Of a stretch of DNA of 64,000 nt, positions 1 to 64,000 are shown one piece after another (the first letter of the stretch is position 1; each line of letters begins with the position of its first letter). This stretch comes from Candidatus Poribacteria bacterium (GTDB lineage: Bacteria > Poribacteria > WGA-4E > WGA-3G). The translations under genes were made by a program, and so were the position numbers. The stretch is taken from NCBI GenBank assembly GCA_965215265.1, contig OZ244048.1, positions 4,032,001-4,096,000 of the forward strand. Reading direction: 5' to 3'. The notes under the pieces are model-generated. The model searched no databases and was not told where the DNA came from. It was given only the letters and a program-made list of their open reading frames with translations.

Positions 1-154
1 AAGTTTCCGAACAGACTACGTTTTCAACACTTTTCGCCAATTCGTAAGACGTGCACACAGGTGTTCAAAAAATGAAATCGTGTTTGTGAATCCCTTTCCA
101 AAAAATGCAGTGCATTCACAAACTCTCAACGGACACGTCAACTCATTTTTTCAC

Positions 155-236
155 TTTTAAAGAACACTTTTGCTCTCTTCTAACCCTGCAAAGGGTTATT
201 TGACTTAATTATACCTCAAGAAGAAGTGTTTGTCAA
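155..236 (-). promoter_or_regulatory. Consensus sigma70 promoter with boxB-like hairpin and boxA-like motif (probable rRNA operon leader)
   Basis: Minus strand TTGACA (236-231), 17 bp, TATAAT (213-208); hairpin TAACCCT/AGGGTTA at 181-197; TGTTCTTTAAAA at 166-155 resembles boxA. Confidence 0.6.
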
Positions 237-487
237 ATTAAAAATATGTGGAATATAGCAAGATAGAGTTCTATTTTCCTGACGAGCTAATTTTTACCTA
301 CATTAATTCTATCACATGCGTGAGTTGGTACCAATTTATTTCTACGTGCTAATAATTCTATCCAGGTTAATAAAAATCTATAAGGACCTTATGACTATCG
401 CAGCAGCTTTTTTCTTGAATACCGAGCAGCGATCTGTTAGGATGTTGGATAAGCAAAAAAAACTTTAGTATATAGAGAAAATAGACA

Positions 488-883
488 ATGCCAACAGATT
501 CAACACTCGATGCAATTTCTCCTTTTTTTATTGTCAATAATCTTGCTGAGTCAATCGATTTCTACAATCAAAAACTCGGTTTTGCGATAGAGCTCCTTCT
601 CCCAGAAGAAGATCCGTTCTTTGCGATAGTGCATCGTGATAGCGTGCGTATCCTTCTTAAACAGATTACGAAAGATATCCTTCCGGTCCCCAATCACATC
701 CGCCATCAGTGGGCAAGATGGGATGCATTCGTCAGGTGCTCCAATCCGGATGTGCTCTTTTCTGAATTTGAATTTTGCGGGGTGCAGTTTCACGAGCCGC
801 TCAAAGATACCGAGGACGGCCTTCGAGCGTTTGAAGTCAAGGACAATGATGGTTATGTATTGTGTTTTGGGAGCCCGCTTTGA
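488..883 (+). CDS. VOC (glyoxalase/bleomycin resistance) family protein
   Basis: ESIDFYNQKLGF and C-terminal GLRAFEVKDNDGYVLCFG VOC motifs. Confidence 0.85.
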   Translation: MPTDSTLDAISPFFIVNNLAESIDFYNQKLGFAIELLLPEEDPFFAIVHRDSVRILLKQITKDILPVPNHIRHQWARWDAFVRCSNPDVLFSEFEFCGVQFHEPLKDTEDGLRAFEVKDNDGYVLCFGSPL

Positions 884-1326
884 GCCACTCCGGAACACGA
901 ATAGGTAATCCTGAGGACTTAGCCTCAGTAATATAATAGCCCTAATTGCGTCTGATGCATAGTGATTATAGTAGCGAAGTGCTTCGCTTTGATGGAGAAA
1001 TTATACATCTATTTACGATCAATCCCAATTGGAAACGATATAGAAAATCAATTAAGATTTTGCGTTATTTTCGAAAAAGAGTTGAGCTTCCACAAGAGCA
1101 GCTCGCAATAGAATAGGCGAATAGTTTGATGGCAGGCTGCTAAAGATAGCGTGAGTTGAGCAACTTTTATCTTTATAATCGCCGTTGAAAATTTCGCGAT
1201 AGGACAGTATAATAGATATAATTGTGATTTCATTAAGCACCTCTGGCGAAATTTCTCCTTAATTTGATTGCGTCAAGAGCTGCCTGAAACTGAATTGTCT
1301 GAAAATTGTGCTGAGGGTCCATTCAA

Positions 1327-2070
1327 TTGAGCGATGTTCCGAAAACACACCCGCGTTACTTATCGCTGAGATTGCGAGATACGATTGTGGCAGGCGTTGA
1401 GAATAGCATTACTTCCATCCACGGCCTGATTGCCCATGGTAGGGGAGAAGCATTTGACTATCTCCTTGGCGAGACAACGCAGCCGTTTGCACTTGAGGCG
1501 GTTCGTGCTGCTGCTGCCATGCTCTGTTTAGCTGAACACCCAGTCATTTCTGTTAACGGGAACGTAGCGGCCTTGGTGCCTCAAGCGTTAATTGAATTGG
1601 GACAGTTGTGCAATGCCCCGTTAGAGGTAAATATCTTTCACACCGATGGAGTGCGCGAGAAGGCGATTCGACAGCATCTCTTAAAACACGGGGCCTCCGA
1701 AGTGCTGATGCCGACTGCACAGGCACAACTCTCCTATATCGACTCAAACCGAAAGTTTGTGCATCCTGAGGGTATCTTCAAGGCCGACCTCGTGTTTGTT
1801 CCCTTGGAAGATGGAGACCGGTGTGAGGCACTGCGGAAAATGAGGAAACAGGTCGTCACAGTCGACCTGAATCCGATGTCGCGTACAGCAGAGCAGGCAA
1901 ATGTGACGATTGTGGATAACGTTGTGCGGGCCTTGCCGTTGTTATGTGCAGAAGTTCGAGAAACTGCCAGACTTACCGATTCTGCGATGCGGGATATAGT
2001 GGCGAGATATAGCAACGAAATGGTGCTACAGGAGGCGTTGCGGTGCATCCGTGGGAGCGGCGATGGCTAA
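1327..2070 (+). CDS. Archaeal-type 4-phosphopantoate--beta-alanine ligase (phosphopantothenate synthetase)
   Basis: HPRYLSL, GLIAHGRGEAFDYLLGE, SVNGN, VPLEDGDR and DLNPMSRT motifs of the PPS/DUF137 family; TTG start. Confidence 0.9.
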   Translation: MSDVPKTHPRYLSLRLRDTIVAGVENSITSIHGLIAHGRGEAFDYLLGETTQPFALEAVRAAAAMLCLAEHPVISVNGNVAALVPQALIELGQLCNAPLEVNIFHTDGVREKAIRQHLLKHGASEVLMPTAQAQLSYIDSNRKFVHPEGIFKADLVFVPLEDGDRCEALRKMRKQVVTVDLNPMSRTAEQANVTIVDNVVRALPLLCAEVRETARLTDSAMRDIVARYSNEMVLQEALRCIRGSGDG

Positions 2071-3979
2071 CGGGAACCGAAACAGAATTAAACCCCATAT
2101 TCTGCTTATTGGATTGGCTCTTGTCGCCTTTAATAGTTATTGGTGCCTGATGGGAACAGAGGTCTGGCACTCGACGCAACTCACTATCGCCTCGCTGTTC
2201 TTTAACGCCGTTTTTACGCTTTTAGTTTTTGTGCTTATTAACTTGCTGCTGACGCGTTGGGCCCCACGTTTTGCCATGTCGCAAGCCGATTTGCAAACCA
2301 TTTACGTAATGGTTGTGATGCTGACGACAATTAGCGGGCATACAATGATGGGGTACCTCATCCCGGTGCTCGCGCATGCGTTTCATTTCGCTTCGCCTGA
2401 AAACGAATGGATCCCGCTCTTTGGACACCATATCCCAACGTGGATAGCTATCAAAGATTCTCGCGTGTTAGAGGGTTTCTATGAAGGGGACTCGACACTT
2501 TATACGGCTCCGACACTAAACGCATGGCTGCCCCCGGTTCTCGCCTGGTCGTGCTTTGTAATTGCCCTCTGGTTAACGCTGCTCGCGGTAACCGTTTTTC
2601 TACGAAAGCAGTGGACAGAAAATGAACGGTTGAACTATCCAATAGTGCAGCTCCCGTTAGCGCTGACGAGCAATCCTAAACGTTTTTTTAGTTCACCGTG
2701 GATGTGGTTAGGGTTTGCCTTAGCCGGTGGGGCAGAACTGTTGAACGGCTTAAATTACCTTTTTCCGGAGATCCCGGCTTTGCCCATAAAAGGGAAAACC
2801 ATTGGACAATTCAGTTCAAAGCCCTGGAGCGCCATGGGTCCGATTCGCATCTCCTTTTATCCTTTCAGCATCGGCTTGATGTTCTTTACGCCGTTAGATC
2901 TCTCCTTCTCTTGTTGGGTTTTCTGGCTTTTCAGCCGCCTCCAGTTGATTGCCACCGACGCGTTTGGCGCCCGAAACATCTATCATCTTGAACAGCAGAC
3001 GGGAGCGTGGATTGCGTTTGGGTGCATCCCACTATGGATAGGACGACGACACTACGGACGGATTATTCGGAAGGTACTCGGGCTGGCCCCTCGCCACGGA
3101 GCTGCCCCCAACGATAGGGCAGAACCGATGCGCTACCGCACAGCGGCAAGCTTATTCGTCGTTGGGCTGCTATTTCTATTCCTTTTCTGCCATCAGATGG
3201 GGATGGCATTTTGGGCGATTGGGCTATTTTTCCTCTTTTACTTCCCGTTAGTTATTGGTATCACCCGGATTCGTGCAGAAATAGGCCCGCCATTGCATCA
3301 ACTTATTTTCGTTGATCCGGGGCGAACGATGGTTTTGGCGTTAGGGACGCGTAGATTGGGTGCAGCAAACTTAACCGGATTAACGTTCCTCTATCCGTTT
3401 GTGCGCTGTTTTCGGGCGCATCCAACACCGAGTGAACTAGAGGCATTCCGGCTCGCAGAACGGACGCGAATCGGGTATCGGCAGCTCCTCATCGGGATGA
3501 TCTTAGCGATTGTTTTCGGTATCCTGATAACATTTTGGGCATATCTGCATGTCCTCTATGATATGGGCGCAGGGAGTAAGGCACGCGGATGGATTGTGTA
3601 TATGGGCTGGGAAACGTTCAACCGCTTGCAAACCTGGCTTGTCACACCCCGGGAGACGAGCGGACCGGAGCTAGGCGTTATTGGCAGTAGCTTCCTATTT
3701 ACGGTATTCCTAATGATCATGAAGATCCGGTTCCTGTGGTGGCCGCTGCACCCAGGTGGCTATGTGCTGGTCAGCGGAACGGGGATGGGCGGGTTGTGGT
3801 TCCCAATTTTCTTGAGTTGGTTATCGAAGGCAATTGTCCTGAAAGTGGGAGGAGTAAAATTATATCGCCAGGCAGTACCGTTCTTCTTAGGGCTAATTTT
3901 AGGGGATTATACGCTTGGATGTGTGTGGAGTTTAATAGGATTGGTTTTACAAATGCCGACGTACATTGTGTGGCATTGA
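2063..3979 (+). CDS. DUF6785/DUF6784-like polytopic membrane protein (putative transporter)
   Basis: ~640 aa with many TM helices; LRKQW...ERLNYPIVQLP, WWPLHPGGY and PFFLGLILG motifs; start moved to ATG 2063. Confidence 0.75.
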   Translation: MANGNRNRIKPHILLIGLALVAFNSYWCLMGTEVWHSTQLTIASLFFNAVFTLLVFVLINLLLTRWAPRFAMSQADLQTIYVMVVMLTTISGHTMMGYLIPVLAHAFHFASPENEWIPLFGHHIPTWIAIKDSRVLEGFYEGDSTLYTAPTLNAWLPPVLAWSCFVIALWLTLLAVTVFLRKQWTENERLNYPIVQLPLALTSNPKRFFSSPWMWLGFALAGGAELLNGLNYLFPEIPALPIKGKTIGQFSSKPWSAMGPIRISFYPFSIGLMFFTPLDLSFSCWVFWLFSRLQLIATDAFGARNIYHLEQQTGAWIAFGCIPLWIGRRHYGRIIRKVLGLAPRHGAAPNDRAEPMRYRTAASLFVVGLLFLFLFCHQMGMAFWAIGLFFLFYFPLVIGITRIRAEIGPPLHQLIFVDPGRTMVLALGTRRLGAANLTGLTFLYPFVRCFRAHPTPSELEAFRLAERTRIGYRQLLIGMILAIVFGILITFWAYLHVLYDMGAGSKARGWIVYMGWETFNRLQTWLVTPRETSGPELGVIGSSFLFTVFLMIMKIRFLWWPLHPGGYVLVSGTGMGGLWFPIFLSWLSKAIVLKVGGVKLYRQAVPFFLGLILGDYTLGCVWSLIGLVLQMPTYIVWH

Positions 3980-4046
3980 CGCAAGACCTGTTTAGGGGGC
4001 TATTTCAGGATATAGGATGGGCGGCGACGCAACCCAAAATTTGCTA

Positions 4047-4436
4047 CTATTCATCAAATAAAATAGTCTGTGCGAGGAGTTCTAAAAACGTTGTAATCTC
4101 AGGTGTTGACGGTTTTGTTGTATGGAATGAAGTCTGATACGATGTGAGTATTTCGTAAAGTTGTGTTAAATCAATTTGCCGTTTTCGAATTGCGTCGCGA
4201 ACGTGCTCAAATTGGGAGACGACCTGTTCTTTTGAAATCCCATCAGGTCGGTTTTTCAACAAATGTTTTTCGATACTGTTCAGTGCACGTTCTGCCATCC
4301 AGTGCCGCATGCCATCAATCCCACCAAGTCGGTAGTAAGCAATTCCACTGGCAGCGACGCATAGAATGACAACTGCAAGCGAAAAAATCAAGACTCTTCG
4401 GTAACAGCCGCTAAGCTTCCTATTAATGCTCGCCAT
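4047..4436 (-). CDS. Hypothetical membrane-anchored protein
   Basis: 129 aa with N-terminal TM segment; immediately downstream of the amidohydrolase gene. Confidence 0.65.
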   Translation of the reverse strand: MASINRKLSGCYRRVLIFSLAVVILCVAASGIAYYRLGGIDGMRHWMAERALNSIEKHLLKNRPDGISKEQVVSQFEHVRDAIRKRQIDLTQLYEILTSYQTSFHTTKPSTPEITTFLELLAQTILFDE

Positions 4437-4437
4437 T

Positions 4438-5553
4438 TCAGAGTTTTCCTTCGCGTATCGTTAGGGCAGCTTTGAGTTTTTGATTGCCGATAAATTTTGT
4501 GCCGTGTGCATCAAAAAATTCAAATTCCCCTTCAAGCAGTTCAAAGACAGCAACGTCGGCAACCGTCCCGATTTTCAGATGGCCGAGCTGCTCTTCCCGT
4601 TTGATGGCTTTTGCTGCGTTAAAAGTTGCCTTCTCAATTACCGCTTCAAGGGATAATCCAAGGTGCATGAATTTTGAGAGTGTGGTGGGCAAATCGTAGA
4701 CGGGCCCGTTGATGTTACCAGTGTGCAAGTCTGTGCTAATGACATCAGAGATGAATCCTTGCTCCATGGCACGCTGGGCAACTTCATAGCAGAAGCTCCC
4801 GCCGCCGTGTCCGACATCAAAAATAACGCCCTCCTGCTGTGCCGTCCAGGCCTCTGGAATGACGTGTCCTTTCTCGTCAACGATGTTATTGCCGTTTCCT
4901 TGGAAGCAGTGCGTAATCACGTCGCCTGGCCGCATTAACGCCAGAATATCCGGAAGAGGTATGCCAGCACCGATATGGCACATGACTGGTGTTTCCGCTT
5001 GTTCTGCTGCTTGGATTGCCAGTTTGAGGGGTTCTACGCCGTTATCGGCAACCTGCATTTTGCCTTGGCGGACCTTCACACCGACTGTGAGCTCACGATA
5101 CTTTTGTAATGTTTCCGCAACGCGCCCCGGGTTTGCATAAGCCAGGTCGTGCATCTCGCCGACGGGACCATAAACAAGCCCAATTCCGGAGATATGGATG
5201 TAGGTGAGAATTTGTGTCTGCGCCGGTTTTGCAATGAATTCGCGGAACCCCGGAAACGTTGCCCAGCTTGGACTTCCAGCATCTACAATCGTTGTTGTAC
5301 CTGTGGTTGTGCAGACAGCATCGGCTCTGATACCCCATGTCGTTACACTGTGATAGACGTGCGCGTGAATATCAACCAGGCCCGGTGTCACATATTTATT
5401 TGTCACAAAGACGGTTTGCGTTGCTATGTTTTGTGGAATAGCTGGTTCAATTGCGGCGATGATACCGTTGGAGATGGCAACATCGCATCGGGCATTCAAT
5501 CCTTGTGCCGGATCAAGGACGGTTCCCCCTTTGAGCAGAATGTCGTATTTCAT
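4438..5553 (-). CDS. Amidohydrolase/deacetylase family metallohydrolase (dihydroorotase-like)
   Basis: PGLVDIHAH, VDAGS, DVGHGGGSF and ISTDLH motifs; start moved to MKYDILL. Confidence 0.85.
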   Translation of the reverse strand: MKYDILLKGGTVLDPAQGLNARCDVAISNGIIAAIEPAIPQNIATQTVFVTNKYVTPGLVDIHAHVYHSVTTWGIRADAVCTTTGTTTIVDAGSPSWATFPGFREFIAKPAQTQILTYIHISGIGLVYGPVGEMHDLAYANPGRVAETLQKYRELTVGVKVRQGKMQVADNGVEPLKLAIQAAEQAETPVMCHIGAGIPLPDILALMRPGDVITHCFQGNGNNIVDEKGHVIPEAWTAQQEGVIFDVGHGGGSFCYEVAQRAMEQGFISDVISTDLHTGNINGPVYDLPTTLSKFMHLGLSLEAVIEKATFNAAKAIKREEQLGHLKIGTVADVAVFELLEGEFEFFDAHGTKFIGNQKLKAALTIREGKL

Positions 5554-5560
5554 ATTTTGC

Positions 5561-6241
5561 CTATACTCCGCGTTTATTGCCCCAGATATCAACATGAACG
5601 CGCGGCGAATAACGATACCCGTTTTCTTTACAGAGCTCTATGAGCCATTCTTGTTTCTGCTGTAGCATCTGTGGTGTAATCCCTTGCGGCATCAGCATGA
5701 TGGTTTCTGCAGGAATACCGATATCTGATTGCAGCTTTTGAATCTCACCGAGGTCTGCCGGGGTGTCAACGACGAATTTGATCTGGCAAGGATACGTGTC
5801 CAAAAAGCTGCGGATAACGTCTGGACAGATACGTCTGCAGTCATGTCGTTTGAAAAAGCGATTGTCCATTGGTGGGTTGGAGTTACGCAGTTTTGGGCTC
5901 ATCGAAATCAGGTGTGCTGACACCTCAGCGAAGAGTGTGGCGTTTGTCTCAATGGTAATGTGGTGTCCGTGTTTATCTAATTCGCAGCAGAGGGCTAACA
6001 GTTCTTTGGTTTGAATGAACGGTTCGCCTCCTGTAATGACGACGTGCTTGCATCCATATTGGGTAATTGCTGAAACGGTTTCGGCGACACTGATGTCTCT
6101 GTTTTCCGGTGTCCAAGATGTGTAAGGTGTGTCACACCAAACACATCTCAGATTGCAGTAACTCGTGCGAAAGAAAACAGAAGGGACGCCTATCAATTGC
6201 CCTTCGCCTTGGATCGTATAGAACAGTTCGCTAAATTTCAT
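5561..6241 (-). CDS. queE: 7-carboxy-7-deazaguanine synthase (radical SAM)
   Basis: ELFYTIQGEG, CNLRCVWCDT, ITGGEP, IETNAT and SPK motifs. Confidence 0.92.
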   Translation of the reverse strand: MKFSELFYTIQGEGQLIGVPSVFFRTSYCNLRCVWCDTPYTSWTPENRDISVAETVSAITQYGCKHVVITGGEPFIQTKELLALCCELDKHGHHITIETNATLFAEVSAHLISMSPKLRNSNPPMDNRFFKRHDCRRICPDVIRSFLDTYPCQIKFVVDTPADLGEIQKLQSDIGIPAETIMLMPQGITPQMLQQKQEWLIELCKENGYRYSPRVHVDIWGNKRGV

Positions 6242-6375
6242 GTTTTTCGTCTCTGTTCACAAGCACGTCTGCCATAGCGTGAACGTCGGTCCGACTGTCC
6301 TTTTGTGCAAATCGTGTGGAGCAGCTGAGAGAATTATTCGCGCCCGCTTTAGAGGTTCTTCTATACCGAAAATGC

Positions 6376-6747
6376 TTAAGCTTCGATGAGTTCAATCTGA
6401 ACGTTGTCGGGTCCCTTGAAAAACGCCATCATCAAGCCATTGGGTTTGAGCTCTTCGAGCTCTGCACCTTTTGCTTGTAAGTCTGCGACTGCAGCGTCCA
6501 GATCTTCTACGGTAAAGGCAAGTTGATAGACACCCCACCGCGGATTGCCGCTGGTTTCTTCTACCTCCATATCGCCAAATTTAGGGGATAGGGAAATTCG
6601 TGCCCCGCCAATTTCCATGCGTACAATTGGTAAGCCCCGTACCTCAACGGTTTCGCTTACTTTGCCATCAAACATCTTTTCATAATAGCGGACAGCCCCA
6701 TCTAAATCTTCGCAGCGGAGGTGCACGTGATGAAATGTATATGCCAT
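6376..6747 (-). CDS. VOC family protein
   Basis: FHHVHL, QLAFTVEDLD and FFKGPDNVQIEL; AGGAG SD before ATG 6747. Confidence 0.85.
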   Translation of the reverse strand: MAYTFHHVHLRCEDLDGAVRYYEKMFDGKVSETVEVRGLPIVRMEIGGARISLSPKFGDMEVEETSGNPRWGVYQLAFTVEDLDAAVADLQAKGAELEELKPNGLMMAFFKGPDNVQIELIEA

Positions 6748-6951
6748 GCTAACATCTCCTTTCTTTACTTTTTTGCTGTTTTGTCTCTGTTCTTGCTTGT
6801 ACCTTTGCCGTGGCGTGAACGGAGGAATAATCCCTAGCAAGTCTGCTTTTCCGTTTACGGCGGCTAAACTCGTCAGAGACATTTTAGCAATTACCTTTCA
6901 TCTCTATTGTGGCATAATTTTCCGATTTTGTCAAGTTTTTTATTAATTCTA

Positions 6952-6980
6952 TTGACAAAACGCCTGAGAAATACTATTAT
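6952..6980 (+). promoter_or_regulatory. sigma70 promoter
   Basis: TTGACA-17 bp-TATTAT upstream of ATG 7002; a divergent TTGACA lies on the minus strand at 6934-6929. Confidence 0.6.
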
Positions 6981-7001
6981 AAAGTTCGGAAGGAACCTCT
7001 T

Positions 7002-9137
7002 ATGGAGAAATATACCACACTCCGTCGACAGCATACCGAATTACTTGCAGAAGAACTTGCGAAGCAAAATCTACCAATCATTGTACACTTGGAACCGATT
7101 ACTGATTTTGAAGAGCTCCTCACGTTTGCACAAGGGCATCCGACTCCAATTGGGTTTACGCCGAGGCAACCTGCCTGGCGGCTTGAATCTGTGGCAGCAC
7201 GTGTATATGAGACGATTGCGATAGCCGCCCATGAATCGCTTGAGGACGACGAATGGGATTCGCTGGCGGGCATCCTTTTGGAATACACTGAGTATCTCTA
7301 TACCTATCCCGATGCAACTACTGCCCGCGAAAAACTTGACGCAGGGACAGCGTTAGCACTGGCGAGCAGTGTTTGCAGTGTATTGCCACACGCAGAACTC
7401 TGGAGGCTCGCGGGGTTCGGAAGAATTGCGTCGGCGATGGCCGAGGGCGTGCCATCACAGACAGACTCACATCTGACTCATCTACTGAGTGTTGCATTTT
7501 CGCTAGCAATTGAACTAAACTTGCCCATTTTGGATAAGGCAATTGAAAGCTATAATACCGTCTTTAATTGCCGTATCAATCCGAAAAAACGGTTCAAATT
7601 TCCGGTAACGGACACAAGGTTCTTTCATCAACTTAATTTGGAATTGCCGGGGTTAGAACGTGTTAAATCTGCCGTTTTGCAGGCGGATATAGACGCAGCA
7701 AAGGCTGCGTACACCGTCTTTCGCAGGCAGTTTTTAAAAAATTTTGAAGGCACCTCGTTATTAGAGAGAACGGATACCTACAGCACCGCTAAATCCTATT
7801 TGGCCTGCTTGCTTCGGCTATGTATCTATCCATCACCGGTTATTGCTGGAACGATAGAGTTGAGTATTGCAGCACTTCTCTTCCCAGAATTTCGGAGAAG
7901 CGAGCAACTAAGCGCGCTTGCCTTGCGCCGTTACAAGTGGATAGCTGAGGCGTTCTTCTGCCGCGATGGCTTTCATCGGGATAGGACATTCCGGACTCAA
8001 TGTGAAGTCATCGTTGAATTTTCCAGATACCTGCGGTTAAATCCACCGGATGCAGAAGAACTGAAAACCTTCCTTGAAAAGCAGATGGAGGCGTGTCTCT
8101 ATTTGAGCCAACCGGATTTGTCTTTTCCGACTACTGATGCGTCCACATTTGATGCTATTGAGTTATGTCAATTCGGTGATATCGGTTTCGGGCGTGATGA
8201 TTTTGAGTATATCGCTTCTGCGCGGCAGCGAGGCAGTGAACCACGCAGCACTTCTTACGCGCTTCCTGAGACGGGCTACTACGTTATGAGAGATAGCTGG
8301 GAATCCGATGCACAATACTTACTCTTTGATGCAGGCCCGTTGAAGATGTCTGGCTCTTCTGATGTTTTTGTAAAAATACCTAGAAACTTATCAAAATTCA
8401 GTTTTCTATTACACGCGTACGGAAGACAGTTGGTTGAGGGATGCCTCATTGTAAAAGAGACAGCTATGCCAGAGGCGTTTGATACACGTTGGATAACAAC
8501 ACCGGCGTTTGATTTCATAGAAGTTTGGCATAAAGTGAGTGACATTCATTATAAACGTTCCATTTTTTATATTAAGGGCGAATACTTCATTCTCCATGAC
8601 CTGGTTCTCGGAGAAGGTGAGCGTACCTTGGAGCAAATCTTTCAGTTTCTTACGCACGGTAAACGCAGTCCAAACCCACAGATAGTCGTAAACGACAGCG
8701 CAGCTTGGACGCAGGCGGAGCAAAGCGCGAATCTCTTTTTAGGATGCGTGGATACAACAAACCTCACCGTTAAATTGGGTGCTGATAAAGTTACCTATCG
8801 TGTCCGACACCAATCGCCTACGGTATTGAACGTCCTCCTATTCCCAATGAAACCTGATATCAAGGAACGTCCTACCGTCTCTCCGATTGCAGTAAGCAGC
8901 GACACTGACGTGTTAGCAACCGGCTTCACCGTGAAGTCAAACGGCGTAACCGACACGTTTCTGATTTCTGACGATGGTTTGGCGGCAATGTCGACGGATA
9001 CCGTTGAATTTGTAGGGGAATCTCTGTTTTTACGTGGGGAGCAGTTTATCATGCTGAACGGGCGGTTCCTCAAAGTCGGCGGTAAGGTCTTCGCGGATTT
9101 AGGTACACCGCGAGAACATTATGTGCGGATGAAATGA
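7002..9137 (+). CDS. Heparinase II/III-like protein (possibly degenerate)
   Basis: FFHQLNLELPGLERVK and SYALPETGYYVMRDSW...LLFDAGP motifs. Confidence 0.65.
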   Translation: MEKYTTLRRQHTELLAEELAKQNLPIIVHLEPITDFEELLTFAQGHPTPIGFTPRQPAWRLESVAARVYETIAIAAHESLEDDEWDSLAGILLEYTEYLYTYPDATTAREKLDAGTALALASSVCSVLPHAELWRLAGFGRIASAMAEGVPSQTDSHLTHLLSVAFSLAIELNLPILDKAIESYNTVFNCRINPKKRFKFPVTDTRFFHQLNLELPGLERVKSAVLQADIDAAKAAYTVFRRQFLKNFEGTSLLERTDTYSTAKSYLACLLRLCIYPSPVIAGTIELSIAALLFPEFRRSEQLSALALRRYKWIAEAFFCRDGFHRDRTFRTQCEVIVEFSRYLRLNPPDAEELKTFLEKQMEACLYLSQPDLSFPTTDASTFDAIELCQFGDIGFGRDDFEYIASARQRGSEPRSTSYALPETGYYVMRDSWESDAQYLLFDAGPLKMSGSSDVFVKIPRNLSKFSFLLHAYGRQLVEGCLIVKETAMPEAFDTRWITTPAFDFIEVWHKVSDIHYKRSIFYIKGEYFILHDLVLGEGERTLEQIFQFLTHGKRSPNPQIVVNDSAAWTQAEQSANLFLGCVDTTNLTVKLGADKVTYRVRHQSPTVLNVLLFPMKPDIKERPTVSPIAVSSDTDVLATGFTVKSNGVTDTFLISDDGLAAMSTDTVEFVGESLFLRGEQFIMLNGRFLKVGGKVFADLGTPREHYVRMK

Positions 9138-9186
9138 GCAAAGACAGCATATTAGAAAACTGCTTTCAGAGTTCTCCGAGCTGCTT

Positions 9187-10650
9187 TCAGTCCAGTGGAA
9201 ACAACGGCCGCCGAACGTGCCGATACGTGAAATGCCGCGGATCGACGGCGGTTAGCCCCGGTGTATCCACCTCAATGATCTTTCCGGCAATCGGTTCGTA
9301 GGCGGCGCGATAGGCGATGGCGGCTTTGACAACGATGATTCGCATCGATTCCGGATTAATCCCGAGACTAAGCAGCTGATGGAGGCTGAACGGTGTTTGC
9401 CGTTTGCTTGTCAACACAACCAATGAATCCCCAATTTCAACAACGGCTGTCAATCCTTGATCGTGATATTTTTGCCCGCCGTGCCGAGGCTCGGTTTCTA
9501 CAAAGCGGCCATCGTGGATGAGGCGAACGCGCCCGCGAATTGAAACCGGATCTCCGTGCATCGAATCTGTTTTTCCGCCGACGTTGAGCGTGACTTCTTT
9601 GCCAAGCCCAATCTGAACACAAGTTTGTACGTTCCCTGCATCATAGAGAACGATAACAAATCCGGATGCTTTTTGTCGTATTAATTCTCTTAAAATGTGT
9701 GTACTGTCACCTGGCGAGCCGCCGCCAATGTTATCTCCCATTTCAACGAGAATAACGGGATGCTGTTCGCACTGAATTGCTTGTGCAACGGCTTGTGCTG
9801 CATTGGGCAGATTTAACGCTAACTGCTCTCGGACACTCCATAACATCTTTGATAATCGTTCTGCTTCTGTTTGTGCGAGTTGTTGATTGTTGTTAGTGAC
9901 GATGACAAAAGAAGGGCCGGCTTCATAGACATCAGCGTAGGGGTATCCGGCTGCGGCATTAGCGATGAGGACTTCAGGACGGTGTTCTAACTGTTCTGCC
10001 TTGCTGAGAATAGAACGTATCGGTTCTGCCCTCGTGTTTTGATAAAGGATATTGAGGAGCATCGGTGGTTTTGCCAACGCCTGCGTCGGGCTGGCCCCGT
10101 CACGTAGGATTTTCATCATGAGTTCGGCTGCCTGAAGCCCGCGTTGCCGTTGGTCTATATGTGGATTCGTTTTGTAAATGATGAGGGCAGTGGAATCAGC
10201 AACCATCTGCTCGGAGACATTGGCGTGATGATCGAGTGTGACGACGATAGGGAAATCGTTGCCGAATGCGGTGCGGAGCCGACGCAGTACTTCGCCGTCG
10301 CCATCTGGATAGCTTTCGGTTACCATTGCTCCGTGCAGTGCGAGCAGTAAGCCATCTCGTTTGGGGGCAGTTTTGAGTTGTTGGATGAGGGTATCAGTGA
10401 GTCGGTTGAAGGCCCCATCTGTCACACGTCCGGCTGGTGTTGCGGAAGCCATCAGCGTTGGATAGAGTGAGTAGCCGTGGTGAGGAGCACCGCCAATGAA
10501 TCCGCCCATTTCATGATGCGTATCTACCCAAGCATCGATGAGTGTCTCGTTGAGGGTGTAGCTGCCGTTTTTAAATGCCTGAATGTCAGTAGGGGTATCA
10601 CTAAACGTGTTAGATTCGTGCATGATACCGCCAATAGCAATCGTTTTCAT
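9187..10650 (-). CDS. M81 family metallopeptidase (MlrC-like)
   Basis: HESNTFS, LHGAM, LDHHAN, PHID and DNIGGG motifs. Confidence 0.9.
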   Translation of the reverse strand: MKTIAIGGIMHESNTFSDTPTDIQAFKNGSYTLNETLIDAWVDTHHEMGGFIGGAPHHGYSLYPTLMASATPAGRVTDGAFNRLTDTLIQQLKTAPKRDGLLLALHGAMVTESYPDGDGEVLRRLRTAFGNDFPIVVTLDHHANVSEQMVADSTALIIYKTNPHIDQRQRGLQAAELMMKILRDGASPTQALAKPPMLLNILYQNTRAEPIRSILSKAEQLEHRPEVLIANAAAGYPYADVYEAGPSFVIVTNNNQQLAQTEAERLSKMLWSVREQLALNLPNAAQAVAQAIQCEQHPVILVEMGDNIGGGSPGDSTHILRELIRQKASGFVIVLYDAGNVQTCVQIGLGKEVTLNVGGKTDSMHGDPVSIRGRVRLIHDGRFVETEPRHGGQKYHDQGLTAVVEIGDSLVVLTSKRQTPFSLHQLLSLGINPESMRIIVVKAAIAYRAAYEPIAGKIIEVDTPGLTAVDPRHFTYRHVRRPLFPLD

Positions 10651-10718
10651 CGGTTTATCCTTTTAGAGTCATGTCAACTGTGAGTTTATGCTACGGTAAG
10701 GAAAATCTAAAAAAAATC

Positions 10719-10747
10719 TTGACGTATTAATGATAATATGGTATCAT
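10719..10747 (+). promoter_or_regulatory. sigma70 promoter with extended -10
   Basis: TTGACG-17 bp-TATCAT with TGn before the -10. Confidence 0.5.
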
Positions 10748-10794
10748 TTTTATTATATAATTTGGGGAAAAAGTGGAGGCGGGCCACCGGAATT

Positions 10795-11370
10795 ATGGTT
10801 TGTAGTGGTAAAAGCCAGATTGAACATGCCCTTGAAGTCGCTGCGAAAGCGCATGAAAAGCAATACCGGAAAGGGACCGACATTCCGTATATCTCGCATC
10901 CGTATGCAGTCGGACTTCTATTAATGGAAGCCGGTTGCGATGAGGCAGTCATTATTGCCGGCATCCTGCACGACACGGTTGAAGACACAGAGTTAACCTT
11001 GGAATGTGTTCGGCAACACTTTGACGAACAGATTGCAGAGATTGTCGCGGGTTGCTCTGAAAATAAAGCCCTGCGGTGGCGTGAGCGTAAAATGGCGAAG
11101 ATCGAGGCACTCAAAACTGCCAGTATAGAAATCTGCTGGGTGATGTGTGCGGATAAACTCCACAACCTGCGTACCATCATTTCAGAGTATCATATCCATG
11201 GCGATAAGGTATGGGATCGGTTTCACGGTGAGATTGCGGATCAAGCGTGGTATTATCGGAGTGTGTTAGAACGTTTGCATAAACGTGCGAGCGTTGACAC
11301 CCCGCAACTCAGTCCAATGGTTCATCAGTTACAGTACGTAGTAGAACAACTATTTGGGGGCGAACAGTGA
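10795..11370 (+). CDS. HD-domain protein, small alarmone hydrolase/Mesh1-like
   Basis: AH..QYRK...PYISHP, LHDTVEDT and ADKLHN motifs. Confidence 0.85.
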   Translation: MVCSGKSQIEHALEVAAKAHEKQYRKGTDIPYISHPYAVGLLLMEAGCDEAVIIAGILHDTVEDTELTLECVRQHFDEQIAEIVAGCSENKALRWRERKMAKIEALKTASIEICWVMCADKLHNLRTIISEYHIHGDKVWDRFHGEIADQAWYYRSVLERLHKRASVDTPQLSPMVHQLQYVVEQLFGGEQ

Positions 11371-12263
11371 AAATAGCCTATGCATTTCGGCGATGTGCAT
11401 CGTATCCGTATAACGGGGGTGGGTTACCTACCGATGCATCCGATAGACAACAGTTTTTAGAAAAAGTTAAAGAGATTGGGTTTGAAGGGATAGAACTTCC
11501 TGCAATGAATTTAAGTGATGTGGACATTGAAAAGCTTCGTACAGCGCTTGAGGATGCAGAGGTGCCGTGTGTTGCGATTCGGGGTGGTGGCGGTGCGGCG
11601 CATCCTCATGTTGCTGCTGCGAACCAGAAACGGATGGAAGATGCAGTTCGCTTCGCCGCGAAAATCGGTGCGAATGTTGTTAATTCCACTGTTACTACGC
11701 CGCCGTGCGACCCGAATGGCAAAGGGACTTATCGTGGAGAATCCGTGTCGCAAGGCTCAAGCCGGTATGCTCGCGCTGAGGATTATGAGCGTACCGCACG
11801 TGCAGTCACCGATGTTGCTAACGTCGCTGCCGAATTCGGTATTGAGATTTCGATTGAAGTCCACCAAAATTCGATTGCCGATAATTCCTGGTCCGCTTTG
11901 CATCTGCTTGACTTGATTGATGCCCCGAATGTAGGGGTTAACCCGGACCTGGGGAATATCTACTGGACGTACGATATTCCGGAAGAGTCCTGCGAAGATG
12001 CGATTGTCGCGCTTGCCCCGCATGTCAACTATTGGCATTGCAAGAGTCTCTATCGGGTACATATTCCGGATTTGGAGACAGCTATCTACGTGCAGGTGCC
12101 GCTGCCGACTGGCGAGATTGACTACCGTTTCGCGATAGCTGCCTTGCTAGATGTAGATTATGAGGGGTATCTCGCAATTGAAGGCGTGCGCGACGGGGAT
12201 CAGTTTTATCAAGATGGTGCGAGTGTGGCGTATGTTAAATCTGTATTGGCAGAGCTAGGTTAA
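11367..12263 (+). CDS. Sugar phosphate isomerase/epimerase (xylose isomerase-like TIM barrel)
   Basis: GFEGIEL, IEVH, NPDLGN and YEGYLAIE motifs; GTGA overlap with the upstream gene. Confidence 0.85.
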   Translation: MKIAYAFRRCASYPYNGGGLPTDASDRQQFLEKVKEIGFEGIELPAMNLSDVDIEKLRTALEDAEVPCVAIRGGGGAAHPHVAAANQKRMEDAVRFAAKIGANVVNSTVTTPPCDPNGKGTYRGESVSQGSSRYARAEDYERTARAVTDVANVAAEFGIEISIEVHQNSIADNSWSALHLLDLIDAPNVGVNPDLGNIYWTYDIPEESCEDAIVALAPHVNYWHCKSLYRVHIPDLETAIYVQVPLPTGEIDYRFAIAALLDVDYEGYLAIEGVRDGDQFYQDGASVAYVKSVLAELG

Positions 12264-12266
12264 AAT

Positions 12267-13328
12267 ATGACACAACAGAAAATTCGTCAACAAGATGTAA
12301 AACTCACTGCCACCGTGAAATGTGCCGGGTGAGCGTCAAAATTGGCTCCGGGTGAGCTTGCACAGATTTTAAGCAATCTCCCAAAACCGACAGATCCGAA
12401 CCTGCTTGTTGGGACAGAAACCTCGGATGATGCGGGCATCTACCGCCTTTCCGATGAGCTCGCACTCGTCAATACGGTGGATTACTTCACACCCATCGTA
12501 GATGATCCGTATACGTTCGGTTTGATTGCGGCGACGAATTCACTTAGCGATGTGTACAGCATGGGCGGTGTGCCCAAAACCGCCCTGAATATCACGTGCT
12601 GGCCGAGGGCAGACCTTGAATTGCCAATTCTTGGGGAGATTATCCGGGGCGGTACGGATAAGGTGCTTGAGGCAGGTGCGGTTCTCGTGGGTGGACATAC
12701 AGTAGATGCGCCAGAACTGATGTACGGGCTTGCCGTGACCGGCATCGTGCATCCGGATAAGTTTGTGAAAAATCATGGTGCGTGCATTGGTGATGTACTG
12801 ATTCTAACCAAGAAACTCGGCATCGGTATCCTGACAACCGGCCTCAAATTTAACAAAATTGGTGACGAAGTCTTACCTAAACTCGTTGAATCGATGACGC
12901 GGCTCAACGCCTCAGCGTCTCAAGTCATGTTGAAATATGGTGCACATGCTTGTACAGATGTGACAGGATACGGTCTTCTCGGGCACGGCTTGGAAATGGC
13001 CCAAGGCAACAACGTCGGTCTGAAAATTGAGAGCAAGTCAGTACCTTACTTCGCTGAAGTTCCGGCGCTCGTTTGGCAGGAAACATACACACAGGCGTAT
13101 CTTGCGAACACGGTGTACCTTGAGGACAACGTCACGTTTCATGCAATGGAGAGTGAGCTGATGCGCCATATTTTAATGGAAGCGGAAACCTCCGGTGGGC
13201 TATTATTTGCGCTGCCGGCGGAGAATGCAGATACTGCGTTAGCCGCACTGCACGCTAACGATTGTCCTGAGGCAGCAATTATCGGAGAAGTTGTCGCTGC
13301 AGAGAGTGCTCATATTGAGGTCTATTAA
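12267..13328 (+). CDS. selD: Selenide, water dikinase (selenophosphate synthetase), selenocysteine-containing
   Basis: ATG 12267 reads MTQQKIRQQDVKLTATVKCAG-U(TGA 12330-12332)-ASKLAPGEL in frame with the ORF at 12342; DDAG, TVDYFTPIVDDP, TDVTGYGLLGH and ETSGGLL motifs. Confidence 0.92.
12338..12370 (+). promoter_or_regulatory. Bacterial SECIS-like hairpin
   Basis: GGCTC-CGGGT-GAGCT apical stem-loop with a G-rich loop ~17 nt after the UGA; AAAAT/ATTTT lower stem. Confidence 0.7.
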
Positions 13329-13402
13329 TGGGAATGGGCATAAATAACATGGCAAAAAACGTGGACAGATGAACGTTCACGCCAAGCCAACCTAAAAAAG
13401 AG

Positions 13403-13927
13403 ATGACAAAAATAGAACTTGCGAAAGAGATACGTTCTGCCGCTTATCTCACGGGGGAATTTAGACTGCGTTCAGGGACGTTCAGCTCCTTTTATTGGGA
13501 TAAATACCGGTTTGAGAGCCGGCCGCACCTGCTTCACGCTATTGCTGTTGAGATGGTTAAATTTTTGCCGGAAACCCTTGATGGCGTGGCAGGTTTAGAA
13601 CTCGGGGGCGTTCCACTCGCTACCGCTATTTCCTTACAGACAGGATATCCGTGTTACTATGTCCGAAAAGCCGCTAAGGACTACGGTACCTGTAACCTTA
13701 TAGAGGGTGGCGTGACGAAGGATACCAACCTTGTTGCGATAGAAGATGTCATTACGACCGCAGGTCAGGTTTGTACTTCTATTCAGCAGATGCGTGCAGA
13801 GGGGTGCCGCGTTCAACATGTTGTCGTCGCAATTGACCGGCAAGCAGGTGGTGCAGAGAAAATCAAGGCACTCGGCTGTACATTTTCCGCCGTTTTCACG
13901 CTAGAAGAATTAGAAGCGGCGCGTTAA
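13403..13927 (+). CDS. pyrE: Orotate phosphoribosyltransferase
   Basis: GEFRLRSG, YVRKAAKDYGT and IEDVITTAG (PRPP motif). Confidence 0.9.
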   Translation: MTKIELAKEIRSAAYLTGEFRLRSGTFSSFYWDKYRFESRPHLLHAIAVEMVKFLPETLDGVAGLELGGVPLATAISLQTGYPCYYVRKAAKDYGTCNLIEGGVTKDTNLVAIEDVITTAGQVCTSIQQMRAEGCRVQHVVVAIDRQAGGAEKIKALGCTFSAVFTLEELEAAR

Positions 13928-13930
13928 ATT

Positions 13931-13964
13931 GGGGATTCCTCCCTGCGAGCAGGGAGAAGTTCCC
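13931..13964. repeat. Short palindromic repeat, family 3 (CCCTGC..GCAGGG core), degenerate copy
   Basis: CTCCCTGCGAGCAGGGAGAA shares its core with 30370-30405. Confidence 0.55.
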
Positions 13965-14080
13965 ATACGTCTTCCACGTTGAGACTTTAATATCTAGATT
14001 AGATGGTACGCTTAACACAGTAACCGTGGAGCGTTTTAGACGCTTTTTTCGTCTACTGGACTACCGTCAACGCCCAATGG

Positions 14081-14171
14081 GTGGCGAGTAAAAGGTAATC
14101 CTAGTGTGTGGCGAGTAGAAGGTAATCTTGTTTCTCCTTGCAGGAGAGACAAAGAATACCTATCTCGCAAC
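14081..14171. repeat. Short palindromic repeat, family 2 (partial plus full copy)
   Basis: GTGGCGAGTA-AAGGTAATC occurs twice; the second copy closes a hairpin ending AGAATACCTATCTCGCAAC; related to 23445, 25174 and 29141. Confidence 0.7.
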
Positions 14172-14202
14172 TTATGCTTTGAAGGTTCGTGTATCAATCT
14201 CG

Positions 14203-14453
14203 TTTTTTCGTATATCTCCGTACCGTCAACGTTTATGTCGTGAGTACTCGTGTGTAAATCTCGTCGGAGATTCCTTAGGTTATGTCTTTAAAAATCTAAA
14301 CATCAGAACCCTCTGGCGAGATTTTCACGGGTTTTAGCATAGCCGCAGCCTTCATGGGGCTGCAGTAGACAAAAAAAACGGGATTTTCACGGGTTTTAGC
14401 ATAGCCGCAGCCTTCATGGGGCTGCAGTAGACAAAAAAGCTGCAGTAGACAAA
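14203..14453. repeat. 161-bp dyad element, family 1 copy A, with duplicated right arm
   Basis: GTATAT 14210; AAATCTCGTCGGAG 14256; TTTAAA centre; CTCTGGCGAGATTT ending 14324; GTAGAC ending 14370; right arm repeated with a 62-bp period plus an extra GCTGCAGTAGACAAA. Confidence 0.85.
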
Positions 14454-14470
14454 TACCGATTGGGAGGCTC

Positions 14471-15271
14471 ATGAGAATTCTATTTATCGGAGACATTGTC
14501 GGCAACCCAGGCAGGAACGCCACAATTGAATTTTTGAAAACACGTCGTCGCTCTTATGATTTTATAGTGGCAAACGGGGAAAATGCGGCTGGTGGAAAAG
14601 GCATTACCTTTGAAATCACAGATCAGCTATTGGCAGCGGGTGTTTCTGTGATTACGAGTGGGAACCACATCTGGGATAATAAGTCGGTTTTTGACTTCAT
14701 AGATACTACTCCGCAGTTAATCCGTCCGGCGAATTATCCGGTGGAAGTGCCGGGCCGTGGGTGGACCTTTGTTACGTTTCCACTAGCAAAACAAGACGGT
14801 GCTGAGTCGACATCCCCGGTGCTCGGTGTGATTAATCTCGCTGGGCAGATTTTCATGAATAGCTATACAAACCCTTTTCACGTTTTGGATGCCATCTTAG
14901 CGGAGGTCAAAGCGAAGACCCCTTACGTTATACTTGATTTTCACGCTGAAGCGACATCAGAGAAAATCGCCATGGGGTGGTATGCTGATGGCCGCGTCGG
15001 TGCGGTTATCGGGACACACACGCACGTTCAGACAGCGGACGCACGCATCTTACCGGGCGGTACTGCCTATATAACAGATGTTGGCATGACAGGACCGCAT
15101 GACTCAATTATCGGCACGAAGAAAGAACCTATACTCGAACGTTTCCTCACTTTGATGCCGACACGACACGTTGTTGCAAAAGACAACGTCAAACTCTGTG
15201 CTGTTAGCATTGAATTGGATGATGACACCGGTACGGCTCTCAACATTGAACCGCTACAGTACCAATTTTAA
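14471..15271 (+). CDS. ymdB: TIGR00282/YmdB family metallophosphoesterase
   Basis: IGDIVG, NGENAAGG, GNHIWD, DFHAEATSEK and GTHTHVQT motifs. Confidence 0.92.
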   Translation: MRILFIGDIVGNPGRNATIEFLKTRRRSYDFIVANGENAAGGKGITFEITDQLLAAGVSVITSGNHIWDNKSVFDFIDTTPQLIRPANYPVEVPGRGWTFVTFPLAKQDGAESTSPVLGVINLAGQIFMNSYTNPFHVLDAILAEVKAKTPYVILDFHAEATSEKIAMGWYADGRVGAVIGTHTHVQTADARILPGGTAYITDVGMTGPHDSIIGTKKEPILERFLTLMPTRHVVAKDNVKLCAVSIELDDDTGTALNIEPLQYQF

Positions 15272-15344
15272 CCTTCTTCCGTGTTGCTTCGGTTCCCTCC
15301 GGCTAAGCCAAGCGTATTTGAGAACCACAGCGAGGAAATAAGCC

Positions 15345-16616
15345 ATGCAATTTCAATTTGAATTTCAGAGAACAGTGCTGAGCGTTAGCCAAATCACAGA
15401 GACACTGAAGCATCTGATACAGCAACAACCAAATCTTCAAAATGTGTGGGTGCAAGGACAACTTTCAAACTACGTGCGTGCCGGATCGGGCCATATCTAT
15501 TTCACGTTGAAGGATGCCAAAAGTCAAATCCCGTGTGTCTTATTCCAGAATTACGCTTCCCGTCTACGGTTTGCTCCGCATGATGGCGATGAAGTGCTGG
15601 TTCAAGGGCAGGTAAACGTTTACCCGCCACAAGGCAAATATCAGATAAACGTCACAGCGGTTGAACCACGTGGGATTGGTGCGTTGCAGAGAGCCTTTGA
15701 AGCATTGAAACAGAAACTTGCAGACGAAGGCATTTTTGACGATAAACATAAAAAGCCTCTCCCCAAATTCCCCCAGAGAATCGGTGTTATTACTTCCGCA
15801 TCCGGTGCTGCAATTCAGGATATCCGGCATCAACTTGAAAAAAGGTATCCGTTAGCGGAACTCTGGCTCCATCCGACGCTGGTTCAAGGTGAACACGCCC
15901 CAGCACAGATTGCGGAAGCCGTTCAAAGTATGAATTTTTCTGCACAACGCTCAGAGCCCCCTATAGATGTTTTGATTGTCGCGCGCGGTGGCGGCTCACT
16001 TGAAGACCTCTGGGCATTTAACGAAGAGCGCGTTGCACGTGCTATTTTCGATTCTGCAATTCCGGTCGTATCAGCTGTTGGCCATGAAACAGATTACACG
16101 ATTGCCGATATGGTGGCAGACCATCGTGCACCGACACCTTCAGCGGCAATTGAGCATCTGGTGCCAGACAGGCTTGAACTTCTCGTAGACTTGGGCAGTC
16201 GGGAGCAACGGCTGCATCGAATAACGGAGTGGAAACGGCAGGCACTCAAAGCACAATTAGTGGAGCTCGAAAGACGGCTTTCTCCAATTCGACAAAAAGA
16301 TAAGATAAATGAGCTGTCGCAGACGGTGGATAACCTTGAATCGGCATGTAAAACGGCAGTAGCACGCAGCCTGGATGAGCATCAGCGCACACTTGCGAAT
16401 CTCGCGGAACGTTTGCATGCCCTCAGCCCCCTCGCCACTTTAAAGCGGGGATATAGCATTAGCCGAAAAGAGAACGGCGGAATTTTAACGCGGGTTGAGC
16501 AGGTTGACGTGGGGGAGTTGATTGAAATTGAGCTGTCACAAGGAAGGCTTTTATGTTCTGTTCAGCAACGTTTTTTCGGAGCAGATTTTCGTCTACAGGA
16601 GCCCAATACGGATTGA
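15345..16616 (+). CDS. xseA: Exodeoxyribonuclease VII large subunit
   Basis: SGHIYFTLKD, RGGGSLEDLWAFNEE, GHETD and APTPSAA motifs. Confidence 0.95.
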   Translation: MQFQFEFQRTVLSVSQITETLKHLIQQQPNLQNVWVQGQLSNYVRAGSGHIYFTLKDAKSQIPCVLFQNYASRLRFAPHDGDEVLVQGQVNVYPPQGKYQINVTAVEPRGIGALQRAFEALKQKLADEGIFDDKHKKPLPKFPQRIGVITSASGAAIQDIRHQLEKRYPLAELWLHPTLVQGEHAPAQIAEAVQSMNFSAQRSEPPIDVLIVARGGGSLEDLWAFNEERVARAIFDSAIPVVSAVGHETDYTIADMVADHRAPTPSAAIEHLVPDRLELLVDLGSREQRLHRITEWKRQALKAQLVELERRLSPIRQKDKINELSQTVDNLESACKTAVARSLDEHQRTLANLAERLHALSPLATLKRGYSISRKENGGILTRVEQVDVGELIEIELSQGRLLCSVQQRFFGADFRLQEPNTD

Positions 16617-16770
16617 TGTTTTGATAACCTTTGCATAAAACTCGTCAGAGCCTGCTTAGGTATCGTCTTTAAAGTCAAAACCTAAGGAATCTCCGAAGAG
16701 ATTTACACGGTAATAAACATAACATCAGGCGTTATCGGGCTTAAATATACAAAAAGAGGTATACGAAAAA
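16586..16770. repeat. 161-bp dyad element, family 1 copy B, plus an extra outer motif
   Basis: GTCTAC 16591, AAAACTCGTCAGAG, TTTAAA, CTCCGAAGAGATTT, ATATAC ending 16750; an additional GTATACGAAAAA at 16759-16770. Confidence 0.85.
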
Positions 16771-16986
16771 TTGAATTTTGAAATTAAACTTGATAAACTA
16801 AAACAAATCGTTGAAAAATTGGAAAGCGGCGATGAATTGACGCTTGACGAATCACTCGGCATGTTTGAAGAGGGCATCACCATGGCCCGTGATTGTAGAA
16901 ACATGCTGGAAGCTGCAGAATTACGGATACAGAATGTCCTAGAAACGGACAATGAGGAAGAAGTAGATGTTCTTAGAACAGATTGA
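16771..16986 (+). CDS. xseB: Exodeoxyribonuclease VII small subunit
   Basis: FE..L..L..IV..LE.G..LTLDESL..FEEG motif; lies between xseA and dxs; TTG start. Confidence 0.9.
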   Translation: MNFEIKLDKLKQIVEKLESGDELTLDESLGMFEEGITMARDCRNMLEAAELRIQNVLETDNEEEVDVLRTD

Positions 16987-18973
16987 CAGCCCTGCGTCAC
17001 TAAAAACGCTTGACATCCAAGAACTTAAGACGCTTGCAGAGGAGATGCGTGCGTATCTGTTAGCGGTACTTTCAGAACATCCGGGACATTTCGCGCCTAA
17101 CTTTGGTACGGTTGAGTTGGCCATCGCACTTCACACCGTTTTTGATACACCGCATGATAAAATTATCTGGGACATTGGGCACCAAGCATATCCACATAAA
17201 CTTCTCACCGGACGTAGGGACGCGTTTCCAACACTCCGCCAAACGGGCGGCATCAGTGGGTTCCTGAGTCGTGCAGAAAGTGAGTACGATGTGTTTGGTG
17301 CGGGGCATTCAAGTACCTCCATCGCAGCGGCCCTCGGCATCGCGACTGCACGGGATGTTACCAATGCTGATTACAAAGTTGTGGCTGTCATTGGTGATGG
17401 TGGATTAACCGGAGGCATGGCCTTTGAAGGGCTAAACGCTGCAGGTGCTCCCGATCTATTCAAACGTAAAAAGGATATAGTGGTTATCCTAAACGACAAT
17501 CAGATGTCTATTTCAAACACTGTGGGGGCCCTGGGGCATCACTTGAAAGCATACTTGGAAGCGTCGAAACATTTTCATAAACTGACAAGTTCGCCGAACT
17601 ATAATCTGCTGCGTGAAGGTGCCAAGGAGCTCATCAACCGGATTTCCCCAGAGGCAAAGGGACTCGCGAGTAGGGTTGAGGCGGCTTTGAAACTCGGAAC
17701 ACTATTTGAGGAGCTCGGATTTCGCTACTTCGGACCCTTAGACGGTAACGACTTAGAGGCATTAATCCCAGTGCTGACAGGTGTCCGGGAGTTGTCTGGA
17801 CCGCGCTTCATTCATCTCGTCACTGAAAAAGGCCGCGGCTATCCTCCTGCTGAGACAGATCCAGTCGGCTTCTATAGCGTCAGCGGTCCGTTCGATCTGG
17901 AAACAGGAAAGCCAACGTCGAAAAAATCGATCACGCCCACGTATACGCAGGTGTTCAGCAAAACTTTGATTGACTTGGCGAAACGAGACGCACGTATTGT
18001 CGGTGTCACGGCCGCCATGCCAGGCGGAACCGGGTTGGATAAGTTTCAGAAAGAATTTCCGAACCGATGCTTTGATATCGGCTTGGCTGAGCAATGTGCT
18101 GTCACGTTCGCTGCCGGACTCGCCACAGAGGGGTTGCGTCCTGTTGCTGCTATCTATTCTACCTTCCTACAACGTGCCTACGACCAGGTGCTCCACGATG
18201 TATGCATTCAGAATCTGCCTGTAATCTTCGCACTGGATCGGAGCGGACTTGTGGGTGCTGACGGTCCAACGCACCACGGCGTTTTTGATTTGGCATATCT
18301 TCGCTCTATGCCTAATATGGTAGTTATGGCACCCAAGGATGAGAACGAACTCCAGCATATGGTGAAAACCGCACTCGTTTACGAAGATGGCCCCATTGCC
18401 TTCCGTTATCCTCGTGGTAGTGGTGTTGGAGTCAAGATAGAGGAAAAACCGAAGGCACTTCCAATTGGTAAAAGCGAAATCGTCAGAAAGGGTGATGATC
18501 TGCTAATCGTTGCCCTCGGAAATCGGGTTTATCCAGCATTGGCTGCTGCACAAAAGCTGGAAGAAGGGGAGAGTTTCACGCAGAGTTTACGGGGAACAAA
18601 GGATGTAGAAAAACACAATGTCCGTTCCGATATATATCAAACGGCAGTACCACACAAAGTCTCCGCAGCGGTTATCAATGCACGTTTTGTCAAACCCTTG
18701 GATATTGAGTTGATTCTTCCGTTGGCTGAGCGTATTGGCAACGTCATTACGGTTGAGGATGGGGTGTTGATGGGAGGATTCGGCAGTGCAGTTTTAGAAG
18801 CACTTGCAGCCGCAGGTATGACAGATATACACGTGAAGACACTCGGCATTCCTGATCGATTCGTTGAGCACGGTGATATTCAGCAGCTTTACGCGATGTA
18901 CGGGTGTGATGAAACCGCTATCCTCCGCGCCGCTGCGGATTTTTTCGTTTTTTCGTCTACAGGAGCCCAATGA
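16967..18973 (+). CDS. dxs: 1-deoxy-D-xylulose-5-phosphate synthase
   Basis: WDIGHQAYPHK, GHSSTSI, GDGGLTGGMAFE, YSTFLQRAYDQ and GADGPTHHG motifs. Confidence 0.96.
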   Translation: MFLEQIDSPASLKTLDIQELKTLAEEMRAYLLAVLSEHPGHFAPNFGTVELAIALHTVFDTPHDKIIWDIGHQAYPHKLLTGRRDAFPTLRQTGGISGFLSRAESEYDVFGAGHSSTSIAAALGIATARDVTNADYKVVAVIGDGGLTGGMAFEGLNAAGAPDLFKRKKDIVVILNDNQMSISNTVGALGHHLKAYLEASKHFHKLTSSPNYNLLREGAKELINRISPEAKGLASRVEAALKLGTLFEELGFRYFGPLDGNDLEALIPVLTGVRELSGPRFIHLVTEKGRGYPPAETDPVGFYSVSGPFDLETGKPTSKKSITPTYTQVFSKTLIDLAKRDARIVGVTAAMPGGTGLDKFQKEFPNRCFDIGLAEQCAVTFAAGLATEGLRPVAAIYSTFLQRAYDQVLHDVCIQNLPVIFALDRSGLVGADGPTHHGVFDLAYLRSMPNMVVMAPKDENELQHMVKTALVYEDGPIAFRYPRGSGVGVKIEEKPKALPIGKSEIVRKGDDLLIVALGNRVYPALAAAQKLEEGESFTQSLRGTKDVEKHNVRSDIYQTAVPHKVSAAVINARFVKPLDIELILPLAERIGNVITVEDGVLMGGFGSAVLEALAAAGMTDIHVKTLGIPDRFVEHGDIQQLYAMYGCDETAILRAAADFFVFSSTGAQ

Positions 18974-19121
18974 CGCTCTATGTTTTGTAAAAACCTGTGG
19001 AAATCTCGTCTGAGCCGTCTGGTGTTTTGACTTTAAAGACATTACCTAAGTGCGTCTCCTACGAGAGTTACATCGGATTTAACACGACATAACCTTTGAT
19101 GGTACGGAGAGATACAAAAAA
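18948..19121. repeat. 161-bp dyad element, family 1 copy C
   Basis: GTCTAC 18955; AAATCTCGTCTGAG 19001; TTTAAA; CTCCTACGAGAGTT; AGATAC ending 19115. Confidence 0.85.
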
Positions 19122-20116
19122 TCAAAAAAAAACGGATAGACCTATTGCTGGTAGAGCGAAAGTTTGCAGAAAGCCGGGAGCAAGCAAAACGTCTCGTCTT
19201 GGCTGGGGCTGTAAGTATTAATGGGAGCTCGCAGCTGAAACCGGGACAGCAAGTTTCTAATGATGTCGAGATTGTTGTGCAGCAACCCCAAAAATATGTG
19301 AGTCGGGGAGGCATCAAACTTGAAAAGGCACTAAACCACTTTGAGATAGAGGTGAAAAACCGTGTCCTGCTTGACGTGGGTGCCTCGACAGGAGGGTTCA
19401 CGGATTGCTTACTGCAGCACGGCGCAGAGTTTGTTTACGCCGTGGATGTCGGGTATGGGCAGCTCGCGTGGAAACTTTGCACTGATGCACGCGTGCAAGC
19501 CGTTGATAAGACTAACATCCGGTACATCAACCCAGAGATTTTTACACGTCCGTTGTCTATGGCTGTTATTGATGTCTCGTTTATTTCTCTGCGAACCGTC
19601 TTGCCTGTTGTTGTCCAGCTCCTTAAGGACAATGCTGCCAAATTTCCGGTGAACTGTCCTGATATCGACGTGATTGCCCTCATTAAACCCCAATTTGAAG
19701 CTGGACGCATCCATGTTAAAAAAGGGGGCATTGTTCCGGAGAAATCGGTGCATATTGAGACAATAGAGAACCTTATCGCATTCGTTGAAGGGGCTCCAGT
19801 ATACGAAAAACCTGCCATCTATAGATCGGAGCCCTTCGATGTATTGAATCATAACATCAAGAGGCTCAGACGAGATTCACACACGAGTTATGATTACCTA
19901 GACGTTGAAGGGGCTCCAGTATACGAAAAACCTGCCACTACTGTGATGGGACTTACGTATTCGCCTATCCACCAAGGTATCGGAAATCTTGAGTACCTAC
20001 TTTGGCTCAAGGTTTTTTGTCAAGGGCTCAAACACGTTTCTATTGAAAGGCAAAAAGGTCTGCCTGTCAAAGAAATTGTGGAGAACGCACATCACTGTTT
20101 TTATCGAGGTTCGTAA
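19121..20116 (+). CDS. tlyA: TlyA family rRNA 2'-O-methyltransferase/hemolysin, with an internal repeat-derived insertion
   Basis: KKRIDLLLVER, YVSRGGIKL, DVGASTGGFTD, DVSFISL and LIKPQFEAG; start uncertain (ATC 19121 versus TTG 19145). Confidence 0.9.
   Translation: MKKKRIDLLLVERKFAESREQAKRLVLAGAVSINGSSQLKPGQQVSNDVEIVVQQPQKYVSRGGIKLEKALNHFEIEVKNRVLLDVGASTGGFTDCLLQHGAEFVYAVDVGYGQLAWKLCTDARVQAVDKTNIRYINPEIFTRPLSMAVIDVSFISLRTVLPVVVQLLKDNAAKFPVNCPDIDVIALIKPQFEAGRIHVKKGGIVPEKSVHIETIENLIAFVEGAPVYEKPAIYRSEPFDVLNHNIKRLRRDSHTSYDYLDVEGAPVYEKPATTVMGLTYSPIHQGIGNLEYLLWLKVFCQGLKHVSIERQKGLPVKEIVENAHHCFYRGS
19783..19937. repeat. Family 1 right-arm fragment bounded by a 35-bp direct repeat, in-frame in tlyA
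   Basis: CGTTGAAGGGGCTCCAGTATACGAAAAACCTGCCA at 19783 and 19903 (period 120); inner motif CTCAGACGAGATTC ends 46 bp before the end of GTATAC (19924). Confidence 0.85.
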
Positions 20117-20121
20117 AGACT

Positions 20122-23100
20122 ATGTGGACGTTAATCAAACGTGTCGGGAAAAACAGAAAGTGGCTTTTGAGCACGTTGTTACTTATTAGTCTCGCTTGTA
20201 CGTTAGCATTTTACATCCGGTCTGTCGCTTTTCTGGATTGGATAGGCGAGCATGTTGAAAAGGAGATTCAAGAGCAGATAACTTCTGAATACATTGTGCA
20301 TCTCGGCAAAATTCAAGGGAATATTTTGCGAGGTGTTCACATTGAAGGCATCCGGGTTGTCACAGCAGAAGAACAGAGTGACGTGATTTCCACCGGTGAG
20401 ATTGTCCTAAAGTACAATCTGCTTGCCCTCTTACGGCGGAAATTTGTTGTTACTGCCTTAGAGGTTTCTGAACCGTGGATTCATGCCGTCGTGTCTGAAA
20501 ACGGAACGTTCAATCTAACGCAAATTTTTCGCCCGCGTTCTCCAGAAACTGACTCACAATTCAGATTTGCAGTAAAACAGGTTCACTGTCAGGGTGGAGT
20601 CATCCGTTTTGCCATGATTAAGCAGAACCTTGAGATTGCAATTGAAGGGGTGTCTCTTGAACTGAAAGGTCCGCTAAACGAATGGCATCATACCGGAAAA
20701 TTTGCGATTAAGACCGGCTCCCTTCGCATTGGGCGAAGTTCGCACGTAACTCAGACAAAACTACCCGGAGAACTGACAACAACTATAGAACGTTTCAAGG
20801 CAGACTTTCTGCTCTCTACTAGTGGCAATCAGCTAAAGGAGCTCTTCCTTAAATTCGGCAATTCGGCTTTGAAAATTAGAGGTGAGTCCAATCCGAAAAT
20901 GTGGAGCAGTGAGATAACATTGCTGTTAGATTTGAAACAGCATCAGCATCTTATTACACACGTGCTCCGTCAAACTGAAGTGAAATCCTTACTTCAAGGG
21001 ATGGCTGTTGTTAGACTGAGCGTGCAAGAGACCGATGCTACTTTGGGCGGCACGTTGAGAATAAACATGTCGCCCGTGACGTTGCGACATCCTAAACGAG
21101 AAGAGACAGTAAATATAACGGACGTGGATGTTGATGCAGATTTCGCACTGCATCCGGTGCCGAGATTGACGTTAAGTACCTTCCGTATACGAGGCGCGGG
21201 CGGTAGTTTGGCTGGAAAAGCGCGGCTCACCGTTCAACCCGCTGTGCAAGCCGCGGAAAACAGCGACGAGAACCCAGAAACGGAACTGTTGGCTCGCCTC
21301 CAACGTCTTGCCAAACGCCCTATCATCTACGAGGGAGAGTGGCACGCGACGAAAATTCACCTTGAGTCACTTTTCCCGATACTACCAGAGTGGATACGAG
21401 ATATCTTTGATGTTGACACAACCTCGGCGAACCTATTGACAAGCGGAGCTTTTAGCGGGAGCTACCCAGGCTTCAACAAGAGAGCACCAGACATCAAAAA
21501 TCGGCATCCCGTGAAAACCCTCCGGCTCCACAGCAAGTTCCAACTTACAAATACTGTCTTAAACGATGTCCCCGTTGCCAATTCAACCTTCAACTGCACT
21601 ATTGAAGATTTAAAAGGTGCTGGCGCTGTGGTTGATGTTATAGGCAATCTGGATGCAGAGACCGGGCTCAGCCTCAAGGGACCGCTCGTACCAACGCCCG
21701 GAAAACCCTTACAACTCCAGCTGACTTCTATTGATATGAGCAAGGTCATGCGTGTTTTCAACTCGGCGGACCTCGGGGGAAAAGCGGTGCTCACTGCGAA
21801 CATTTCTCATGACAAAACCACAACCGGTTCTATTGAAATACCGGACGCAACCTTCATGAACATCCCCCTCGGCGTTTTGGGAGGCGGTTTTCGTTATAGA
21901 ACCGGACAGGTATTCATTGAAAATGGTTTCCTCAATAAGGGGGAGAGTCGCCTCTCAATTGTCGGCACTGTTGATGTTGCCGGAGAATTGCCAGCGAATT
22001 TTCGGGTAGTCGGGGCACCTTCCGTGCAAGTTGCGGATTATAAATTACTTTTATTCGGAACGGATTATCCTATTGAGGGGGTGGTTACCGGTGAACTGCA
22101 TTTGGACGGTTCATTGACACATCTGAACGGCAGAGGCAACTTTCATGTGAACGCGGGTGAGGCGTGGGGTATCCACCTAGATGCACTAACGCTTCCGTTG
22201 GAAATTGAGAATTACGGCATTAGAATTCCTGATTTCAAGATTTCTGCGCGCGGCGAAGAAGTTATTTTTAACTTTGATATGCAACCAGACGGCAGCTTTG
22301 AGCTCGCGATAAAAAACCGAGAGGGGGTTCCTATCCGATTAACCGAAATTGCAAAAGCAGCAGATATTTCTGACTTTCCCATAGGCGCAAAGATGGATGT
22401 CGACTTCGTGGGAACACAGCGCGTCAACGAGGCGCTTGATTTTCGAGTTGGCCTCAATTTTTCAGACATCACATTTGAAAATAACCCCCTTGGTGATGCT
22501 TATCTGCTTGGTAGACTTGTAGAAGATGGAAACCGAGCTACCCTTTTATCTCCAGCTGGCGATGAAGATAAAAAGGGAGGTTTCTTCCGTTTTGATGGAT
22601 ACGGGTTTGGAGCGGCGAGTCAAATACAAGGCGAAATTAGCACTGAGGGTGACAGTCCATACCATTTCGTAGTCGTCAGCGAAGCCATGCCAGTTTCGCC
22701 TATTTTGCGTATCTTTAATCAGGAACTTCAGGCAGTTACAGGTACAGCCGATAGTACCGTTCACATCCGCGGCAACCTTACCGAACTGAGCCCGGATGCA
22801 TCTGGTTCCAAACAGGTCTTTCCGTACAATCTGGATATTACGGTGGAACCTACATTACTACACTATCAGGGCGTTGCATTTGAAAATGAAAAACCGATTC
22901 ACTTGGAATTGGTAGATGACGTTTGGACGATTAAGGCGTTCGCACTCACAGCGGAAAAAGCCCCGTTTATTGAAGTCGCCGGCACATTTCTGGCTGGAAG
23001 TGGAGCAATAGATGTACGCGCTGCCTCAACAGGGCTCGCGCTAGATGCTATCGGAAAAATGTTCCCCACCCACCCAAGTCCAATCAGTGGTATTGCACAG

Positions 23101-26100
23101 TATACACTCACTGCAAGCGGAACAATGGCTCAGCCTATCCTTAAAGGAAACTGGGCAATTCCGCACTTAAGTATCAAAACAGAAATCGGGGATGTCGTTA
23201 TCAGCGATGCAGAGGGGCGGATAGAATATCAAAAGAATTACGTGATTATTGAACCGTTTACCTTGCAGGTTTTAGGAAATGAAATAGAAATCGAAGGAGA
23301 TATCGCAGTAAATCCAGAGGAATTCACGAGTTCTTATCTGAACGTGACGAGCCGTGCTGCTACCTTGGATTTAGCAAAATTTGAGACTTTAGTCAGAAAC
23401 GCTCTTCCACCTAAAACAGTGGAGTTGCTTGTTGGTGAAAAGAAATCGGAGATGGCGGGGAAAAGGTATTCTTCTCTCATGGCAGAGACAGAAAACCGAA
23501 CCCCGCCAGTGGATTCACCGGACTTAATTGCCGGAATGTTAGACGTTTTGATAGGACTGAGTGGGAGCCTTGCTAAACCGGTTATTACGGTTCATGCTGC
23601 TAGTGTGCAGGATGCACTGATACGCGTTGGCGTGTTCGCTAAGCCAATTAGATTGGAAAATTTGCACATGGAACTGACACCAACTCTAAAATTTATTCAG
23701 GTGCGGAACTTGGATGCTGATTGGTATATAGGCAATGGGGCTTATCACGCTAAAGGCGAAGCCTCATTTGCGACGGATGCACTAAACGATATGCGGTTTG
23801 CAATGGATGTGTCCGCTGAGAACATGGAGATAAGAGATTTCACCGCATTGGTTTGGGATAGAGAGGAGTTGGGTGGGTGGGAGCCCAACTCCTCGCTCAC
23901 GTCTACGAAAATAGACCCGGTACACTTGGAACCGACATCACCGATTCATGGCACGCTTTCAGGAGACGTGAGGCTCGTACGGAAGGGGAGAGGAGGAGTT
24001 GGGCTCCCACCCACCCAAGTCCAACTCCTCGACGATATATCGATGGGGGCGGAGGTTTATCAATTGAATCTTTCTGCATACTCGATGCATATCCTGAATC
24101 GTTCACCTTTTAAAGTTTCATCGGTAAAGGAGGGGTTCACTGGACATATTCCGCTGCGGCTTGTTTCTGATGAAGTGGATATAGAAGTGGATGTGAAGTT
24201 TGGAGGCACGTTGGTTTCTCCGGAAATCGTCACAACATGGCACGGTACCCTTGGGCACGTGGATTCGGTAGGTGAGGTAGAATATCAAAATGAACAGTTA
24301 AACCTTGTTAATATTGAACTCACATCTCAAGACACTCATAAAGCGCACAAATTAATGCTCAGCGGTATCATTCCGCTCAATGGACGGTTTGACCGAAACA
24401 TCGACGTGCATCTCCGTGGCCATGAACTTCCGCTGATTTTTTTTCCGGGGCTTGATGCATTTTTATCTGAGGTAGAAGGCGTTGTTGATATAGATGTAGT
24501 ACTTCGCGGTACAACCCGTTCACAGTATTTAGAGGGAAGCGTTTCGGTAGAGGCCCCACGGCTCTGGCCGAGAAACTTTCCTGAACCGCTACAGAATACA
24601 AAATTGCAGCTCAAAGCACAGAAAAACCTCATAGATGTAACGAAATTCCAATTTGAGTTAGCAGATGCGAACTGCACGCTTGAACAGAGTCAATTGATTT
24701 TAGACGGGTTAATCCCCCAAAGATTTGAAATCGCCGGACTGAAGGTTGAAGACTTAAACCTCGTTAAAATTTTTCCACAGTTCTCCGAACCGCTTAGCCA
24801 TAATGCGTTTATAACAGATGGGAAACTGACTACAATTCTTAAAGAATTCGTACTGCCGTTGGATGGTTTTTTTGCGAATCCAGTCGGTTCCTTGGACAGA
24901 CAGGTCTCTCTTGGAGAGATGATGCCCGTCCCCAAAATTCGAGAGATGCCAACTCTAGTACGTGCAGCAGAAGTCTCAACAGGACTGTTGGAAATAGAGC
25001 ATGCCCGTTTAGTTTTTGTGCTTCCATACGCTAACCAACCCTACGATTTCCGGAGTAAAGAGCCGATTCCGATTCGGTTCAAGCGAGGCGTTATCTCCTT
25101 AGATGAGGGCTTTCATTTTGAAAATTTTTATACGGAACCAGGAGGAACGGAGGCAGGGCCATTTCCAAACGGGATCGGAGATGGCGAGGAAAAGGTATTC
25201 TTCTCTCATGGCAGAGACAGAAAACCGAACCCTGCCAGCCGGACACCGGATGAAGAGCCGCTTTTATCTGATGGTAAGGGTAACTTTGTTAGGACGGTTT
25301 TTAGTGGGGATGTGGGGAGCCGATGGGAACTAAAAGGCGATTTAGATACCACAGTTCGGTTAAAAAATTTTGATGTATCGGCCCTAACCAGACGGTGGCC
25401 CCCGGAATATCGAGTGAAGGGAACGTTATCCGGGAGTTTACACGTTGATGGCACCGCTGCAAATCCGAGGATAACAGTCCGACGTAACAAACCAGCAAAC
25501 AGAAAAGAGAAAGATGGGATTGAACTAAACGGCATCCCCGTGGAGCTCAATGGACGGCTCCGCTACCAAACTGGAGAATGGAAAATTTCAACCAGACGCC
25601 CTTTTCAAGTTACCCTTGGCGAGAATCAACTGACCTGTGTGCTTACTGTACCCTTAGAACTATCTAAAATTGCCGAGCGTTTCGGATTAGACCGTGCTGT
25701 CGATGAGACAGACCTAACACGAGATAGTTTAGTCGGCTCTACAAATTTTGTTGGGGAAATAGATGTCGCGGTAAGAAATCCTAACATGCTTTCATTTGTC
25801 GTGCCGGGATTTCGGTCTGCAAAAGGCAGCGGGACAACGCATATCACATTTTTCGGGACGCTTAATTCGCCAAAACTGAGTGGAATAGCGCGGTTCAACG
25901 ACTTTGCGGTTCAACTTCCAGAGGCAGGGCTATCCCTGAAAAATACAACGGGGCACCTGGAACTGTTGGAGACACGAGTTGACATCAAACAGGTTGAAGG
26001 GGTATTGAACGGGGGCGACTTTGCTCTCACAGGATCCTTGATATCGCCAGATGAACAGAGAATATGGCAGTTCCCGAATCAGGCTACCATAGATGTGAGT

Positions 26101-26949
26101 AGCGAGCTTAAAACAACAGCCGTTTTTGAACAACAAGGGCAGTATCAAGTTGTTCTTGATTCTGCAACGTTTCACCTGCACGGAAAACTTTCCCAGCCAA
26201 CTCTAACCGGGGACGTTAATGTTCGCTCCGGGTACTATCAGCAAAATTGGGAAGATGTTACAGATTGGCTTACTGCTTCTTCAGAGGTAACGGAAGTTGA
26301 ATTAGCATTAGATTATCCGGTTTTGAGAGATTTGGTTTTACAGTTCGGGGTGAACATTTCCGATAGTTTTCATGTGTTATCTTCGGTTGTCGGGCCGACT
26401 GACGTTGAAATTGCATGCTTTGGCCGCCTTATCGGGCCAGTTCAGCAACCCATTTTCACCGGGAACGTATCGTTCCTCAGAGGTACAGTAGGGCTCTTTG
26501 CACGTACTTTTGAAATTGTTAGTGGTTCAGATATCAGAAACCAGAGTACTGACACTTTTAATCCAGATCTTAACCTCTCACTTAGCACCGCTGAACCGTT
26601 GCATGGTGTCCCCCTTAGAGATGGCAGTACCGTAGATCTGCTCGTTAAGCTTGCGTATACCGGTAAATTGGACAATCCGAATCTCAATATTAGCGCGGAG
26701 GCGCTTAGTGCTTCTACGACATATTTGCCAACTGATGAGGAGATTCTCGCGCTGCTGACGCAACGTTTCTCTATTTCACGTGCCTTCGGGGGAATTACCT
26801 TCACCTTTTTACCGTTTTCACATGGGGTGAAAGGACGGAATATCAGTGCTGAGTATCCGCTGCCTTTAGGTAGAAATATGTCTATCAGAGTTGAACGTGA
26901 TGAGGAAGGGGAATATGGCGTTGATTTTCAATTAGAGGGCCGTTTTTAG
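20122..26949 (+). CDS. tamB: Translocation/assembly module TamB-like (AsmA-like) protein, 2275 aa
   Basis: N-terminal TM anchor, repeated G....P.L.G beta motifs, C-terminal DFQLEGRF; adjacent to an Omp85 gene. Confidence 0.75.
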   Translation: MWTLIKRVGKNRKWLLSTLLLISLACTLAFYIRSVAFLDWIGEHVEKEIQEQITSEYIVHLGKIQGNILRGVHIEGIRVVTAEEQSDVISTGEIVLKYNLLALLRRKFVVTALEVSEPWIHAVVSENGTFNLTQIFRPRSPETDSQFRFAVKQVHCQGGVIRFAMIKQNLEIAIEGVSLELKGPLNEWHHTGKFAIKTGSLRIGRSSHVTQTKLPGELTTTIERFKADFLLSTSGNQLKELFLKFGNSALKIRGESNPKMWSSEITLLLDLKQHQHLITHVLRQTEVKSLLQGMAVVRLSVQETDATLGGTLRINMSPVTLRHPKREETVNITDVDVDADFALHPVPRLTLSTFRIRGAGGSLAGKARLTVQPAVQAAENSDENPETELLARLQRLAKRPIIYEGEWHATKIHLESLFPILPEWIRDIFDVDTTSANLLTSGAFSGSYPGFNKRAPDIKNRHPVKTLRLHSKFQLTNTVLNDVPVANSTFNCTIEDLKGAGAVVDVIGNLDAETGLSLKGPLVPTPGKPLQLQLTSIDMSKVMRVFNSADLGGKAVLTANISHDKTTTGSIEIPDATFMNIPLGVLGGGFRYRTGQVFIENGFLNKGESRLSIVGTVDVAGELPANFRVVGAPSVQVADYKLLLFGTDYPIEGVVTGELHLDGSLTHLNGRGNFHVNAGEAWGIHLDALTLPLEIENYGIRIPDFKISARGEEVIFNFDMQPDGSFELAIKNREGVPIRLTEIAKAADISDFPIGAKMDVDFVGTQRVNEALDFRVGLNFSDITFENNPLGDAYLLGRLVEDGNRATLLSPAGDEDKKGGFFRFDGYGFGAASQIQGEISTEGDSPYHFVVVSEAMPVSPILRIFNQELQAVTGTADSTVHIRGNLTELSPDASGSKQVFPYNLDITVEPTLLHYQGVAFENEKPIHLELVDDVWTIKAFALTAEKAPFIEVAGTFLAGSGAIDVRAASTGLALDAIGKMFPTHPSPISGIAQYTLTASGTMAQPILKGNWAIPHLSIKTEIGDVVISDAEGRIEYQKNYVIIEPFTLQVLGNEIEIEGDIAVNPEEFTSSYLNVTSRAATLDLAKFETLVRNALPPKTVELLVGEKKSEMAGKRYSSLMAETENRTPPVDSPDLIAGMLDVLIGLSGSLAKPVITVHAASVQDALIRVGVFAKPIRLENLHMELTPTLKFIQVRNLDADWYIGNGAYHAKGEASFATDALNDMRFAMDVSAENMEIRDFTALVWDREELGGWEPNSSLTSTKIDPVHLEPTSPIHGTLSGDVRLVRKGRGGVGLPPTQVQLLDDISMGAEVYQLNLSAYSMHILNRSPFKVSSVKEGFTGHIPLRLVSDEVDIEVDVKFGGTLVSPEIVTTWHGTLGHVDSVGEVEYQNEQLNLVNIELTSQDTHKAHKLMLSGIIPLNGRFDRNIDVHLRGHELPLIFFPGLDAFLSEVEGVVDIDVVLRGTTRSQYLEGSVSVEAPRLWPRNFPEPLQNTKLQLKAQKNLIDVTKFQFELADANCTLEQSQLILDGLIPQRFEIAGLKVEDLNLVKIFPQFSEPLSHNAFITDGKLTTILKEFVLPLDGFFANPVGSLDRQVSLGEMMPVPKIREMPTLVRAAEVSTGLLEIEHARLVFVLPYANQPYDFRSKEPIPIRFKRGVISLDEGFHFENFYTEPGGTEAGPFPNGIGDGEEKVFFSHGRDRKPNPASRTPDEEPLLSDGKGNFVRTVFSGDVGSRWELKGDLDTTVRLKNFDVSALTRRWPPEYRVKGTLSGSLHVDGTAANPRITVRRNKPANRKEKDGIELNGIPVELNGRLRYQTGEWKISTRRPFQVTLGENQLTCVLTVPLELSKIAERFGLDRAVDETDLTRDSLVGSTNFVGEIDVAVRNPNMLSFVVPGFRSAKGSGTTHITFFGTLNSPKLSGIARFNDFAVQLPEAGLSLKNTTGHLELLETRVDIKQVEGVLNGGDFALTGSLISPDEQRIWQFPNQATIDVSSELKTTAVFEQQGQYQVVLDSATFHLHGKLSQPTLTGDVNVRSGYYQQNWEDVTDWLTASSEVTEVELALDYPVLRDLVLQFGVNISDSFHVLSSVVGPTDVEIACFGRLIGPVQQPIFTGNVSFLRGTVGLFARTFEIVSGSDIRNQSTDTFNPDLNLSLSTAEPLHGVPLRDGSTVDLLVKLAYTGKLDNPNLNISAEALSASTTYLPTDEEILALLTQRFSISRAFGGITFTFLPFSHGVKGRNISAEYPLPLGRNMSIRVERDEEGEYGVDFQLEGRF
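23445..23509. repeat. Family 2 palindrome, in-frame in tamB (copy 1)
   Basis: 65 bp, TGGCGGGG...CCCCGCCA hairpin; 63/65 identical to 25174-25238. Confidence 0.85.
23863..24030. repeat. Family 4 palindromes (two inverted copies) in tamB
   Basis: GAGGAGTTGGG...CCCAACTCCTC at 23863-23894; its reverse complement with 6 extra bp at 23993-24030. Confidence 0.8.
25174..25238. repeat. Family 2 palindrome, in-frame in tamB (copy 2, different reading frame)
   Basis: Offset of 1729 bp from copy 1, not a multiple of 3. Confidence 0.85.
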
Positions 26950-26950
26950 G

Positions 26951-29900
26951 ATGGGAATGCGACATAAGTTGGCGGTACAATTTGCGAAATGCTCGTTTTT
27001 TGGAAATTTACTGGTGTTTTTCACGTTCACCTTTGTGTGTTACGGCTTGCAGGAGCTGCCGAGAGCCAGTGCAGATGTTTCAGGAGACATAGGAGTTTCT
27101 GAGGCTATAACAAGTGAGACGCAACAGGGGCTGCCAGTGCATAATTCTGACGAGAATTTATATGAAAATCTCATTGTACGGAAAATTGACTATGACATTG
27201 ACGGTGTCCCTGTTTATGAGACTGCAGTAAGGAATAGGCTCAGGGAGCAGACATTTCTAAAAATTGGCACGCCGATTTCTCGGTTTGATGTTCAACGCAG
27301 CGTTAAATCTCTCTATAGTTCAGCAGCGTATTCTCAGATTAATGTTTATGCCCAAGTTATATCGGAAGGCGTTGTATTAAAATTTCAGTTGACGAGTGTT
27401 GCACGTATAGAAAAAATTGAAGTCAAGGGGGTTCCTGATGGGTTGCGTTCAGCGATTCAAAATACGATACAATCAAAACCGGGCGAGGCGTATGTGCCTG
27501 TATTTGCTAAGAACGATGTGGAACGCATCAAACGGGTGTGCGGCGAGCACGGTTATTTTAATGTGAAAGCCCTGTTTAAAATAGATACTATTGTATCGGA
27601 TTCCGCTGAAAGAATTGTCCCCGAGGGGAGGGTGAATTCTTCACGTGAAGACGAATCCCTCAACCTTTCGGACACTTCCAAAGCAAGAGCTTTAATCTAT
27701 CAGATCACCTTAGGCACTCCGTCCCGCATCGCTGGGCTGCAAATTCGAGGGCATGCAGCGATGTCCGCAGGTCGCATCAAGGCGGCTTGCCGCCTTGGCA
27801 TCGACGATATCTACCGCAAAACAGCTGTAGAGGCGGATATCCAATCGATTCGAGAACTGTATCGGAAAAATCGCTATTATACGCCTATTATTGTCCCTCA
27901 TTTTGACCCTAAAACAGGAGTACTACAATTTCGGATTGATGAGGGGAAACAGGTGCTGCTTGAGTTCGTTGCTTCAGATATCAAAATTGATGAGAAGGCG
28001 TTGATCGAGGAGGCGAGGTTTTCGTCAACTTCGCCTGCTTTGTGGCAGCAATCTATAATACGGTATTTTGAGAAGAGAGGTTACATCGGGACAACAGTGG
28101 ATGAAATACCTTTAGCAGTTGGTCCTTTAAAGGGGAAAGGGGGGATTAAGTTTATCATAAACCCAGGCGTACGCTATGTTGTTACACGCGTAACCTTTTC
28201 AGGGAATCAAGTATTTTCGGCAGCACAGTTGTTACAAGAGATGGAGCTGCACCCTACGGAAGGGGTTTGGCGGCTTTTCGGAAAAAAACGTTTTTTTGAT
28301 AAACAGATCCTAAAAAAAGATAGACAACGGCTGAAAATTTTATATGAGAAAACCGGGTATCCCTACGCTTCTATTGAGACAATAGCCACACCCGATAAAG
28401 ACAACGCCAATAAACAGAACATTGGAGAAATGGCGATTCATGTGATTATCACTGAATCCTATAAAGAGGTGATACATCGATGTCGTTTTCAGGGCAATCG
28501 CGCTGTAGGAACGGATATACTGCTTCAGCATCTCCCTTCTGATTTCCAATTGCCCCAACCGAATGTACGATTTGTTAGAATAGCCTATCAGAATGCCGTC
28601 GAAAAATCCTATCATGAACGTGGATACATTGATGTGACGGTAGAAGCACGATATATAGCCCAGACTGAAACGCCTATTTTTCAGGTGGAGGCTGATTTTT
28701 CGGAAGCCCTTGATGAGGGGCGACTGCCCGGGAAACTTCAAATGGAATTTGTCAATCGCGACTTACCGCTTGCCGGGACCTTTATCGCCTTAAAAATAGG
28801 AGAACTTTGGAGTATTCAAGATGTAGCCGGCAATCCTCGATATTCTTTGATACAACGTCAAACGTACCTTGAGGTTTTTGAACACGGGATGCTCCACCTT
28901 AATATTTTTGAAGGGGAACAATCGTACTTCGGCAAATTCCATTTTGAAGGCGAGCTCGATGTGAAATCGTATGTTCTCACACGTGAGGTAGCACACCTTC
29001 AGGGCACACTCTATACTCCTACGAAATTGAACGAAGCTGTACAGAATCTTTACGATACTGGCATTTTCCAACGCGTCCAACCCAAGCATAAGCCCCGTGG
29101 AACCACGACAGCTACCAGCACACCGGGAACATCCCTATGGGTGGCAGGGAAAAGGACAGAGAAAGATACCTATCCTGCCACTATTTTGCCAAAACACATT
29201 TCCCATCAGCACCGCGAAACTTGGATTGAACTTCAAAGACAGAAACCCGGTGCCTATGGCGGCGGTATCGGATACAGTTCTTTGGACGGCATCCGGCTCT
29301 CTTTTAGGTTAAGGCATTGGAACCTTCTCCAACGGAATATTCGAGGCAGTCTCCGAGGAAGGTTAGGCACGCGGGGCTATCTCTACGACGCAACCCTCAC
29401 GGAACCGTGGCTGGTCCGTCGAATTCACGGCAGTTTACAATTCTCCGGCAGAAATTTGGAGGAAGACGATAATGTACAGGCACTCCAAGGGAATTTTATC
29501 CTGAGCCGGAAATTCGCACGCGCTCATCTGCTCAATTTACAATATAACTACCGGAATCTACGCCAACAGGTCGAAGAAAATCTGAGAGATATCAGTTTTT
29601 CTGAACTTGAGGCACAACGAACAACCGTTAGCAGTCTACGATTCACATGGGCACATGACAGCCGGTCGCCCTACCTGAATCCAACGTCGGGCATGTTGAA
29701 TGAAGTGACGCTTGAATATGCAGGCGGTTTTTTGCAAGGAGAAACGAGTTTTGTAAAAACCACCACAGATTTCCGATATTACCAACAGCTCAGTACATCG
29801 GGACCTGTCTTGGCAACTGCATTGCGTTTTGGCATCACAAATGGGTTAGGCTCAAATCGTAGAGCAGAGCTCATCTCCTTTGAACGATTCTGGGCAGGGG

Positions 29901-30244
29901 GCATGAACACCATCCGCGGCTATGCAGAACGCGGGCTCGGCCCATTAGATAGCACCGGCCGATACCGTGGCGATGTACGCCTTATCTTCAACACGGAGCT
30001 GCGCTCCCCCAATTATGCGCTGTTTGATATCCTCCATCTTGGCGGCGTGGCGTTCTTTGATACGGGGAATGTATGGGGTTCAGTGGACGACATTGCCTTA
30101 GAGACGTTGCCTTCCGCAGTTGGTGTAGGGCTCCGCTTAACCTGGGGACCCATCACAGGCGGGATTGATTATGCTGTACCCCTACTTTCTATTCCAGGTG
30201 TTTCAGAAAATACATCCTATTTACAACTCGGAAGCACCTTTTAA
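26951..30244 (+). CDS. Omp85 family outer-membrane protein (BamA/TamA-like) with POTRA repeats
   Basis: POTRA-like motifs (VTFSGN, YEKTGY), FERFWAGGMNTIRGY, FFDTGNVW and terminal Phe. Confidence 0.88.
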   Translation: MGMRHKLAVQFAKCSFFGNLLVFFTFTFVCYGLQELPRASADVSGDIGVSEAITSETQQGLPVHNSDENLYENLIVRKIDYDIDGVPVYETAVRNRLREQTFLKIGTPISRFDVQRSVKSLYSSAAYSQINVYAQVISEGVVLKFQLTSVARIEKIEVKGVPDGLRSAIQNTIQSKPGEAYVPVFAKNDVERIKRVCGEHGYFNVKALFKIDTIVSDSAERIVPEGRVNSSREDESLNLSDTSKARALIYQITLGTPSRIAGLQIRGHAAMSAGRIKAACRLGIDDIYRKTAVEADIQSIRELYRKNRYYTPIIVPHFDPKTGVLQFRIDEGKQVLLEFVASDIKIDEKALIEEARFSSTSPALWQQSIIRYFEKRGYIGTTVDEIPLAVGPLKGKGGIKFIINPGVRYVVTRVTFSGNQVFSAAQLLQEMELHPTEGVWRLFGKKRFFDKQILKKDRQRLKILYEKTGYPYASIETIATPDKDNANKQNIGEMAIHVIITESYKEVIHRCRFQGNRAVGTDILLQHLPSDFQLPQPNVRFVRIAYQNAVEKSYHERGYIDVTVEARYIAQTETPIFQVEADFSEALDEGRLPGKLQMEFVNRDLPLAGTFIALKIGELWSIQDVAGNPRYSLIQRQTYLEVFEHGMLHLNIFEGEQSYFGKFHFEGELDVKSYVLTREVAHLQGTLYTPTKLNEAVQNLYDTGIFQRVQPKHKPRGTTTATSTPGTSLWVAGKRTEKDTYPATILPKHISHQHRETWIELQRQKPGAYGGGIGYSSLDGIRLSFRLRHWNLLQRNIRGSLRGRLGTRGYLYDATLTEPWLVRRIHGSLQFSGRNLEEDDNVQALQGNFILSRKFARAHLLNLQYNYRNLRQQVEENLRDISFSELEAQRTTVSSLRFTWAHDSRSPYLNPTSGMLNEVTLEYAGGFLQGETSFVKTTTDFRYYQQLSTSGPVLATALRFGITNGLGSNRRAELISFERFWAGGMNTIRGYAERGLGPLDSTGRYRGDVRLIFNTELRSPNYALFDILHLGGVAFFDTGNVWGSVDDIALETLPSAVGVGLRLTWGPITGGIDYAVPLLSIPGVSENTSYLQLGSTF
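27610..27641. repeat. Family 3 palindrome, in-frame in the Omp85 gene
   Basis: AAGAATTGTCCCCG...GGGTGAATTCTT matches 32759-32790. Confidence 0.7.
29141..29181. repeat. Family 2 palindrome (internally deleted), in-frame in the Omp85 gene
   Basis: GTGGCAGGGAAAAGG...ATACCTATCCTGCCAC. Confidence 0.7.
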
Positions 30245-30251
30245 TTTTCCC

Positions 30252-30421
30252 TTTTTCGTATATTTCAGTCCCATCAACGTCTATATTTTGATAACTCGTG
30301 TATAAATCTCGTCTGAGCCGTTCGATGTTTTGATTTTTAAAGACTATACCTAAGTCATCTCCGACGAATAAGAAGTTCTCCCTGCGAGTGGCAGGGACAA
30401 TTCTTAACGGAGATATACAAA
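30252..30421. repeat. 161-bp dyad element, family 1 copy D, between convergent genes
   Basis: GTATAT 30258; AAATCTCGTCTGAG 30304; TTTAAA; CTCCGACGA; ATATAC ending 30418; the right arm contains a family 3 hairpin. Confidence 0.85.
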
Positions 30422-31348
30422 TTAATCGGCGGAAAACGGTTTCCCTAATGCAAGGGGGGCCTCTGCTCGTCCGACGCATCCAGCTAAGACGGCTAAGCAC
30501 AAGACATAAGGGAGCATCAACAACAATTGGTACGGGATGTTCCAGCCCAATGCCTGAATACGGACATCCAGAGCACTGCCAAGTCCAAAAAGCAACGCTG
30601 CACCACACGCTTTGACAGGGTGCCACTTTCCAAAAATGACGATTGCCAATGCGATAAACCCGCGTCCGACCGTCATGCCGGGGGTAAAATATGGAACATC
30701 TGCCAACGAAAGATAGCCGCCTGCCATACCTGCTATCGTGCCTGCAAATAGGAGGCACCACGTTCGTAATCGAACGACGTTTCCCCCCACCGCTGAAACT
30801 GCCTTTGGATGCTCACCGCATGCCCGAATCAGGAGCCCTGCACGCGTATGGTAGAGAAACAGATACACGCACGGCACTAGTAAGAACGTTATAAATACCA
30901 GAACGTTGTGTGTAAAGAGTGCCTCCCCGACAAAAGGGATTCGCCAGAGCAGTGGAATCTTGACGGTTTTGAACGCAGCAACCCGAAGTGCACTCCCCGT
31001 TACGCCAAAAAGCCTTTGATAGATGACTTCTGTCAATCCTAATGCTAACAGCGTCATCGCTGTTCCCACGATGACTTGATCTCCGCGGAGCCTGAGCGCA
31101 ACGAGTGCAAAAACTGCTGCTGTAACAAAGCCGCTTGAGCCTGCGACGAGAAGCCCTATCCACGGGGCGAGGAGGCCTAATTCTGCACTGTAGAACGAAC
31201 CGACCATGCCGAAAAACGCCCCGATGAGCATCATGCCTTCAATACCGATGTTAATCACGCCTGCTCGCTGCGAGATGACTTCGCCTAACGCTGCGAGTAG
31301 GAGGGGTGTTGCGCCTCGAATTGTTGCGGAAATAATATCTTCAAACAT
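30422..31348 (-). CDS. Nucleoside/sugar ABC transporter permease (NupC/YufQ-like)
   Basis: ATPLLLAALGE, GVINIGIEGMM, RACGEHP and GRGFIALA motifs. Confidence 0.9.
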   Translation of the reverse strand: MFEDIISATIRGATPLLLAALGEVISQRAGVINIGIEGMMLIGAFFGMVGSFYSAELGLLAPWIGLLVAGSSGFVTAAVFALVALRLRGDQVIVGTAMTLLALGLTEVIYQRLFGVTGSALRVAAFKTVKIPLLWRIPFVGEALFTHNVLVFITFLLVPCVYLFLYHTRAGLLIRACGEHPKAVSAVGGNVVRLRTWCLLFAGTIAGMAGGYLSLADVPYFTPGMTVGRGFIALAIVIFGKWHPVKACGAALLFGLGSALDVRIQALGWNIPYQLLLMLPYVLCLAVLAGCVGRAEAPLALGKPFSAD

Positions 31349-31717
31349 TTTTATATATCTCCGTACCATCAAAGGTTATGTTGTGTCAACTCCGATGTAA
31401 ATCTCGTCGGAGGTTAACTAGGTATAGTCTTTAAAATCTAAACATAAACGGCTCAGGCGAGATTTGTGCTAAGGTGTTCATTACATCTGTTGTGTTGTGC
31501 GCCTGTATACGAAAATGGCTCAGGCGAGATTTGTGCTAAGGTGTTCATTACATCTGTTGTGTTGTGCGCCTGTATACGAAAATGGCTCAGGCGAGATTTG
31601 TGCTAAGGTGTTCATTACATCTGTTGTGTTGTGCGCCTGTATACGAAAACGGCTCAGGCGAGATTTTCACAGTCATTGACAATACATCAGGCGTTATCGG
31701 GCTTAAATATACAAAAA
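31348..31717. repeat. Family 1 copy E with a tandem array of right arms (3 x 67 bp plus a fourth, different arm)
   Basis: 67-bp units start at 31450, 31517 and 31584; the fourth unit at 31651 has a different interior. Confidence 0.9.
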
Positions 31718-32817
31718 TTTGACCAAAAATCCATTTTGATGGAACTATAGCCGATGACGTATAGAAGGAGTGTTGCCTGCATGACGAACGTGACTTTGTC
31801 AGAGATGCCGACGCTCCTCTGCATCGCATAGGAACCGGTGGTCAGTGTTCCAAACAAGAGTGCTGAGCCAATTGTGACAAGTGGATGCAATTTGGCGAGG
31901 AGAGCAACTGCAATAGCGGTGTACCCGTAGCCGGGCGAGAAATTCAGAAACAGGCGGCGTGTTAGTGCCATTAATTCAATCGCGCCTCCGAGTCCAGCCA
32001 ACAAGCCGCTGATGAAAAAGACGCGAAGTGTATTCTGAAAAATAGAAATCCCAGCGGCTTCTGCCGCCGGTGGCCCGTCGCCGACTGCACGCAGTTGATA
32101 CCCGTATGTCGTCCGGAATAAGACAAACGTCAGCCCTATTGCCAGTATCACTGCGATGACAATTCCGAGATGGATGCGGTGCGGTGGAAAGAGCCGGGGG
32201 AGAAACATCCATTCTGGTAACCGGTCACTCTGCGGTCCACGGTGCATCGCTTCTTGTAATGGTCCGCCATCTATCATCATGTTAACTAAATAGATTGCGA
32301 CGTAATTTAACATGATTGTGCTAATGACTTCATTGACACCTCGCGTAGTCTTAAGGATTGCCGGTAAGAGTCCCCATATTCCTCCTGCGAGTGCCCCGAA
32401 TGCTAAACCGAGTGGAACCGCCAGCCACGGTGTCGTCGGCAATAGAACAGAGAGCTTTGTCCCGAACCAGGTCGTTGCCAATGCGCCCATTAACAACTGA
32501 CCTTCTGCACCGATATTCCAGATGCCACACCTGAACGCGAGGACAACAGAGAGCCCTGTCATCAGAAACGGCGTACTTTTCACGAACGTTTCGCCCAATT
32601 TCCGGCTGTTTCCGAAGGCCCCTGCGCCGGCGGCAGCGTATGCGTCTAACGGATTGTAACCACATAGCAACATAATGATGGCGTTTGTAAAAAATGCGCT
32701 TGCCAGAATCATCACCGGAACAGCTGCGTATTTCAAAAATTTAAGTTCGGCAAACGTTAAGAATTGTCCCCGCAAGCGGGGTGAATTCTTATTTCTCACA
32801 TGATTCAGATTAGTCAT
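31687..32817 (-). CDS. Nucleoside/sugar ABC transporter permease (NupB/YufP-like)
   Basis: NIGAEGQ, VNEVISTIMLNY, GYQLRAVG and GYGYTAIAVALL motifs. Confidence 0.9.
   Translation of the reverse strand: MTNLNHVRNKNSPRLRGQFLTFAELKFLKYAAVPVMILASAFFTNAIIMLLCGYNPLDAYAAAGAGAFGNSRKLGETFVKSTPFLMTGLSVVLAFRCGIWNIGAEGQLLMGALATTWFGTKLSVLLPTTPWLAVPLGLAFGALAGGIWGLLPAILKTTRGVNEVISTIMLNYVAIYLVNMMIDGGPLQEAMHRGPQSDRLPEWMFLPRLFPPHRIHLGIVIAVILAIGLTFVLFRTTYGYQLRAVGDGPPAAEAAGISIFQNTLRVFFISGLLAGLGGAIELMALTRRLFLNFSPGYGYTAIAVALLAKLHPLVTIGSALLFGTLTTGSYAMQRSVGISDKVTFVMQATLLLYVIGYSSIKMDFWSNFCIFKPDNA
32759..32790. repeat. Family 3 palindrome in the N-terminal coding region of the ABC permease
   Basis: AAGAATTGTCCCCGCAAGCGGGGTGAATTCTT; flanks match the reverse complement of 30367-30409. 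Confidence 0.75.
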
Positions 32818-34369
32818 CTGGTTTCGTTTCTCCAGTCATCAACAATCCGAGTGCGGCTATATCGTCGCGCTGCTCAGTCGCTTCATGTAATTTTCCGCTT
32901 GACATGACATAGAGTCGATCGCTCAACTGAAGCACTTCGTCAAGTTCCGTTGAAATTAACAGTACCGATTTATTTGCATCGCGCTGCGCTAGGAGGTTTC
33001 GATGCACATAATTCATAGCACTCACATCTAACCCTCGGGTTGGGTTCACGGCAATGAGGAGCTCAGGACCTGTGCCTGCCCCGTGTGACATTTCGCGAGC
33101 GAGGACGACTTTCTGTTGATTTCCGCCGGAAAGCGCGTCAGCAGCCAGATTCGCCGTAGGCGGGCGAACATCATAGTCCGAAATCAAACGTGCTGTCGTT
33201 TCACGTTTCCTTTTCTGACTGAGTACACTCCATCGACTGTGTTCGTTTAAGTGCGACACACTTAGCAAAAGGTTTTCTGCAATTGAAAAAGAGCCGATGA
33301 TACCTATCGTCTGTCTATCCTCTGGAATATACCCAACCCCGAGCATCCGGACGGCTTTCGTGCCTTGTGGTTCAGTTCCGAGTATCTCTATTGTTCCGCG
33401 GGTCTTTTTTCGCAGCCCCATAATTGTCTCTGCTAGTTCGCGTTGTCCATTTCCGTCAACGCCGGCTATGCCGACAATTTCGCCTCGTTTTGTTTGTAGA
33501 GAGACATCAGTGACAGCGAGTTCGTTGCGAGTACCTCGGACGGTGAGGCGAGAAATGTTTAGCACTACGTCTGCGGTTGTGTGATGTTCTTCTCGGACGA
33601 GTTCCGTGATTTCTTCACCGAGCATCTCTTTCGCAAGTTCCCGTGCTGTCAATTCTCCTGTTTTACCGAGGTAGACTTTTTTGCCCCGCCGTAACACTGT
33701 AATCCTATCGCTGATGTGTAGGACTTCCTTCATCTTGTGGCTGATTAAGATAATGGAACGGTTATCTGTCTTTAGGTTGTGAAGAATGGTGAAGAAGTCT
33801 TCTACTTCGTGGGGGCTCAGCACCGCGGTCGGTTCATCAAGGATAAGAATGCGTGCGTCCATAGCCAGTGCCTTTAAGATTTCAACCCGCTGCTTTAACC
33901 CGACTGAAAGTGTTCTGATGATAGCATTTGCATCGACGGCAAGCCCGAACTGCTGCGATAGGGCTTCCGTAGTGCGCACGGCCTCTGCTTTCTTAAAGCG
34001 ATATTTTTGTATGATGGCGGATAGCGGATTCGAGGTATTTGGCGGTTGCGTTTTAAGGCTCAGGGCGATGTTTTCGGCAACGCTCAGGTTCTCAATTAGC
34101 ATAAAGTGCTGATGCACCATCCCGATGCCGTTGGCAATGGCATCTCGTGGCGAGCGGAAGACTTTGTGTTTTCCGGAAATATAGATGCTCCCATTAGACG
34201 GTTGGTAGAGGCCATAAATGAGATTCATCAAGGTTGACTTCCCAGCCCCGTTCTCACCCAAAACGGCGTGAATTTCGGATTTTCTCAAGGCAAAATCGAC
34301 TTTGTCAACTGCAACCAGGGAGCCAAACGTCTTGGTTATGTTCTGGAGTTGTAAGATATTTTCTTCCAT
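32810..34369 (-). CDS. Nucleoside/sugar ABC transporter ATP-binding protein (NupA/YufO-like)
   Basis: GENGAGKST, LILDEPT, LSGGNQQK and PTRGLD; two NBDs; start MEENIL. Confidence 0.92.
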   Translation of the reverse strand: MEENILQLQNITKTFGSLVAVDKVDFALRKSEIHAVLGENGAGKSTLMNLIYGLYQPSNGSIYISGKHKVFRSPRDAIANGIGMVHQHFMLIENLSVAENIALSLKTQPPNTSNPLSAIIQKYRFKKAEAVRTTEALSQQFGLAVDANAIIRTLSVGLKQRVEILKALAMDARILILDEPTAVLSPHEVEDFFTILHNLKTDNRSIILISHKMKEVLHISDRITVLRRGKKVYLGKTGELTARELAKEMLGEEITELVREEHHTTADVVLNISRLTVRGTRNELAVTDVSLQTKRGEIVGIAGVDGNGQRELAETIMGLRKKTRGTIEILGTEPQGTKAVRMLGVGYIPEDRQTIGIIGSFSIAENLLLSVSHLNEHSRWSVLSQKRKRETTARLISDYDVRPPTANLAADALSGGNQQKVVLAREMSHGAGTGPELLIAVNPTRGLDVSAMNYVHRNLLAQRDANKSVLLISTELDEVLQLSDRLYVMSSGKLHEATEQRDDIAALGLLMTGETKPDD

Positions 34370-34401
34370 TGAAATCGCGCTTCGCAGTTTATCCGGACAA
34401 A

Positions 34402-35298
34402 TTAACGTTGTGCCCACCGTGCTGTACGTGCAGTAGTCAACCCGCCATCGTACGCCACAATGCGAAGTGAGATTGTCCAACTCTTGCCTGCTGGTGTTGA
34501 TATCGCGTCTCTCCACGTCGGGTTGTAGAGTGCCATGCCGTAGTCGCGGATAAACCAGGGACCGCGAATTCCTTCGTTGAGAATTGTCATCCAGATGCCG
34601 AAGTGCCCGTGTCCAGGGAGACGGTTTTGGTATGCAACAAAGTCTGAGTCACTCTCGTGAACGACTTCGGCATCACCTGCTCGGTTATTGTCGCCCAGGA
34701 TAACGCCCCCCATAACCGGCAGCAGCCTCGGTTCAACGCGAATCCCGATGCTCCCATACTTAGTCTGCGGATAGGTAACATCCCCATAAGCGGCGACTTT
34801 CTCGCTTGTCATATCACAGACAGTGGCATCGCAGAGTGCACTGAGATTTACCGTGCGGGTTTCCTCGATGAGAGGTTTCTCATTCGCGTCACGCCAAATA
34901 ACATTTTGAATGAATTTAACGCCGTCCGCGTGCGGCATAATGTCTATTTCTTTTTGTGTATCCATCCGTCCGAGGTTCGTGAAAATTTTGTCTGTAAAGG
35001 AGCGCCGTGGCGGTGCCGCCCAAAAGTTAGCTTCCCTTTTTTGCCCGGTTTCTTCTGATATAGGTGTGCTACTGTCAATCGCACCGGTTACAGAAACAGG
35101 TCCTTGTCCGACAAAGACACCGTTGTGAAACGGATGATCGAAGGCGAATTCCTGAATGACGGTATGTCCGGCGGGGGTATAGAGCGGAAAGACAAAAGGA
35201 CGGTAAAAGTTGGCACCGACACCTCCTAAACAGCGGCCCGTATTGCTTTCAATAACTAAGTGTGTTTTTGCATTGACTTTGACTTCGAAGTTACTCAT
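34402..35298 (-). CDS. DUF6807/'PmoA-like' beta-sandwich protein
   Basis: RPFVFPLYTPAG, DHPFHNG, YGSIGIR and WFIRDYG motifs. Confidence 0.65.
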   Translation of the reverse strand: MSNFEVKVNAKTHLVIESNTGRCLGGVGANFYRPFVFPLYTPAGHTVIQEFAFDHPFHNGVFVGQGPVSVTGAIDSSTPISEETGQKREANFWAAPPRRSFTDKIFTNLGRMDTQKEIDIMPHADGVKFIQNVIWRDANEKPLIEETRTVNLSALCDATVCDMTSEKVAAYGDVTYPQTKYGSIGIRVEPRLLPVMGGVILGDNNRAGDAEVVHESDSDFVAYQNRLPGHGHFGIWMTILNEGIRGPWFIRDYGMALYNPTWRDAISTPAGKSWTISLRIVAYDGGLTTARTARWAQR

Positions 35299-35601
35299 AA
35301 TTTTCTCGTTCCGTAACAGGTCTGATAAGGCACATCGTAAACGTAGATTTATTTTGGCAGCTCACCCGACTCGTTGGCGAATTTTCGTGGTTCTCTAGCT
35401 CAGAGAATATATTGATTGTACACAACTAGACACTCTTTTGTAGTTTACCATAGAAGTCTCATTTTTTGTTAGCAAAAAATTGGGTTTTCATATATAATAC
35501 AAACGGTCTTCATTCATATATGCGAAGAAATTTTCTGTGTTTTGTTCTGAAATGCCGTTTGATTAGCGTGAAGATTGAATGAAAAGAAAAAGGAATTTAT
35601 T

Positions 35602-36372
35602 ATGCAAAGAAGACGCGCTAGAGCGCGATACTGTAAAGGGGAGTTAATTGAACGCGAAGACTTCTCTGAAGATTTAGCAGCGTTCAAATTTCGTACGGAG
35701 AAAGCACTTCCGTTTATTCCGGGGCAATACGCAACTATCGGTTTTGAAATTGGGGAAAAGATTGTCCAGCGTCCCTACTCTATTGTCTCTTCCCCCCATG
35801 AGCCGTTCATGGAAGTTTTTGTGGAATTGGTACCGGAAGGCGAAACTACCCCGCTCTTTTGGGAACTGAAACTTGGGGACTACGTTTTTTTCCGGGAACG
35901 TCTCGTCGGGAAGTTTATATTGGATACACAGAGCGGCTTGACTCGGCATCTGATGGCAGGAACGGTTACGGGGGCGGCCCCATACATTAGTATTGCACGT
36001 ACGCAAAAAATCGAGCAAGAACGCGGGGAACCGAGTCCACATCAGATTTTGTCAATTGTCGGGGCGAGCCGTTCATGGGAACTTGGATACTACTTGGATG
36101 AACTCAACGAACTCGCTGCACAAGAAGAGTGGTTCACCTTTATTCCTACGGTGAGCCGTCCCTGGGAAGATCCCGAATGGCAAGGTGAAAGTGGGCGCGC
36201 TGAAGATGTGATTCGTAAATATGGGGACGCGCACGGCTTCGACCGGACGAGCGCTGTTGTTTATGCTTGTGGGCACCCACAAATGATTGAGAATGCTAAA
36301 GCAATCTGGGCACGGGCACGTTTTCCGGAAGAACAGATTAAAGAGGAAAAATTCTTTGTGATTAAACAGTAG
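35602..36372 (+). CDS. fpr: Ferredoxin--NADP(+) reductase
   Basis: FIPGQY, RPYSIVS, TVSRP, YACGHPQMI and EEKF motifs. Confidence 0.85.
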   Translation: MQRRRARARYCKGELIEREDFSEDLAAFKFRTEKALPFIPGQYATIGFEIGEKIVQRPYSIVSSPHEPFMEVFVELVPEGETTPLFWELKLGDYVFFRERLVGKFILDTQSGLTRHLMAGTVTGAAPYISIARTQKIEQERGEPSPHQILSIVGASRSWELGYYLDELNELAAQEEWFTFIPTVSRPWEDPEWQGESGRAEDVIRKYGDAHGFDRTSAVVYACGHPQMIENAKAIWARARFPEEQIKEEKFFVIKQ

Positions 36373-36437
36373 CTTTCCGTTTCAATATCGACTGCGCTGC
36401 TGCGCCTTGATATCTACCCAATTCGTAATCATCTCGT

Positions 36438-36496
36438 AAATCTCGTCGGAGTGATTCCAGTGTCCTTCCCGCATCGCTATTCCTCCGACGAGATTT
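36438..36496. repeat. Family 1 core-only variant (perfect 14-bp inverted repeat)
   Basis: AAATCTCGTCGGAG ... CTCCGACGAGATTT around an unrelated 31-bp interior. Confidence 0.75.
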
Positions 36497-36525
36497 TTTG
36501 TTTTTATTGCTGGATATGAATAAAG

Positions 36526-37098
36526 ATGAATTCTTCAAAACAAAGGAAAAATAAAAACATCCGCTGGCGGGTTATTTGGCTTGGGCTCGGTCTCATCCCG
36601 TTCAACAATTATTGGGTTTTCGCATCGCTTCGTTGGGACCAAGGCTTCCCGACGACGATGTCCCTCTTTTTTAATTCTATCTTCGCGTTGTGCGTGTTAA
36701 TAACGCTTAATGCCGTGTTTCGCAAATTTTCGCCAGAGGCTGCGCTAACGCAAGGTGAATTACTCACGCTCTATGCGATGCTGTCGATAGCATCGGCTAT
36801 CTGTGGACACGACCTGTTTGAAGTTATCATCACCAACATTGCCACGGTCGGCTGGCTGGCGACTGAAGAGAATGAGTGGGCGACGCTTTTCCATCGATAT
36901 ATCCCGCACTGGCTCGCGCTCACTGATAAAAACCACTTAACTGTCTATTTTACAGGTGAGTCTAGTCTTTATCTCAAGCCGCATCTTGAATTGTGGGGGC
37001 ACCCCGTGCTGGCATGGAGCGGGTTTATCATTGTGCTGCTTTTCACGACGTTTTGCATCTTTGATTCACGCGCCAAACATCGTCCCAATCAAAGCTAA
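36526..37098 (+). pseudogene. Truncated DUF6785-like membrane protein (N-terminal ~190 aa)
   Basis: Aligns by eye with 2063-3979 (FNNYW, SLFFN, ENEW, PVLAWS) but stops before the RKQW motif. Confidence 0.75.
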
Positions 37099-37104
37099 CT
37101 TCTA

Positions 37105-37142
37105 GTAGGGCAATTCATTGTCTGAGGCATAATTCATGCCTA
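37105..37142. repeat. Degenerate GTAG-type REP-like palindromes
   Basis: GTAGGGCAATTCATTGTCT followed by AGGCATAATTCATGCCT. Confidence 0.45.
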
Positions 37143-38414
37143 TGGAGGAGACAGCGGTTCAGCAGTCTCTTTTGTGAGTTTACCGCGGGGAAAAGGAAGC
37201 AGTGGGACGATGTCTTCTGGCAGCTTAGTGCCCGGTTTCGGCTTAAATTTGGCAGCGAGTTCTGGTTCGAGTTCTATCGCTTTTGCATAGTCTTCTATGG
37301 CATCCTCAGTTTTACCTTTTTCGAAGTAAGCAACGCCACGATTGTAATAGGCTTCAGCGAGTTCTGGTTCGAGTTCTATCGCTTTGGTATGGTCTTCGAT
37401 GGCACGATCCAACTCGCCTTTTTCTCTATAAATCGCGCCGCGGTTGCTATAAGCCTCGGCGAGTTCTGGTTCAAGTTCTATCGCTTTTGCATAGTCTTTG
37501 ATGGCGTGATCCAACTCGCCTTTTTCTTTATAAGTCGCGCCGCGGTTGCTATAAGCCTCGGCGAGTTCTGGTTCGAGTTCTATCGCAGCGTTAAAGTCTT
37601 CGATGGCGCGATCCAACTCGCCTTTTTTGCTGTAAGTATTACCGCGATTGTTATATGCATCGGCATAATCCGGTTGAAGTTCTATCGCTTTTGTATAGTC
37701 TTCAATCGCCCGTTCAATCTCGGACATTTTTGCATAAGCGGCACCGCGATTGCAATAAACGCCGGCAAGATCCGGCCTGAGGCGTATCGCCTCATTATGG
37801 TCCTTAATAGCGAAATTTAGCAGTCCTGCTGTCACATAAGCCCTGCCACGATTGCTATACGCCTGGGCAAAGGTTGAGCGAAATTCTATCGCTTTTGTAT
37901 AGTCTTCAATCGCCCGTTCAACATCGCCTTTATCGTCGTGGTAGGCAGCGCCGCGATTGTTATATGCATCGGCATAATCATATTTCAGTTTTATCGCCTC
38001 GTCATAGTCTTCAATGGCGCGGTTGATTTCGGATTTGCGGTGATACGTTAAACCGCGATAGAAATATGCGTGTGCAAAATCAGGTTTGAGTTTTATTGCG
38101 TGTTCCAAGTCTTTAAGGGCACGCTCAAATTCTCCCTTTTTGCTATAAGCCATGCCGCGGTTATTATACGCATACGCGTTGGTTGGCTCGAGTTTTATCG
38201 CTTCGTTATAGTCAGAGATAGCAACATCCACTTGCCCCTTGGCGTAGTGAGCGAACCCGCGGTTTTTGTAGGCTCTGGCAAAATCTGGCTTGAGTTCAAT
38301 AGCCACGTTATAATCCTCAATGGCTTCATCGTACTTGTTCACAGTTAACCGAAAATTTGCGCTTTGAAAATAGTTGTAGGAGCGCTTGTCTGTGTCAGAC
38401 TGCTTATTTTTCAT
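37140..38414 (-). CDS. Tetratricopeptide repeat protein (~11 TPRs)
   Basis: Repeated AY.NRG...AI.D..KAIEL.P; GGAGG SD before ATG 38414; 102-bp DNA periodicity. Confidence 0.92.
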   Translation of the reverse strand: MKNKQSDTDKRSYNYFQSANFRLTVNKYDEAIEDYNVAIELKPDFARAYKNRGFAHYAKGQVDVAISDYNEAIKLEPTNAYAYNNRGMAYSKKGEFERALKDLEHAIKLKPDFAHAYFYRGLTYHRKSEINRAIEDYDEAIKLKYDYADAYNNRGAAYHDDKGDVERAIEDYTKAIEFRSTFAQAYSNRGRAYVTAGLLNFAIKDHNEAIRLRPDLAGVYCNRGAAYAKMSEIERAIEDYTKAIELQPDYADAYNNRGNTYSKKGELDRAIEDFNAAIELEPELAEAYSNRGATYKEKGELDHAIKDYAKAIELEPELAEAYSNRGAIYREKGELDRAIEDHTKAIELEPELAEAYYNRGVAYFEKGKTEDAIEDYAKAIELEPELAAKFKPKPGTKLPEDIVPLLPFPRGKLTKETAEPLSPP

Positions 38415-39264
38415 CGTGGTGCTCCTCCATAGTCCGGTAAGGCAAGAGTCGATCGTAGGGATGTGCATGCGTGTTTCTCTGAAAAAAAGCCAACAGATCG
38501 GCAAAGAGTGTTTTCTCAGAGATTCCGATTTTTGCTAATGTCGTTCTCAAACTTTCTTTGCAGCCACTAGGGATTACGAATTCTCCTGCAAACATCCCTG
38601 CATCTACTTCAAGCCCGCCAAATAGAAATACTGATTGCTGCATCATCATACGTTGGATGTCTACTGTCCGACTATCTAAAGTGGGTTTCCAGAGATACCA
38701 CTGTTTTTCATCGGACTGTTCTTTATCGATAGAAAAAAAATCATCTAGCTCCTGTTGAAGTCTGTTTTTCGTAGTTATTTCTTCAATTTTTTTACTATCC
38801 TTCTCTAACATAATAATCTTGCCGTCTGTATTCTTACTACCATCACAAGCAAACCAAAGGGCAACAAGGGGACTGAATGTAAAATCGATCAATGCTGTCG
38901 CAACTCCGTTGTGCTGCAAATGTGCCATACACTCTAACTGCGACAGGTCTCTGTAGGTAGAGGGGTACCGTAGTTGAATCTCGTCAACAATCTGTTTCAA
39001 GTAGCCGACAAACAAGTCAACTAACGCACCTAGTTCCGCCTCGGTTTGCCCTTCTGATAACGAACTGTGTTCAGAGTCGGTTTGCGTTTCCAATAAACCG
39101 GAGGCAGTACCGGTTTGCCTTACCAAGCGGCGATAAGCACTACTGGTCACTTGCCACGCTTCATCTTCCTGACCGCGATAGAGATAGCTTTTTTCCGGAT
39201 TGGTGATTTCATCTATTCGGTGGATGTAGTCCGTCAAGTTAGATATTTTAATCGGTGAATTCAT
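38404..39264 (-). CDS. FRG domain protein
   Basis: YRGQ, LQHNGVATALIDFT.SPLVALWFA, R..QQSVF and GISEKTLF.DL motifs. Confidence 0.88.
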   Translation of the reverse strand: MNSPIKISNLTDYIHRIDEITNPEKSYLYRGQEDEAWQVTSSAYRRLVRQTGTASGLLETQTDSEHSSLSEGQTEAELGALVDLFVGYLKQIVDEIQLRYPSTYRDLSQLECMAHLQHNGVATALIDFTFSPLVALWFACDGSKNTDGKIIMLEKDSKKIEEITTKNRLQQELDDFFSIDKEQSDEKQWYLWKPTLDSRTVDIQRMMMQQSVFLFGGLEVDAGMFAGEFVIPSGCKESLRTTLAKIGISEKTLFADLLAFFQRNTHAHPYDRLLPYRTMEEHHDEK

Positions 39265-39310
39265 GCAGTGCTGCTTCTGTTGCTATACTTCTCCAACCAA
39301 TCATTGTTAA

Positions 39311-39339
39311 ATTATATAACTTACCAGTAAATTTGTCAA
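39311..39339 (-). promoter_or_regulatory. Consensus sigma70 promoter for the FRG-TPR pair
   Basis: TTGACA (39339-39334), 17 bp, TATAAT (39316-39311). Confidence 0.75.
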
Positions 39340-39430
39340 TTTTTTTGTATATTTCAGCCCCATCAACGCTTAGGTATTGACAGCTCGTGTGAAAATCTCG
39401 TCTGAGCCGTTCGATGTTTCGTCTCTAAAT
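39340..39430. repeat. Family 1 half element (copy G)
   Basis: GTATAT 39347; AAATCTCGTCTGAG 39393 (offset 46); CCGTTCGATGTTT as in copy D; ends near the centre. Confidence 0.8.
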
Positions 39431-39541
39431 TAACTCATCAAGATCAGCACAGGCAGCTGTTTCCCTATTAAGGGACTCAACACTTCCAGCCGCATGTTGA
39501 TAGCAAACAAAAATTTGCCTACCCATAAACGGTTTATACAC

Positions 39542-42500
39542 TCAATCTTGGCTCCCCTCCACAATCGCAACCTCTTCGGGACTTAAGTTGTATAATGAAT
39601 AGACGAGACAATCAATCTCCTTTTCAAAATCTGATACGTCAGCGTCAGGATCTATGTATTTGGCCGAGAGGATTTGATTTGCCAATTCAATAATCGGTAA
39701 TTGCTGTTGAGTAGACACTTTTGGGATGGGTAATTCTTTTGCATCGTTGGGGTAACAATGTAAACCCTCGCTTAAGAAGCTGCGGAAATACCAATTTGTG
39801 ACTCCAGAATTTAAAACCCCCAAGAGAAATTTGTAATCATACTGCTTAGTGAATTTGTTATTAGAGTATTGTGTTGCACGGCGTGCCGAGATATGAGCAG
39901 CACCGGAGAGTAAATCTAGTCGAACACAGTTTACAACCGTGTTGCAGTTGTAGAACCCTTCAGCATCATAAGCAAATCGTAACTGATCTTTTACAACATT
40001 GATAAATATCAACTTCTCGTTTTCAAAAAGTTCTGGAAACATAGGATTGTAGTGCTCATTTGGTGAATAATTTAACCAGCCTGCTTGAGAAAACGTGTAA
40101 CGCCCAATGTTTTTCCCTTCACAAAATGGCTTACTACCTGAAATAGGGTTCTCACTGATGTAGTGCTTCTTTCTTTTTCTCGCTGAGGCGGAATTAAGTC
40201 TGGCACCGTAAGCGACAAGACAAATCTGATCTAAACGCGCAGCGCTCTGCCATATTTTGTTTTTGACTTTGAGACTATTAAAGATTTGTGGATTCGTTTC
40301 AAGACGGGAATCTTTTAATTCTGCGAAGACGTGTTGATCTATGAAAAATCCCTTCCCGCCACGTGTATCAAAATCCGCGTTGCTAGTATGTAATCGGACT
40401 CTCGTTTTGATCGTGCTTTTTTCCTTACCAACCAGCAAAATGATATTATAGACGACTGCATTCTCGAAAATCCGATAACTACTAGCATCTACAACTTCGC
40501 GAATGGCATAATTTTTTATGAGAAGTTGGCGCATTTTCTCTCCATATTTTTGTTTCGCAAACGCTGAAGGTAGAATGAAACACATTATTCCCTTCGTCTG
40601 TAGAATGGAAAGGGATTTTTCGAGGAAAGCGATGTAAATATCTGTTCTCATTTTACAGGCTTGATAGTTTTGGAATAGATACTTCCTCATCGGAATAGGA
40701 AGATTCGTAATCTGAATATAGGGTGGATTCCCAATAACCACATCAAACCCCTTAGTAATACCGAACATCCATCCTGCATCAAACCAATCTGCTTTCGTGT
40801 TCTGGTCGTAGGGATTCCAGTGCGCGAGGTTCTCTGCATCTTCGTCCGGCAACCCTACCTGCTTTAGTTCTGCTGCCAATGCTTTGCGCAACGTTTTGTC
40901 TTTGGCAATGCACGCCAGTTTTTTCTGCCGGGTGGTGGCATGGAAGTGACGCTCACGATTCTCGCGCAGCTGCCGCTCTAACTCTCGTGCAGCGTTGCTC
41001 GTTAACCCCCGTTCCCCGTTTAGCCCGATTAGCGTATTGGCTGCCAGAAAACGCGTCTCAAGGTTTGGCAGCGGTTTGATACCGAAATTTTCCACGGCCT
41101 CATCCGGCACCTGCTCTATCGCGAGTGAAATGAAAAAACGGAGCTTGGCAATCTGGCAAGCCATCGGTTGGATATCTACACCGAAGAGACTATTTTGAAT
41201 CAGATACAACTTCCTGCCGAAGTCTGAATCCCGGTAACGTTTGAACGTCTCGTCTATTTCTAACAGGGCATCGCGGCGGGTTTGGTCGTCTTTCGTTTCG
41301 AACGCGCTTTCTGCCCTTTCTATCGCGTGTTCCTTCTGCAGACGTTCCCAGTGGCTGTTGTCCGGATCCAGTCTCCGCAGGGCGAGGGTGAGTTTATGCA
41401 GTATCCCCATCGGAAACGCACCAGAACCCACCGCCGGATCAAGGATTTTGAGCCGGGAAATTGCACGAACAAGGCAAGATGTTTCCTTGTCATCAAACTG
41501 TTCGTGAGCACCCTGAAACGCTTGGGCGTAATCAAACAGATGCCGCAACCGTTCTTCCCAGGGCTTTGCATCACCATCGCTGGGTTCGCATTTTTGCGAT
41601 AAAACACTCACTAACGTTTCGTCTACCATGTAGTCCACGATGGCACGTGGCGTATAGTAGGACCCGGTCTGTTTACGCGCTGTTGCCCCGGTTTCCGGGT
41701 TGCAGGCGGCGAGAAGGTTTTCAAACACCTTGCCGAGCAGTTCTGGATCGAGTGCGACTTCTTGTTCAATGGGTGTGTTTTCCTCGACGGTAAACTTATA
41801 GTGAGCGAAGAGAGGAAAGAGGCCGCGTGTTTTGTGAAAGAAGAGTTTTGCGGGGACGTGTAGTTTTTGTCGAACCGTTTTGTTATCAGAGAAACAGTCT
41901 ATTCGGACACCGCCGTCGCCGGTTGCCTCAAAGGTATCGAGGCAGTCAAATAGGCCGCCGTTGACAAATGGGACGTGCTTTAGGTTTTGAAGGAAGGTGT
42001 CGGGTTGTTGGAGCAGGTCAGCGTATCGGTATTTACTTGAATCGCGATGGGTTGGGTTCGCGCGTGTGCTAAAGGCACGTGCATTTATGGGTGTGTTGAG
42101 AGTAGCAAAGAATAGGTTTTGGAGGATGGCTTGGTAGTAATCGGATGTGTCGGGCTCAAAGTTTTTGAGGTGTGCGTGCAGGCTGCTTTCTATCGTGGAG
42201 GTAGGAATAAGACTTAACGTCTGTAAAGGGGGGGGCTTCAGACAGTTCGTTGTTTTGCAGGCTTACCTGCCCACTCTCCTCGGAATCTTTAAACAACCAC
42301 TCGGGGACCAACCCCTTTTCTTTCAAGAACCATATAAAGAGCAGCCGCGTGATGAGGCGGATGATGTGTTCCTCGGGACTTAACGTCTTCAGTTCGTCTG
42401 TCGGGAACTTGGCTTCCCTCACTGCCCACTCAAACCAGCTGAACAACCTTCCGTAGAACTGCTTATTGAGGGCTTCGGTGTTGAGTTTCGCAAGCCAGGC

Positions 42501-43127
42501 GGATAGCAGTCCGTCGAAGTTTTTCTGTCTGTTATTTGCGTCCATCCAGTTCAGACATTCTGTTAGTGAAAGTTCAGAGAGGATATCCAGATGCGCGCGG
42601 TGCGGCTCCTCCAGACGAATGTCCTTGATGAGTGTCACTTGCTGGAGCACATCGCGTTCTGGGTTGTGCTCGTGTGGACGGCGTCCCACGAAACCGATGG
42701 TTAGGCGGTTTGCCACGCGAAATAACACCACCGTTGGTGCAATAAGCCGCTTATTGATTTCTCGCGTAAATTCGGCGTAGGCGCTGCGGGAGTAGGTTTT
42801 CTCTTTTAGTTCGACAGCGAAGAAAAAGAAGCTTTCGATGCGGTTTTCTTCCAAGAATTCGAACGGCTGTTGCGTTTGGGCATCTATTTCAGCGTCTGTG
42901 ATCTGAAAGATGAAGTGTACGGATTCTGCGTTGTTTCGGAGTGCTTGTTCCGTTTGGGTGTTTGGGTTGAATGCGGGGAACGTCTCAATAAAGTCGGTGC
43001 CTGTTCCGGAAAAGTCCTCCGTCAATTCGCTTCGGTAGCCTAAGGTAGCCAAGAGGTCTTTCGCAGTTTGTAAAAAGGTGCCGGTGGATATTGCTGCGAG
43101 AGCGTTTTTGATATGTGCTTTGTTCAT
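39542..43127 (-). pseudogene. Eco57I/type IIG-like adenine DNA methyltransferase with TRD; one frameshift near a C8 tract (42228-42235)
   Basis: RLITRLLFIWFLKEK in one frame; YYQAILQNLFFATLN, PFVNGGLF, DPELLGKVFENLLA, TGSYYTP, LDPAVGSGAF and GNPPY continuous in the +1 frame. Confidence 0.85.
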
Positions 43128-43224
43128 GCGTTTGTTCCTGCAGTCAGATGCTCTGTGCTTTGTGATTCTGTTGCACATCACGGTGTACTGAAGCCGTAGA
43201 GGCTTATCCGTTCTCGGCTAATTA

Positions 43225-43692
43225 TTACTTTTCGGGTCTTCGCCAAGGGCTGCAGTGTGAGGCAAAACGTTTTAGTGCGCCACTTTTAACGATAATTGCC
43301 TCAGGGCGTAGGATAGTTGCATACGATGTCAGTAGAGCGATAGTATCAAGCAGAGAGTTATAGCCTGACAAGCCGGAGATGTCAATGTAGATTTTACTGA
43401 ACGGCTCGGCAAGTTCAAGGGCTGCTCTCACATCAAACCCGTCAAGCACTTCAAAATGAAGTTCAGGGTATATTTCCCGTGCCCGTTCGATGCATTTTTG
43501 ACTGATGTCAGTGGCGATGATTTTCTTGCAATGCGGTGCGATTAACGTTGTGGTTGTCCCCCATTCGCATCCGATTTCCAAGACAACGTCATCCGAATTG
43601 ACCCACGTTGGGATTGTATCTCGATATTCCTTAACGCCGCGCGTTGCAATGAACTCGGTTTGACTTTCAAATAATTGATTTTTACCTGCCAT
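43225..43692 (-). CDS. Small class I SAM-dependent methyltransferase
   Basis: VLEIGCEWGTT (motif I) and IIATDIS. Confidence 0.8.
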   Translation of the reverse strand: MAGKNQLFESQTEFIATRGVKEYRDTIPTWVNSDDVVLEIGCEWGTTTTLIAPHCKKIIATDISQKCIERAREIYPELHFEVLDGFDVRAALELAEPFSKIYIDISGLSGYNSLLDTIALLTSYATILRPEAIIVKSGALKRFASHCSPWRRPEK

Positions 43693-43747
43693 TGGCAGCC
43701 TTTCTGTTACACGGTTTTCGGCAAAAAAGTTAAATAATAACTTATTT

Positions 43748-46700
43748 TTAGGACTCTGGGGTTGTGATAATCAGCCACGTTACCAACTCAAAATCGTTGG
43801 TATCTTTGGGTTTTTTAGATGTGGGGAGCAGTTTAAAGCCGCGTGTGCCGTGAATCCCCATATTTTTGAATTGGGTAGTTGTATGTGCCTTGGTGATATG
43901 AGTGATGACGGTTTCTAACAGATTGTTATAATCTGCCATATTCTCTCCGTTTTGAGTCTCTTTGTCAAATTGGAGACACAACTTTTGCAATGGTTCTCTC
44001 TTTCCGACAGCCGATGCTTCAAACAGGTCTAAGACCTGTTTAGCGTTCGCGCAGCCGTAGCGGATATCACCGTTTTCGCGGATGTAGACTGTGTAGTACG
44101 GATAGATAGGACTCGGTGTCTTTTTCTCTTTATCGGTTGTGACGTTAAGTTGCCGGAGGAGGAAGATGACTCCTGTTTCTGCAAGGTTGTTTCCGTTGTC
44201 TGTGAGTGCGTACGCCCCTTTCGGTATAGATTCTAATTCGGCCCTATTTTTTTCGAGATACTTCAGTAATTGGGTGAAAAAATAATCGAGCGTAAAATCA
44301 CTGAGAACGATGCCGTCGGAGAAATCGTCTAGGTCGAGTACATCTTCGCGCAGTTGCTTCAATTGCTGGTCCCGGAAGTTCAGTTCCATCTGTGCGTGTT
44401 CATACGTGAATTCATTGAACGGATCATCATCGCCGCTTGCTGCTGCGTCTGCTAGGGCCATGCGAGACTCTACGCGAGTTTGTAAGCGTAAATAGATCTC
44501 CATATCTTCCGTGGGCCAATAGTTAATCATGCGTACAGTCTTGTTTCTGCTTCCGATGCGATGGATGCGCCCGAAACGTTGGATGATACGCACCGGGTTC
44601 CAGTGGATGTCGTAGTTGAGCACGGTGTCACAATCCTGCAGATTTTGTCCTTCTGAAATGCAATCTGTGGCAATGAGCAGTTCTATGTCGCCGCTTGTCC
44701 CATCAGTGCGTTCTCGCGCTCGTGGGGCGAAGTTCGTTAAGACGGCGTTGAAGTTGTTTGGTCCGCAGGTAGTCCGCGTCGTATCCCCGGAAACCATGGC
44801 GATGTTCAGTTCTAGTTCTGTCGCGAGAGGTACTAATTCTTCATAAAGGTAAATTGCTGTATCCTTGAAGGTCGTGAAGATTAATAACTTTCGGTTGGGT
44901 TTTCCGTCCTTGTTGAGGGTTGGATTTTGTGCCTTGTCCCGAATATGTTTCTTGATTGCTTCGAGTTTACCGTCTCGTTCTGGGGTAATGGTTTTGACTC
45001 TGTTCCATGCAGCGGTTAAGGTTAGCTTATCCTTGATGAGCTCTTTACTCCAGCGTTTGTAATCCAATTCGCGTAGGTGGTACGGCTGGCGTGCGCGATT
45101 CACGAGGAATTCCTCATCATCTTCGTCGTCATCCGGCAGGATATCAACCAGAGCGTCGGAAATAGTTTGAGTCTGTCTGTAGTGCTCTATTTTTTCCAAC
45201 ATATCATCAATTTTTCGGACTGTCCGTTCAAGCGTTTGTGTAAGCGAATGTGCGGAACTTTCCAACCGTTTGAGAAAGTTGGTCTGCATCATGCCGATGA
45301 GAAACCGTTCCCGGTCTTCCTGATTAAAATGAAATTTCTTTTTCTCTTCTGCCAATCGCTCTTTCGCCGTTTCGCTGATGACGTAGCTGGAAGGTCTATA
45401 GATGGAGAGCGCGAATTCGGAGATCTGATCTGCTAAGTTTTTATAAGAGAGGTTCCCTGTCAAGTCAGTCGGTGGGTGGCAATTTTCCGGTTTCTGTGGG
45501 GTGGGGAATTCACCGATTCGACTCATTTCTTCTGCGTAGAAATTCTTAATATGCCTGCGAGATCTGGCGATCGAGAGCCCGCCGAGCAGTTGGAAGAAAT
45601 CCGGACCGAGTGCCTCCAGCAATTTTACTTTGTCTTTTTTGCCGTTTTTACTTCCGTCTTCTTCCCATTTTTTGAATTCCTTTTGGGCCTGTCGCAGCAT
45701 TGAGCCAATATTGCTGATGCCCAAACTTTCCCGGAAGACATCCTCGCGCTTTTCAGTCATGAGGTAGATTTGGTTGCGAAGGTCAATCAGTGATGTGTTC
45801 ACAGGGGTTGCGGACAGCATCAGCACCTTCGTTTGTGTGCCTTCTTTGATAACCTCCTCCAAAAGTCGTGTGTAGCGACTGTGTCGGATAAAATTCCCTG
45901 CTTTATCACGTGTAGGTTTCGTGTCGTTTCGGAAGTTGTGAGATTCGTCGATCACGACTAGATCAAAGTTGCCCCAATTGAGATTTTCTAGGTTGATGTT
46001 GCCGGATTCGCCGGTGTAGCGAGAGAGGTCGGTATGCGATAGCAGCGTGTAACCGAACTTATCATCGAGGAAAGGATTGGTCTCTTGGGAGTTGTATGCG
46101 GGATAGCGTGCCCAGTTTTCGTTCAGTTTTTTAGGACATAAGACCAGGGCACGCTCGTTTCTCAATTCAAAGAACTTGATAACCGCTAGTGCGGTGTATG
46201 TTTTGCCAAGTCCGACGCTGTCTGCGAGGATGCAGCCGTTGTGTCTTAAGAGGCGGGCGATGACGCTTTTTACGCCCTCTTTCTGGAAGTCATATAACGT
46301 CTGCCAAATTTCGGTATCATATAAATGGGTGTCTTCCAATTGCCGGGCGTTGTTTTTTCTTGATTCTATTTCGTCGCGGAACAGTTCATAGAGCGTCTTA
46401 AAATAGATGAGCTCTGGCGCGTAGTCTGTCCCGAGCCGGGCCAGTTCTGCAAGTACCTCTGCTTTAACGTCTCTGACTGATTTTTGGTCATTCCAGATTT
46501 CATCAAACCAAGCTTTTAGATCGCGGCAATCATTGGCACCGTCTACGACGAGATTAAGTTCAATGTTATTGCCATGGGGGCTCAGTCCGAGGCCATGCAT
46601 GGTAAAATTGGAACTGCCGATAGTGGCTTTCTGCCCACTGTTCGTGTTGATGTGATACATTTTCCCGTGGAGTAGATTTGATTCGCGTGTAGAACGGATT

Positions 46701-47041
46701 TCAACCTTCTGTTTTATCCATTCGGCACATGCTTTCGCGATAGGCTTCTGTTGTAGCTGCTGGTTAAGTTCTAATCCTTCGTCCACAATTTTGAAGGCTT
46801 TTTTGTCTGTCGCGTTCGGGTCGAGGCTTCTGATAAAGTCGGGTTCTCCAAACAAAAACTGGAGTTTTTGGATACCGTTGAGAGTTTCTTTTAGCGCGTC
46901 AAAGGCGTAAATTGTAAAGTACGCCGAAATAATAGAGAGCGAGGAACCTGTCTCTATTTCCTGAGTCAGAAAGTTTGCAACGGTTCCACGTGCATGGTTA
47001 TCCCGGATCCGAGACTTAAAAGAGGACATGTGATTTGACAT
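43748..47041 (-). CDS. PLD-nuclease domain fused to an SNF2-like helicase
   Basis: LHGKMY...GSSNFT..GL...N.ELN (PLD); ADSVGLGKT, DESH, SATP and QRFGRIHRIG. Confidence 0.9.
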   Translation of the reverse strand: MSNHMSSFKSRIRDNHARGTVANFLTQEIETGSSLSIISAYFTIYAFDALKETLNGIQKLQFLFGEPDFIRSLDPNATDKKAFKIVDEGLELNQQLQQKPIAKACAEWIKQKVEIRSTRESNLLHGKMYHINTNSGQKATIGSSNFTMHGLGLSPHGNNIELNLVVDGANDCRDLKAWFDEIWNDQKSVRDVKAEVLAELARLGTDYAPELIYFKTLYELFRDEIESRKNNARQLEDTHLYDTEIWQTLYDFQKEGVKSVIARLLRHNGCILADSVGLGKTYTALAVIKFFELRNERALVLCPKKLNENWARYPAYNSQETNPFLDDKFGYTLLSHTDLSRYTGESGNINLENLNWGNFDLVVIDESHNFRNDTKPTRDKAGNFIRHSRYTRLLEEVIKEGTQTKVLMLSATPVNTSLIDLRNQIYLMTEKREDVFRESLGISNIGSMLRQAQKEFKKWEEDGSKNGKKDKVKLLEALGPDFFQLLGGLSIARSRRHIKNFYAEEMSRIGEFPTPQKPENCHPPTDLTGNLSYKNLADQISEFALSIYRPSSYVISETAKERLAEEKKKFHFNQEDRERFLIGMMQTNFLKRLESSAHSLTQTLERTVRKIDDMLEKIEHYRQTQTISDALVDILPDDDEDDEEFLVNRARQPYHLRELDYKRWSKELIKDKLTLTAAWNRVKTITPERDGKLEAIKKHIRDKAQNPTLNKDGKPNRKLLIFTTFKDTAIYLYEELVPLATELELNIAMVSGDTTRTTCGPNNFNAVLTNFAPRARERTDGTSGDIELLIATDCISEGQNLQDCDTVLNYDIHWNPVRIIQRFGRIHRIGSRNKTVRMINYWPTEDMEIYLRLQTRVESRMALADAAASGDDDPFNEFTYEHAQMELNFRDQQLKQLREDVLDLDDFSDGIVLSDFTLDYFFTQLLKYLEKNRAELESIPKGAYALTDNGNNLAETGVIFLLRQLNVTTDKEKKTPSPIYPYYTVYIRENGDIRYGCANAKQVLDLFEASAVGKREPLQKLCLQFDKETQNGENMADYNNLLETVITHITKAHTTTQFKNMGIHGTRGFKLLPTSKKPKDTNDFELVTWLIITTPES

Positions 47042-47121
47042 GATTGGCTTTGGAATGAAACGTTATAGGATTAAATTAGCAGAAGACCTATTGATATAAA
47101 CAGTTGCAGTGTGTGCGTTTA

Positions 47122-48168
47122 TTATGTCACGGTCCAGATTTCACCGGTATTCAATAGTGCTTCTAGGTTAGCTTCACCCATGCGTTCCTTAGCGAATTGA
47201 ATCTGATCTGTCATTAGTTCTTCGTAGCACGGCTGCTCTACACTGCGGAAAATCCCGACAGGATGTGGCATACCGGGCGTATCACTCATCCGTGCTAGGA
47301 AGTTGGCTAACGTTGTATTCTCGACGTACCGGTCGTGGACGATGAGCTCATCGGCTGTATAATTCCCGTTTGTGATTTCGACAACTTCCGGTTGGAATCC
47401 GTTCAAGCGAATCCCTTTATTGCTTTCGTCTCCAAAAACCAGGGGTTCTCCGTGTTCGAGAAATACGGTGTTTTCGGCCTTCGTGACTTTTTCAGTATAG
47501 AGGAAGAAAGTCTTGTCGTTGAATACATGGCAATTTTGATAAATTTCGATGAATGCAGTGCCTTTATGTTGATGCGCTTCTTTAATCACGGTGCGAAGAT
47601 GGTCGGGATCCCGGTCTAAAGAGCGTGCGACAAACGTGGCACCGGATGCCAAAGCGAGGCTAATCGGATTAAAAGGTGTCTCTAAGGAGCCGAGGGGTGT
47701 TGACTTCGTCTTTTTCCCTTGCTCTGATGTAGGTGAATATTGTCCTTTTGTCAGTCCGTAGATACGGTTGTTAAAGAGGAGTACGTTAATGTCGAAATTG
47801 CGTCGCATCAAGTGGATAAAATGATTGCCGCCGATAGAGAGTGCATCGCCATCGCCAGTGATAACCCATACAGATAGTTCTGGATTGGCAATTTTCACGC
47901 CGGATGCTATGGTGGGTGCCCTACCGTGAATGGTATGAAACCCGTAAGTGTTCATATAGTATGGGAACCGGCTGGAGCATCCAATTCCGGAGATAAAGAC
48001 GATATTTTCTCTGGGGATGCCCAATTCGGGCATAATGCGTTGTGTCTGTGCGAGTATTGAGTAATCCCCACAGCCGGGGCACCAGCGTACATCTTGGTCA
48101 GACTTAAAGTCCTTTTGGGTGAGGGTAGGAACTCCTTTCGGAATTATTTCTCTATTTCTATTTTTCAT
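47122..48168 (-). CDS. korB: 2-oxoacid:ferredoxin oxidoreductase beta subunit
   Basis: WCPGCGD, SGIGCSSR, GDGD and YGLTKGQYSPT motifs. Confidence 0.93.
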   Translation of the reverse strand: MKNRNREIIPKGVPTLTQKDFKSDQDVRWCPGCGDYSILAQTQRIMPELGIPRENIVFISGIGCSSRFPYYMNTYGFHTIHGRAPTIASGVKIANPELSVWVITGDGDALSIGGNHFIHLMRRNFDINVLLFNNRIYGLTKGQYSPTSEQGKKTKSTPLGSLETPFNPISLALASGATFVARSLDRDPDHLRTVIKEAHQHKGTAFIEIYQNCHVFNDKTFFLYTEKVTKAENTVFLEHGEPLVFGDESNKGIRLNGFQPEVVEITNGNYTADELIVHDRYVENTTLANFLARMSDTPGMPHPVGIFRSVEQPCYEELMTDQIQFAKERMGEANLEALLNTGEIWTVT

Positions 48169-48185
48169 CTCCGTCTCCGTGACAA

Positions 48186-50024
48186 CTAAAGCAATTCGTT
48201 AATTTTCCTTTCCAATTCAAAAACTTGGAAGGGTTGTCCTTGAACCTTATTACAGCCAATTGTATCTATTAAATAAGTACTCCGGATCAATTGTCGAAGC
48301 TGCCCGCTGTTTAGCTCAGGAATTAAAACCTTTCTGAACCTGCGGAGTAGCGCCCCTAAATCATTTGGAAATGGATTGAGGTGCCGGAGATGGGCATGGG
48401 CGACAGGTTCGCCGGCATCGACGCATTGTTCGACGGCACTCCGGATTGCCCCGTATGTGCTCCCCCATCCGAGGATGAGGAGTTCGCCCTCGTCAGGTCC
48501 GAAGAGTTCAGTGTGTGGGATGTCAGCGGCGATTCCAGCAACCTTCTTGGCTCTGATATTGACCATTTTTTCGTGATTCTCGGCATCATAACTGACATGC
48601 CCGGTAACATCAGATTTTTCAAGTCCTCCGATGCGGTGTTCAAATCCGGGTGTTCCGGGCTTTGCCCATGGACGTGCAAGGGTTTCGGCATCCCGGTGGT
48701 ACGGTTCAAAGCCGTTCAAAACAGCGGATGGCTCGACAAAATTGGGTTTGATGTCAGGCAATTCGGATATCTTTGGGATTTTCCAGGGCTCGGCCCCGAG
48801 GGCAATGTAGAGATCAGAGAGAAAGATGACCGGTGTTCTGTATTTCACGGCAATGCGGCATGCTTCGTAAACTGTGTCGAAACAGTCCCAGGGGCGTGCA
48901 GGCGCGACGATAGGGATAGGCGATTCCCCGTTCCGTCCATAAAACATTTGCAAGAGGTCTGACTGTTCGGTTTTTGTGGGCATCCCTGTTGAGGGCCCGG
49001 CTCTCTGGATATTGCATATAACGAGGGGGAGCTCAGCAATCATAGCCAGATTGATTGCTTCAGATTTGAGAGCGAGTCCCGGGCCGCTGCTACCTGTGAC
49101 ACCGAGTGCGCCGCTGAAGGCAGCCCCGATTGCAACCCCGACAGCGGCGATTTCATCCTCCATCTGCATCGTTACTACGCCAAAATTCCGGTATTGAGCG
49201 AGCCCATGGAGAATGTCGCTTGCAGGGGTTATCGGATAGCTACCGTAAACGAGAGATAAGCCGGACTGGTGCGAAGCAGCCACTAAGCCGAGCACCGTTG
49301 CCATGTTACCTTCAATATTCCTATAGGTACCGGGTGAAAAGACCGCGGGTTTCACTTGGTATGACGTTACAAACTGTTCAGTCGCCTCACAATAGATATT
49401 GCCTGCCCGGAGTGCGAGGATGTTCGCCTCAATATACTGCGGCTTTGTGGCGAATTTTGTCTTTATCCACTTCATCGTATATTCCATGGAGCGATTATAG
49501 AGCCACAGTATCATTCCGAGTGCGAAGAAATTCTTGCATCGGTCAATTTCGCGTGTAGAGAGCTCGGTTGTTTCAAGCGCTTTACGAGTCAGTGCTGTTA
49601 GATCTACAGGGAAGACCTGATATTTTGTAAGGGAGTCATCTTTGAGCGGGTCGCTCTCATATCCGGCGAGTCGCAAATTTCGCCGTGCGAAATTATCGGA
49701 ATTGACGATAAGAATCCCGTTAGGTTTGAGTTTATCTAGGTGAACTTTTAAGGCGGCGGGATTCATTGCGACGAGCACGTCACAGTAATCCCCGGGTGTG
49801 TGAATCTGCTGGCTTGAGAAGTGGAGTTGAAAGCCGGAAACCCCTGCTAATGAGCCTGCGGGCGCTCGGATTTCTGCGGGGTAATCAGGCAAAGTTGCGA
49901 CATCGTTGCCAATCAGGGCAGTCGTCTCAGTCATTTGAGTGCCAATTGTCTGCGACCCGTCGCCGGAGTCCCCGGCAAACAGGAGAGTCGCTTCCTCAAT
50001 TTGCGATACTGGCTTACGCATCAC
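48186..50024 (-). CDS. korA: 2-oxoacid:ferredoxin oxidoreductase alpha subunit
   Basis: AGDSGDG, YPAEIRAP, YPITPAS, EDEIAA and RAGPSTGMPTK motifs. Confidence 0.93.
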   Translation of the reverse strand: MMRKPVSQIEEATLLFAGDSGDGSQTIGTQMTETTALIGNDVATLPDYPAEIRAPAGSLAGVSGFQLHFSSQQIHTPGDYCDVLVAMNPAALKVHLDKLKPNGILIVNSDNFARRNLRLAGYESDPLKDDSLTKYQVFPVDLTALTRKALETTELSTREIDRCKNFFALGMILWLYNRSMEYTMKWIKTKFATKPQYIEANILALRAGNIYCEATEQFVTSYQVKPAVFSPGTYRNIEGNMATVLGLVAASHQSGLSLVYGSYPITPASDILHGLAQYRNFGVVTMQMEDEIAAVGVAIGAAFSGALGVTGSSGPGLALKSEAINLAMIAELPLVICNIQRAGPSTGMPTKTEQSDLLQMFYGRNGESPIPIVAPARPWDCFDTVYEACRIAVKYRTPVIFLSDLYIALGAEPWKIPKISELPDIKPNFVEPSAVLNGFEPYHRDAETLARPWAKPGTPGFEHRIGGLEKSDVTGHVSYDAENHEKMVNIRAKKVAGIAADIPHTELFGPDEGELLILGWGSTYGAIRSAVEQCVDAGEPVAHAHLRHLNPFPNDLGALLRRFRKVLIPELNSGQLRQLIRSTYLIDTIGCNKVQGQPFQVFELERKINELL

Positions 50025-50064
50025 AATCGGTTCCTTCCGTAGAACGGGGATAAAATTATATAGA

Positions 50065-50601
50065 TTAAGCCCCCTCGCGGGCTTTCATTGCATCTCGAAT
50101 AGGTGTCGGCGGTAACGTTAGGACTTCCTGCGGAAAACTCTCAACGAGATGTGAAATGACATCACGAATGGAAACCATGCCGATGGGCTGGTTGTGTTCA
50201 TTGATAATAGGCAGATGTCGGTATCCGCCGCGCGCCATATAGAGGATTGCAGTATCCAGCGAATCCTCTTCGCGTGCGGTTTGTGGCTGGGCTATCATGA
50301 ACTGCTCAACGCCGATTTCCTCAAGACTTCCAACGGTTTTGTTGAATATTTTACGGAGCACGTCTCGTTCGCTAAAAATTCCACAGAGCTGATTATTCGC
50401 ATCGACAATAGGGGCTGCGCCAATCTTATGATGTAGCAGTAAGTCTATCGCGTTCTGGGTGCTGCTGTGGAGTTCAATTGTGATAGGCGGGCGCATGAGT
50501 GCCCGGAGCGGTATTTGGATTTCCAGCGCGTTCCATGCCCGGAGTGCTGCGTCCTGCTCCATCTGTTCTAATTCTTCATCAATTGCTAAGTCGTACAGCA
50601 T
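50065..50601 (-). CDS. CBS domain protein
   Basis: GIFSERD, GGYRHLP and GMVSIRD motifs. Confidence 0.85.
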   Translation of the reverse strand: MLYDLAIDEELEQMEQDAALRAWNALEIQIPLRALMRPPITIELHSSTQNAIDLLLHHKIGAAPIVDANNQLCGIFSERDVLRKIFNKTVGSLEEIGVEQFMIAQPQTAREEDSLDTAILYMARGGYRHLPIINEHNQPIGMVSIRDVISHLVESFPQEVLTLPPTPIRDAMKAREGA

Positions 50602-50603
50602 GG

Positions 50604-51041
50604 CTACGTCTCCGCCCCCTGATTCTGAATAAAAATTGCGACATGGTTTAGAATATCGTGCGTTGAAATTAAACCGACTGGATAGGCATCGCCCTGGTCA
50701 TCCCAGACGCAGAGCGGTACGTGCCGAAAATGCCCGAGGTGCATTAGATTTAAGGCGAACGCGATGGAATCACTCGCACGCAGGACTTCGGGTGAATCTG
50801 TCATCACCGTTTCAACGAGGGTTTCCTCAGGCGCTAACTGCCGCCCGATAACGTGAAAAAGCAGATCGCGCTCCGTGATAATGCCAATCAGACGTTGGGA
50901 CTCGTCAACGACGAGAACACACCCAAACCCACCCCCCTGCATTGCGGTTATGACTTCTGAAACAGGAGAGCCAATTTGCACAGTGGTAGGTTGGTTATAA
51001 TTGATTGTGCTAATCGGTAGAGACAACATCCTCGCGTCCAT
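50604..51041 (-). CDS. CBS domain protein
   Basis: GIITERD, GHFRHVP and GLIS motifs. Confidence 0.85.
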   Translation of the reverse strand: MDARMLSLPISTINYNQPTTVQIGSPVSEVITAMQGGGFGCVLVVDESQRLIGIITERDLLFHVIGRQLAPEETLVETVMTDSPEVLRASDSIAFALNLMHLGHFRHVPLCVWDDQGDAYPVGLISTHDILNHVAIFIQNQGAET

Positions 51042-51405
51042 CGCTAGACTTCCTTAAATATAACGTTTAAAAACAGTGGAGAGTTTCTTATAACTTCATT
51101 TTTAAGTATACCACAATTTCGGTGAGTTTGCAAGGAAAATGTAAAATTAACCTGAATTTGATATAACCGAAGCGAGTTTGCTAGCAACAAGTGCTGTTGG
51201 ATATGCTCATTTTCGTGAAAACCGTTTCGAAACGCGTCCACCCGTGCCAGCAAAACCGTCTCAACTTTGAGGTGAATTGGGTGTGGCGTGAGGGAAAGCA
51301 ACCTGCGCTAACTGCGAGACACAAGAGGCGTTTACGCCTATGCAAAATCTTGTTAACCCGTAGCTGCTTGCGTCAGAGGGACGTTGAATTTCGCTAAGGT
51401 CACCG

Positions 51406-52347
51406 TTACAAAACCAAGGTGGGGGCACGCGAGGTTGGAGAGCCCCAGCCGGGCACGACGATAGTCCATCGTCCAGCAGGTCCGCCTGCTACCAAAATCA
51501 ACAGTTCTTCAGGGTTGTACTGCTGTGTCTGTTCAGAAATATAACGTTGTATGTCTGTTCTGCTAAAACCGTCGTCAGAGATTGTCCGTGCGTGTTCAAT
51601 GCCGACTACTAATAAGGTTTCGCCGCCACTGTTGCCGGGTGCTGTCAGGTTATGAGAGATAATGTTGAGGATCCCTTCTGCTGTGTTGCTAGCGTGGTCA
51701 TTGACGCTTTGCGGGCCGGCACCTGCAAAGACGGTCACGGTGCTTTCGGCTGCTGAGAAGCCCCGTTCTACGTGAAAGGGGGGCCACGGACTTTCAGCTT
51801 CATTTTCAGCAATACAGCATGTATATTTTCCAGGGTGCCCGAAAGCAGCACGGTCCAGTTCGCCGGGCAATGCCCCGCCGATATTGGTACAGACGAGTCT
51901 CACAGCACGTCCAATGGTAGCGTTTGCTCGCCAACCTTGTCCGAAGAGATTAAAACCGCTGTTAATTTCTAACCGTTCCCGGATCGGCCCATTAATAACA
52001 AGCATCGGTGCGACATGTGAGGTGGTAACCTGAACGCCATGGAGATTAAACTGTTCAGTGCACATGGCTTCTACAGTTTTGAGGACAATTGGTAAATATT
52101 GGGGGCGACATCCAGCCATCACAGCGTTAATCGCCACTTTTTCAACGGTAGCTCTTCCCCACTTCGGTGGTATAGCAGCTATGAGTTCATCAGGGTTCCG
52201 GTGCGTGCCGCCGAGCATTCGTGCAACGCGCGCCGGTGTGGGCGGGACAACAGGGAGCCCATCTGTCCAACCGTTTTGATAACAGAACTCAATCGCATCT
52301 TCGGTTTCATTAATGTCTACGTGTGTAGATTGCCATTGATATGTCAT
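51406..52347 (-). CDS. Conserved GWTDGLPVVPPT-family protein (usually associated with UGSC-family seleno/thiol proteins)
   Basis: GWTDGLPVVPPT, TVEKVAINAVMAGC, RANATIGRA and GHPGKY motifs. Confidence 0.7.
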   Translation of the reverse strand: MTYQWQSTHVDINETEDAIEFCYQNGWTDGLPVVPPTPARVARMLGGTHRNPDELIAAIPPKWGRATVEKVAINAVMAGCRPQYLPIVLKTVEAMCTEQFNLHGVQVTTSHVAPMLVINGPIRERLEINSGFNLFGQGWRANATIGRAVRLVCTNIGGALPGELDRAAFGHPGKYTCCIAENEAESPWPPFHVERGFSAAESTVTVFAGAGPQSVNDHASNTAEGILNIISHNLTAPGNSGGETLLVVGIEHARTISDDGFSRTDIQRYISEQTQQYNPEELLILVAGGPAGRWTIVVPGWGSPTSRAPTLVL

Positions 52348-52440
52348 ACGGGTTCCTTAGGGTATTCGTCTTATGTCTGCTTGTACGAAAAAAAATCCGC
52401 GTTTAGTAGACGTACTGTTCTTCAACATTGGGTTTCCATT

Positions 52441-53238
52441 TTATCCGACGGACATTCCCATGCGTCCGCCATCGACGTGGAGGGTTTGCCCTGTGATGTA
52501 AGATGCATCGTCGCTGAGGAGAAAGGCGATGACGGCGGCGACCTCTTCTGGTCTGGCGCGACGTTTCATGATGCATGAATTAATTGCGCTCTCCTCCAAT
52601 TCCTTCTTTCGTGCGGCGGGGTTAGGTGCATTGCCGAAGTGCATTTCGGTAACTATCCAGCCCGGTGCGACTGCATTGACGCGGATGCCGTAGTCAACGA
52701 ATTCGGCTGCCATGGTCTTAGTGAGTGACACCACTCCAGCTTTAATGGCATCGTATACCCACTGGCCGGGTCTGCCGAGGAAACCGCCTTCTGACGAGAT
52801 ATTGACGATAGCCCCGCCGTCCTGTTTTAAGAATGGCAAAAGAATTTGTGTTATGAGTGCCCATCCTCGGAGGCCGATGGCGGTTTCGGGTTCCCAATTT
52901 TCAATCCATTTTCCCTCTTCAATTTTACCGGTTCTCAAGATTGCGGCGTTGTTAACCAGCATGTGTAGTGCAGTCACCTGTTCGGCGGTGGCGCGTCCTA
53001 CAGTTCTGACAGCCTCATCGTCGGCGAGGTTTACTTCCAAGTAAGTCGCTTTGCCGCCAGCATCCTCAATTTTAGAGACTGTCTCACGTGCGAGTGGGGC
53101 GTTATTGTCTACGATGATGACCCGTGCGCCTTCAGCGGCTAAACGGCTTGCGGTTGCTCGCCCGATGCCGGAGGCACCGCCGGTGACCAAGGCATTCTGA
53201 TTCTTAAAGCGCGTCATAGCCGAGGGGTTTGTGGGCAT
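52441..53238 (-). CDS. SDR family oxidoreductase
   Basis: TGGASGIG, NNA, YDAIK and VNAVAPG motifs. Confidence 0.92.
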   Translation of the reverse strand: MPTNPSAMTRFKNQNALVTGGASGIGRATASRLAAEGARVIIVDNNAPLARETVSKIEDAGGKATYLEVNLADDEAVRTVGRATAEQVTALHMLVNNAAILRTGKIEEGKWIENWEPETAIGLRGWALITQILLPFLKQDGGAIVNISSEGGFLGRPGQWVYDAIKAGVVSLTKTMAAEFVDYGIRVNAVAPGWIVTEMHFGNAPNPAARKKELEESAINSCIMKRRARPEEVAAVIAFLLSDDASYITGQTLHVDGGRMGMSVG

Positions 53239-53508
53239 TCTCTGTGTCTCCTTTCGCTTGTAGTGTCGGTGTGCATCTTTTCCTTAGTTTTCCTCAAAAC
53301 TGATTTCTTCACGCATTTTTCATTATACTGCAACCTCCAAAATTTTCGCAACATTTTTCGAGGCATCAGAATCGTTTTTTTTTGTTGTGTAATTCACGCG
53401 CTTCTGCTAATATATCCAAGGAGTGGTGAAACGGTGGTTTCGTCTGTGTTGTGTAGGAAAAAAACGTAGCATCATACGACAAACTAGATAGCCGTATTGA
53501 GAGGAGAT

Positions 53509-54471
53509 ATGACATCTGTTACATTTCAAGGCATTGTTTTAGCAAGGAGCATTGTAGGAAATTTTTTAAAACCGACTCCTTTAATCCATTATCCGGAATT
53601 ATCGAAGCGACTTGGCTTTGAGGCGTATATCAAACACGAAAACCATCTGCCGACCGGTTGTTTTAAGGTGCGAGGTGGCTTGAATTTTATGCATCTCTTA
53701 CCTACAGTACAACGTAAATTAGGCGTTGTTACTGCGACGCGTGGGAACCATGGGCAGTCCATTGCTTACGCAGGCAGGCAGTTCGGTGTCAAAACCACTG
53801 TCGTTGTACCGCACGGTAACAATCCCGAAAAAAACAGTGCGATGCATGCTTATGGTGCTGAGCTCATTGAACACGGTGCGGATTTTGACGAGGCCCGCGA
53901 GTATTGTGAGACACTTCAAGCGGAGCGGGGGCTCTATTATGTGCATCCATGTTTGGAACCGGCGCTCTTCCACGGTGTCGGTACCTATTCAGTAGAGATT
54001 TTTGAAAGTCTGCCGGATGTAGATGCGATTATCGTCCCTATTGGTGGTGGGAGCGGTTGCTGTGGGGCAATCACCGTCGCCAAGGCGATTAATCCGAATG
54101 CTGCTATTATCGGCGTTCAAGCCGAAAATGCCCCGGCTATCTACCGCTCGTGGAAGGTAGGGCGGCATATAGAAACCGATTCGTGCAATACGGTAGCAGA
54201 TGGGCTTGCAACGCGCGTGCCGTTTACGCTACCTTTTTCAATTATTAAGGATGGCGTTAGCGACATTGTTTTGCTCAGTGAGACAGAAATTCTCGAAGGC
54301 ATCCGAGCGGCCCTCCGATGGACACATAACTTGGCAGAAGGTGCCGGTGCTGCGGCGATAGCGGCTGCCCATAAACTTACGCAGCGGCTTGCCGGCAAAA
54401 ACGTCGTTATGGTGATGAGTGGTGGCAATTTAGATACTGACACGCTGACTTCAGTCTTAGCCGGTGCCTAA
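53509..54471 (+). CDS. PLP-dependent threonine/serine dehydratase family protein
   Basis: KHENHLPTGCFKVRG, GNHGQ, PIGGGSG and SGGN motifs; GAGGAG SD. Confidence 0.88.
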   Translation: MTSVTFQGIVLARSIVGNFLKPTPLIHYPELSKRLGFEAYIKHENHLPTGCFKVRGGLNFMHLLPTVQRKLGVVTATRGNHGQSIAYAGRQFGVKTTVVVPHGNNPEKNSAMHAYGAELIEHGADFDEAREYCETLQAERGLYYVHPCLEPALFHGVGTYSVEIFESLPDVDAIIVPIGGGSGCCGAITVAKAINPNAAIIGVQAENAPAIYRSWKVGRHIETDSCNTVADGLATRVPFTLPFSIIKDGVSDIVLLSETEILEGIRAALRWTHNLAEGAGAAAIAAAHKLTQRLAGKNVVMVMSGGNLDTDTLTSVLAGA

Positions 54472-55215
54472 ATCATACCAATTGTGAACAACATAAACCG
54501 GGGCGGACCCATCCGCCAATTGAAGCGATGCCCATTCCGCGTCTTCGACGAATTCATTGCGGAGGGTGTTGGTTTGTGCAGGGTGAACGTGCATGGATGC
54601 AAGATTCCAGCGCAAGTTTTCGCTGTTTTCCACGACGACGTTCGGTTCTTCTGCAATCAAGGAGACGCGTTGCAATCCGTTGTTTTTCCGTCTGAGCCGC
54701 AATTTGGAGACTACATAATGAATGCTTTGTTGGGCATCACGCATTTCCGCTCTGTATGGTTTTTCTTTGTGGCGTGCCAGTTTTCCGGATAGGCTCAGTC
54801 TATATGCACCAAAGCGCATCAACTTCAGATTTCCCAGGAATTGGTCTGTCTCATAGTGCTCGGGCCGCGGCAAGCCTCCGTAAATGATAATATGCCGGCA
54901 ATCGTATTGGTCCAAGGCATAGGAGACAGCCAATTGCCCGTCGGTATAATCCTTATCTATTTGTCCTATCCATTTTTGGACGATATGTTTAGCAATATCG
55001 GTTCTCAATTCTCCCACCGAATCCATATCGCCGATGAGTACATCGGGTGTGAGTTGGGTGCTGTTCCTCTGATTTAATTGGTGAAATATGCACAAACCGC
55101 CGTCGGCACAAATGAGAGGCGTGTCATTCGCCAGGGCTGCTTCAATCTCTTGACGATAAAAATTGAGATATCGCGTGTCATAATAGCCGTTGAGAAAAAT
55201 TAGGGCTGGCTTCAT
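54457..55215 (-). CDS. thiN: Thiamine pyrophosphokinase-like protein
   Basis: ICADGG, IGDMDS and KDYTD motifs. Confidence 0.75.
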   Translation of the reverse strand: MKPALIFLNGYYDTRYLNFYRQEIEAALANDTPLICADGGLCIFHQLNQRNSTQLTPDVLIGDMDSVGELRTDIAKHIVQKWIGQIDKDYTDGQLAVSYALDQYDCRHIIIYGGLPRPEHYETDQFLGNLKLMRFGAYRLSLSGKLARHKEKPYRAEMRDAQQSIHYVVSKLRLRRKNNGLQRVSLIAEEPNVVVENSENLRWNLASMHVHPAQTNTLRNEFVEDAEWASLQLADGSAPVYVVHNWYDLGTG

Positions 55216-55248
55216 GTCTAAATGAGCTCGCTTTTCCTGTAACCGTTC

Positions 55249-56259
55249 TTACGCAATCAGTTCTGATTCGGTTCCTGGAATAGAGACGTTATAGGATGGA
55301 ATCAATCGCCCTGGATGATAAGAAAGTTTGACGCGCTTCAGATTTTCTAACCCGGCATCCCCCATTGCGTTAATCCACTTTGGCGTAAAAGTGCGCAAGC
55401 ACAGATGGTTTTCATAGATTCCTGTCTGCAAACATCGCGTGAACTCGCGATATAGAAACTGCGCGAGCCCTTTTACCTTCAGATCGGTTATCTCAAACAT
55501 GACACAGAATATATCTTGGGTAAGCGGATATCCGAAAGTATAACCTTTGAGCTGCCCATCGATGTAGACAACGTTGCCCCTAAGTCCCAAAGAGTTCGCG
55601 TGTGTTATACCGATTCGGTGGGCACAGCGAGAGTCCTGAAGCATCGCTTGATAGATTGCATCATCGTATTGCTTGGCTCGCTCCGAGTACCAGGTGTCAT
55701 ATAACGCCAAACACTCACCGAGGTCAGCGGGACAGTAGGATTTGAGGATGGTTGATGGATAGTTTGCAACAAAAACGTTGTAGGCGTGCCGCTGACTCTT
55801 GTAACGATTTCCCTTTAGCTGCGCAAGTGCTTCAGTGTGATAAAGGTATTCTGTCTCTTTCAAACTGGCATGAAAGCGTTTATTTCGATGCGTTTCTGCT
55901 CCGGTATCCGTTTTAATCCGTAAAACGGCGAGCATCTCATGTGGCACATTTTCTATTCGAGCGATGTGTGGGTTACGATTTGTTTCAAGCATAAACTGAT
56001 ACACTTCATGAACAAGGTTCCGGTAGGCGGAATCTCCGACAACGTTCTCTTTAGAGAGCGGCAGCAGCGGCATGAAATAGTCATCGTTCTGCTTCGCAAA
56101 GACACAGAGGTAGTTATGCAGCAGCGTCCAATAAAATTCAAAATGCTCACGCCAGATGTAGAGTGCTGCGAACGCATAACCGGAGAGCCCGATTTCCATG
56201 TGCCGTGTGTATTCATCAAAGAGCGGCTTGTTAGCGAGCGTGAGTGGGCGAAGTTGCAT
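55249..56259 (-). CDS. DUF2156 (aminoacyl-tRNA-dependent transferase-like, GNAT fold) protein
   Basis: EYLY....L..LKG..Y...R, GLAQFLY and IN..GDAGLENLKRVKLSYHP motifs. Confidence 0.8.
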   Translation of the reverse strand: MQLRPLTLANKPLFDEYTRHMEIGLSGYAFAALYIWREHFEFYWTLLHNYLCVFAKQNDDYFMPLLPLSKENVVGDSAYRNLVHEVYQFMLETNRNPHIARIENVPHEMLAVLRIKTDTGAETHRNKRFHASLKETEYLYHTEALAQLKGNRYKSQRHAYNVFVANYPSTILKSYCPADLGECLALYDTWYSERAKQYDDAIYQAMLQDSRCAHRIGITHANSLGLRGNVVYIDGQLKGYTFGYPLTQDIFCVMFEITDLKVKGLAQFLYREFTRCLQTGIYENHLCLRTFTPKWINAMGDAGLENLKRVKLSYHPGRLIPSYNVSIPGTESELIA

Positions 56260-56815
56260 CTGTTTTCAGTTCATTGTGTGCTTTAACGTTCTGTAAAACG
56301 TGGACGATTTCCACCGTCGCTTGATAGTCTCCGATGAGGCTCCAATTGGAAGAAATCTGTTCTGCAACTGTTTCGGATTCGACGTAATCGATGACGTGTT
56401 CTATATGTCGCTGAAAGCCTGCAGTTGACAGATGTGTTTCTCCAAACGGGCAAAGGGTGTCTACCCCCAGCAGCACTTTGGTTTTGTCTTTGTTAAACAT
56501 CAGAGCAAAGGGGTAGAGTCGACAATCAAGTGGGCGAATGGCATAGATGGTGCAGCGGCCGGTCTGTGGCTGAAAGAAAGGGCAGATGTAGAAGTCTTTG
56601 TAAGCTTTTAACCGGATCTGCGTACTTTTTCCATCCAGCTGCGGACAAAATTGTGTAGACTCGGCTCCGTATGATAAAACAGTCTCCGTCTCTAATGCCG
56701 TAAAAATCGGGGCGAGTGGACTGTCCACCTCTAAAAACCGGCAACAGACATCGCACGAAAAGCAGACTTCGTTGGGAATGATTTGGATGAGTTGTTTGTC
56801 TGAGTTGTTAGCCAT
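56231..56815 (-). CDS. YkgJ family CxxCxxCC cysteine-cluster protein
   Basis: CFSCDVCC, CPFF and CTIYAIRPLDCRLYPF motifs. Confidence 0.85.
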   Translation of the reverse strand: MANNSDKQLIQIIPNEVCFSCDVCCRFLEVDSPLAPIFTALETETVLSYGAESTQFCPQLDGKSTQIRLKAYKDFYICPFFQPQTGRCTIYAIRPLDCRLYPFALMFNKDKTKVLLGVDTLCPFGETHLSTAGFQRHIEHVIDYVESETVAEQISSNWSLIGDYQATVEIVHVLQNVKAHNELKTDATSPTHAR

Positions 56816-57155
56816 CGATTTTCAGTGCGTTTCGCTCCGTTTTGACGTACGGAACCCGGTAAGTTTGCTATTTTAAACCCAGCGGCTGCAGAAATACGTT
56901 CTGTATCCTCATTTTTTCGCAGAGCCGATAAAGGCGTTTTTTTTCTTCCCTTGGTCCGCGGCACTGATTAAAACTGCTGCGTATTCTGCTTTTCTAGTGT
57001 AGTATCTCTTGCGATTTTATTTTATCAAAGATTGACAAAATTCGGAATTAAAAAGCCGCCCAAACGGTTTTGAGAGGCGCGAATCAGTGATTTGTGATAT
57101 AGATGCATCGCCTCTTATTTTGACGTGAGCACCTCCTCGCGGTTGGCGTTGACGT

Positions 57156-58304
57156 TCATGCCCCAAAAAAATTGCCTATAGCTGCAATGACGGTATAGAC
57201 ATCTGCTTCAGTTAGCCCTGGATGAAGTGGTAGGCTGATAACGCGTTGGAAAGCTGCTTCGGCATTGGGGAAATCGCCTTCGGCGTATCCGTACTGCTTC
57301 TGATAAAACTGGAAGAGGTGCAGCGGTATATAGTGAACGCTACATTCGATGTTTTGCTCTCGGAGTGCATTGATGAATGCGTCTCGGTTTCCGTTCTGGA
57401 TGTGGATGATGTAGAGGTGCCATGCGTGCATGCCGGTTTTTGGGGGCGGTGCAGGGGGTGTCCTAATTTCAGGAATTTTCGCGAGTTCAGTTTGGTAGAT
57501 GTTAGCATATTGCTGCCGGTATTCGTGCTGTTTATTAAGTTTGAGGAGTTGACATAAACCGAGCGCGGCTTGAATATCTGTCATGTTGTATTTGTAGCCC
57601 TCGCTTGTAATATCGTAGCTCCAAATACTGCGTTGAAATTGGCGGCTCCAGGCATCTCTATCAATACCGTGCAGCCGCATTGTGCGTAGCGGTGCGGCAA
57701 GTGCATCGCTATTGGTGGTAATCATCCCGCCTTCTGCGGTGGTGAGATTTTTGTTTGCATAGAAACTAAAAGCCGAGACATCTGCTAGTGTGCCGATGTA
57801 ATGTCCTCTGTATTTTGCAGGAATTGCGTGTGCGGCATCATCGATGAGAATGAGATTGTAGCGTTCGCAGATGTCGCGGAGTGCATCCATCTCACAAGGA
57901 TAGCCGGCGATGTGTACGGGCAGGATGGCTTTCGTGCGCGGGGTAATTGCTTCTTCAATATTGGCAGTGTCAATGTTCAAAGTCTGCTCGTTCACATCAA
58001 CAAAAACAGGTTTCGCGCCTACATATCGGATAGCTTCCGCTGTGGCTGTGAAGGTGTATGGAGTGGTGATGACTTCATCCCCGCTGCCGACTTCGGTGGC
58101 AACCAGGCTGAGGTGCAAAGCAGCAGTACAGGAGCTCACGGCGATGGCATGCTTCACGCCGATATATTCTGCAAACGCGCTTTCAAATTCGCGCACCTTT
58201 GCACCGGTGCTAATCCATTTGGAGGCGAGTACCTCACTCACTGCTTCAATTTCAGTCTCATCAATCCACGGACGACTGAACGGAATGAAACGGTTTTGTG
58301 ACAT
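57156..58304 (-). CDS. DegT/DnrJ/EryC1/StrS family PLP sugar aminotransferase
   Basis: SSCTAALH, DAAHA, FSFYANKNLTTAEGG and SLPLHP motifs. Confidence 0.93.
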   Translation of the reverse strand: MSQNRFIPFSRPWIDETEIEAVSEVLASKWISTGAKVREFESAFAEYIGVKHAIAVSSCTAALHLSLVATEVGSGDEVITTPYTFTATAEAIRYVGAKPVFVDVNEQTLNIDTANIEEAITPRTKAILPVHIAGYPCEMDALRDICERYNLILIDDAAHAIPAKYRGHYIGTLADVSAFSFYANKNLTTAEGGMITTNSDALAAPLRTMRLHGIDRDAWSRQFQRSIWSYDITSEGYKYNMTDIQAALGLCQLLKLNKQHEYRQQYANIYQTELAKIPEIRTPPAPPPKTGMHAWHLYIIHIQNGNRDAFINALREQNIECSVHYIPLHLFQFYQKQYGYAEGDFPNAEAAFQRVISLPLHPGLTEADVYTVIAAIGNFFGA

Positions 58305-58313
58305 ATAAGATTT

Positions 58314-58341
58314 CCTTTACCTTTACCTTTACCTTTACCTT
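58314..58341. repeat. Hexanucleotide tandem repeat (CCTTTA)4+CCTT
   Basis: Read directly; TAAAGG on the minus strand, 10 bp upstream of ATG 58304. Confidence 0.9.
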
Positions 58342-58355
58342 CGGAGACATCACTA

Positions 58356-58835
58356 TTAGATTTCAAGAGCTGCCCCGGGGGCTGCCGGCTCCGTTGAGGT
58401 TTGCAATATCTGAATTATCGCATCGAGTGCGAGCGTGTAGCTATATGCCCCAAAACCGCCAATGACACCGACAGCAACGGCTGAAATATAGGAGTGGTGC
58501 CGAAACGGTTCCCGGGCGTAGATATTGGAAAGGTGGATCTCAATTGCAGGGAGCGCCACGGTGGAGAGTGCGTCGCGGATAGCGATGCTCGTGTGTGTAT
58601 ACGCTGCCGGATTGATTAAGATGCCGTCTGCCCAATTGATATGGTTGCCGATAATTGAGACAATCTCGCCTTCGTGATTAGATTGGAAGATTTTCAGTAC
58701 AATATCATGGGCTGAAGCAGCGGCTTGCCTATCCAGGGCAGTATTGATGTCTTCCAACGTTTGATGTCCATAAATTTCAGGTTGGCGTTTGCCTAATAGA
58801 TGCAGATTGGGGCCATGGATAACTAAAATATTCAT
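58356..58835 (-). CDS. aroQ: Type II 3-dehydroquinate dehydratase
   Basis: HGPNL.LLG.R.PEIYG, QSNHEG, INPAAYTHTS and EIHLSN motifs. Confidence 0.95.
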   Translation of the reverse strand: MNILVIHGPNLHLLGKRQPEIYGHQTLEDINTALDRQAAASAHDIVLKIFQSNHEGEIVSIIGNHINWADGILINPAAYTHTSIAIRDALSTVALPAIEIHLSNIYAREPFRHHSYISAVAVGVIGGFGAYSYTLALDAIIQILQTSTEPAAPGAALEI

Positions 58836-58877
58836 AAATTTACCACAAGATGGTTATGTGCTCTTAACTGTATACAA

Positions 58878-58907
58878 ATTATAAGTCCGGGCTCAGTTTG
58901 ATGTCAA
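58878..58907 (-). promoter_or_regulatory. sigma70 promoter for aroQ
   Basis: TTGACA-18 bp-TATAAT on the minus strand. Confidence 0.55.
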
Positions 58908-58920
58908 CGTTTTTTGAAAA

Positions 58921-59769
58921 TTAACCTATTTGCGGGTCGAGTGCATCGCGAAGTGCGTCACCGAGCAGGTTAAAGGCTAAAACGACAAGGAAAATGGCGA
59001 TGCCGGGGACGGCGACGGTAAGTGGTGCCCGTCTAATAAAATTTCGGTTCTCGTGGAGCATGGCCCCCCATTCAGGTTCTCCGATTTCTGCCCCGAGCCC
59101 GAGGAAACTGAGCCCTGCTGCATCTAAGATCGCCGCCCCGATACCGAGGGTTGCTTGCACAATCAGTGGGGCAATACAGTTCGGCAGCACTGTTGTGGTA
59201 AGGATGCGGAAGTCGCTGGCCCCAATCACCTTTGCAGCGATGACGTAGTCAAGCTGGCGCACCTTCAGTACAGCGGCCCGCAGGATTCGGGCGTACTGTG
59301 GGATATAGACGATAGAGACGGCAATAATTGCATTGGTGAGACTCTGCCCGAGAATCGTCATGATTACCATAGCAAGGAGAATACTGGGCATAACGAGCAT
59401 GATATCCATGATACGCATAATAAGGTTGTCAAACCAGCTGCCGTAGTAGCCTGCGATTGCCCCGAAAACAGTGCCAAAGCTGAGCGCAAAGGCAGTCGCT
59501 ATGAAACCGACCGTCAGGGAAATGCGGGTGCCGTAGACGATTCGGCTGAAGAGATCGCGCCCGACTCCATCAGTACCGAGGTAGTGTTCAGTGGAGCTCT
59601 GCTGTAACCGCTCAATTACGTTCGCCTGCCTCGGGTCGTGTGTAGCAATCAAAGGTGCCAAAATCGCTACGATAATAAAGAGTAGGATAATTGATGCCCC
59701 AATCATGGCAGATGGATGGTGCAATAATTTACGAAAGGCTTGGTGGGTAGTCATTGCAGTGTGGTTCAT
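58921..59769 (-). CDS. dppC: Dipeptide/oligopeptide ABC permease
   Basis: LGTD..GRDLFSR, LSFLGLG, PEWG and FNLLGDALRDALDP motifs. Confidence 0.85.
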   Translation of the reverse strand: MNHTAMTTHQAFRKLLHHPSAMIGASIILLFIIVAILAPLIATHDPRQANVIERLQQSSTEHYLGTDGVGRDLFSRIVYGTRISLTVGFIATAFALSFGTVFGAIAGYYGSWFDNLIMRIMDIMLVMPSILLAMVIMTILGQSLTNAIIAVSIVYIPQYARILRAAVLKVRQLDYVIAAKVIGASDFRILTTTVLPNCIAPLIVQATLGIGAAILDAAGLSFLGLGAEIGEPEWGAMLHENRNFIRRAPLTVAVPGIAIFLVVLAFNLLGDALRDALDPQIG

Positions 59770-60788
59770 GGGGTTTCCGCTCCGATACGGATACGTGGGT
59801 CAAAGTAGGCGTAAAGCAGGTCTACGGTGAGATTCACCAGCATAAATATGGTAGCGACAAAGAGGACACCCCCTTGTACAGGACGAATGTCGCGCGATTC
59901 GACAGCATCACGCAGCCATGAGCCGAGCCCTGGCCAAGAGAAGATGTATTCTGTCAAAATCGCACCGCCCATCAAGTAACCGAATTCAAGTCCGATGATG
60001 GTTAGGATAGGGACCATGCTATTTTTCATCGCATGTTTGCCAATGACCTGCCATCGCGGCAGCCCTTTCGCGTAGGCGGTAGTTATATAAGGTTGATTGA
60101 GTACTTCAAGGAGACTGGAGCGCGTCATCCGTGCAATAATTGCCAGCGGTATAGTACCGAGCGTAATTGCCGGGAGGATAAGATGTGCAATGGCGTTCCG
60201 AAAGGCGGTAAAGTTGGAGGCGAGGAGTGTGTCAATCAGGTAAAAGCCGGTGCGTCGTTGAATTTCTAAATCTAAAATTGCATCCAAACGTTGTGTACTG
60301 GGAAGGACGGGCCAGAGATAAGAAAAAAGTAGAACCAGCATTAACCCTAACCAAAAAATCGGCATGGAGATGCCTGCGAGGGATGTCGACATAGAGAAGT
60401 AGTCCCAAAACTTTCCGCGATACATCGCGGCGATGCACCCTGCAGTGATACCGAACAGAATTGAGAACGCCATGGCGGCAAGCGTTAATTCAACGGTTGC
60501 AGGAAAATAACGTTTGATTTCTTCAATAACGGGCTGCTTCGTTTTGAACGAACGTCCTAGGTCCAAGCGTGCAATATCCCATAGAAATTTCGCATATTGT
60601 TGATAAAGCGGTCTGTCAAGTCCTATCTCCTTTCGGAGTTCAGTGAGGGCTGCTTCCGTGGCACGCTCGCCCAAAATTGCGAGTGCAGCATCCCCCGGGA
60701 TGAGATGCACCATGAAAAAAACCAGGAGCGAGACACCTAAAAGCGAGACACCCATGGAGAGCAGACGACGGATTATATAAGCGAGCAA
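59766..60788 (-). CDS. dppB: Dipeptide/oligopeptide ABC permease
   Basis: YIIRRL, PATVEL, SMPIFWLG, TAYAKGL and DLLYAYFDPRI motifs; probable TTG start. Confidence 0.85.
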   Translation of the reverse strand: MLAYIIRRLLSMGVSLLGVSLLVFFMVHLIPGDAALAILGERATEAALTELRKEIGLDRPLYQQYAKFLWDIARLDLGRSFKTKQPVIEEIKRYFPATVELTLAAMAFSILFGITAGCIAAMYRGKFWDYFSMSTSLAGISMPIFWLGLMLVLLFSYLWPVLPSTQRLDAILDLEIQRRTGFYLIDTLLASNFTAFRNAIAHLILPAITLGTIPLAIIARMTRSSLLEVLNQPYITTAYAKGLPRWQVIGKHAMKNSMVPILTIIGLEFGYLMGGAILTEYIFSWPGLGSWLRDAVESRDIRPVQGGVLFVATIFMLVNLTVDLLYAYFDPRIRIGAETP

Positions 60789-60877
60789 TGACTCAAACCT
60801 CTTGTCGAGCAAAGCGTATAGGGCAAAGTTCACACACCTCAAAAAATAGAGAGACACGCACGGAACGCACCCTACAA

Positions 60878-61708
60878 TTAGAAAAATGGGTTATGTGCTT
60901 TCTCCTCACCAACGGTGGTAGGCGGTCCGTGACCGGGGAATAACCGGACATCATCTGCCAGGGAGAGAAGATGTTTGCGGACGCTGCTGATTTCATCGTC
61001 ATAAGAGATATTAGCCCCACCAACCGAACCTGCGAAAACAGCATCCCCGACGAATGCAACTGTTTGTGTCAGGAAGCTACACCCGCCGGTGGTATGCCCG
61101 GGCGTGCTGACGACAGTGAGCATCAGTCGTCCTACTGTCAGGACATCTGCATGTTCTACTTCTCTGATTTTGTCTCTGCTCGTCGGTTTGGGTTCGTTTT
61201 TGTGGATATAGGTTGGTGCACCGGTCAGCTCTTGGAGTTGGGTCAGGCCTTCGGCATGATCGTGATGTGCATGTGTCAAAAGAATCACTGTTGGATTGAC
61301 GTTACGTGCGTCCACTTGTTCAAGGATGAGCCCTGGATGCGCAGCCGTGTCAATAATCGCTGCTTCTTCAGTGGCTGTGCAGATTAAGAGGTAGGCGTTG
61401 ACGGGCCACCCCCCGACCGGTGCGCTCACCGTAATCACTTCAAAGCCTAGTCCTTGGTACGGAGATTCAACCGGATTCGGTTCCCAAGTCTCTGTCGCTA
61501 TATCCATCAATTTTGCAGCATTTAGGTTAAGCACTTCTGAGAGTTGAGTAACTTGTGATTCAGTCGGTTTTAAGGTATACTCTTCCATCTGGGAGAGTTG
61601 TGCTTCGGTGATTCCAGCAGCAGCGGCGGTTTGTGCCGGAGTGAGATGTTGGCCACGTCTCGCTTTGCCGATAATGTCACCAAATTCGTCTTCAAGTGCG
61701 TATGCCAT
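60878..61708 (-). CDS. MBL-fold metallo-hydrolase with N-terminal HTH domain
   Basis: LEDEFGDII.KARRG HTH; THAHHDH, TPGHT, GD and PGHG motifs. Confidence 0.85.
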   Translation of the reverse strand: MAYALEDEFGDIIGKARRGQHLTPAQTAAAAGITEAQLSQMEEYTLKPTESQVTQLSEVLNLNAAKLMDIATETWEPNPVESPYQGLGFEVITVSAPVGGWPVNAYLLICTATEEAAIIDTAAHPGLILEQVDARNVNPTVILLTHAHHDHAEGLTQLQELTGAPTYIHKNEPKPTSRDKIREVEHADVLTVGRLMLTVVSTPGHTTGGCSFLTQTVAFVGDAVFAGSVGGANISYDDEISSVRKHLLSLADDVRLFPGHGPPTTVGEEKAHNPFF

Positions 61709-61913
61709 AATTTTGAGACCTCTTTCGTGAAATTTGTCATATCCGGATAACCGGGACTTGAAAGTATAGACTGCGTATGGTAAAATTAAGTATAGCAGAA
61801 AATTAGAGAGAAAGCAATGCAAAAAAGGGCCGGACATGCCTCACCTGTCCCGGCACTTTCCGCGTAAGGCTTTCTTGTCGTCTCTTACAACTTTTTGAAT
61901 AAGGGGATATTTT

Positions 61914-62672
61914 ATGAAACTCGGTTTGGTAACGTATAATATGGCAAAAGATTGGGATGTTTCCACGCTCATTGAACGGTGTGTGGAGACGGGTTTTGAA
62001 GGCGTAGAATTGCGTACGACACATGCACATGGTGTGGAAGTGGGGTTATCCTCGAGCGAACGTGCTGCTGTTAAACAACTTTTCGCTGATTCGCCGATTG
62101 ACATTGCAGGCTTGGGTTCTGCATTTGACTATCACGCTGTAGACGCGGCAGTCGTTCGTCAGAATATAGAAGGAACGAAGCAATATTCTCAGCTAGCAGC
62201 AGATGTCGGGGCACCGGGGGTAAAGGTCCGGCCGAATGGACTTCCCGAAGGCGTCCCCGTCGAAAAGACGTTAGAACAAATTGGGCTCGCACTGCAGGAA
62301 TGTGCGGAGTACGCAGCAAACCTGGGCGTACAAATTCGCCTAGAGGTACACGGTGCTGGAACATCCGAGCTGCCACATATTCGTACGATTATTGATGTCG
62401 CGGCACATGAGAACGTTTATGTCTGCTGGAATTCTAACTTTGGAGAAGTGGAGAACGGTTCGATCGAGAGTAACTTCAATTTAGTAAAAGGCAAAATTGG
62501 CTTAGTCCATATCACTGAATTGCATCGGCGGGAGTACCCATGGCGAGAACTCTTCACGTTACTGAGAGGATCCGGCTATTCCGGCTACTGTCTCGCGGAA
62601 ATTGCCGGCAGTTCGGATCCGGTGCGTGTGATGAACTATTATCGGGCATTGTGGGAGCAGTTGGCGGCATGA
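61914..62672 (+). CDS. Sugar phosphate isomerase/epimerase (TIM barrel)
   Basis: GFEGVELRT.HAHGVE, LEVHG and WNSN motifs. Confidence 0.85.
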   Translation: MKLGLVTYNMAKDWDVSTLIERCVETGFEGVELRTTHAHGVEVGLSSSERAAVKQLFADSPIDIAGLGSAFDYHAVDAAVVRQNIEGTKQYSQLAADVGAPGVKVRPNGLPEGVPVEKTLEQIGLALQECAEYAANLGVQIRLEVHGAGTSELPHIRTIIDVAAHENVYVCWNSNFGEVENGSIESNFNLVKGKIGLVHITELHRREYPWRELFTLLRGSGYSGYCLAEIAGSSDPVRVMNYYRALWEQLAA

Positions 62673-64000
62673 AGAAGATCCTGTTTTCCAGTCTCTATTT
62701 AGCCGCGTCTCTACTCACTCAATTGGCTTTCGCCAATACAACAGACACTGTGACGCTCGAGAACGATGTGTGGCGTATTGACATTGCACCCCAATCGCTT
62801 GCCGTGATTGCACAGCCAAAAGGCAGCGCAGCGGTTCACGTTTCAAAAGGACAAGCAGGTTTGGGCAACGTTACCGCCCTTGTTCAACAGCGGAATCTTG
62901 CCACATGGAAACTGTCTGAAACTTCTCTGAGCGTCCGTGCTGAGTTAATAGAAGAGGTGCTCTCAATTGAATTCATTTCAGAGACCTCCGGCAATTTGAC
63001 GTGGCCGATGATTCAAAACACTCCGTCTCTTCGGGGTTACATTGTCCCTTTTTTTGAAGGAAGTTACGTTCCAACCGATGACGTGCTCTGGCAGGATTTC
63101 TTGCATCAACGAGGTGCTATCAGCACAACTGCGGGGCTCTCAATGCCTTTTTGGGGCTTAGATTTTGGCGAATGGACCTTAACGTATATTCTAACAAACC
63201 CTTTCAATAACCAATTGCAATTCAATAAAATGGCGGAATTAGGCTTAGGGATGCAGGTATCGCACGCATTCACCCCGAATTGGGCTCGGAAAACTTACGG
63301 CATGCGAATTGTGTTGGGTGCCGGAACCCCGGTTACGCCGGCGAAGCACTACCGGCAAGAGTTGATGGATAACTCAGCATTCGTCTCATTTTCAGAAAAA
63401 GTAGAGCGATTGCCAGCAGCCGAGAAACTACTGGGTGCCGCTCATATCTATCTCTGGGGTGGGCAGATGCTAAGCCGGTATGACGTAACCGACTGGAAGA
63501 CGTTTGCAGTAAAACTGCACAGTCGTGAAACCGTTGTCACACAACAGATTTGGAGCCGACTTAATGCTGATGTCCGGAAAACTGTTAAGGTACTTGTTCA
63601 ATCAGAACGCTCGCCGGTGTACGCACAACGCGTTCTCAGCGGTACCTTAAGTGAAATTCTTGAGGAACGGAGTTTCGCTCGGTGGTTTCAAGCAACGCTT
63701 GAAAATCTGGATACAGAAAAACAAGATGCCTCTATATGGAGTCAGAAACACCTTGAACCTGAAGTTGCCGCCTTACTCTCTCAAGACGTTTCATCACTCT
63801 CGCGCGTCGACGTATACCGTCTCAATAGTCTACTGCTATATGCTGTATTTGCTGAGCAGCTGCGCCATCCAGATGAATGGGGCGATGGTGTCTCTATTAA
63901 ACTGTTAGAGCAATTCGCAGAAAACGGCCTTGACCGGCTCTGGTTAGGTATGGATTCGTGGCTCGATGGATTCCGGCATCCGACGGCTGTCCGGAAGGCG
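62669..64000 (+). CDS. Secreted glycoside hydrolase, GH129/GH101-related (runs off the window; absent from the ORF track)
   Basis: ATGA overlap; MKKILFSSLYLAASLLTQLAFA signal peptide; PFFEGSYVP, SMPFWG and EKLLGAAHIYLWG motifs. Confidence 0.7.
   Translation, partial: MKKILFSSLYLAASLLTQLAFANTTDTVTLENDVWRIDIAPQSLAVIAQPKGSAAVHVSKGQAGLGNVTALVQQRNLATWKLSETSLSVRAELIEEVLSIEFISETSGNLTWPMIQNTPSLRGYIVPFFEGSYVPTDDVLWQDFLHQRGAISTTAGLSMPFWGLDFGEWTLTYILTNPFNNQLQFNKMAELGLGMQVSHAFTPNWARKTYGMRIVLGAGTPVTPAKHYRQELMDNSAFVSFSEKVERLPAAEKLLGAAHIYLWGGQMLSRYDVTDWKTFAVKLHSRETVVTQQIWSRLNADVRKTVKVLVQSERSPVYAQRVLSGTLSEILEERSFARWFQATLENLDTEKQDASIWSQKHLEPEVAALLSQDVSSLSRVDVYRLNSLLLYAVFAEQLRHPDEWGDGVSIKLLEQFAENGLDRLWLGMDSWLDGFRHPTAVRKA

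Follow-up and report, generated by a model that had tools for sequence, protein, structure and literature searches.

An intergenic repeat family of modular, heterotypic arms with fixed motif spacing in a Poribacteria genome

The genome of a sponge-symbiont-type bacterium of the Candidatus Poribacteria harbors hundreds of intergenic copies of a small modular repeat: a profile search of the 4.83-Mb genome recovered 814 arms at 395 loci, spanning 60.6 kb, i.e., 1.25% of the genome and 7.7% of the space outside open reading frames (ORFs). With a probability of about 60%, the family represents a lineage-amplified, non-autonomous, MITE/BIME-like mosaic of intergenic modules, which is read by a protein and secondarily serves as a gene leader. 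The small mobile DNA of these uncultivated bacteria has hardly been described in print; a full-text literature search on intergenic or miniature inverted-repeat elements of Poribacteria returned nothing.

The basic module is an arm of ~60 nt bearing an outer motif (a T-run followed by YGTMTAY) and an inner motif, AAATCTCG(YCNGAG). In the window, i.e., the whole 64-kb stretch of DNA analysed, AAATCTCGYCNGAG was matched 16 times with at most one mismatch vs 0.14 matches expected (none of 100 shuffles reached 16), and TTTTYGTMTAY was matched 16 times vs 0.34 expected. The five dyads and four partial copies recognized by an earlier reading of the DNA letters (hereafter, the sequence-only reading) were all found at their positions (Table 1), and the 46-bp offset between the outer and inner motifs proposed there turned out to be conserved genome-wide. 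Counted from TTYGT, this offset becomes 50 (the figure of 46 was counted from G); it is exact in 306 of the 400 arms with both motifs intact and amounts to 49–51 in 383 of them, despite the fact that random arm pairs are only ~62% identical. The idea of a fixed ~161-bp geometry held for the strict motif spacing but not for the length: the inner-to-inner gaps cluster at 35, 43–44, and 50–51 nt, and the 161-bp dyad is merely the largest of these three length classes. Only 15% of the arm bases fall into our own crude ORF calls, vs 86% of the genome, and the copies are clumped along the chromosome.

Table 1. Copies and fragments of the repeat in the window (positions are those of the window).
Feature	Position	Strand	Details
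Isolated outer-end fragment (TTTTTTCGTCTAC...), 29 nt	14044..14072	+	family D9; outer motif match at 14046
Stub of an outer-truncated arm, running up to dyad A and ending in CAATCTCG	14171..14203	+	by eye
Dyad A left arm, class I (outer end ...CTCCGTACC)	14204..14292	+	nhmmer E 2.5e-19, profile positions 2-89
Dyad A right arm, class II	14288..14376	-	nhmmer E 6.8e-18
Dyad A extra head-to-tail unit, 61 nt, 98% identical to neighbour	14378..14438	-	nhmmer; family D4
Dyad B left arm, class II, containing the end of the xseA reading frame	16585..16673	+	nhmmer
Dyad B right arm, cluster 17	16668..16756	-	nhmmer
Dyad C left arm, class II, containing the end of the dxs reading frame	18949..19037	+	nhmmer
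Dyad C right arm, class I, pointing at tlyA-type gene (S4 + FtsJ domains)	19032..19121	-	
35-nt duplicate of next arm's outer end	19783..19817	-	family D7, 100% identical to 19903-19937
Half-dyad (solo arm), class I	19846..19930	-	nhmmer E 7.4e-16
Element D left arm, class I type	30252..30340	+	nhmmer E 1.9e-18
Element D right half: degenerate inner motif, foreign hairpin (GTTCTCCCTGCGAGTGGCAGGGAC), class-I outer end	30341..30418	-	
Dyad E left arm, class I	31347..31435	+	nhmmer
Dyad E, four head-to-tail right arms	31430..31718	-	nhmmer; family D5
Mini-dyad reduced to its core: a pair of inverted inner motifs separated by 31 nt, no outer arms	36438..36496	.	
Half-dyad, class I	39341..39429	+	nhmmer

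Along with the dyads, the family comprises solo arms (half-dyads), which end at the central TTTAAA, and head-to-tail arrays of 61–62-nt units; repeat finding in the window recovered the half-element families D3, D4, D5, D6, and D9. Copies reside inside densely packed housekeeping operons, such as xseA–xseB, dxs–tlyA, and a permease pair. Thus, the right arm of dyad B is followed by a 14-nt outer-end duplicate and then by the xseB start at 16771, and the outer end of the left arm of dyad E (GGAGATATATAAAA on the minus strand) abuts the ATG of a permease gene (31346–31348). The right side of E consists of three cluster 29 arms at a 67-nt period, then one cluster 17 arm. The half-dyad at the end of Table 1 points at the start of an FRG-domain gene (38404..39264, minus strand), 77 nt away. 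Element D is placed between convergent genes, and its right half is a class-I arm with the interior replaced by a foreign hairpin.

The arms fall into classes, that of class I having the outer end GGAGATATACAAAAA directly before a downstream ATG. The particular likenesses between arms on which the sequence-only reading was built are real: the left arm of E resembles the reverse complement of the right arm of C (65 nt, 89% complementary), the left arms of B and C are 72% alike (family D6), and the right arm of B shares an identical 34-nt outer stretch with the last E arm (family D4). What did not stand is the notion of freely exchangeable, shuffled arms, since like arms are never paired: same-cluster dyads among the four major clusters number 0 of 127, with ~18 expected by arithmetic from the cluster sizes. 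The apparent shuffling is mostly a matter of element orientation and of two arm classes pairing heterotypically. The same reading held that the two arms of a copy are not complementary in between, and at the variable positions the left and right arms indeed match at 48.2% (127 dyads) vs 55.6% in random arm pairs. The match between the two arms of a dyad is confined to the 11-nt outer motif (77%), the following 40 nt agreeing at 48%, vs 56% in random arm pairs. The absence of like-arm dyads might stem from an asymmetric master copy, or long perfect palindromes might not be tolerated and would then be avoided.

The distribution of the 14-nt inner motif is uneven: 394 copies are present here, 5 in a congener (G001), 115 in a member of another genus (G004), and 0–4 in each of 148 further Poribacteria genomes covered by the search; a control with the reversed motif gave ~0. 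Across 185,579 species genomes, a single further record, from uncultured Poribacteria, contained the strict dyad pattern; a plasmid collection gave no related match, viral contigs gave none, and metagenome contigs gave a single match, unrelated in appearance and about at the chance level by our own estimate. The inner motif is kept across genera while the arm interiors are unrelated, which fits recognition by a protein. Orthologous arms in three species of genus g5 and in two species of genus g3 have the 14-nt motif intact amid diverged intergenic DNA. At sites B and E, arms with the intact motif are found in both congeners; since the genes of the two are only 74–80% identical, these copies are old, and the intact motif there would also fit a selected function. 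At site E, the corresponding ATG of the congener is likewise preceded by an arm, which is of the congener's own type.

The sequence-only reading suggested a protein-bound recombination or mobility substrate, or a nucleoid-organising site. The conservation of the motif is consistent with protein recognition, but the nucleoid part found no support. Static, non-mobile binding sites of a nucleoid or architectural protein, the likeness of the copies being due to constraint and gene conversion, would agree with two motifs ~50 bp apart at a fixed spacing close to five helical turns, with the conservation of the motif across genera, and with the old shared sites B and E. However, the copies are clumped and restricted to intergenic space, their number differs ~80-fold between two genomes of one genus (394 vs 5), empty and filled paralogous sites coexist in one genome, and near-identical copies occur at distant loci. 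Static architectural sites are, hence, considered highly improbable.

Several lines of evidence point to a gain of copies. A near-identical partner (at least 98% identity) exists elsewhere in the genome for 130 of 682 arms. Site A holds 545 nt of repeats, whereas the same two genes lie ~5 nt apart in the congener; at site D, the syntenic spacer of the congener is 75 nt long and the repeat is absent. In one clean paralogous empty site, a whole dyad turned out to be inserted between T and A of CCAT^AAATCC, without duplication. Other paralogues display independent insertions at different points, one half-dyad replacing 36 nt, and several apparent insertions replace native sequence instead of simply adding to it. 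The comparison with empty sites, put forward in the sequence-only reading as a check for target duplication, thus yielded one clean case with none; together with a matching terminal repeat of only ~11 nt and anti-correlated interiors, it bears out the departure from an ordinary MITE argued there. Insertion at terminator hairpins was rejected (12 of the 538 exposed outer ends abut a hairpin, vs 10 of 600 in the control). The contigs of four sequencing runs, taken from four studies, invariably end within the repeats, and apparent skips in read contigs join different copies; the family breaks short-read assemblies.

The sequence-only reading saw no cognate enzyme in the window, and the genome-wide search of the scanned families and of arm-flanked genes found none either. 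Matches to PF07282 (TnpB zinc ribbon), PF01797 (Y1 TnpA; control positive in 6 of 14 genomes), and PF01548 (IS110) numbered zero each. No arm pairs flanking a transposase were found; the four longest of seven wide convergent pairs enclose housekeeping genes. In a Pfam scan of 5 of the 24 largest multi-copy protein families, the sole transposase-like match was Transposase_31 (Rpn/YhgA-like), with 19–24 copies here. It was rejected as the cognate enzyme: 116 of 151 Poribacteria genomes have this family, and genomes with 17 and 14 copies possess no motif copies. The genome has one reverse transcriptase, situated away from the arms, with an IGNLTSQ-type motif, a mark of diversity-generating retroelements. 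The gene behind the conserved g5 arm is presumably half of a CHAD-domain gene (by eye) and not a repeat enzyme.

The arms could also be relics or derivatives of a single-strand element (HUH, i.e., IS200/IS605-type, or rolling-circle), with the 61-nt unit as the mobile entity and the enzyme since lost here. Insertion 3' of a CTCG-like target would explain the lack of target duplication seen at the clean empty site as well as the head-to-tail arrays, built of precise 61-nt units ending in CTCG; furthermore, a CG(T) stub precedes ~40% of the 538 exposed outer ends genome-wide. By eye, however, the CG(T) signal is that of truncated neighbouring arms, CTCG is absent from the empty sites examined, and a conserved subterminal hairpin was not found in the arm alignment. 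TnpB is abundant in the relatives (108 copies in G001, 66 in G004), and at the xseA–xseB site of G001 a TnpB element sits beside two arms; yet the genome with the most arms has neither TnpB nor Y1 TnpA matches, and the one with the most TnpB copies has only five copies of the motif. The same counts led us to reject TnpB as the cognate enzyme, and such an origin appears quite improbable.

The sequence-only reading was silent on the orientation of the arms relative to genes, on the supply of ribosome-binding sites and start contexts, and on the 61-nt head-to-tail arrays. According to our own crude ORF map, on which all orientation counts rest, 109 of 169 solo arms point with both flanking genes and 27 against both; class I arms point at the downstream gene (sense) in 193 cases and are antisense in 54. 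Class II and other arms have no orientation bias (112:125). A replication-strand bias behind the orientation was rejected, the GC skew and gene-strand asymmetry being not clear. A long ORF starts within 30 nt of the outer end of 195 arms, and among the class I arms near the start of a long ORF (84 arms), the start codon is located exactly at +1 in 27; the 3' end of the host 16S rRNA has CCUCC. The arms thus appear to supply ribosome-binding sites to a sizeable set of genes, and therefore the family would shape gene expression.

This raises the alternative of a functional 5' leader, i.e., a translation-initiation cassette operating at the RNA level and kept by selection, not by selfish spread, in which the conserved CUCNGACGAGAUUU of a sense arm and the Shine–Dalgarno-bearing outer end would cooperate, e.g., via anti-Shine–Dalgarno pairing or as a processing or standby site. 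Such a leader would accord with the ~4:1 orientation bias of solo and class I arms, the +1 start codons, the occurrence of arms ahead of start codons also in G004, G001, and genus g5, and the motif kept in orthologous arms (g5, g3, sites B and E). It would also suit the complementarity, noticed by eye, between the CUCCG of the inner motif and the CGGAG carried by class I outer ends. Still, no covarying helix was found within the arms, as there are no stacked complementary column pairs among 661 distinct arms, and variation of the inner motif is not paralleled by that of the outer one. The arms outside class I (class II and others) are unbiased, some copies, such as element D, are placed between convergent genes, a leader leaves no room for head-to-tail arrays and antisense halves, the genes served are unrelated housekeeping genes, and the 80-fold copy difference between congeners is unlike a conserved regulon. 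Selection for a leader as the origin of the family is, therefore, deemed unlikely. Covariation had been proposed as a check by the sequence-only reading, and an Rfam match as grounds for abandoning it; at the gathering score, Rfam gave no match in the window, two chance-level matches (E up to 1) falling outside the arms. Folding is weakly better than in shuffles (z of -2.1 and -1.8), and the predicted hairpin is imperfect. A consensus scan for promoters and terminators stayed at the chance level: for the sigma-70-type promoter consensus, it found 7 sites over 13900–20200 vs 7.3 expected, none in the arms.

Overall, the mobile, protein-read repeat remains our preferred reading. Its dyads are built of heterotypic arms around a centre of 35, 43, or 50 nt. 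Conserved end motifs at a conserved spacing, combined with a free interior, make it most likely that a trans-acting, sequence-specific DNA-binding or recombination protein, encoded away from the copies, copies or maintains the family. New copies would arrive without target duplication, and old ones would decay by deletions from the centre into the flank. In surviving copies, the class I end would give a Shine–Dalgarno sequence and an A-rich spacer to the next gene, with orientation presumably under selection, and the other end of the element sometimes gives a stop codon to the preceding gene. A more specific version seems rather unlikely, namely that the arms are the substrate of a chromosomally encoded, undescribed recombination or copying system common to Poribacteria, which uses the 14-nt motif as its recognition site and could append 61-nt units one by one in head-to-tail order, or entire dyads, without target-site duplication. 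If true, this system would recognize a pair of short motifs spaced by about five helical turns, whatever the interior between them, and would constitute a new enzyme–repeat pairing comparable to that of RAYT with REP. Fixed motifs and spacing, unlike arms, no target duplication, and no transposase found make for a well-defined question: what copies these elements?

The family shares with generic MITEs its small size, non-coding nature, multiple copies, mainly intergenic location, and presence/absence differences (sites A and D vs the congener, and the paralogous sites); unlike in MITEs, a target-site duplication is absent at the one clean filled/empty pair. PATEs (palindrome-associated transposable elements derived from IS200/IS605) are likewise small, non-coding, and free of target duplication, none being seen at the clean empty site here, and the group studied here is TnpB-rich; however, TnpA and TnpB gave no match in this genome, the arms have no conserved subterminal hairpin, and a fixed target tetranucleotide is not apparent. 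Unlike the cassettes of a single integron attC array, the copies are scattered among housekeeping genes at 395 loci. BOX elements are modular, one module being tandemly repeated a variable number of times; compared by description, they differ in not being dyads with two strictly spaced motifs. In Streptococcus pneumoniae, according to passages of PMC10969869, BOX elements cluster with other small repeats that insert into one another.

Parallels are also offered by the Correia elements (CREE/NEMIS) of Neisseria, described in PMC2649163 and PMC10969869 as dyads of ~100–200 bp that occur between genes in hundreds of copies, in many cases immediately ahead of a gene with which they are co-transcribed, and that have end subtypes and effects on the expression of neighbours. 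Likened by description, the Poribacteria family has a similar dyad size, intergenic abundance, upstream position, and end subtypes. Correia elements duplicate a TA target, whereas no duplication is seen at the clean empty site here. They further have outward sigma-70-type promoters at their ends, an IHF site in the core, and paired ends cleaved by RNase III; in the Poribacteria family, the consensus scan gave no sigma-70-like promoter in the arms of the stretch covered, the arms of one element are systematically dissimilar, and both half-elements and head-to-tail arrays occur commonly. The REP units of enterobacteria and pseudomonads are short, G+C-rich palindromes associated with RAYT (Y1), while the Poribacteria arms have no family-wide hairpin and the genome has no Y1 match. 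BIMEs, i.e., REP clusters, consist of few unit types in a mosaic of alternating orientation with linkers of discrete lengths; their sequence is species-specific, they are intergenic within operons, and most copies lack an adjacent transposase. The mosaic of alternating units, the discrete linker lengths, the species-specific sequence, the copies mostly without a neighbouring transposase, and the intergenic position in operons are all shared by the Poribacteria family.

The sequence-only reading described a repeated dyad family in the window; this observation was confirmed and extended to the whole genome. Upon direct reading of the sequence, the claimed layout was present in the elements concerned: from the outside inward, a T-run with YGTMTAY (the outer motif) is followed by ~40 variable bases, AAATCTCGYCNGAG and a TTTAAA-bearing centre, and then by the mirror arrangement. 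In the window, the inner motif occurs 16 times (vs. 0.14 expected) and the outer motif 16 times (vs. 0.34 expected). A search with a half-element profile (nhmmer) returned 15 arms, i.e., ~60-nt modules running from the outer to the inner motif. They correspond to dyads A, B, C, and E, the left half of element D, two half-dyads (solo arms ending at the central TTTAAA), and five extra head-to-tail arms. Arm fragments and a core-only mini-dyad lacking the outer arms are present as well. The window copies are placed between housekeeping genes (see the table), and the xseA frame enters the left arm of B, and the dxs frame that of C, each terminating inside the arm.

Repeat elements and neighbouring features of the window (gene settings of A–E according to Pfam)
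Feature	Position in the window	Setting or remark
Dyad A	14210-14370	between phosphoribosyltransferase-like gene and ymdB
Dyad B	16591-16750	between xseA and xseB
Dyad C	18955-19115	between dxs and tlyA-type gene
Element D	30258-30418	after Omp85 gene
Dyad E	31353-31510	between two BPD_transp_2 permease genes
Half-dyad	19846-19930	
Half-dyad	39341-39429	
Mini-dyad	36438	core only
tlyA-type frame	19145-20116	continues through half-dyad
Stretch with DUF6785, TPR, and FRG-domain genes	36367-39572	bracketed by mini-dyad 36438 and half-dyad 39341
102-nt periodic repeats	37224-38277	TPR units of gene 37140..38504, minus strand; ordinary
Small hairpins, GAATTGTCCCCGCAAGCGGGGTGAATTC type	13932-13965, 27610-27641, 32759-32790, 30345-30400	
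30-nt inverted repeat with GGGTGGGTGGG	23865-23894 / 23993-24022	97% complementary; inside 2275-aa DUF748/TamB-like ORF
72-nt direct repeat	23438-23509 / 25167-25238	93% identical, 1.7 kb apart; same 2275-aa ORF

Several features of the window were recorded alongside the arms. The small hairpins look like a separate REP-like family; a hairpin of this type is also inserted within the right arm of element D, and similar ones adjoin arms in G004 (a genome of another genus of the same family) and a TnpB gene in the congener G001. The G-rich GGGTGGGTGGG string recurs as an insertion at the centre of several other dyads of the genome. The tlyA-type frame runs ~110 codons past the point where similarity to the congener ends (near 19789), and the stretch with the DUF6785, TPR, and FRG-domain genes is unmatched at the corresponding syntenic position in the congener.

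The source genome (one contig, 4,833,177 bases, 48.1% G+C) harbors 814 arms detected with an iterated half-arm profile of 89 positions and distributed almost evenly between the strands (410 and 404). They form 395 loci, including 169 solo arms and 84 simple dyads, the remainder possessing added head-to-tail arms (>><, ><<, >><<, etc.). The arms cover 60.6 kb, amounting to 1.25% of the genome and, by a crude in-house ORF calling that also underlies the other arm/gene counts, to 7.7% of the space outside ORF calls; the ORF calls contain 15% of the arm bases vs. 86% of the genome. Part of the window was found in 20 of 24 sequencing runs (13 studies), none of them recorded as RNA. Contigs from four runs (four studies) cover or end in the window's elements at unchanged positions, one spanning D entirely; no empty sites were seen in these contigs, which, being assembled from short reads, break within repeats.

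The geometry of the arms is strict. The outer-to-inner offset is identical in 306 of 400 arms and deviates by at most 1 nt in 383, and the head-to-tail period is 61 nt, most pairs falling at 60–62. Random arm pairs are ~62% identical over positions 1–61. The conserved positions comprise T1–4, G6, T7, T9, G16, C19, T32, G33, T37, AAATCTCG at 52–59, C61, GAG at 63–65, G75, G80, and T83; most of the remaining positions are bimodal and hence represent subfamily marks. The dyads are of several lengths, with inner-to-inner gaps peaking at 35, 43–44, and 50–51 nt and outer-to-outer distances peaking correspondingly.

The two arms of a dyad had been reported as non-complementary, which is correct and even understated, since they are less alike than random pairs and no dyad pairs two arms of the same cluster among the four major arm clusters. 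Within 127 dyads, the arms agree in 77% of the outer motif, 85% of the inner motif, 48% of the variable positions, and 53% of the centre vs. 81, 88, 56, and 56%, respectively, in random pairs. The free shuffling of arms suggested earlier did not hold: instead, two broad classes pair heterotypically, one with outer ends ...CTCCGTACC or ...TTCAGCCC and the other with ...CAGGAGCCC or ...TGCAGC. Still, the mosaicism is in part real, as outer types are found together with several variants of both the inner part and the centre. The likenesses noted across orientations do exist but represent the same arm class within oppositely directed elements.

Nothing in the arms points to a structured RNA. Across 661 distinct arms, no runs of stacked complementary columns were found, and covariation was limited to isolated column pairs, as subfamily linkage predicts. 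A search of Rfam yielded no match at the gathering score and, at E up to 1, two chance-level matches, both outside the arms. The predicted folds of dyad C (as RNA) and dyad B (as DNA) are long hairpins with bulges, which outdo shuffled sequences by only ~2 standard deviations, and a consensus scan for promoters and terminators remained at the chance level.

The arms are oriented with respect to genes. In the inner-to-outer direction, 109 of 169 solo arms run with both flanking genes and 27 against both; for one-way arrays, the figures are 36 and 10 of 55. Sense vs. antisense counts are 193:54 for class I arms, 53:15 for cluster 17 arms, and 112:125 for the remaining classes, and when a dyad separates two genes of like direction, its class I or cluster 17 arm is the downstream one 51 times and the upstream one 27 times. 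Neither the GC skew nor the strand asymmetry of genes is clear enough to cause this bias indirectly. A long-ORF start lies within 30 nt of 195 arms of all classes. The sense strand of class I terminates in GGTACGGAGATATACAAAAA, and where a long ORF starts nearby, the start codon is exactly at +1 in 27 of 84 class I arms and within a few bases in most others. The 16S rRNA ends in ...CACCUCCUUUCU, which makes the GGAG of the class I end a plausible Shine–Dalgarno sequence.

Flank searches revealed paralogous places with and without elements within the genome. Thus, the dyad at 817242-817412 is inserted between T and A of CCAT^AAATCC, with no target duplication in comparison with two empty paralogues. 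In a family of promoter-bearing paralogues (TTGACA-N17-TAAACT), some copies are empty and others hold a dyad or a partial element, the position of which differs between copies; some native bases have been lost. The half-dyad at 795086 stands in place of 36 nt present in four paralogues and ends exactly at the central ...TAAA. Overall, 130 of the 169 solo arms reach profile position 80 or beyond and are true half-dyads; such forms may arise by deletion from the centre outward, which would fit this extent.

Genome searches did not identify an enzyme for the arms. The TnpB zinc ribbon, Y1 TnpA, and IS110 transposase had no match in the source genome (controls were positive for each), nor did the TnpB of G001 in a tblastn search. 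The mobile-DNA contents of the close relatives are strikingly different: TnpB matches number 108 in G001, opposite to its arm number, 66 in G004, and 0 in the source genome. Between the arms of the four longest wide convergent pairs lie housekeeping genes (UvrD-type helicase, uvrA, two dnaN, and others; named by eye). Two multi-copy protein families were recorded, one of 25 members (e.g., 82823-83815) without a Pfam match in the first 200 residues and one of 23 members (e.g., 70807-71952), which is Transposase_31 (YhgA/Rpn-like) with GIEQ repeats. The latter is the sole transposase-like multi-copy family confirmed by Pfam (five representatives scanned); a link to the arms was rejected, since Poribacteria that lack an expansion of arms commonly have this family too. 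The sole reverse transcriptase of the genome (1419880-1420944, 354 aa) bears the motif IGNLTSQ, typical of diversity-generating retroelements.

The family is patchily distributed among relatives. BLAST with dyad A gave strong matches confined to the source genome and weak ones in 3 of 30 relatives. The inner motif CTCNGRCGAGATTT was counted 394 times in the source genome, 115 in G004, 5 in G001, and 0–4 in each of the other 148 Poribacteria genomes searched, the reversed-motif control being near zero. Among 185,579 species genomes, the strict dyad pattern occurred in one other record, the chromosome (MAG) of an uncultured Poribacteria bacterium; it was not found in viral contigs. The architecture in G004 is the same, with dyads, arms ending in ...CCGCAAGGAATGACGAAAG, and arms that directly adjoin an ATG or TTG. 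In other genera, the arms are ~8 nt longer (hand count on sequences). In one of them (g5), three species have an arm before the same gene, one of them carrying it in four copies, and two species of another genus (g3) have another arm site in common. The g5 gene behind the arm is, by eye, the latter half of a CHAD-domain gene; in a g5 record (1497..2596), an arm lies between two ORFs both resembling, by eye, halves of a CHAD-domain protein. The repeat may have split a gene there and supplied a new start to the second half.

Comparison with G001 (gene DNA identity 74–80%) gives an idea of the age of the sites. At site A, the genes are ~5 nt apart in G001 vs. 545 nt of repeats in the source genome, and at site D the G001 spacer is 75 nt and repeat-free. 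The 127-nt G001 spacer at site C retains two decayed arm starts, by eye. At site B, G001 has a head-to-tail pair of arms that belong to its own subtype and keep the inner motif intact, with a hairpin and then a TnpB gene behind them; at site E, one own-subtype arm with the 14-nt motif intact stands immediately before the same ATG. The presence of arms at the same sites in both congeners means that some sites are older than the split of the two species. At these old common sites, the interiors are unrelated while motifs and spacing are kept, which requires either selection acting on the motifs or ongoing homogenisation inside each genome.

Collectively, the arms make up an undescribed family whose general kind, that of non-autonomous mosaic repeats in intergenic DNA, is known. 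It is made unusual by its strictly spaced motifs, unlike arms, absence of target duplication, 61-nt arrays, lack of a transposase, and the frequency with which genes use it as a ribosome-binding leader. Among known repeats, BIMEs offer one comparison for the arm family. Another is provided by the Correia elements (PMC2649163, PMC10969869).
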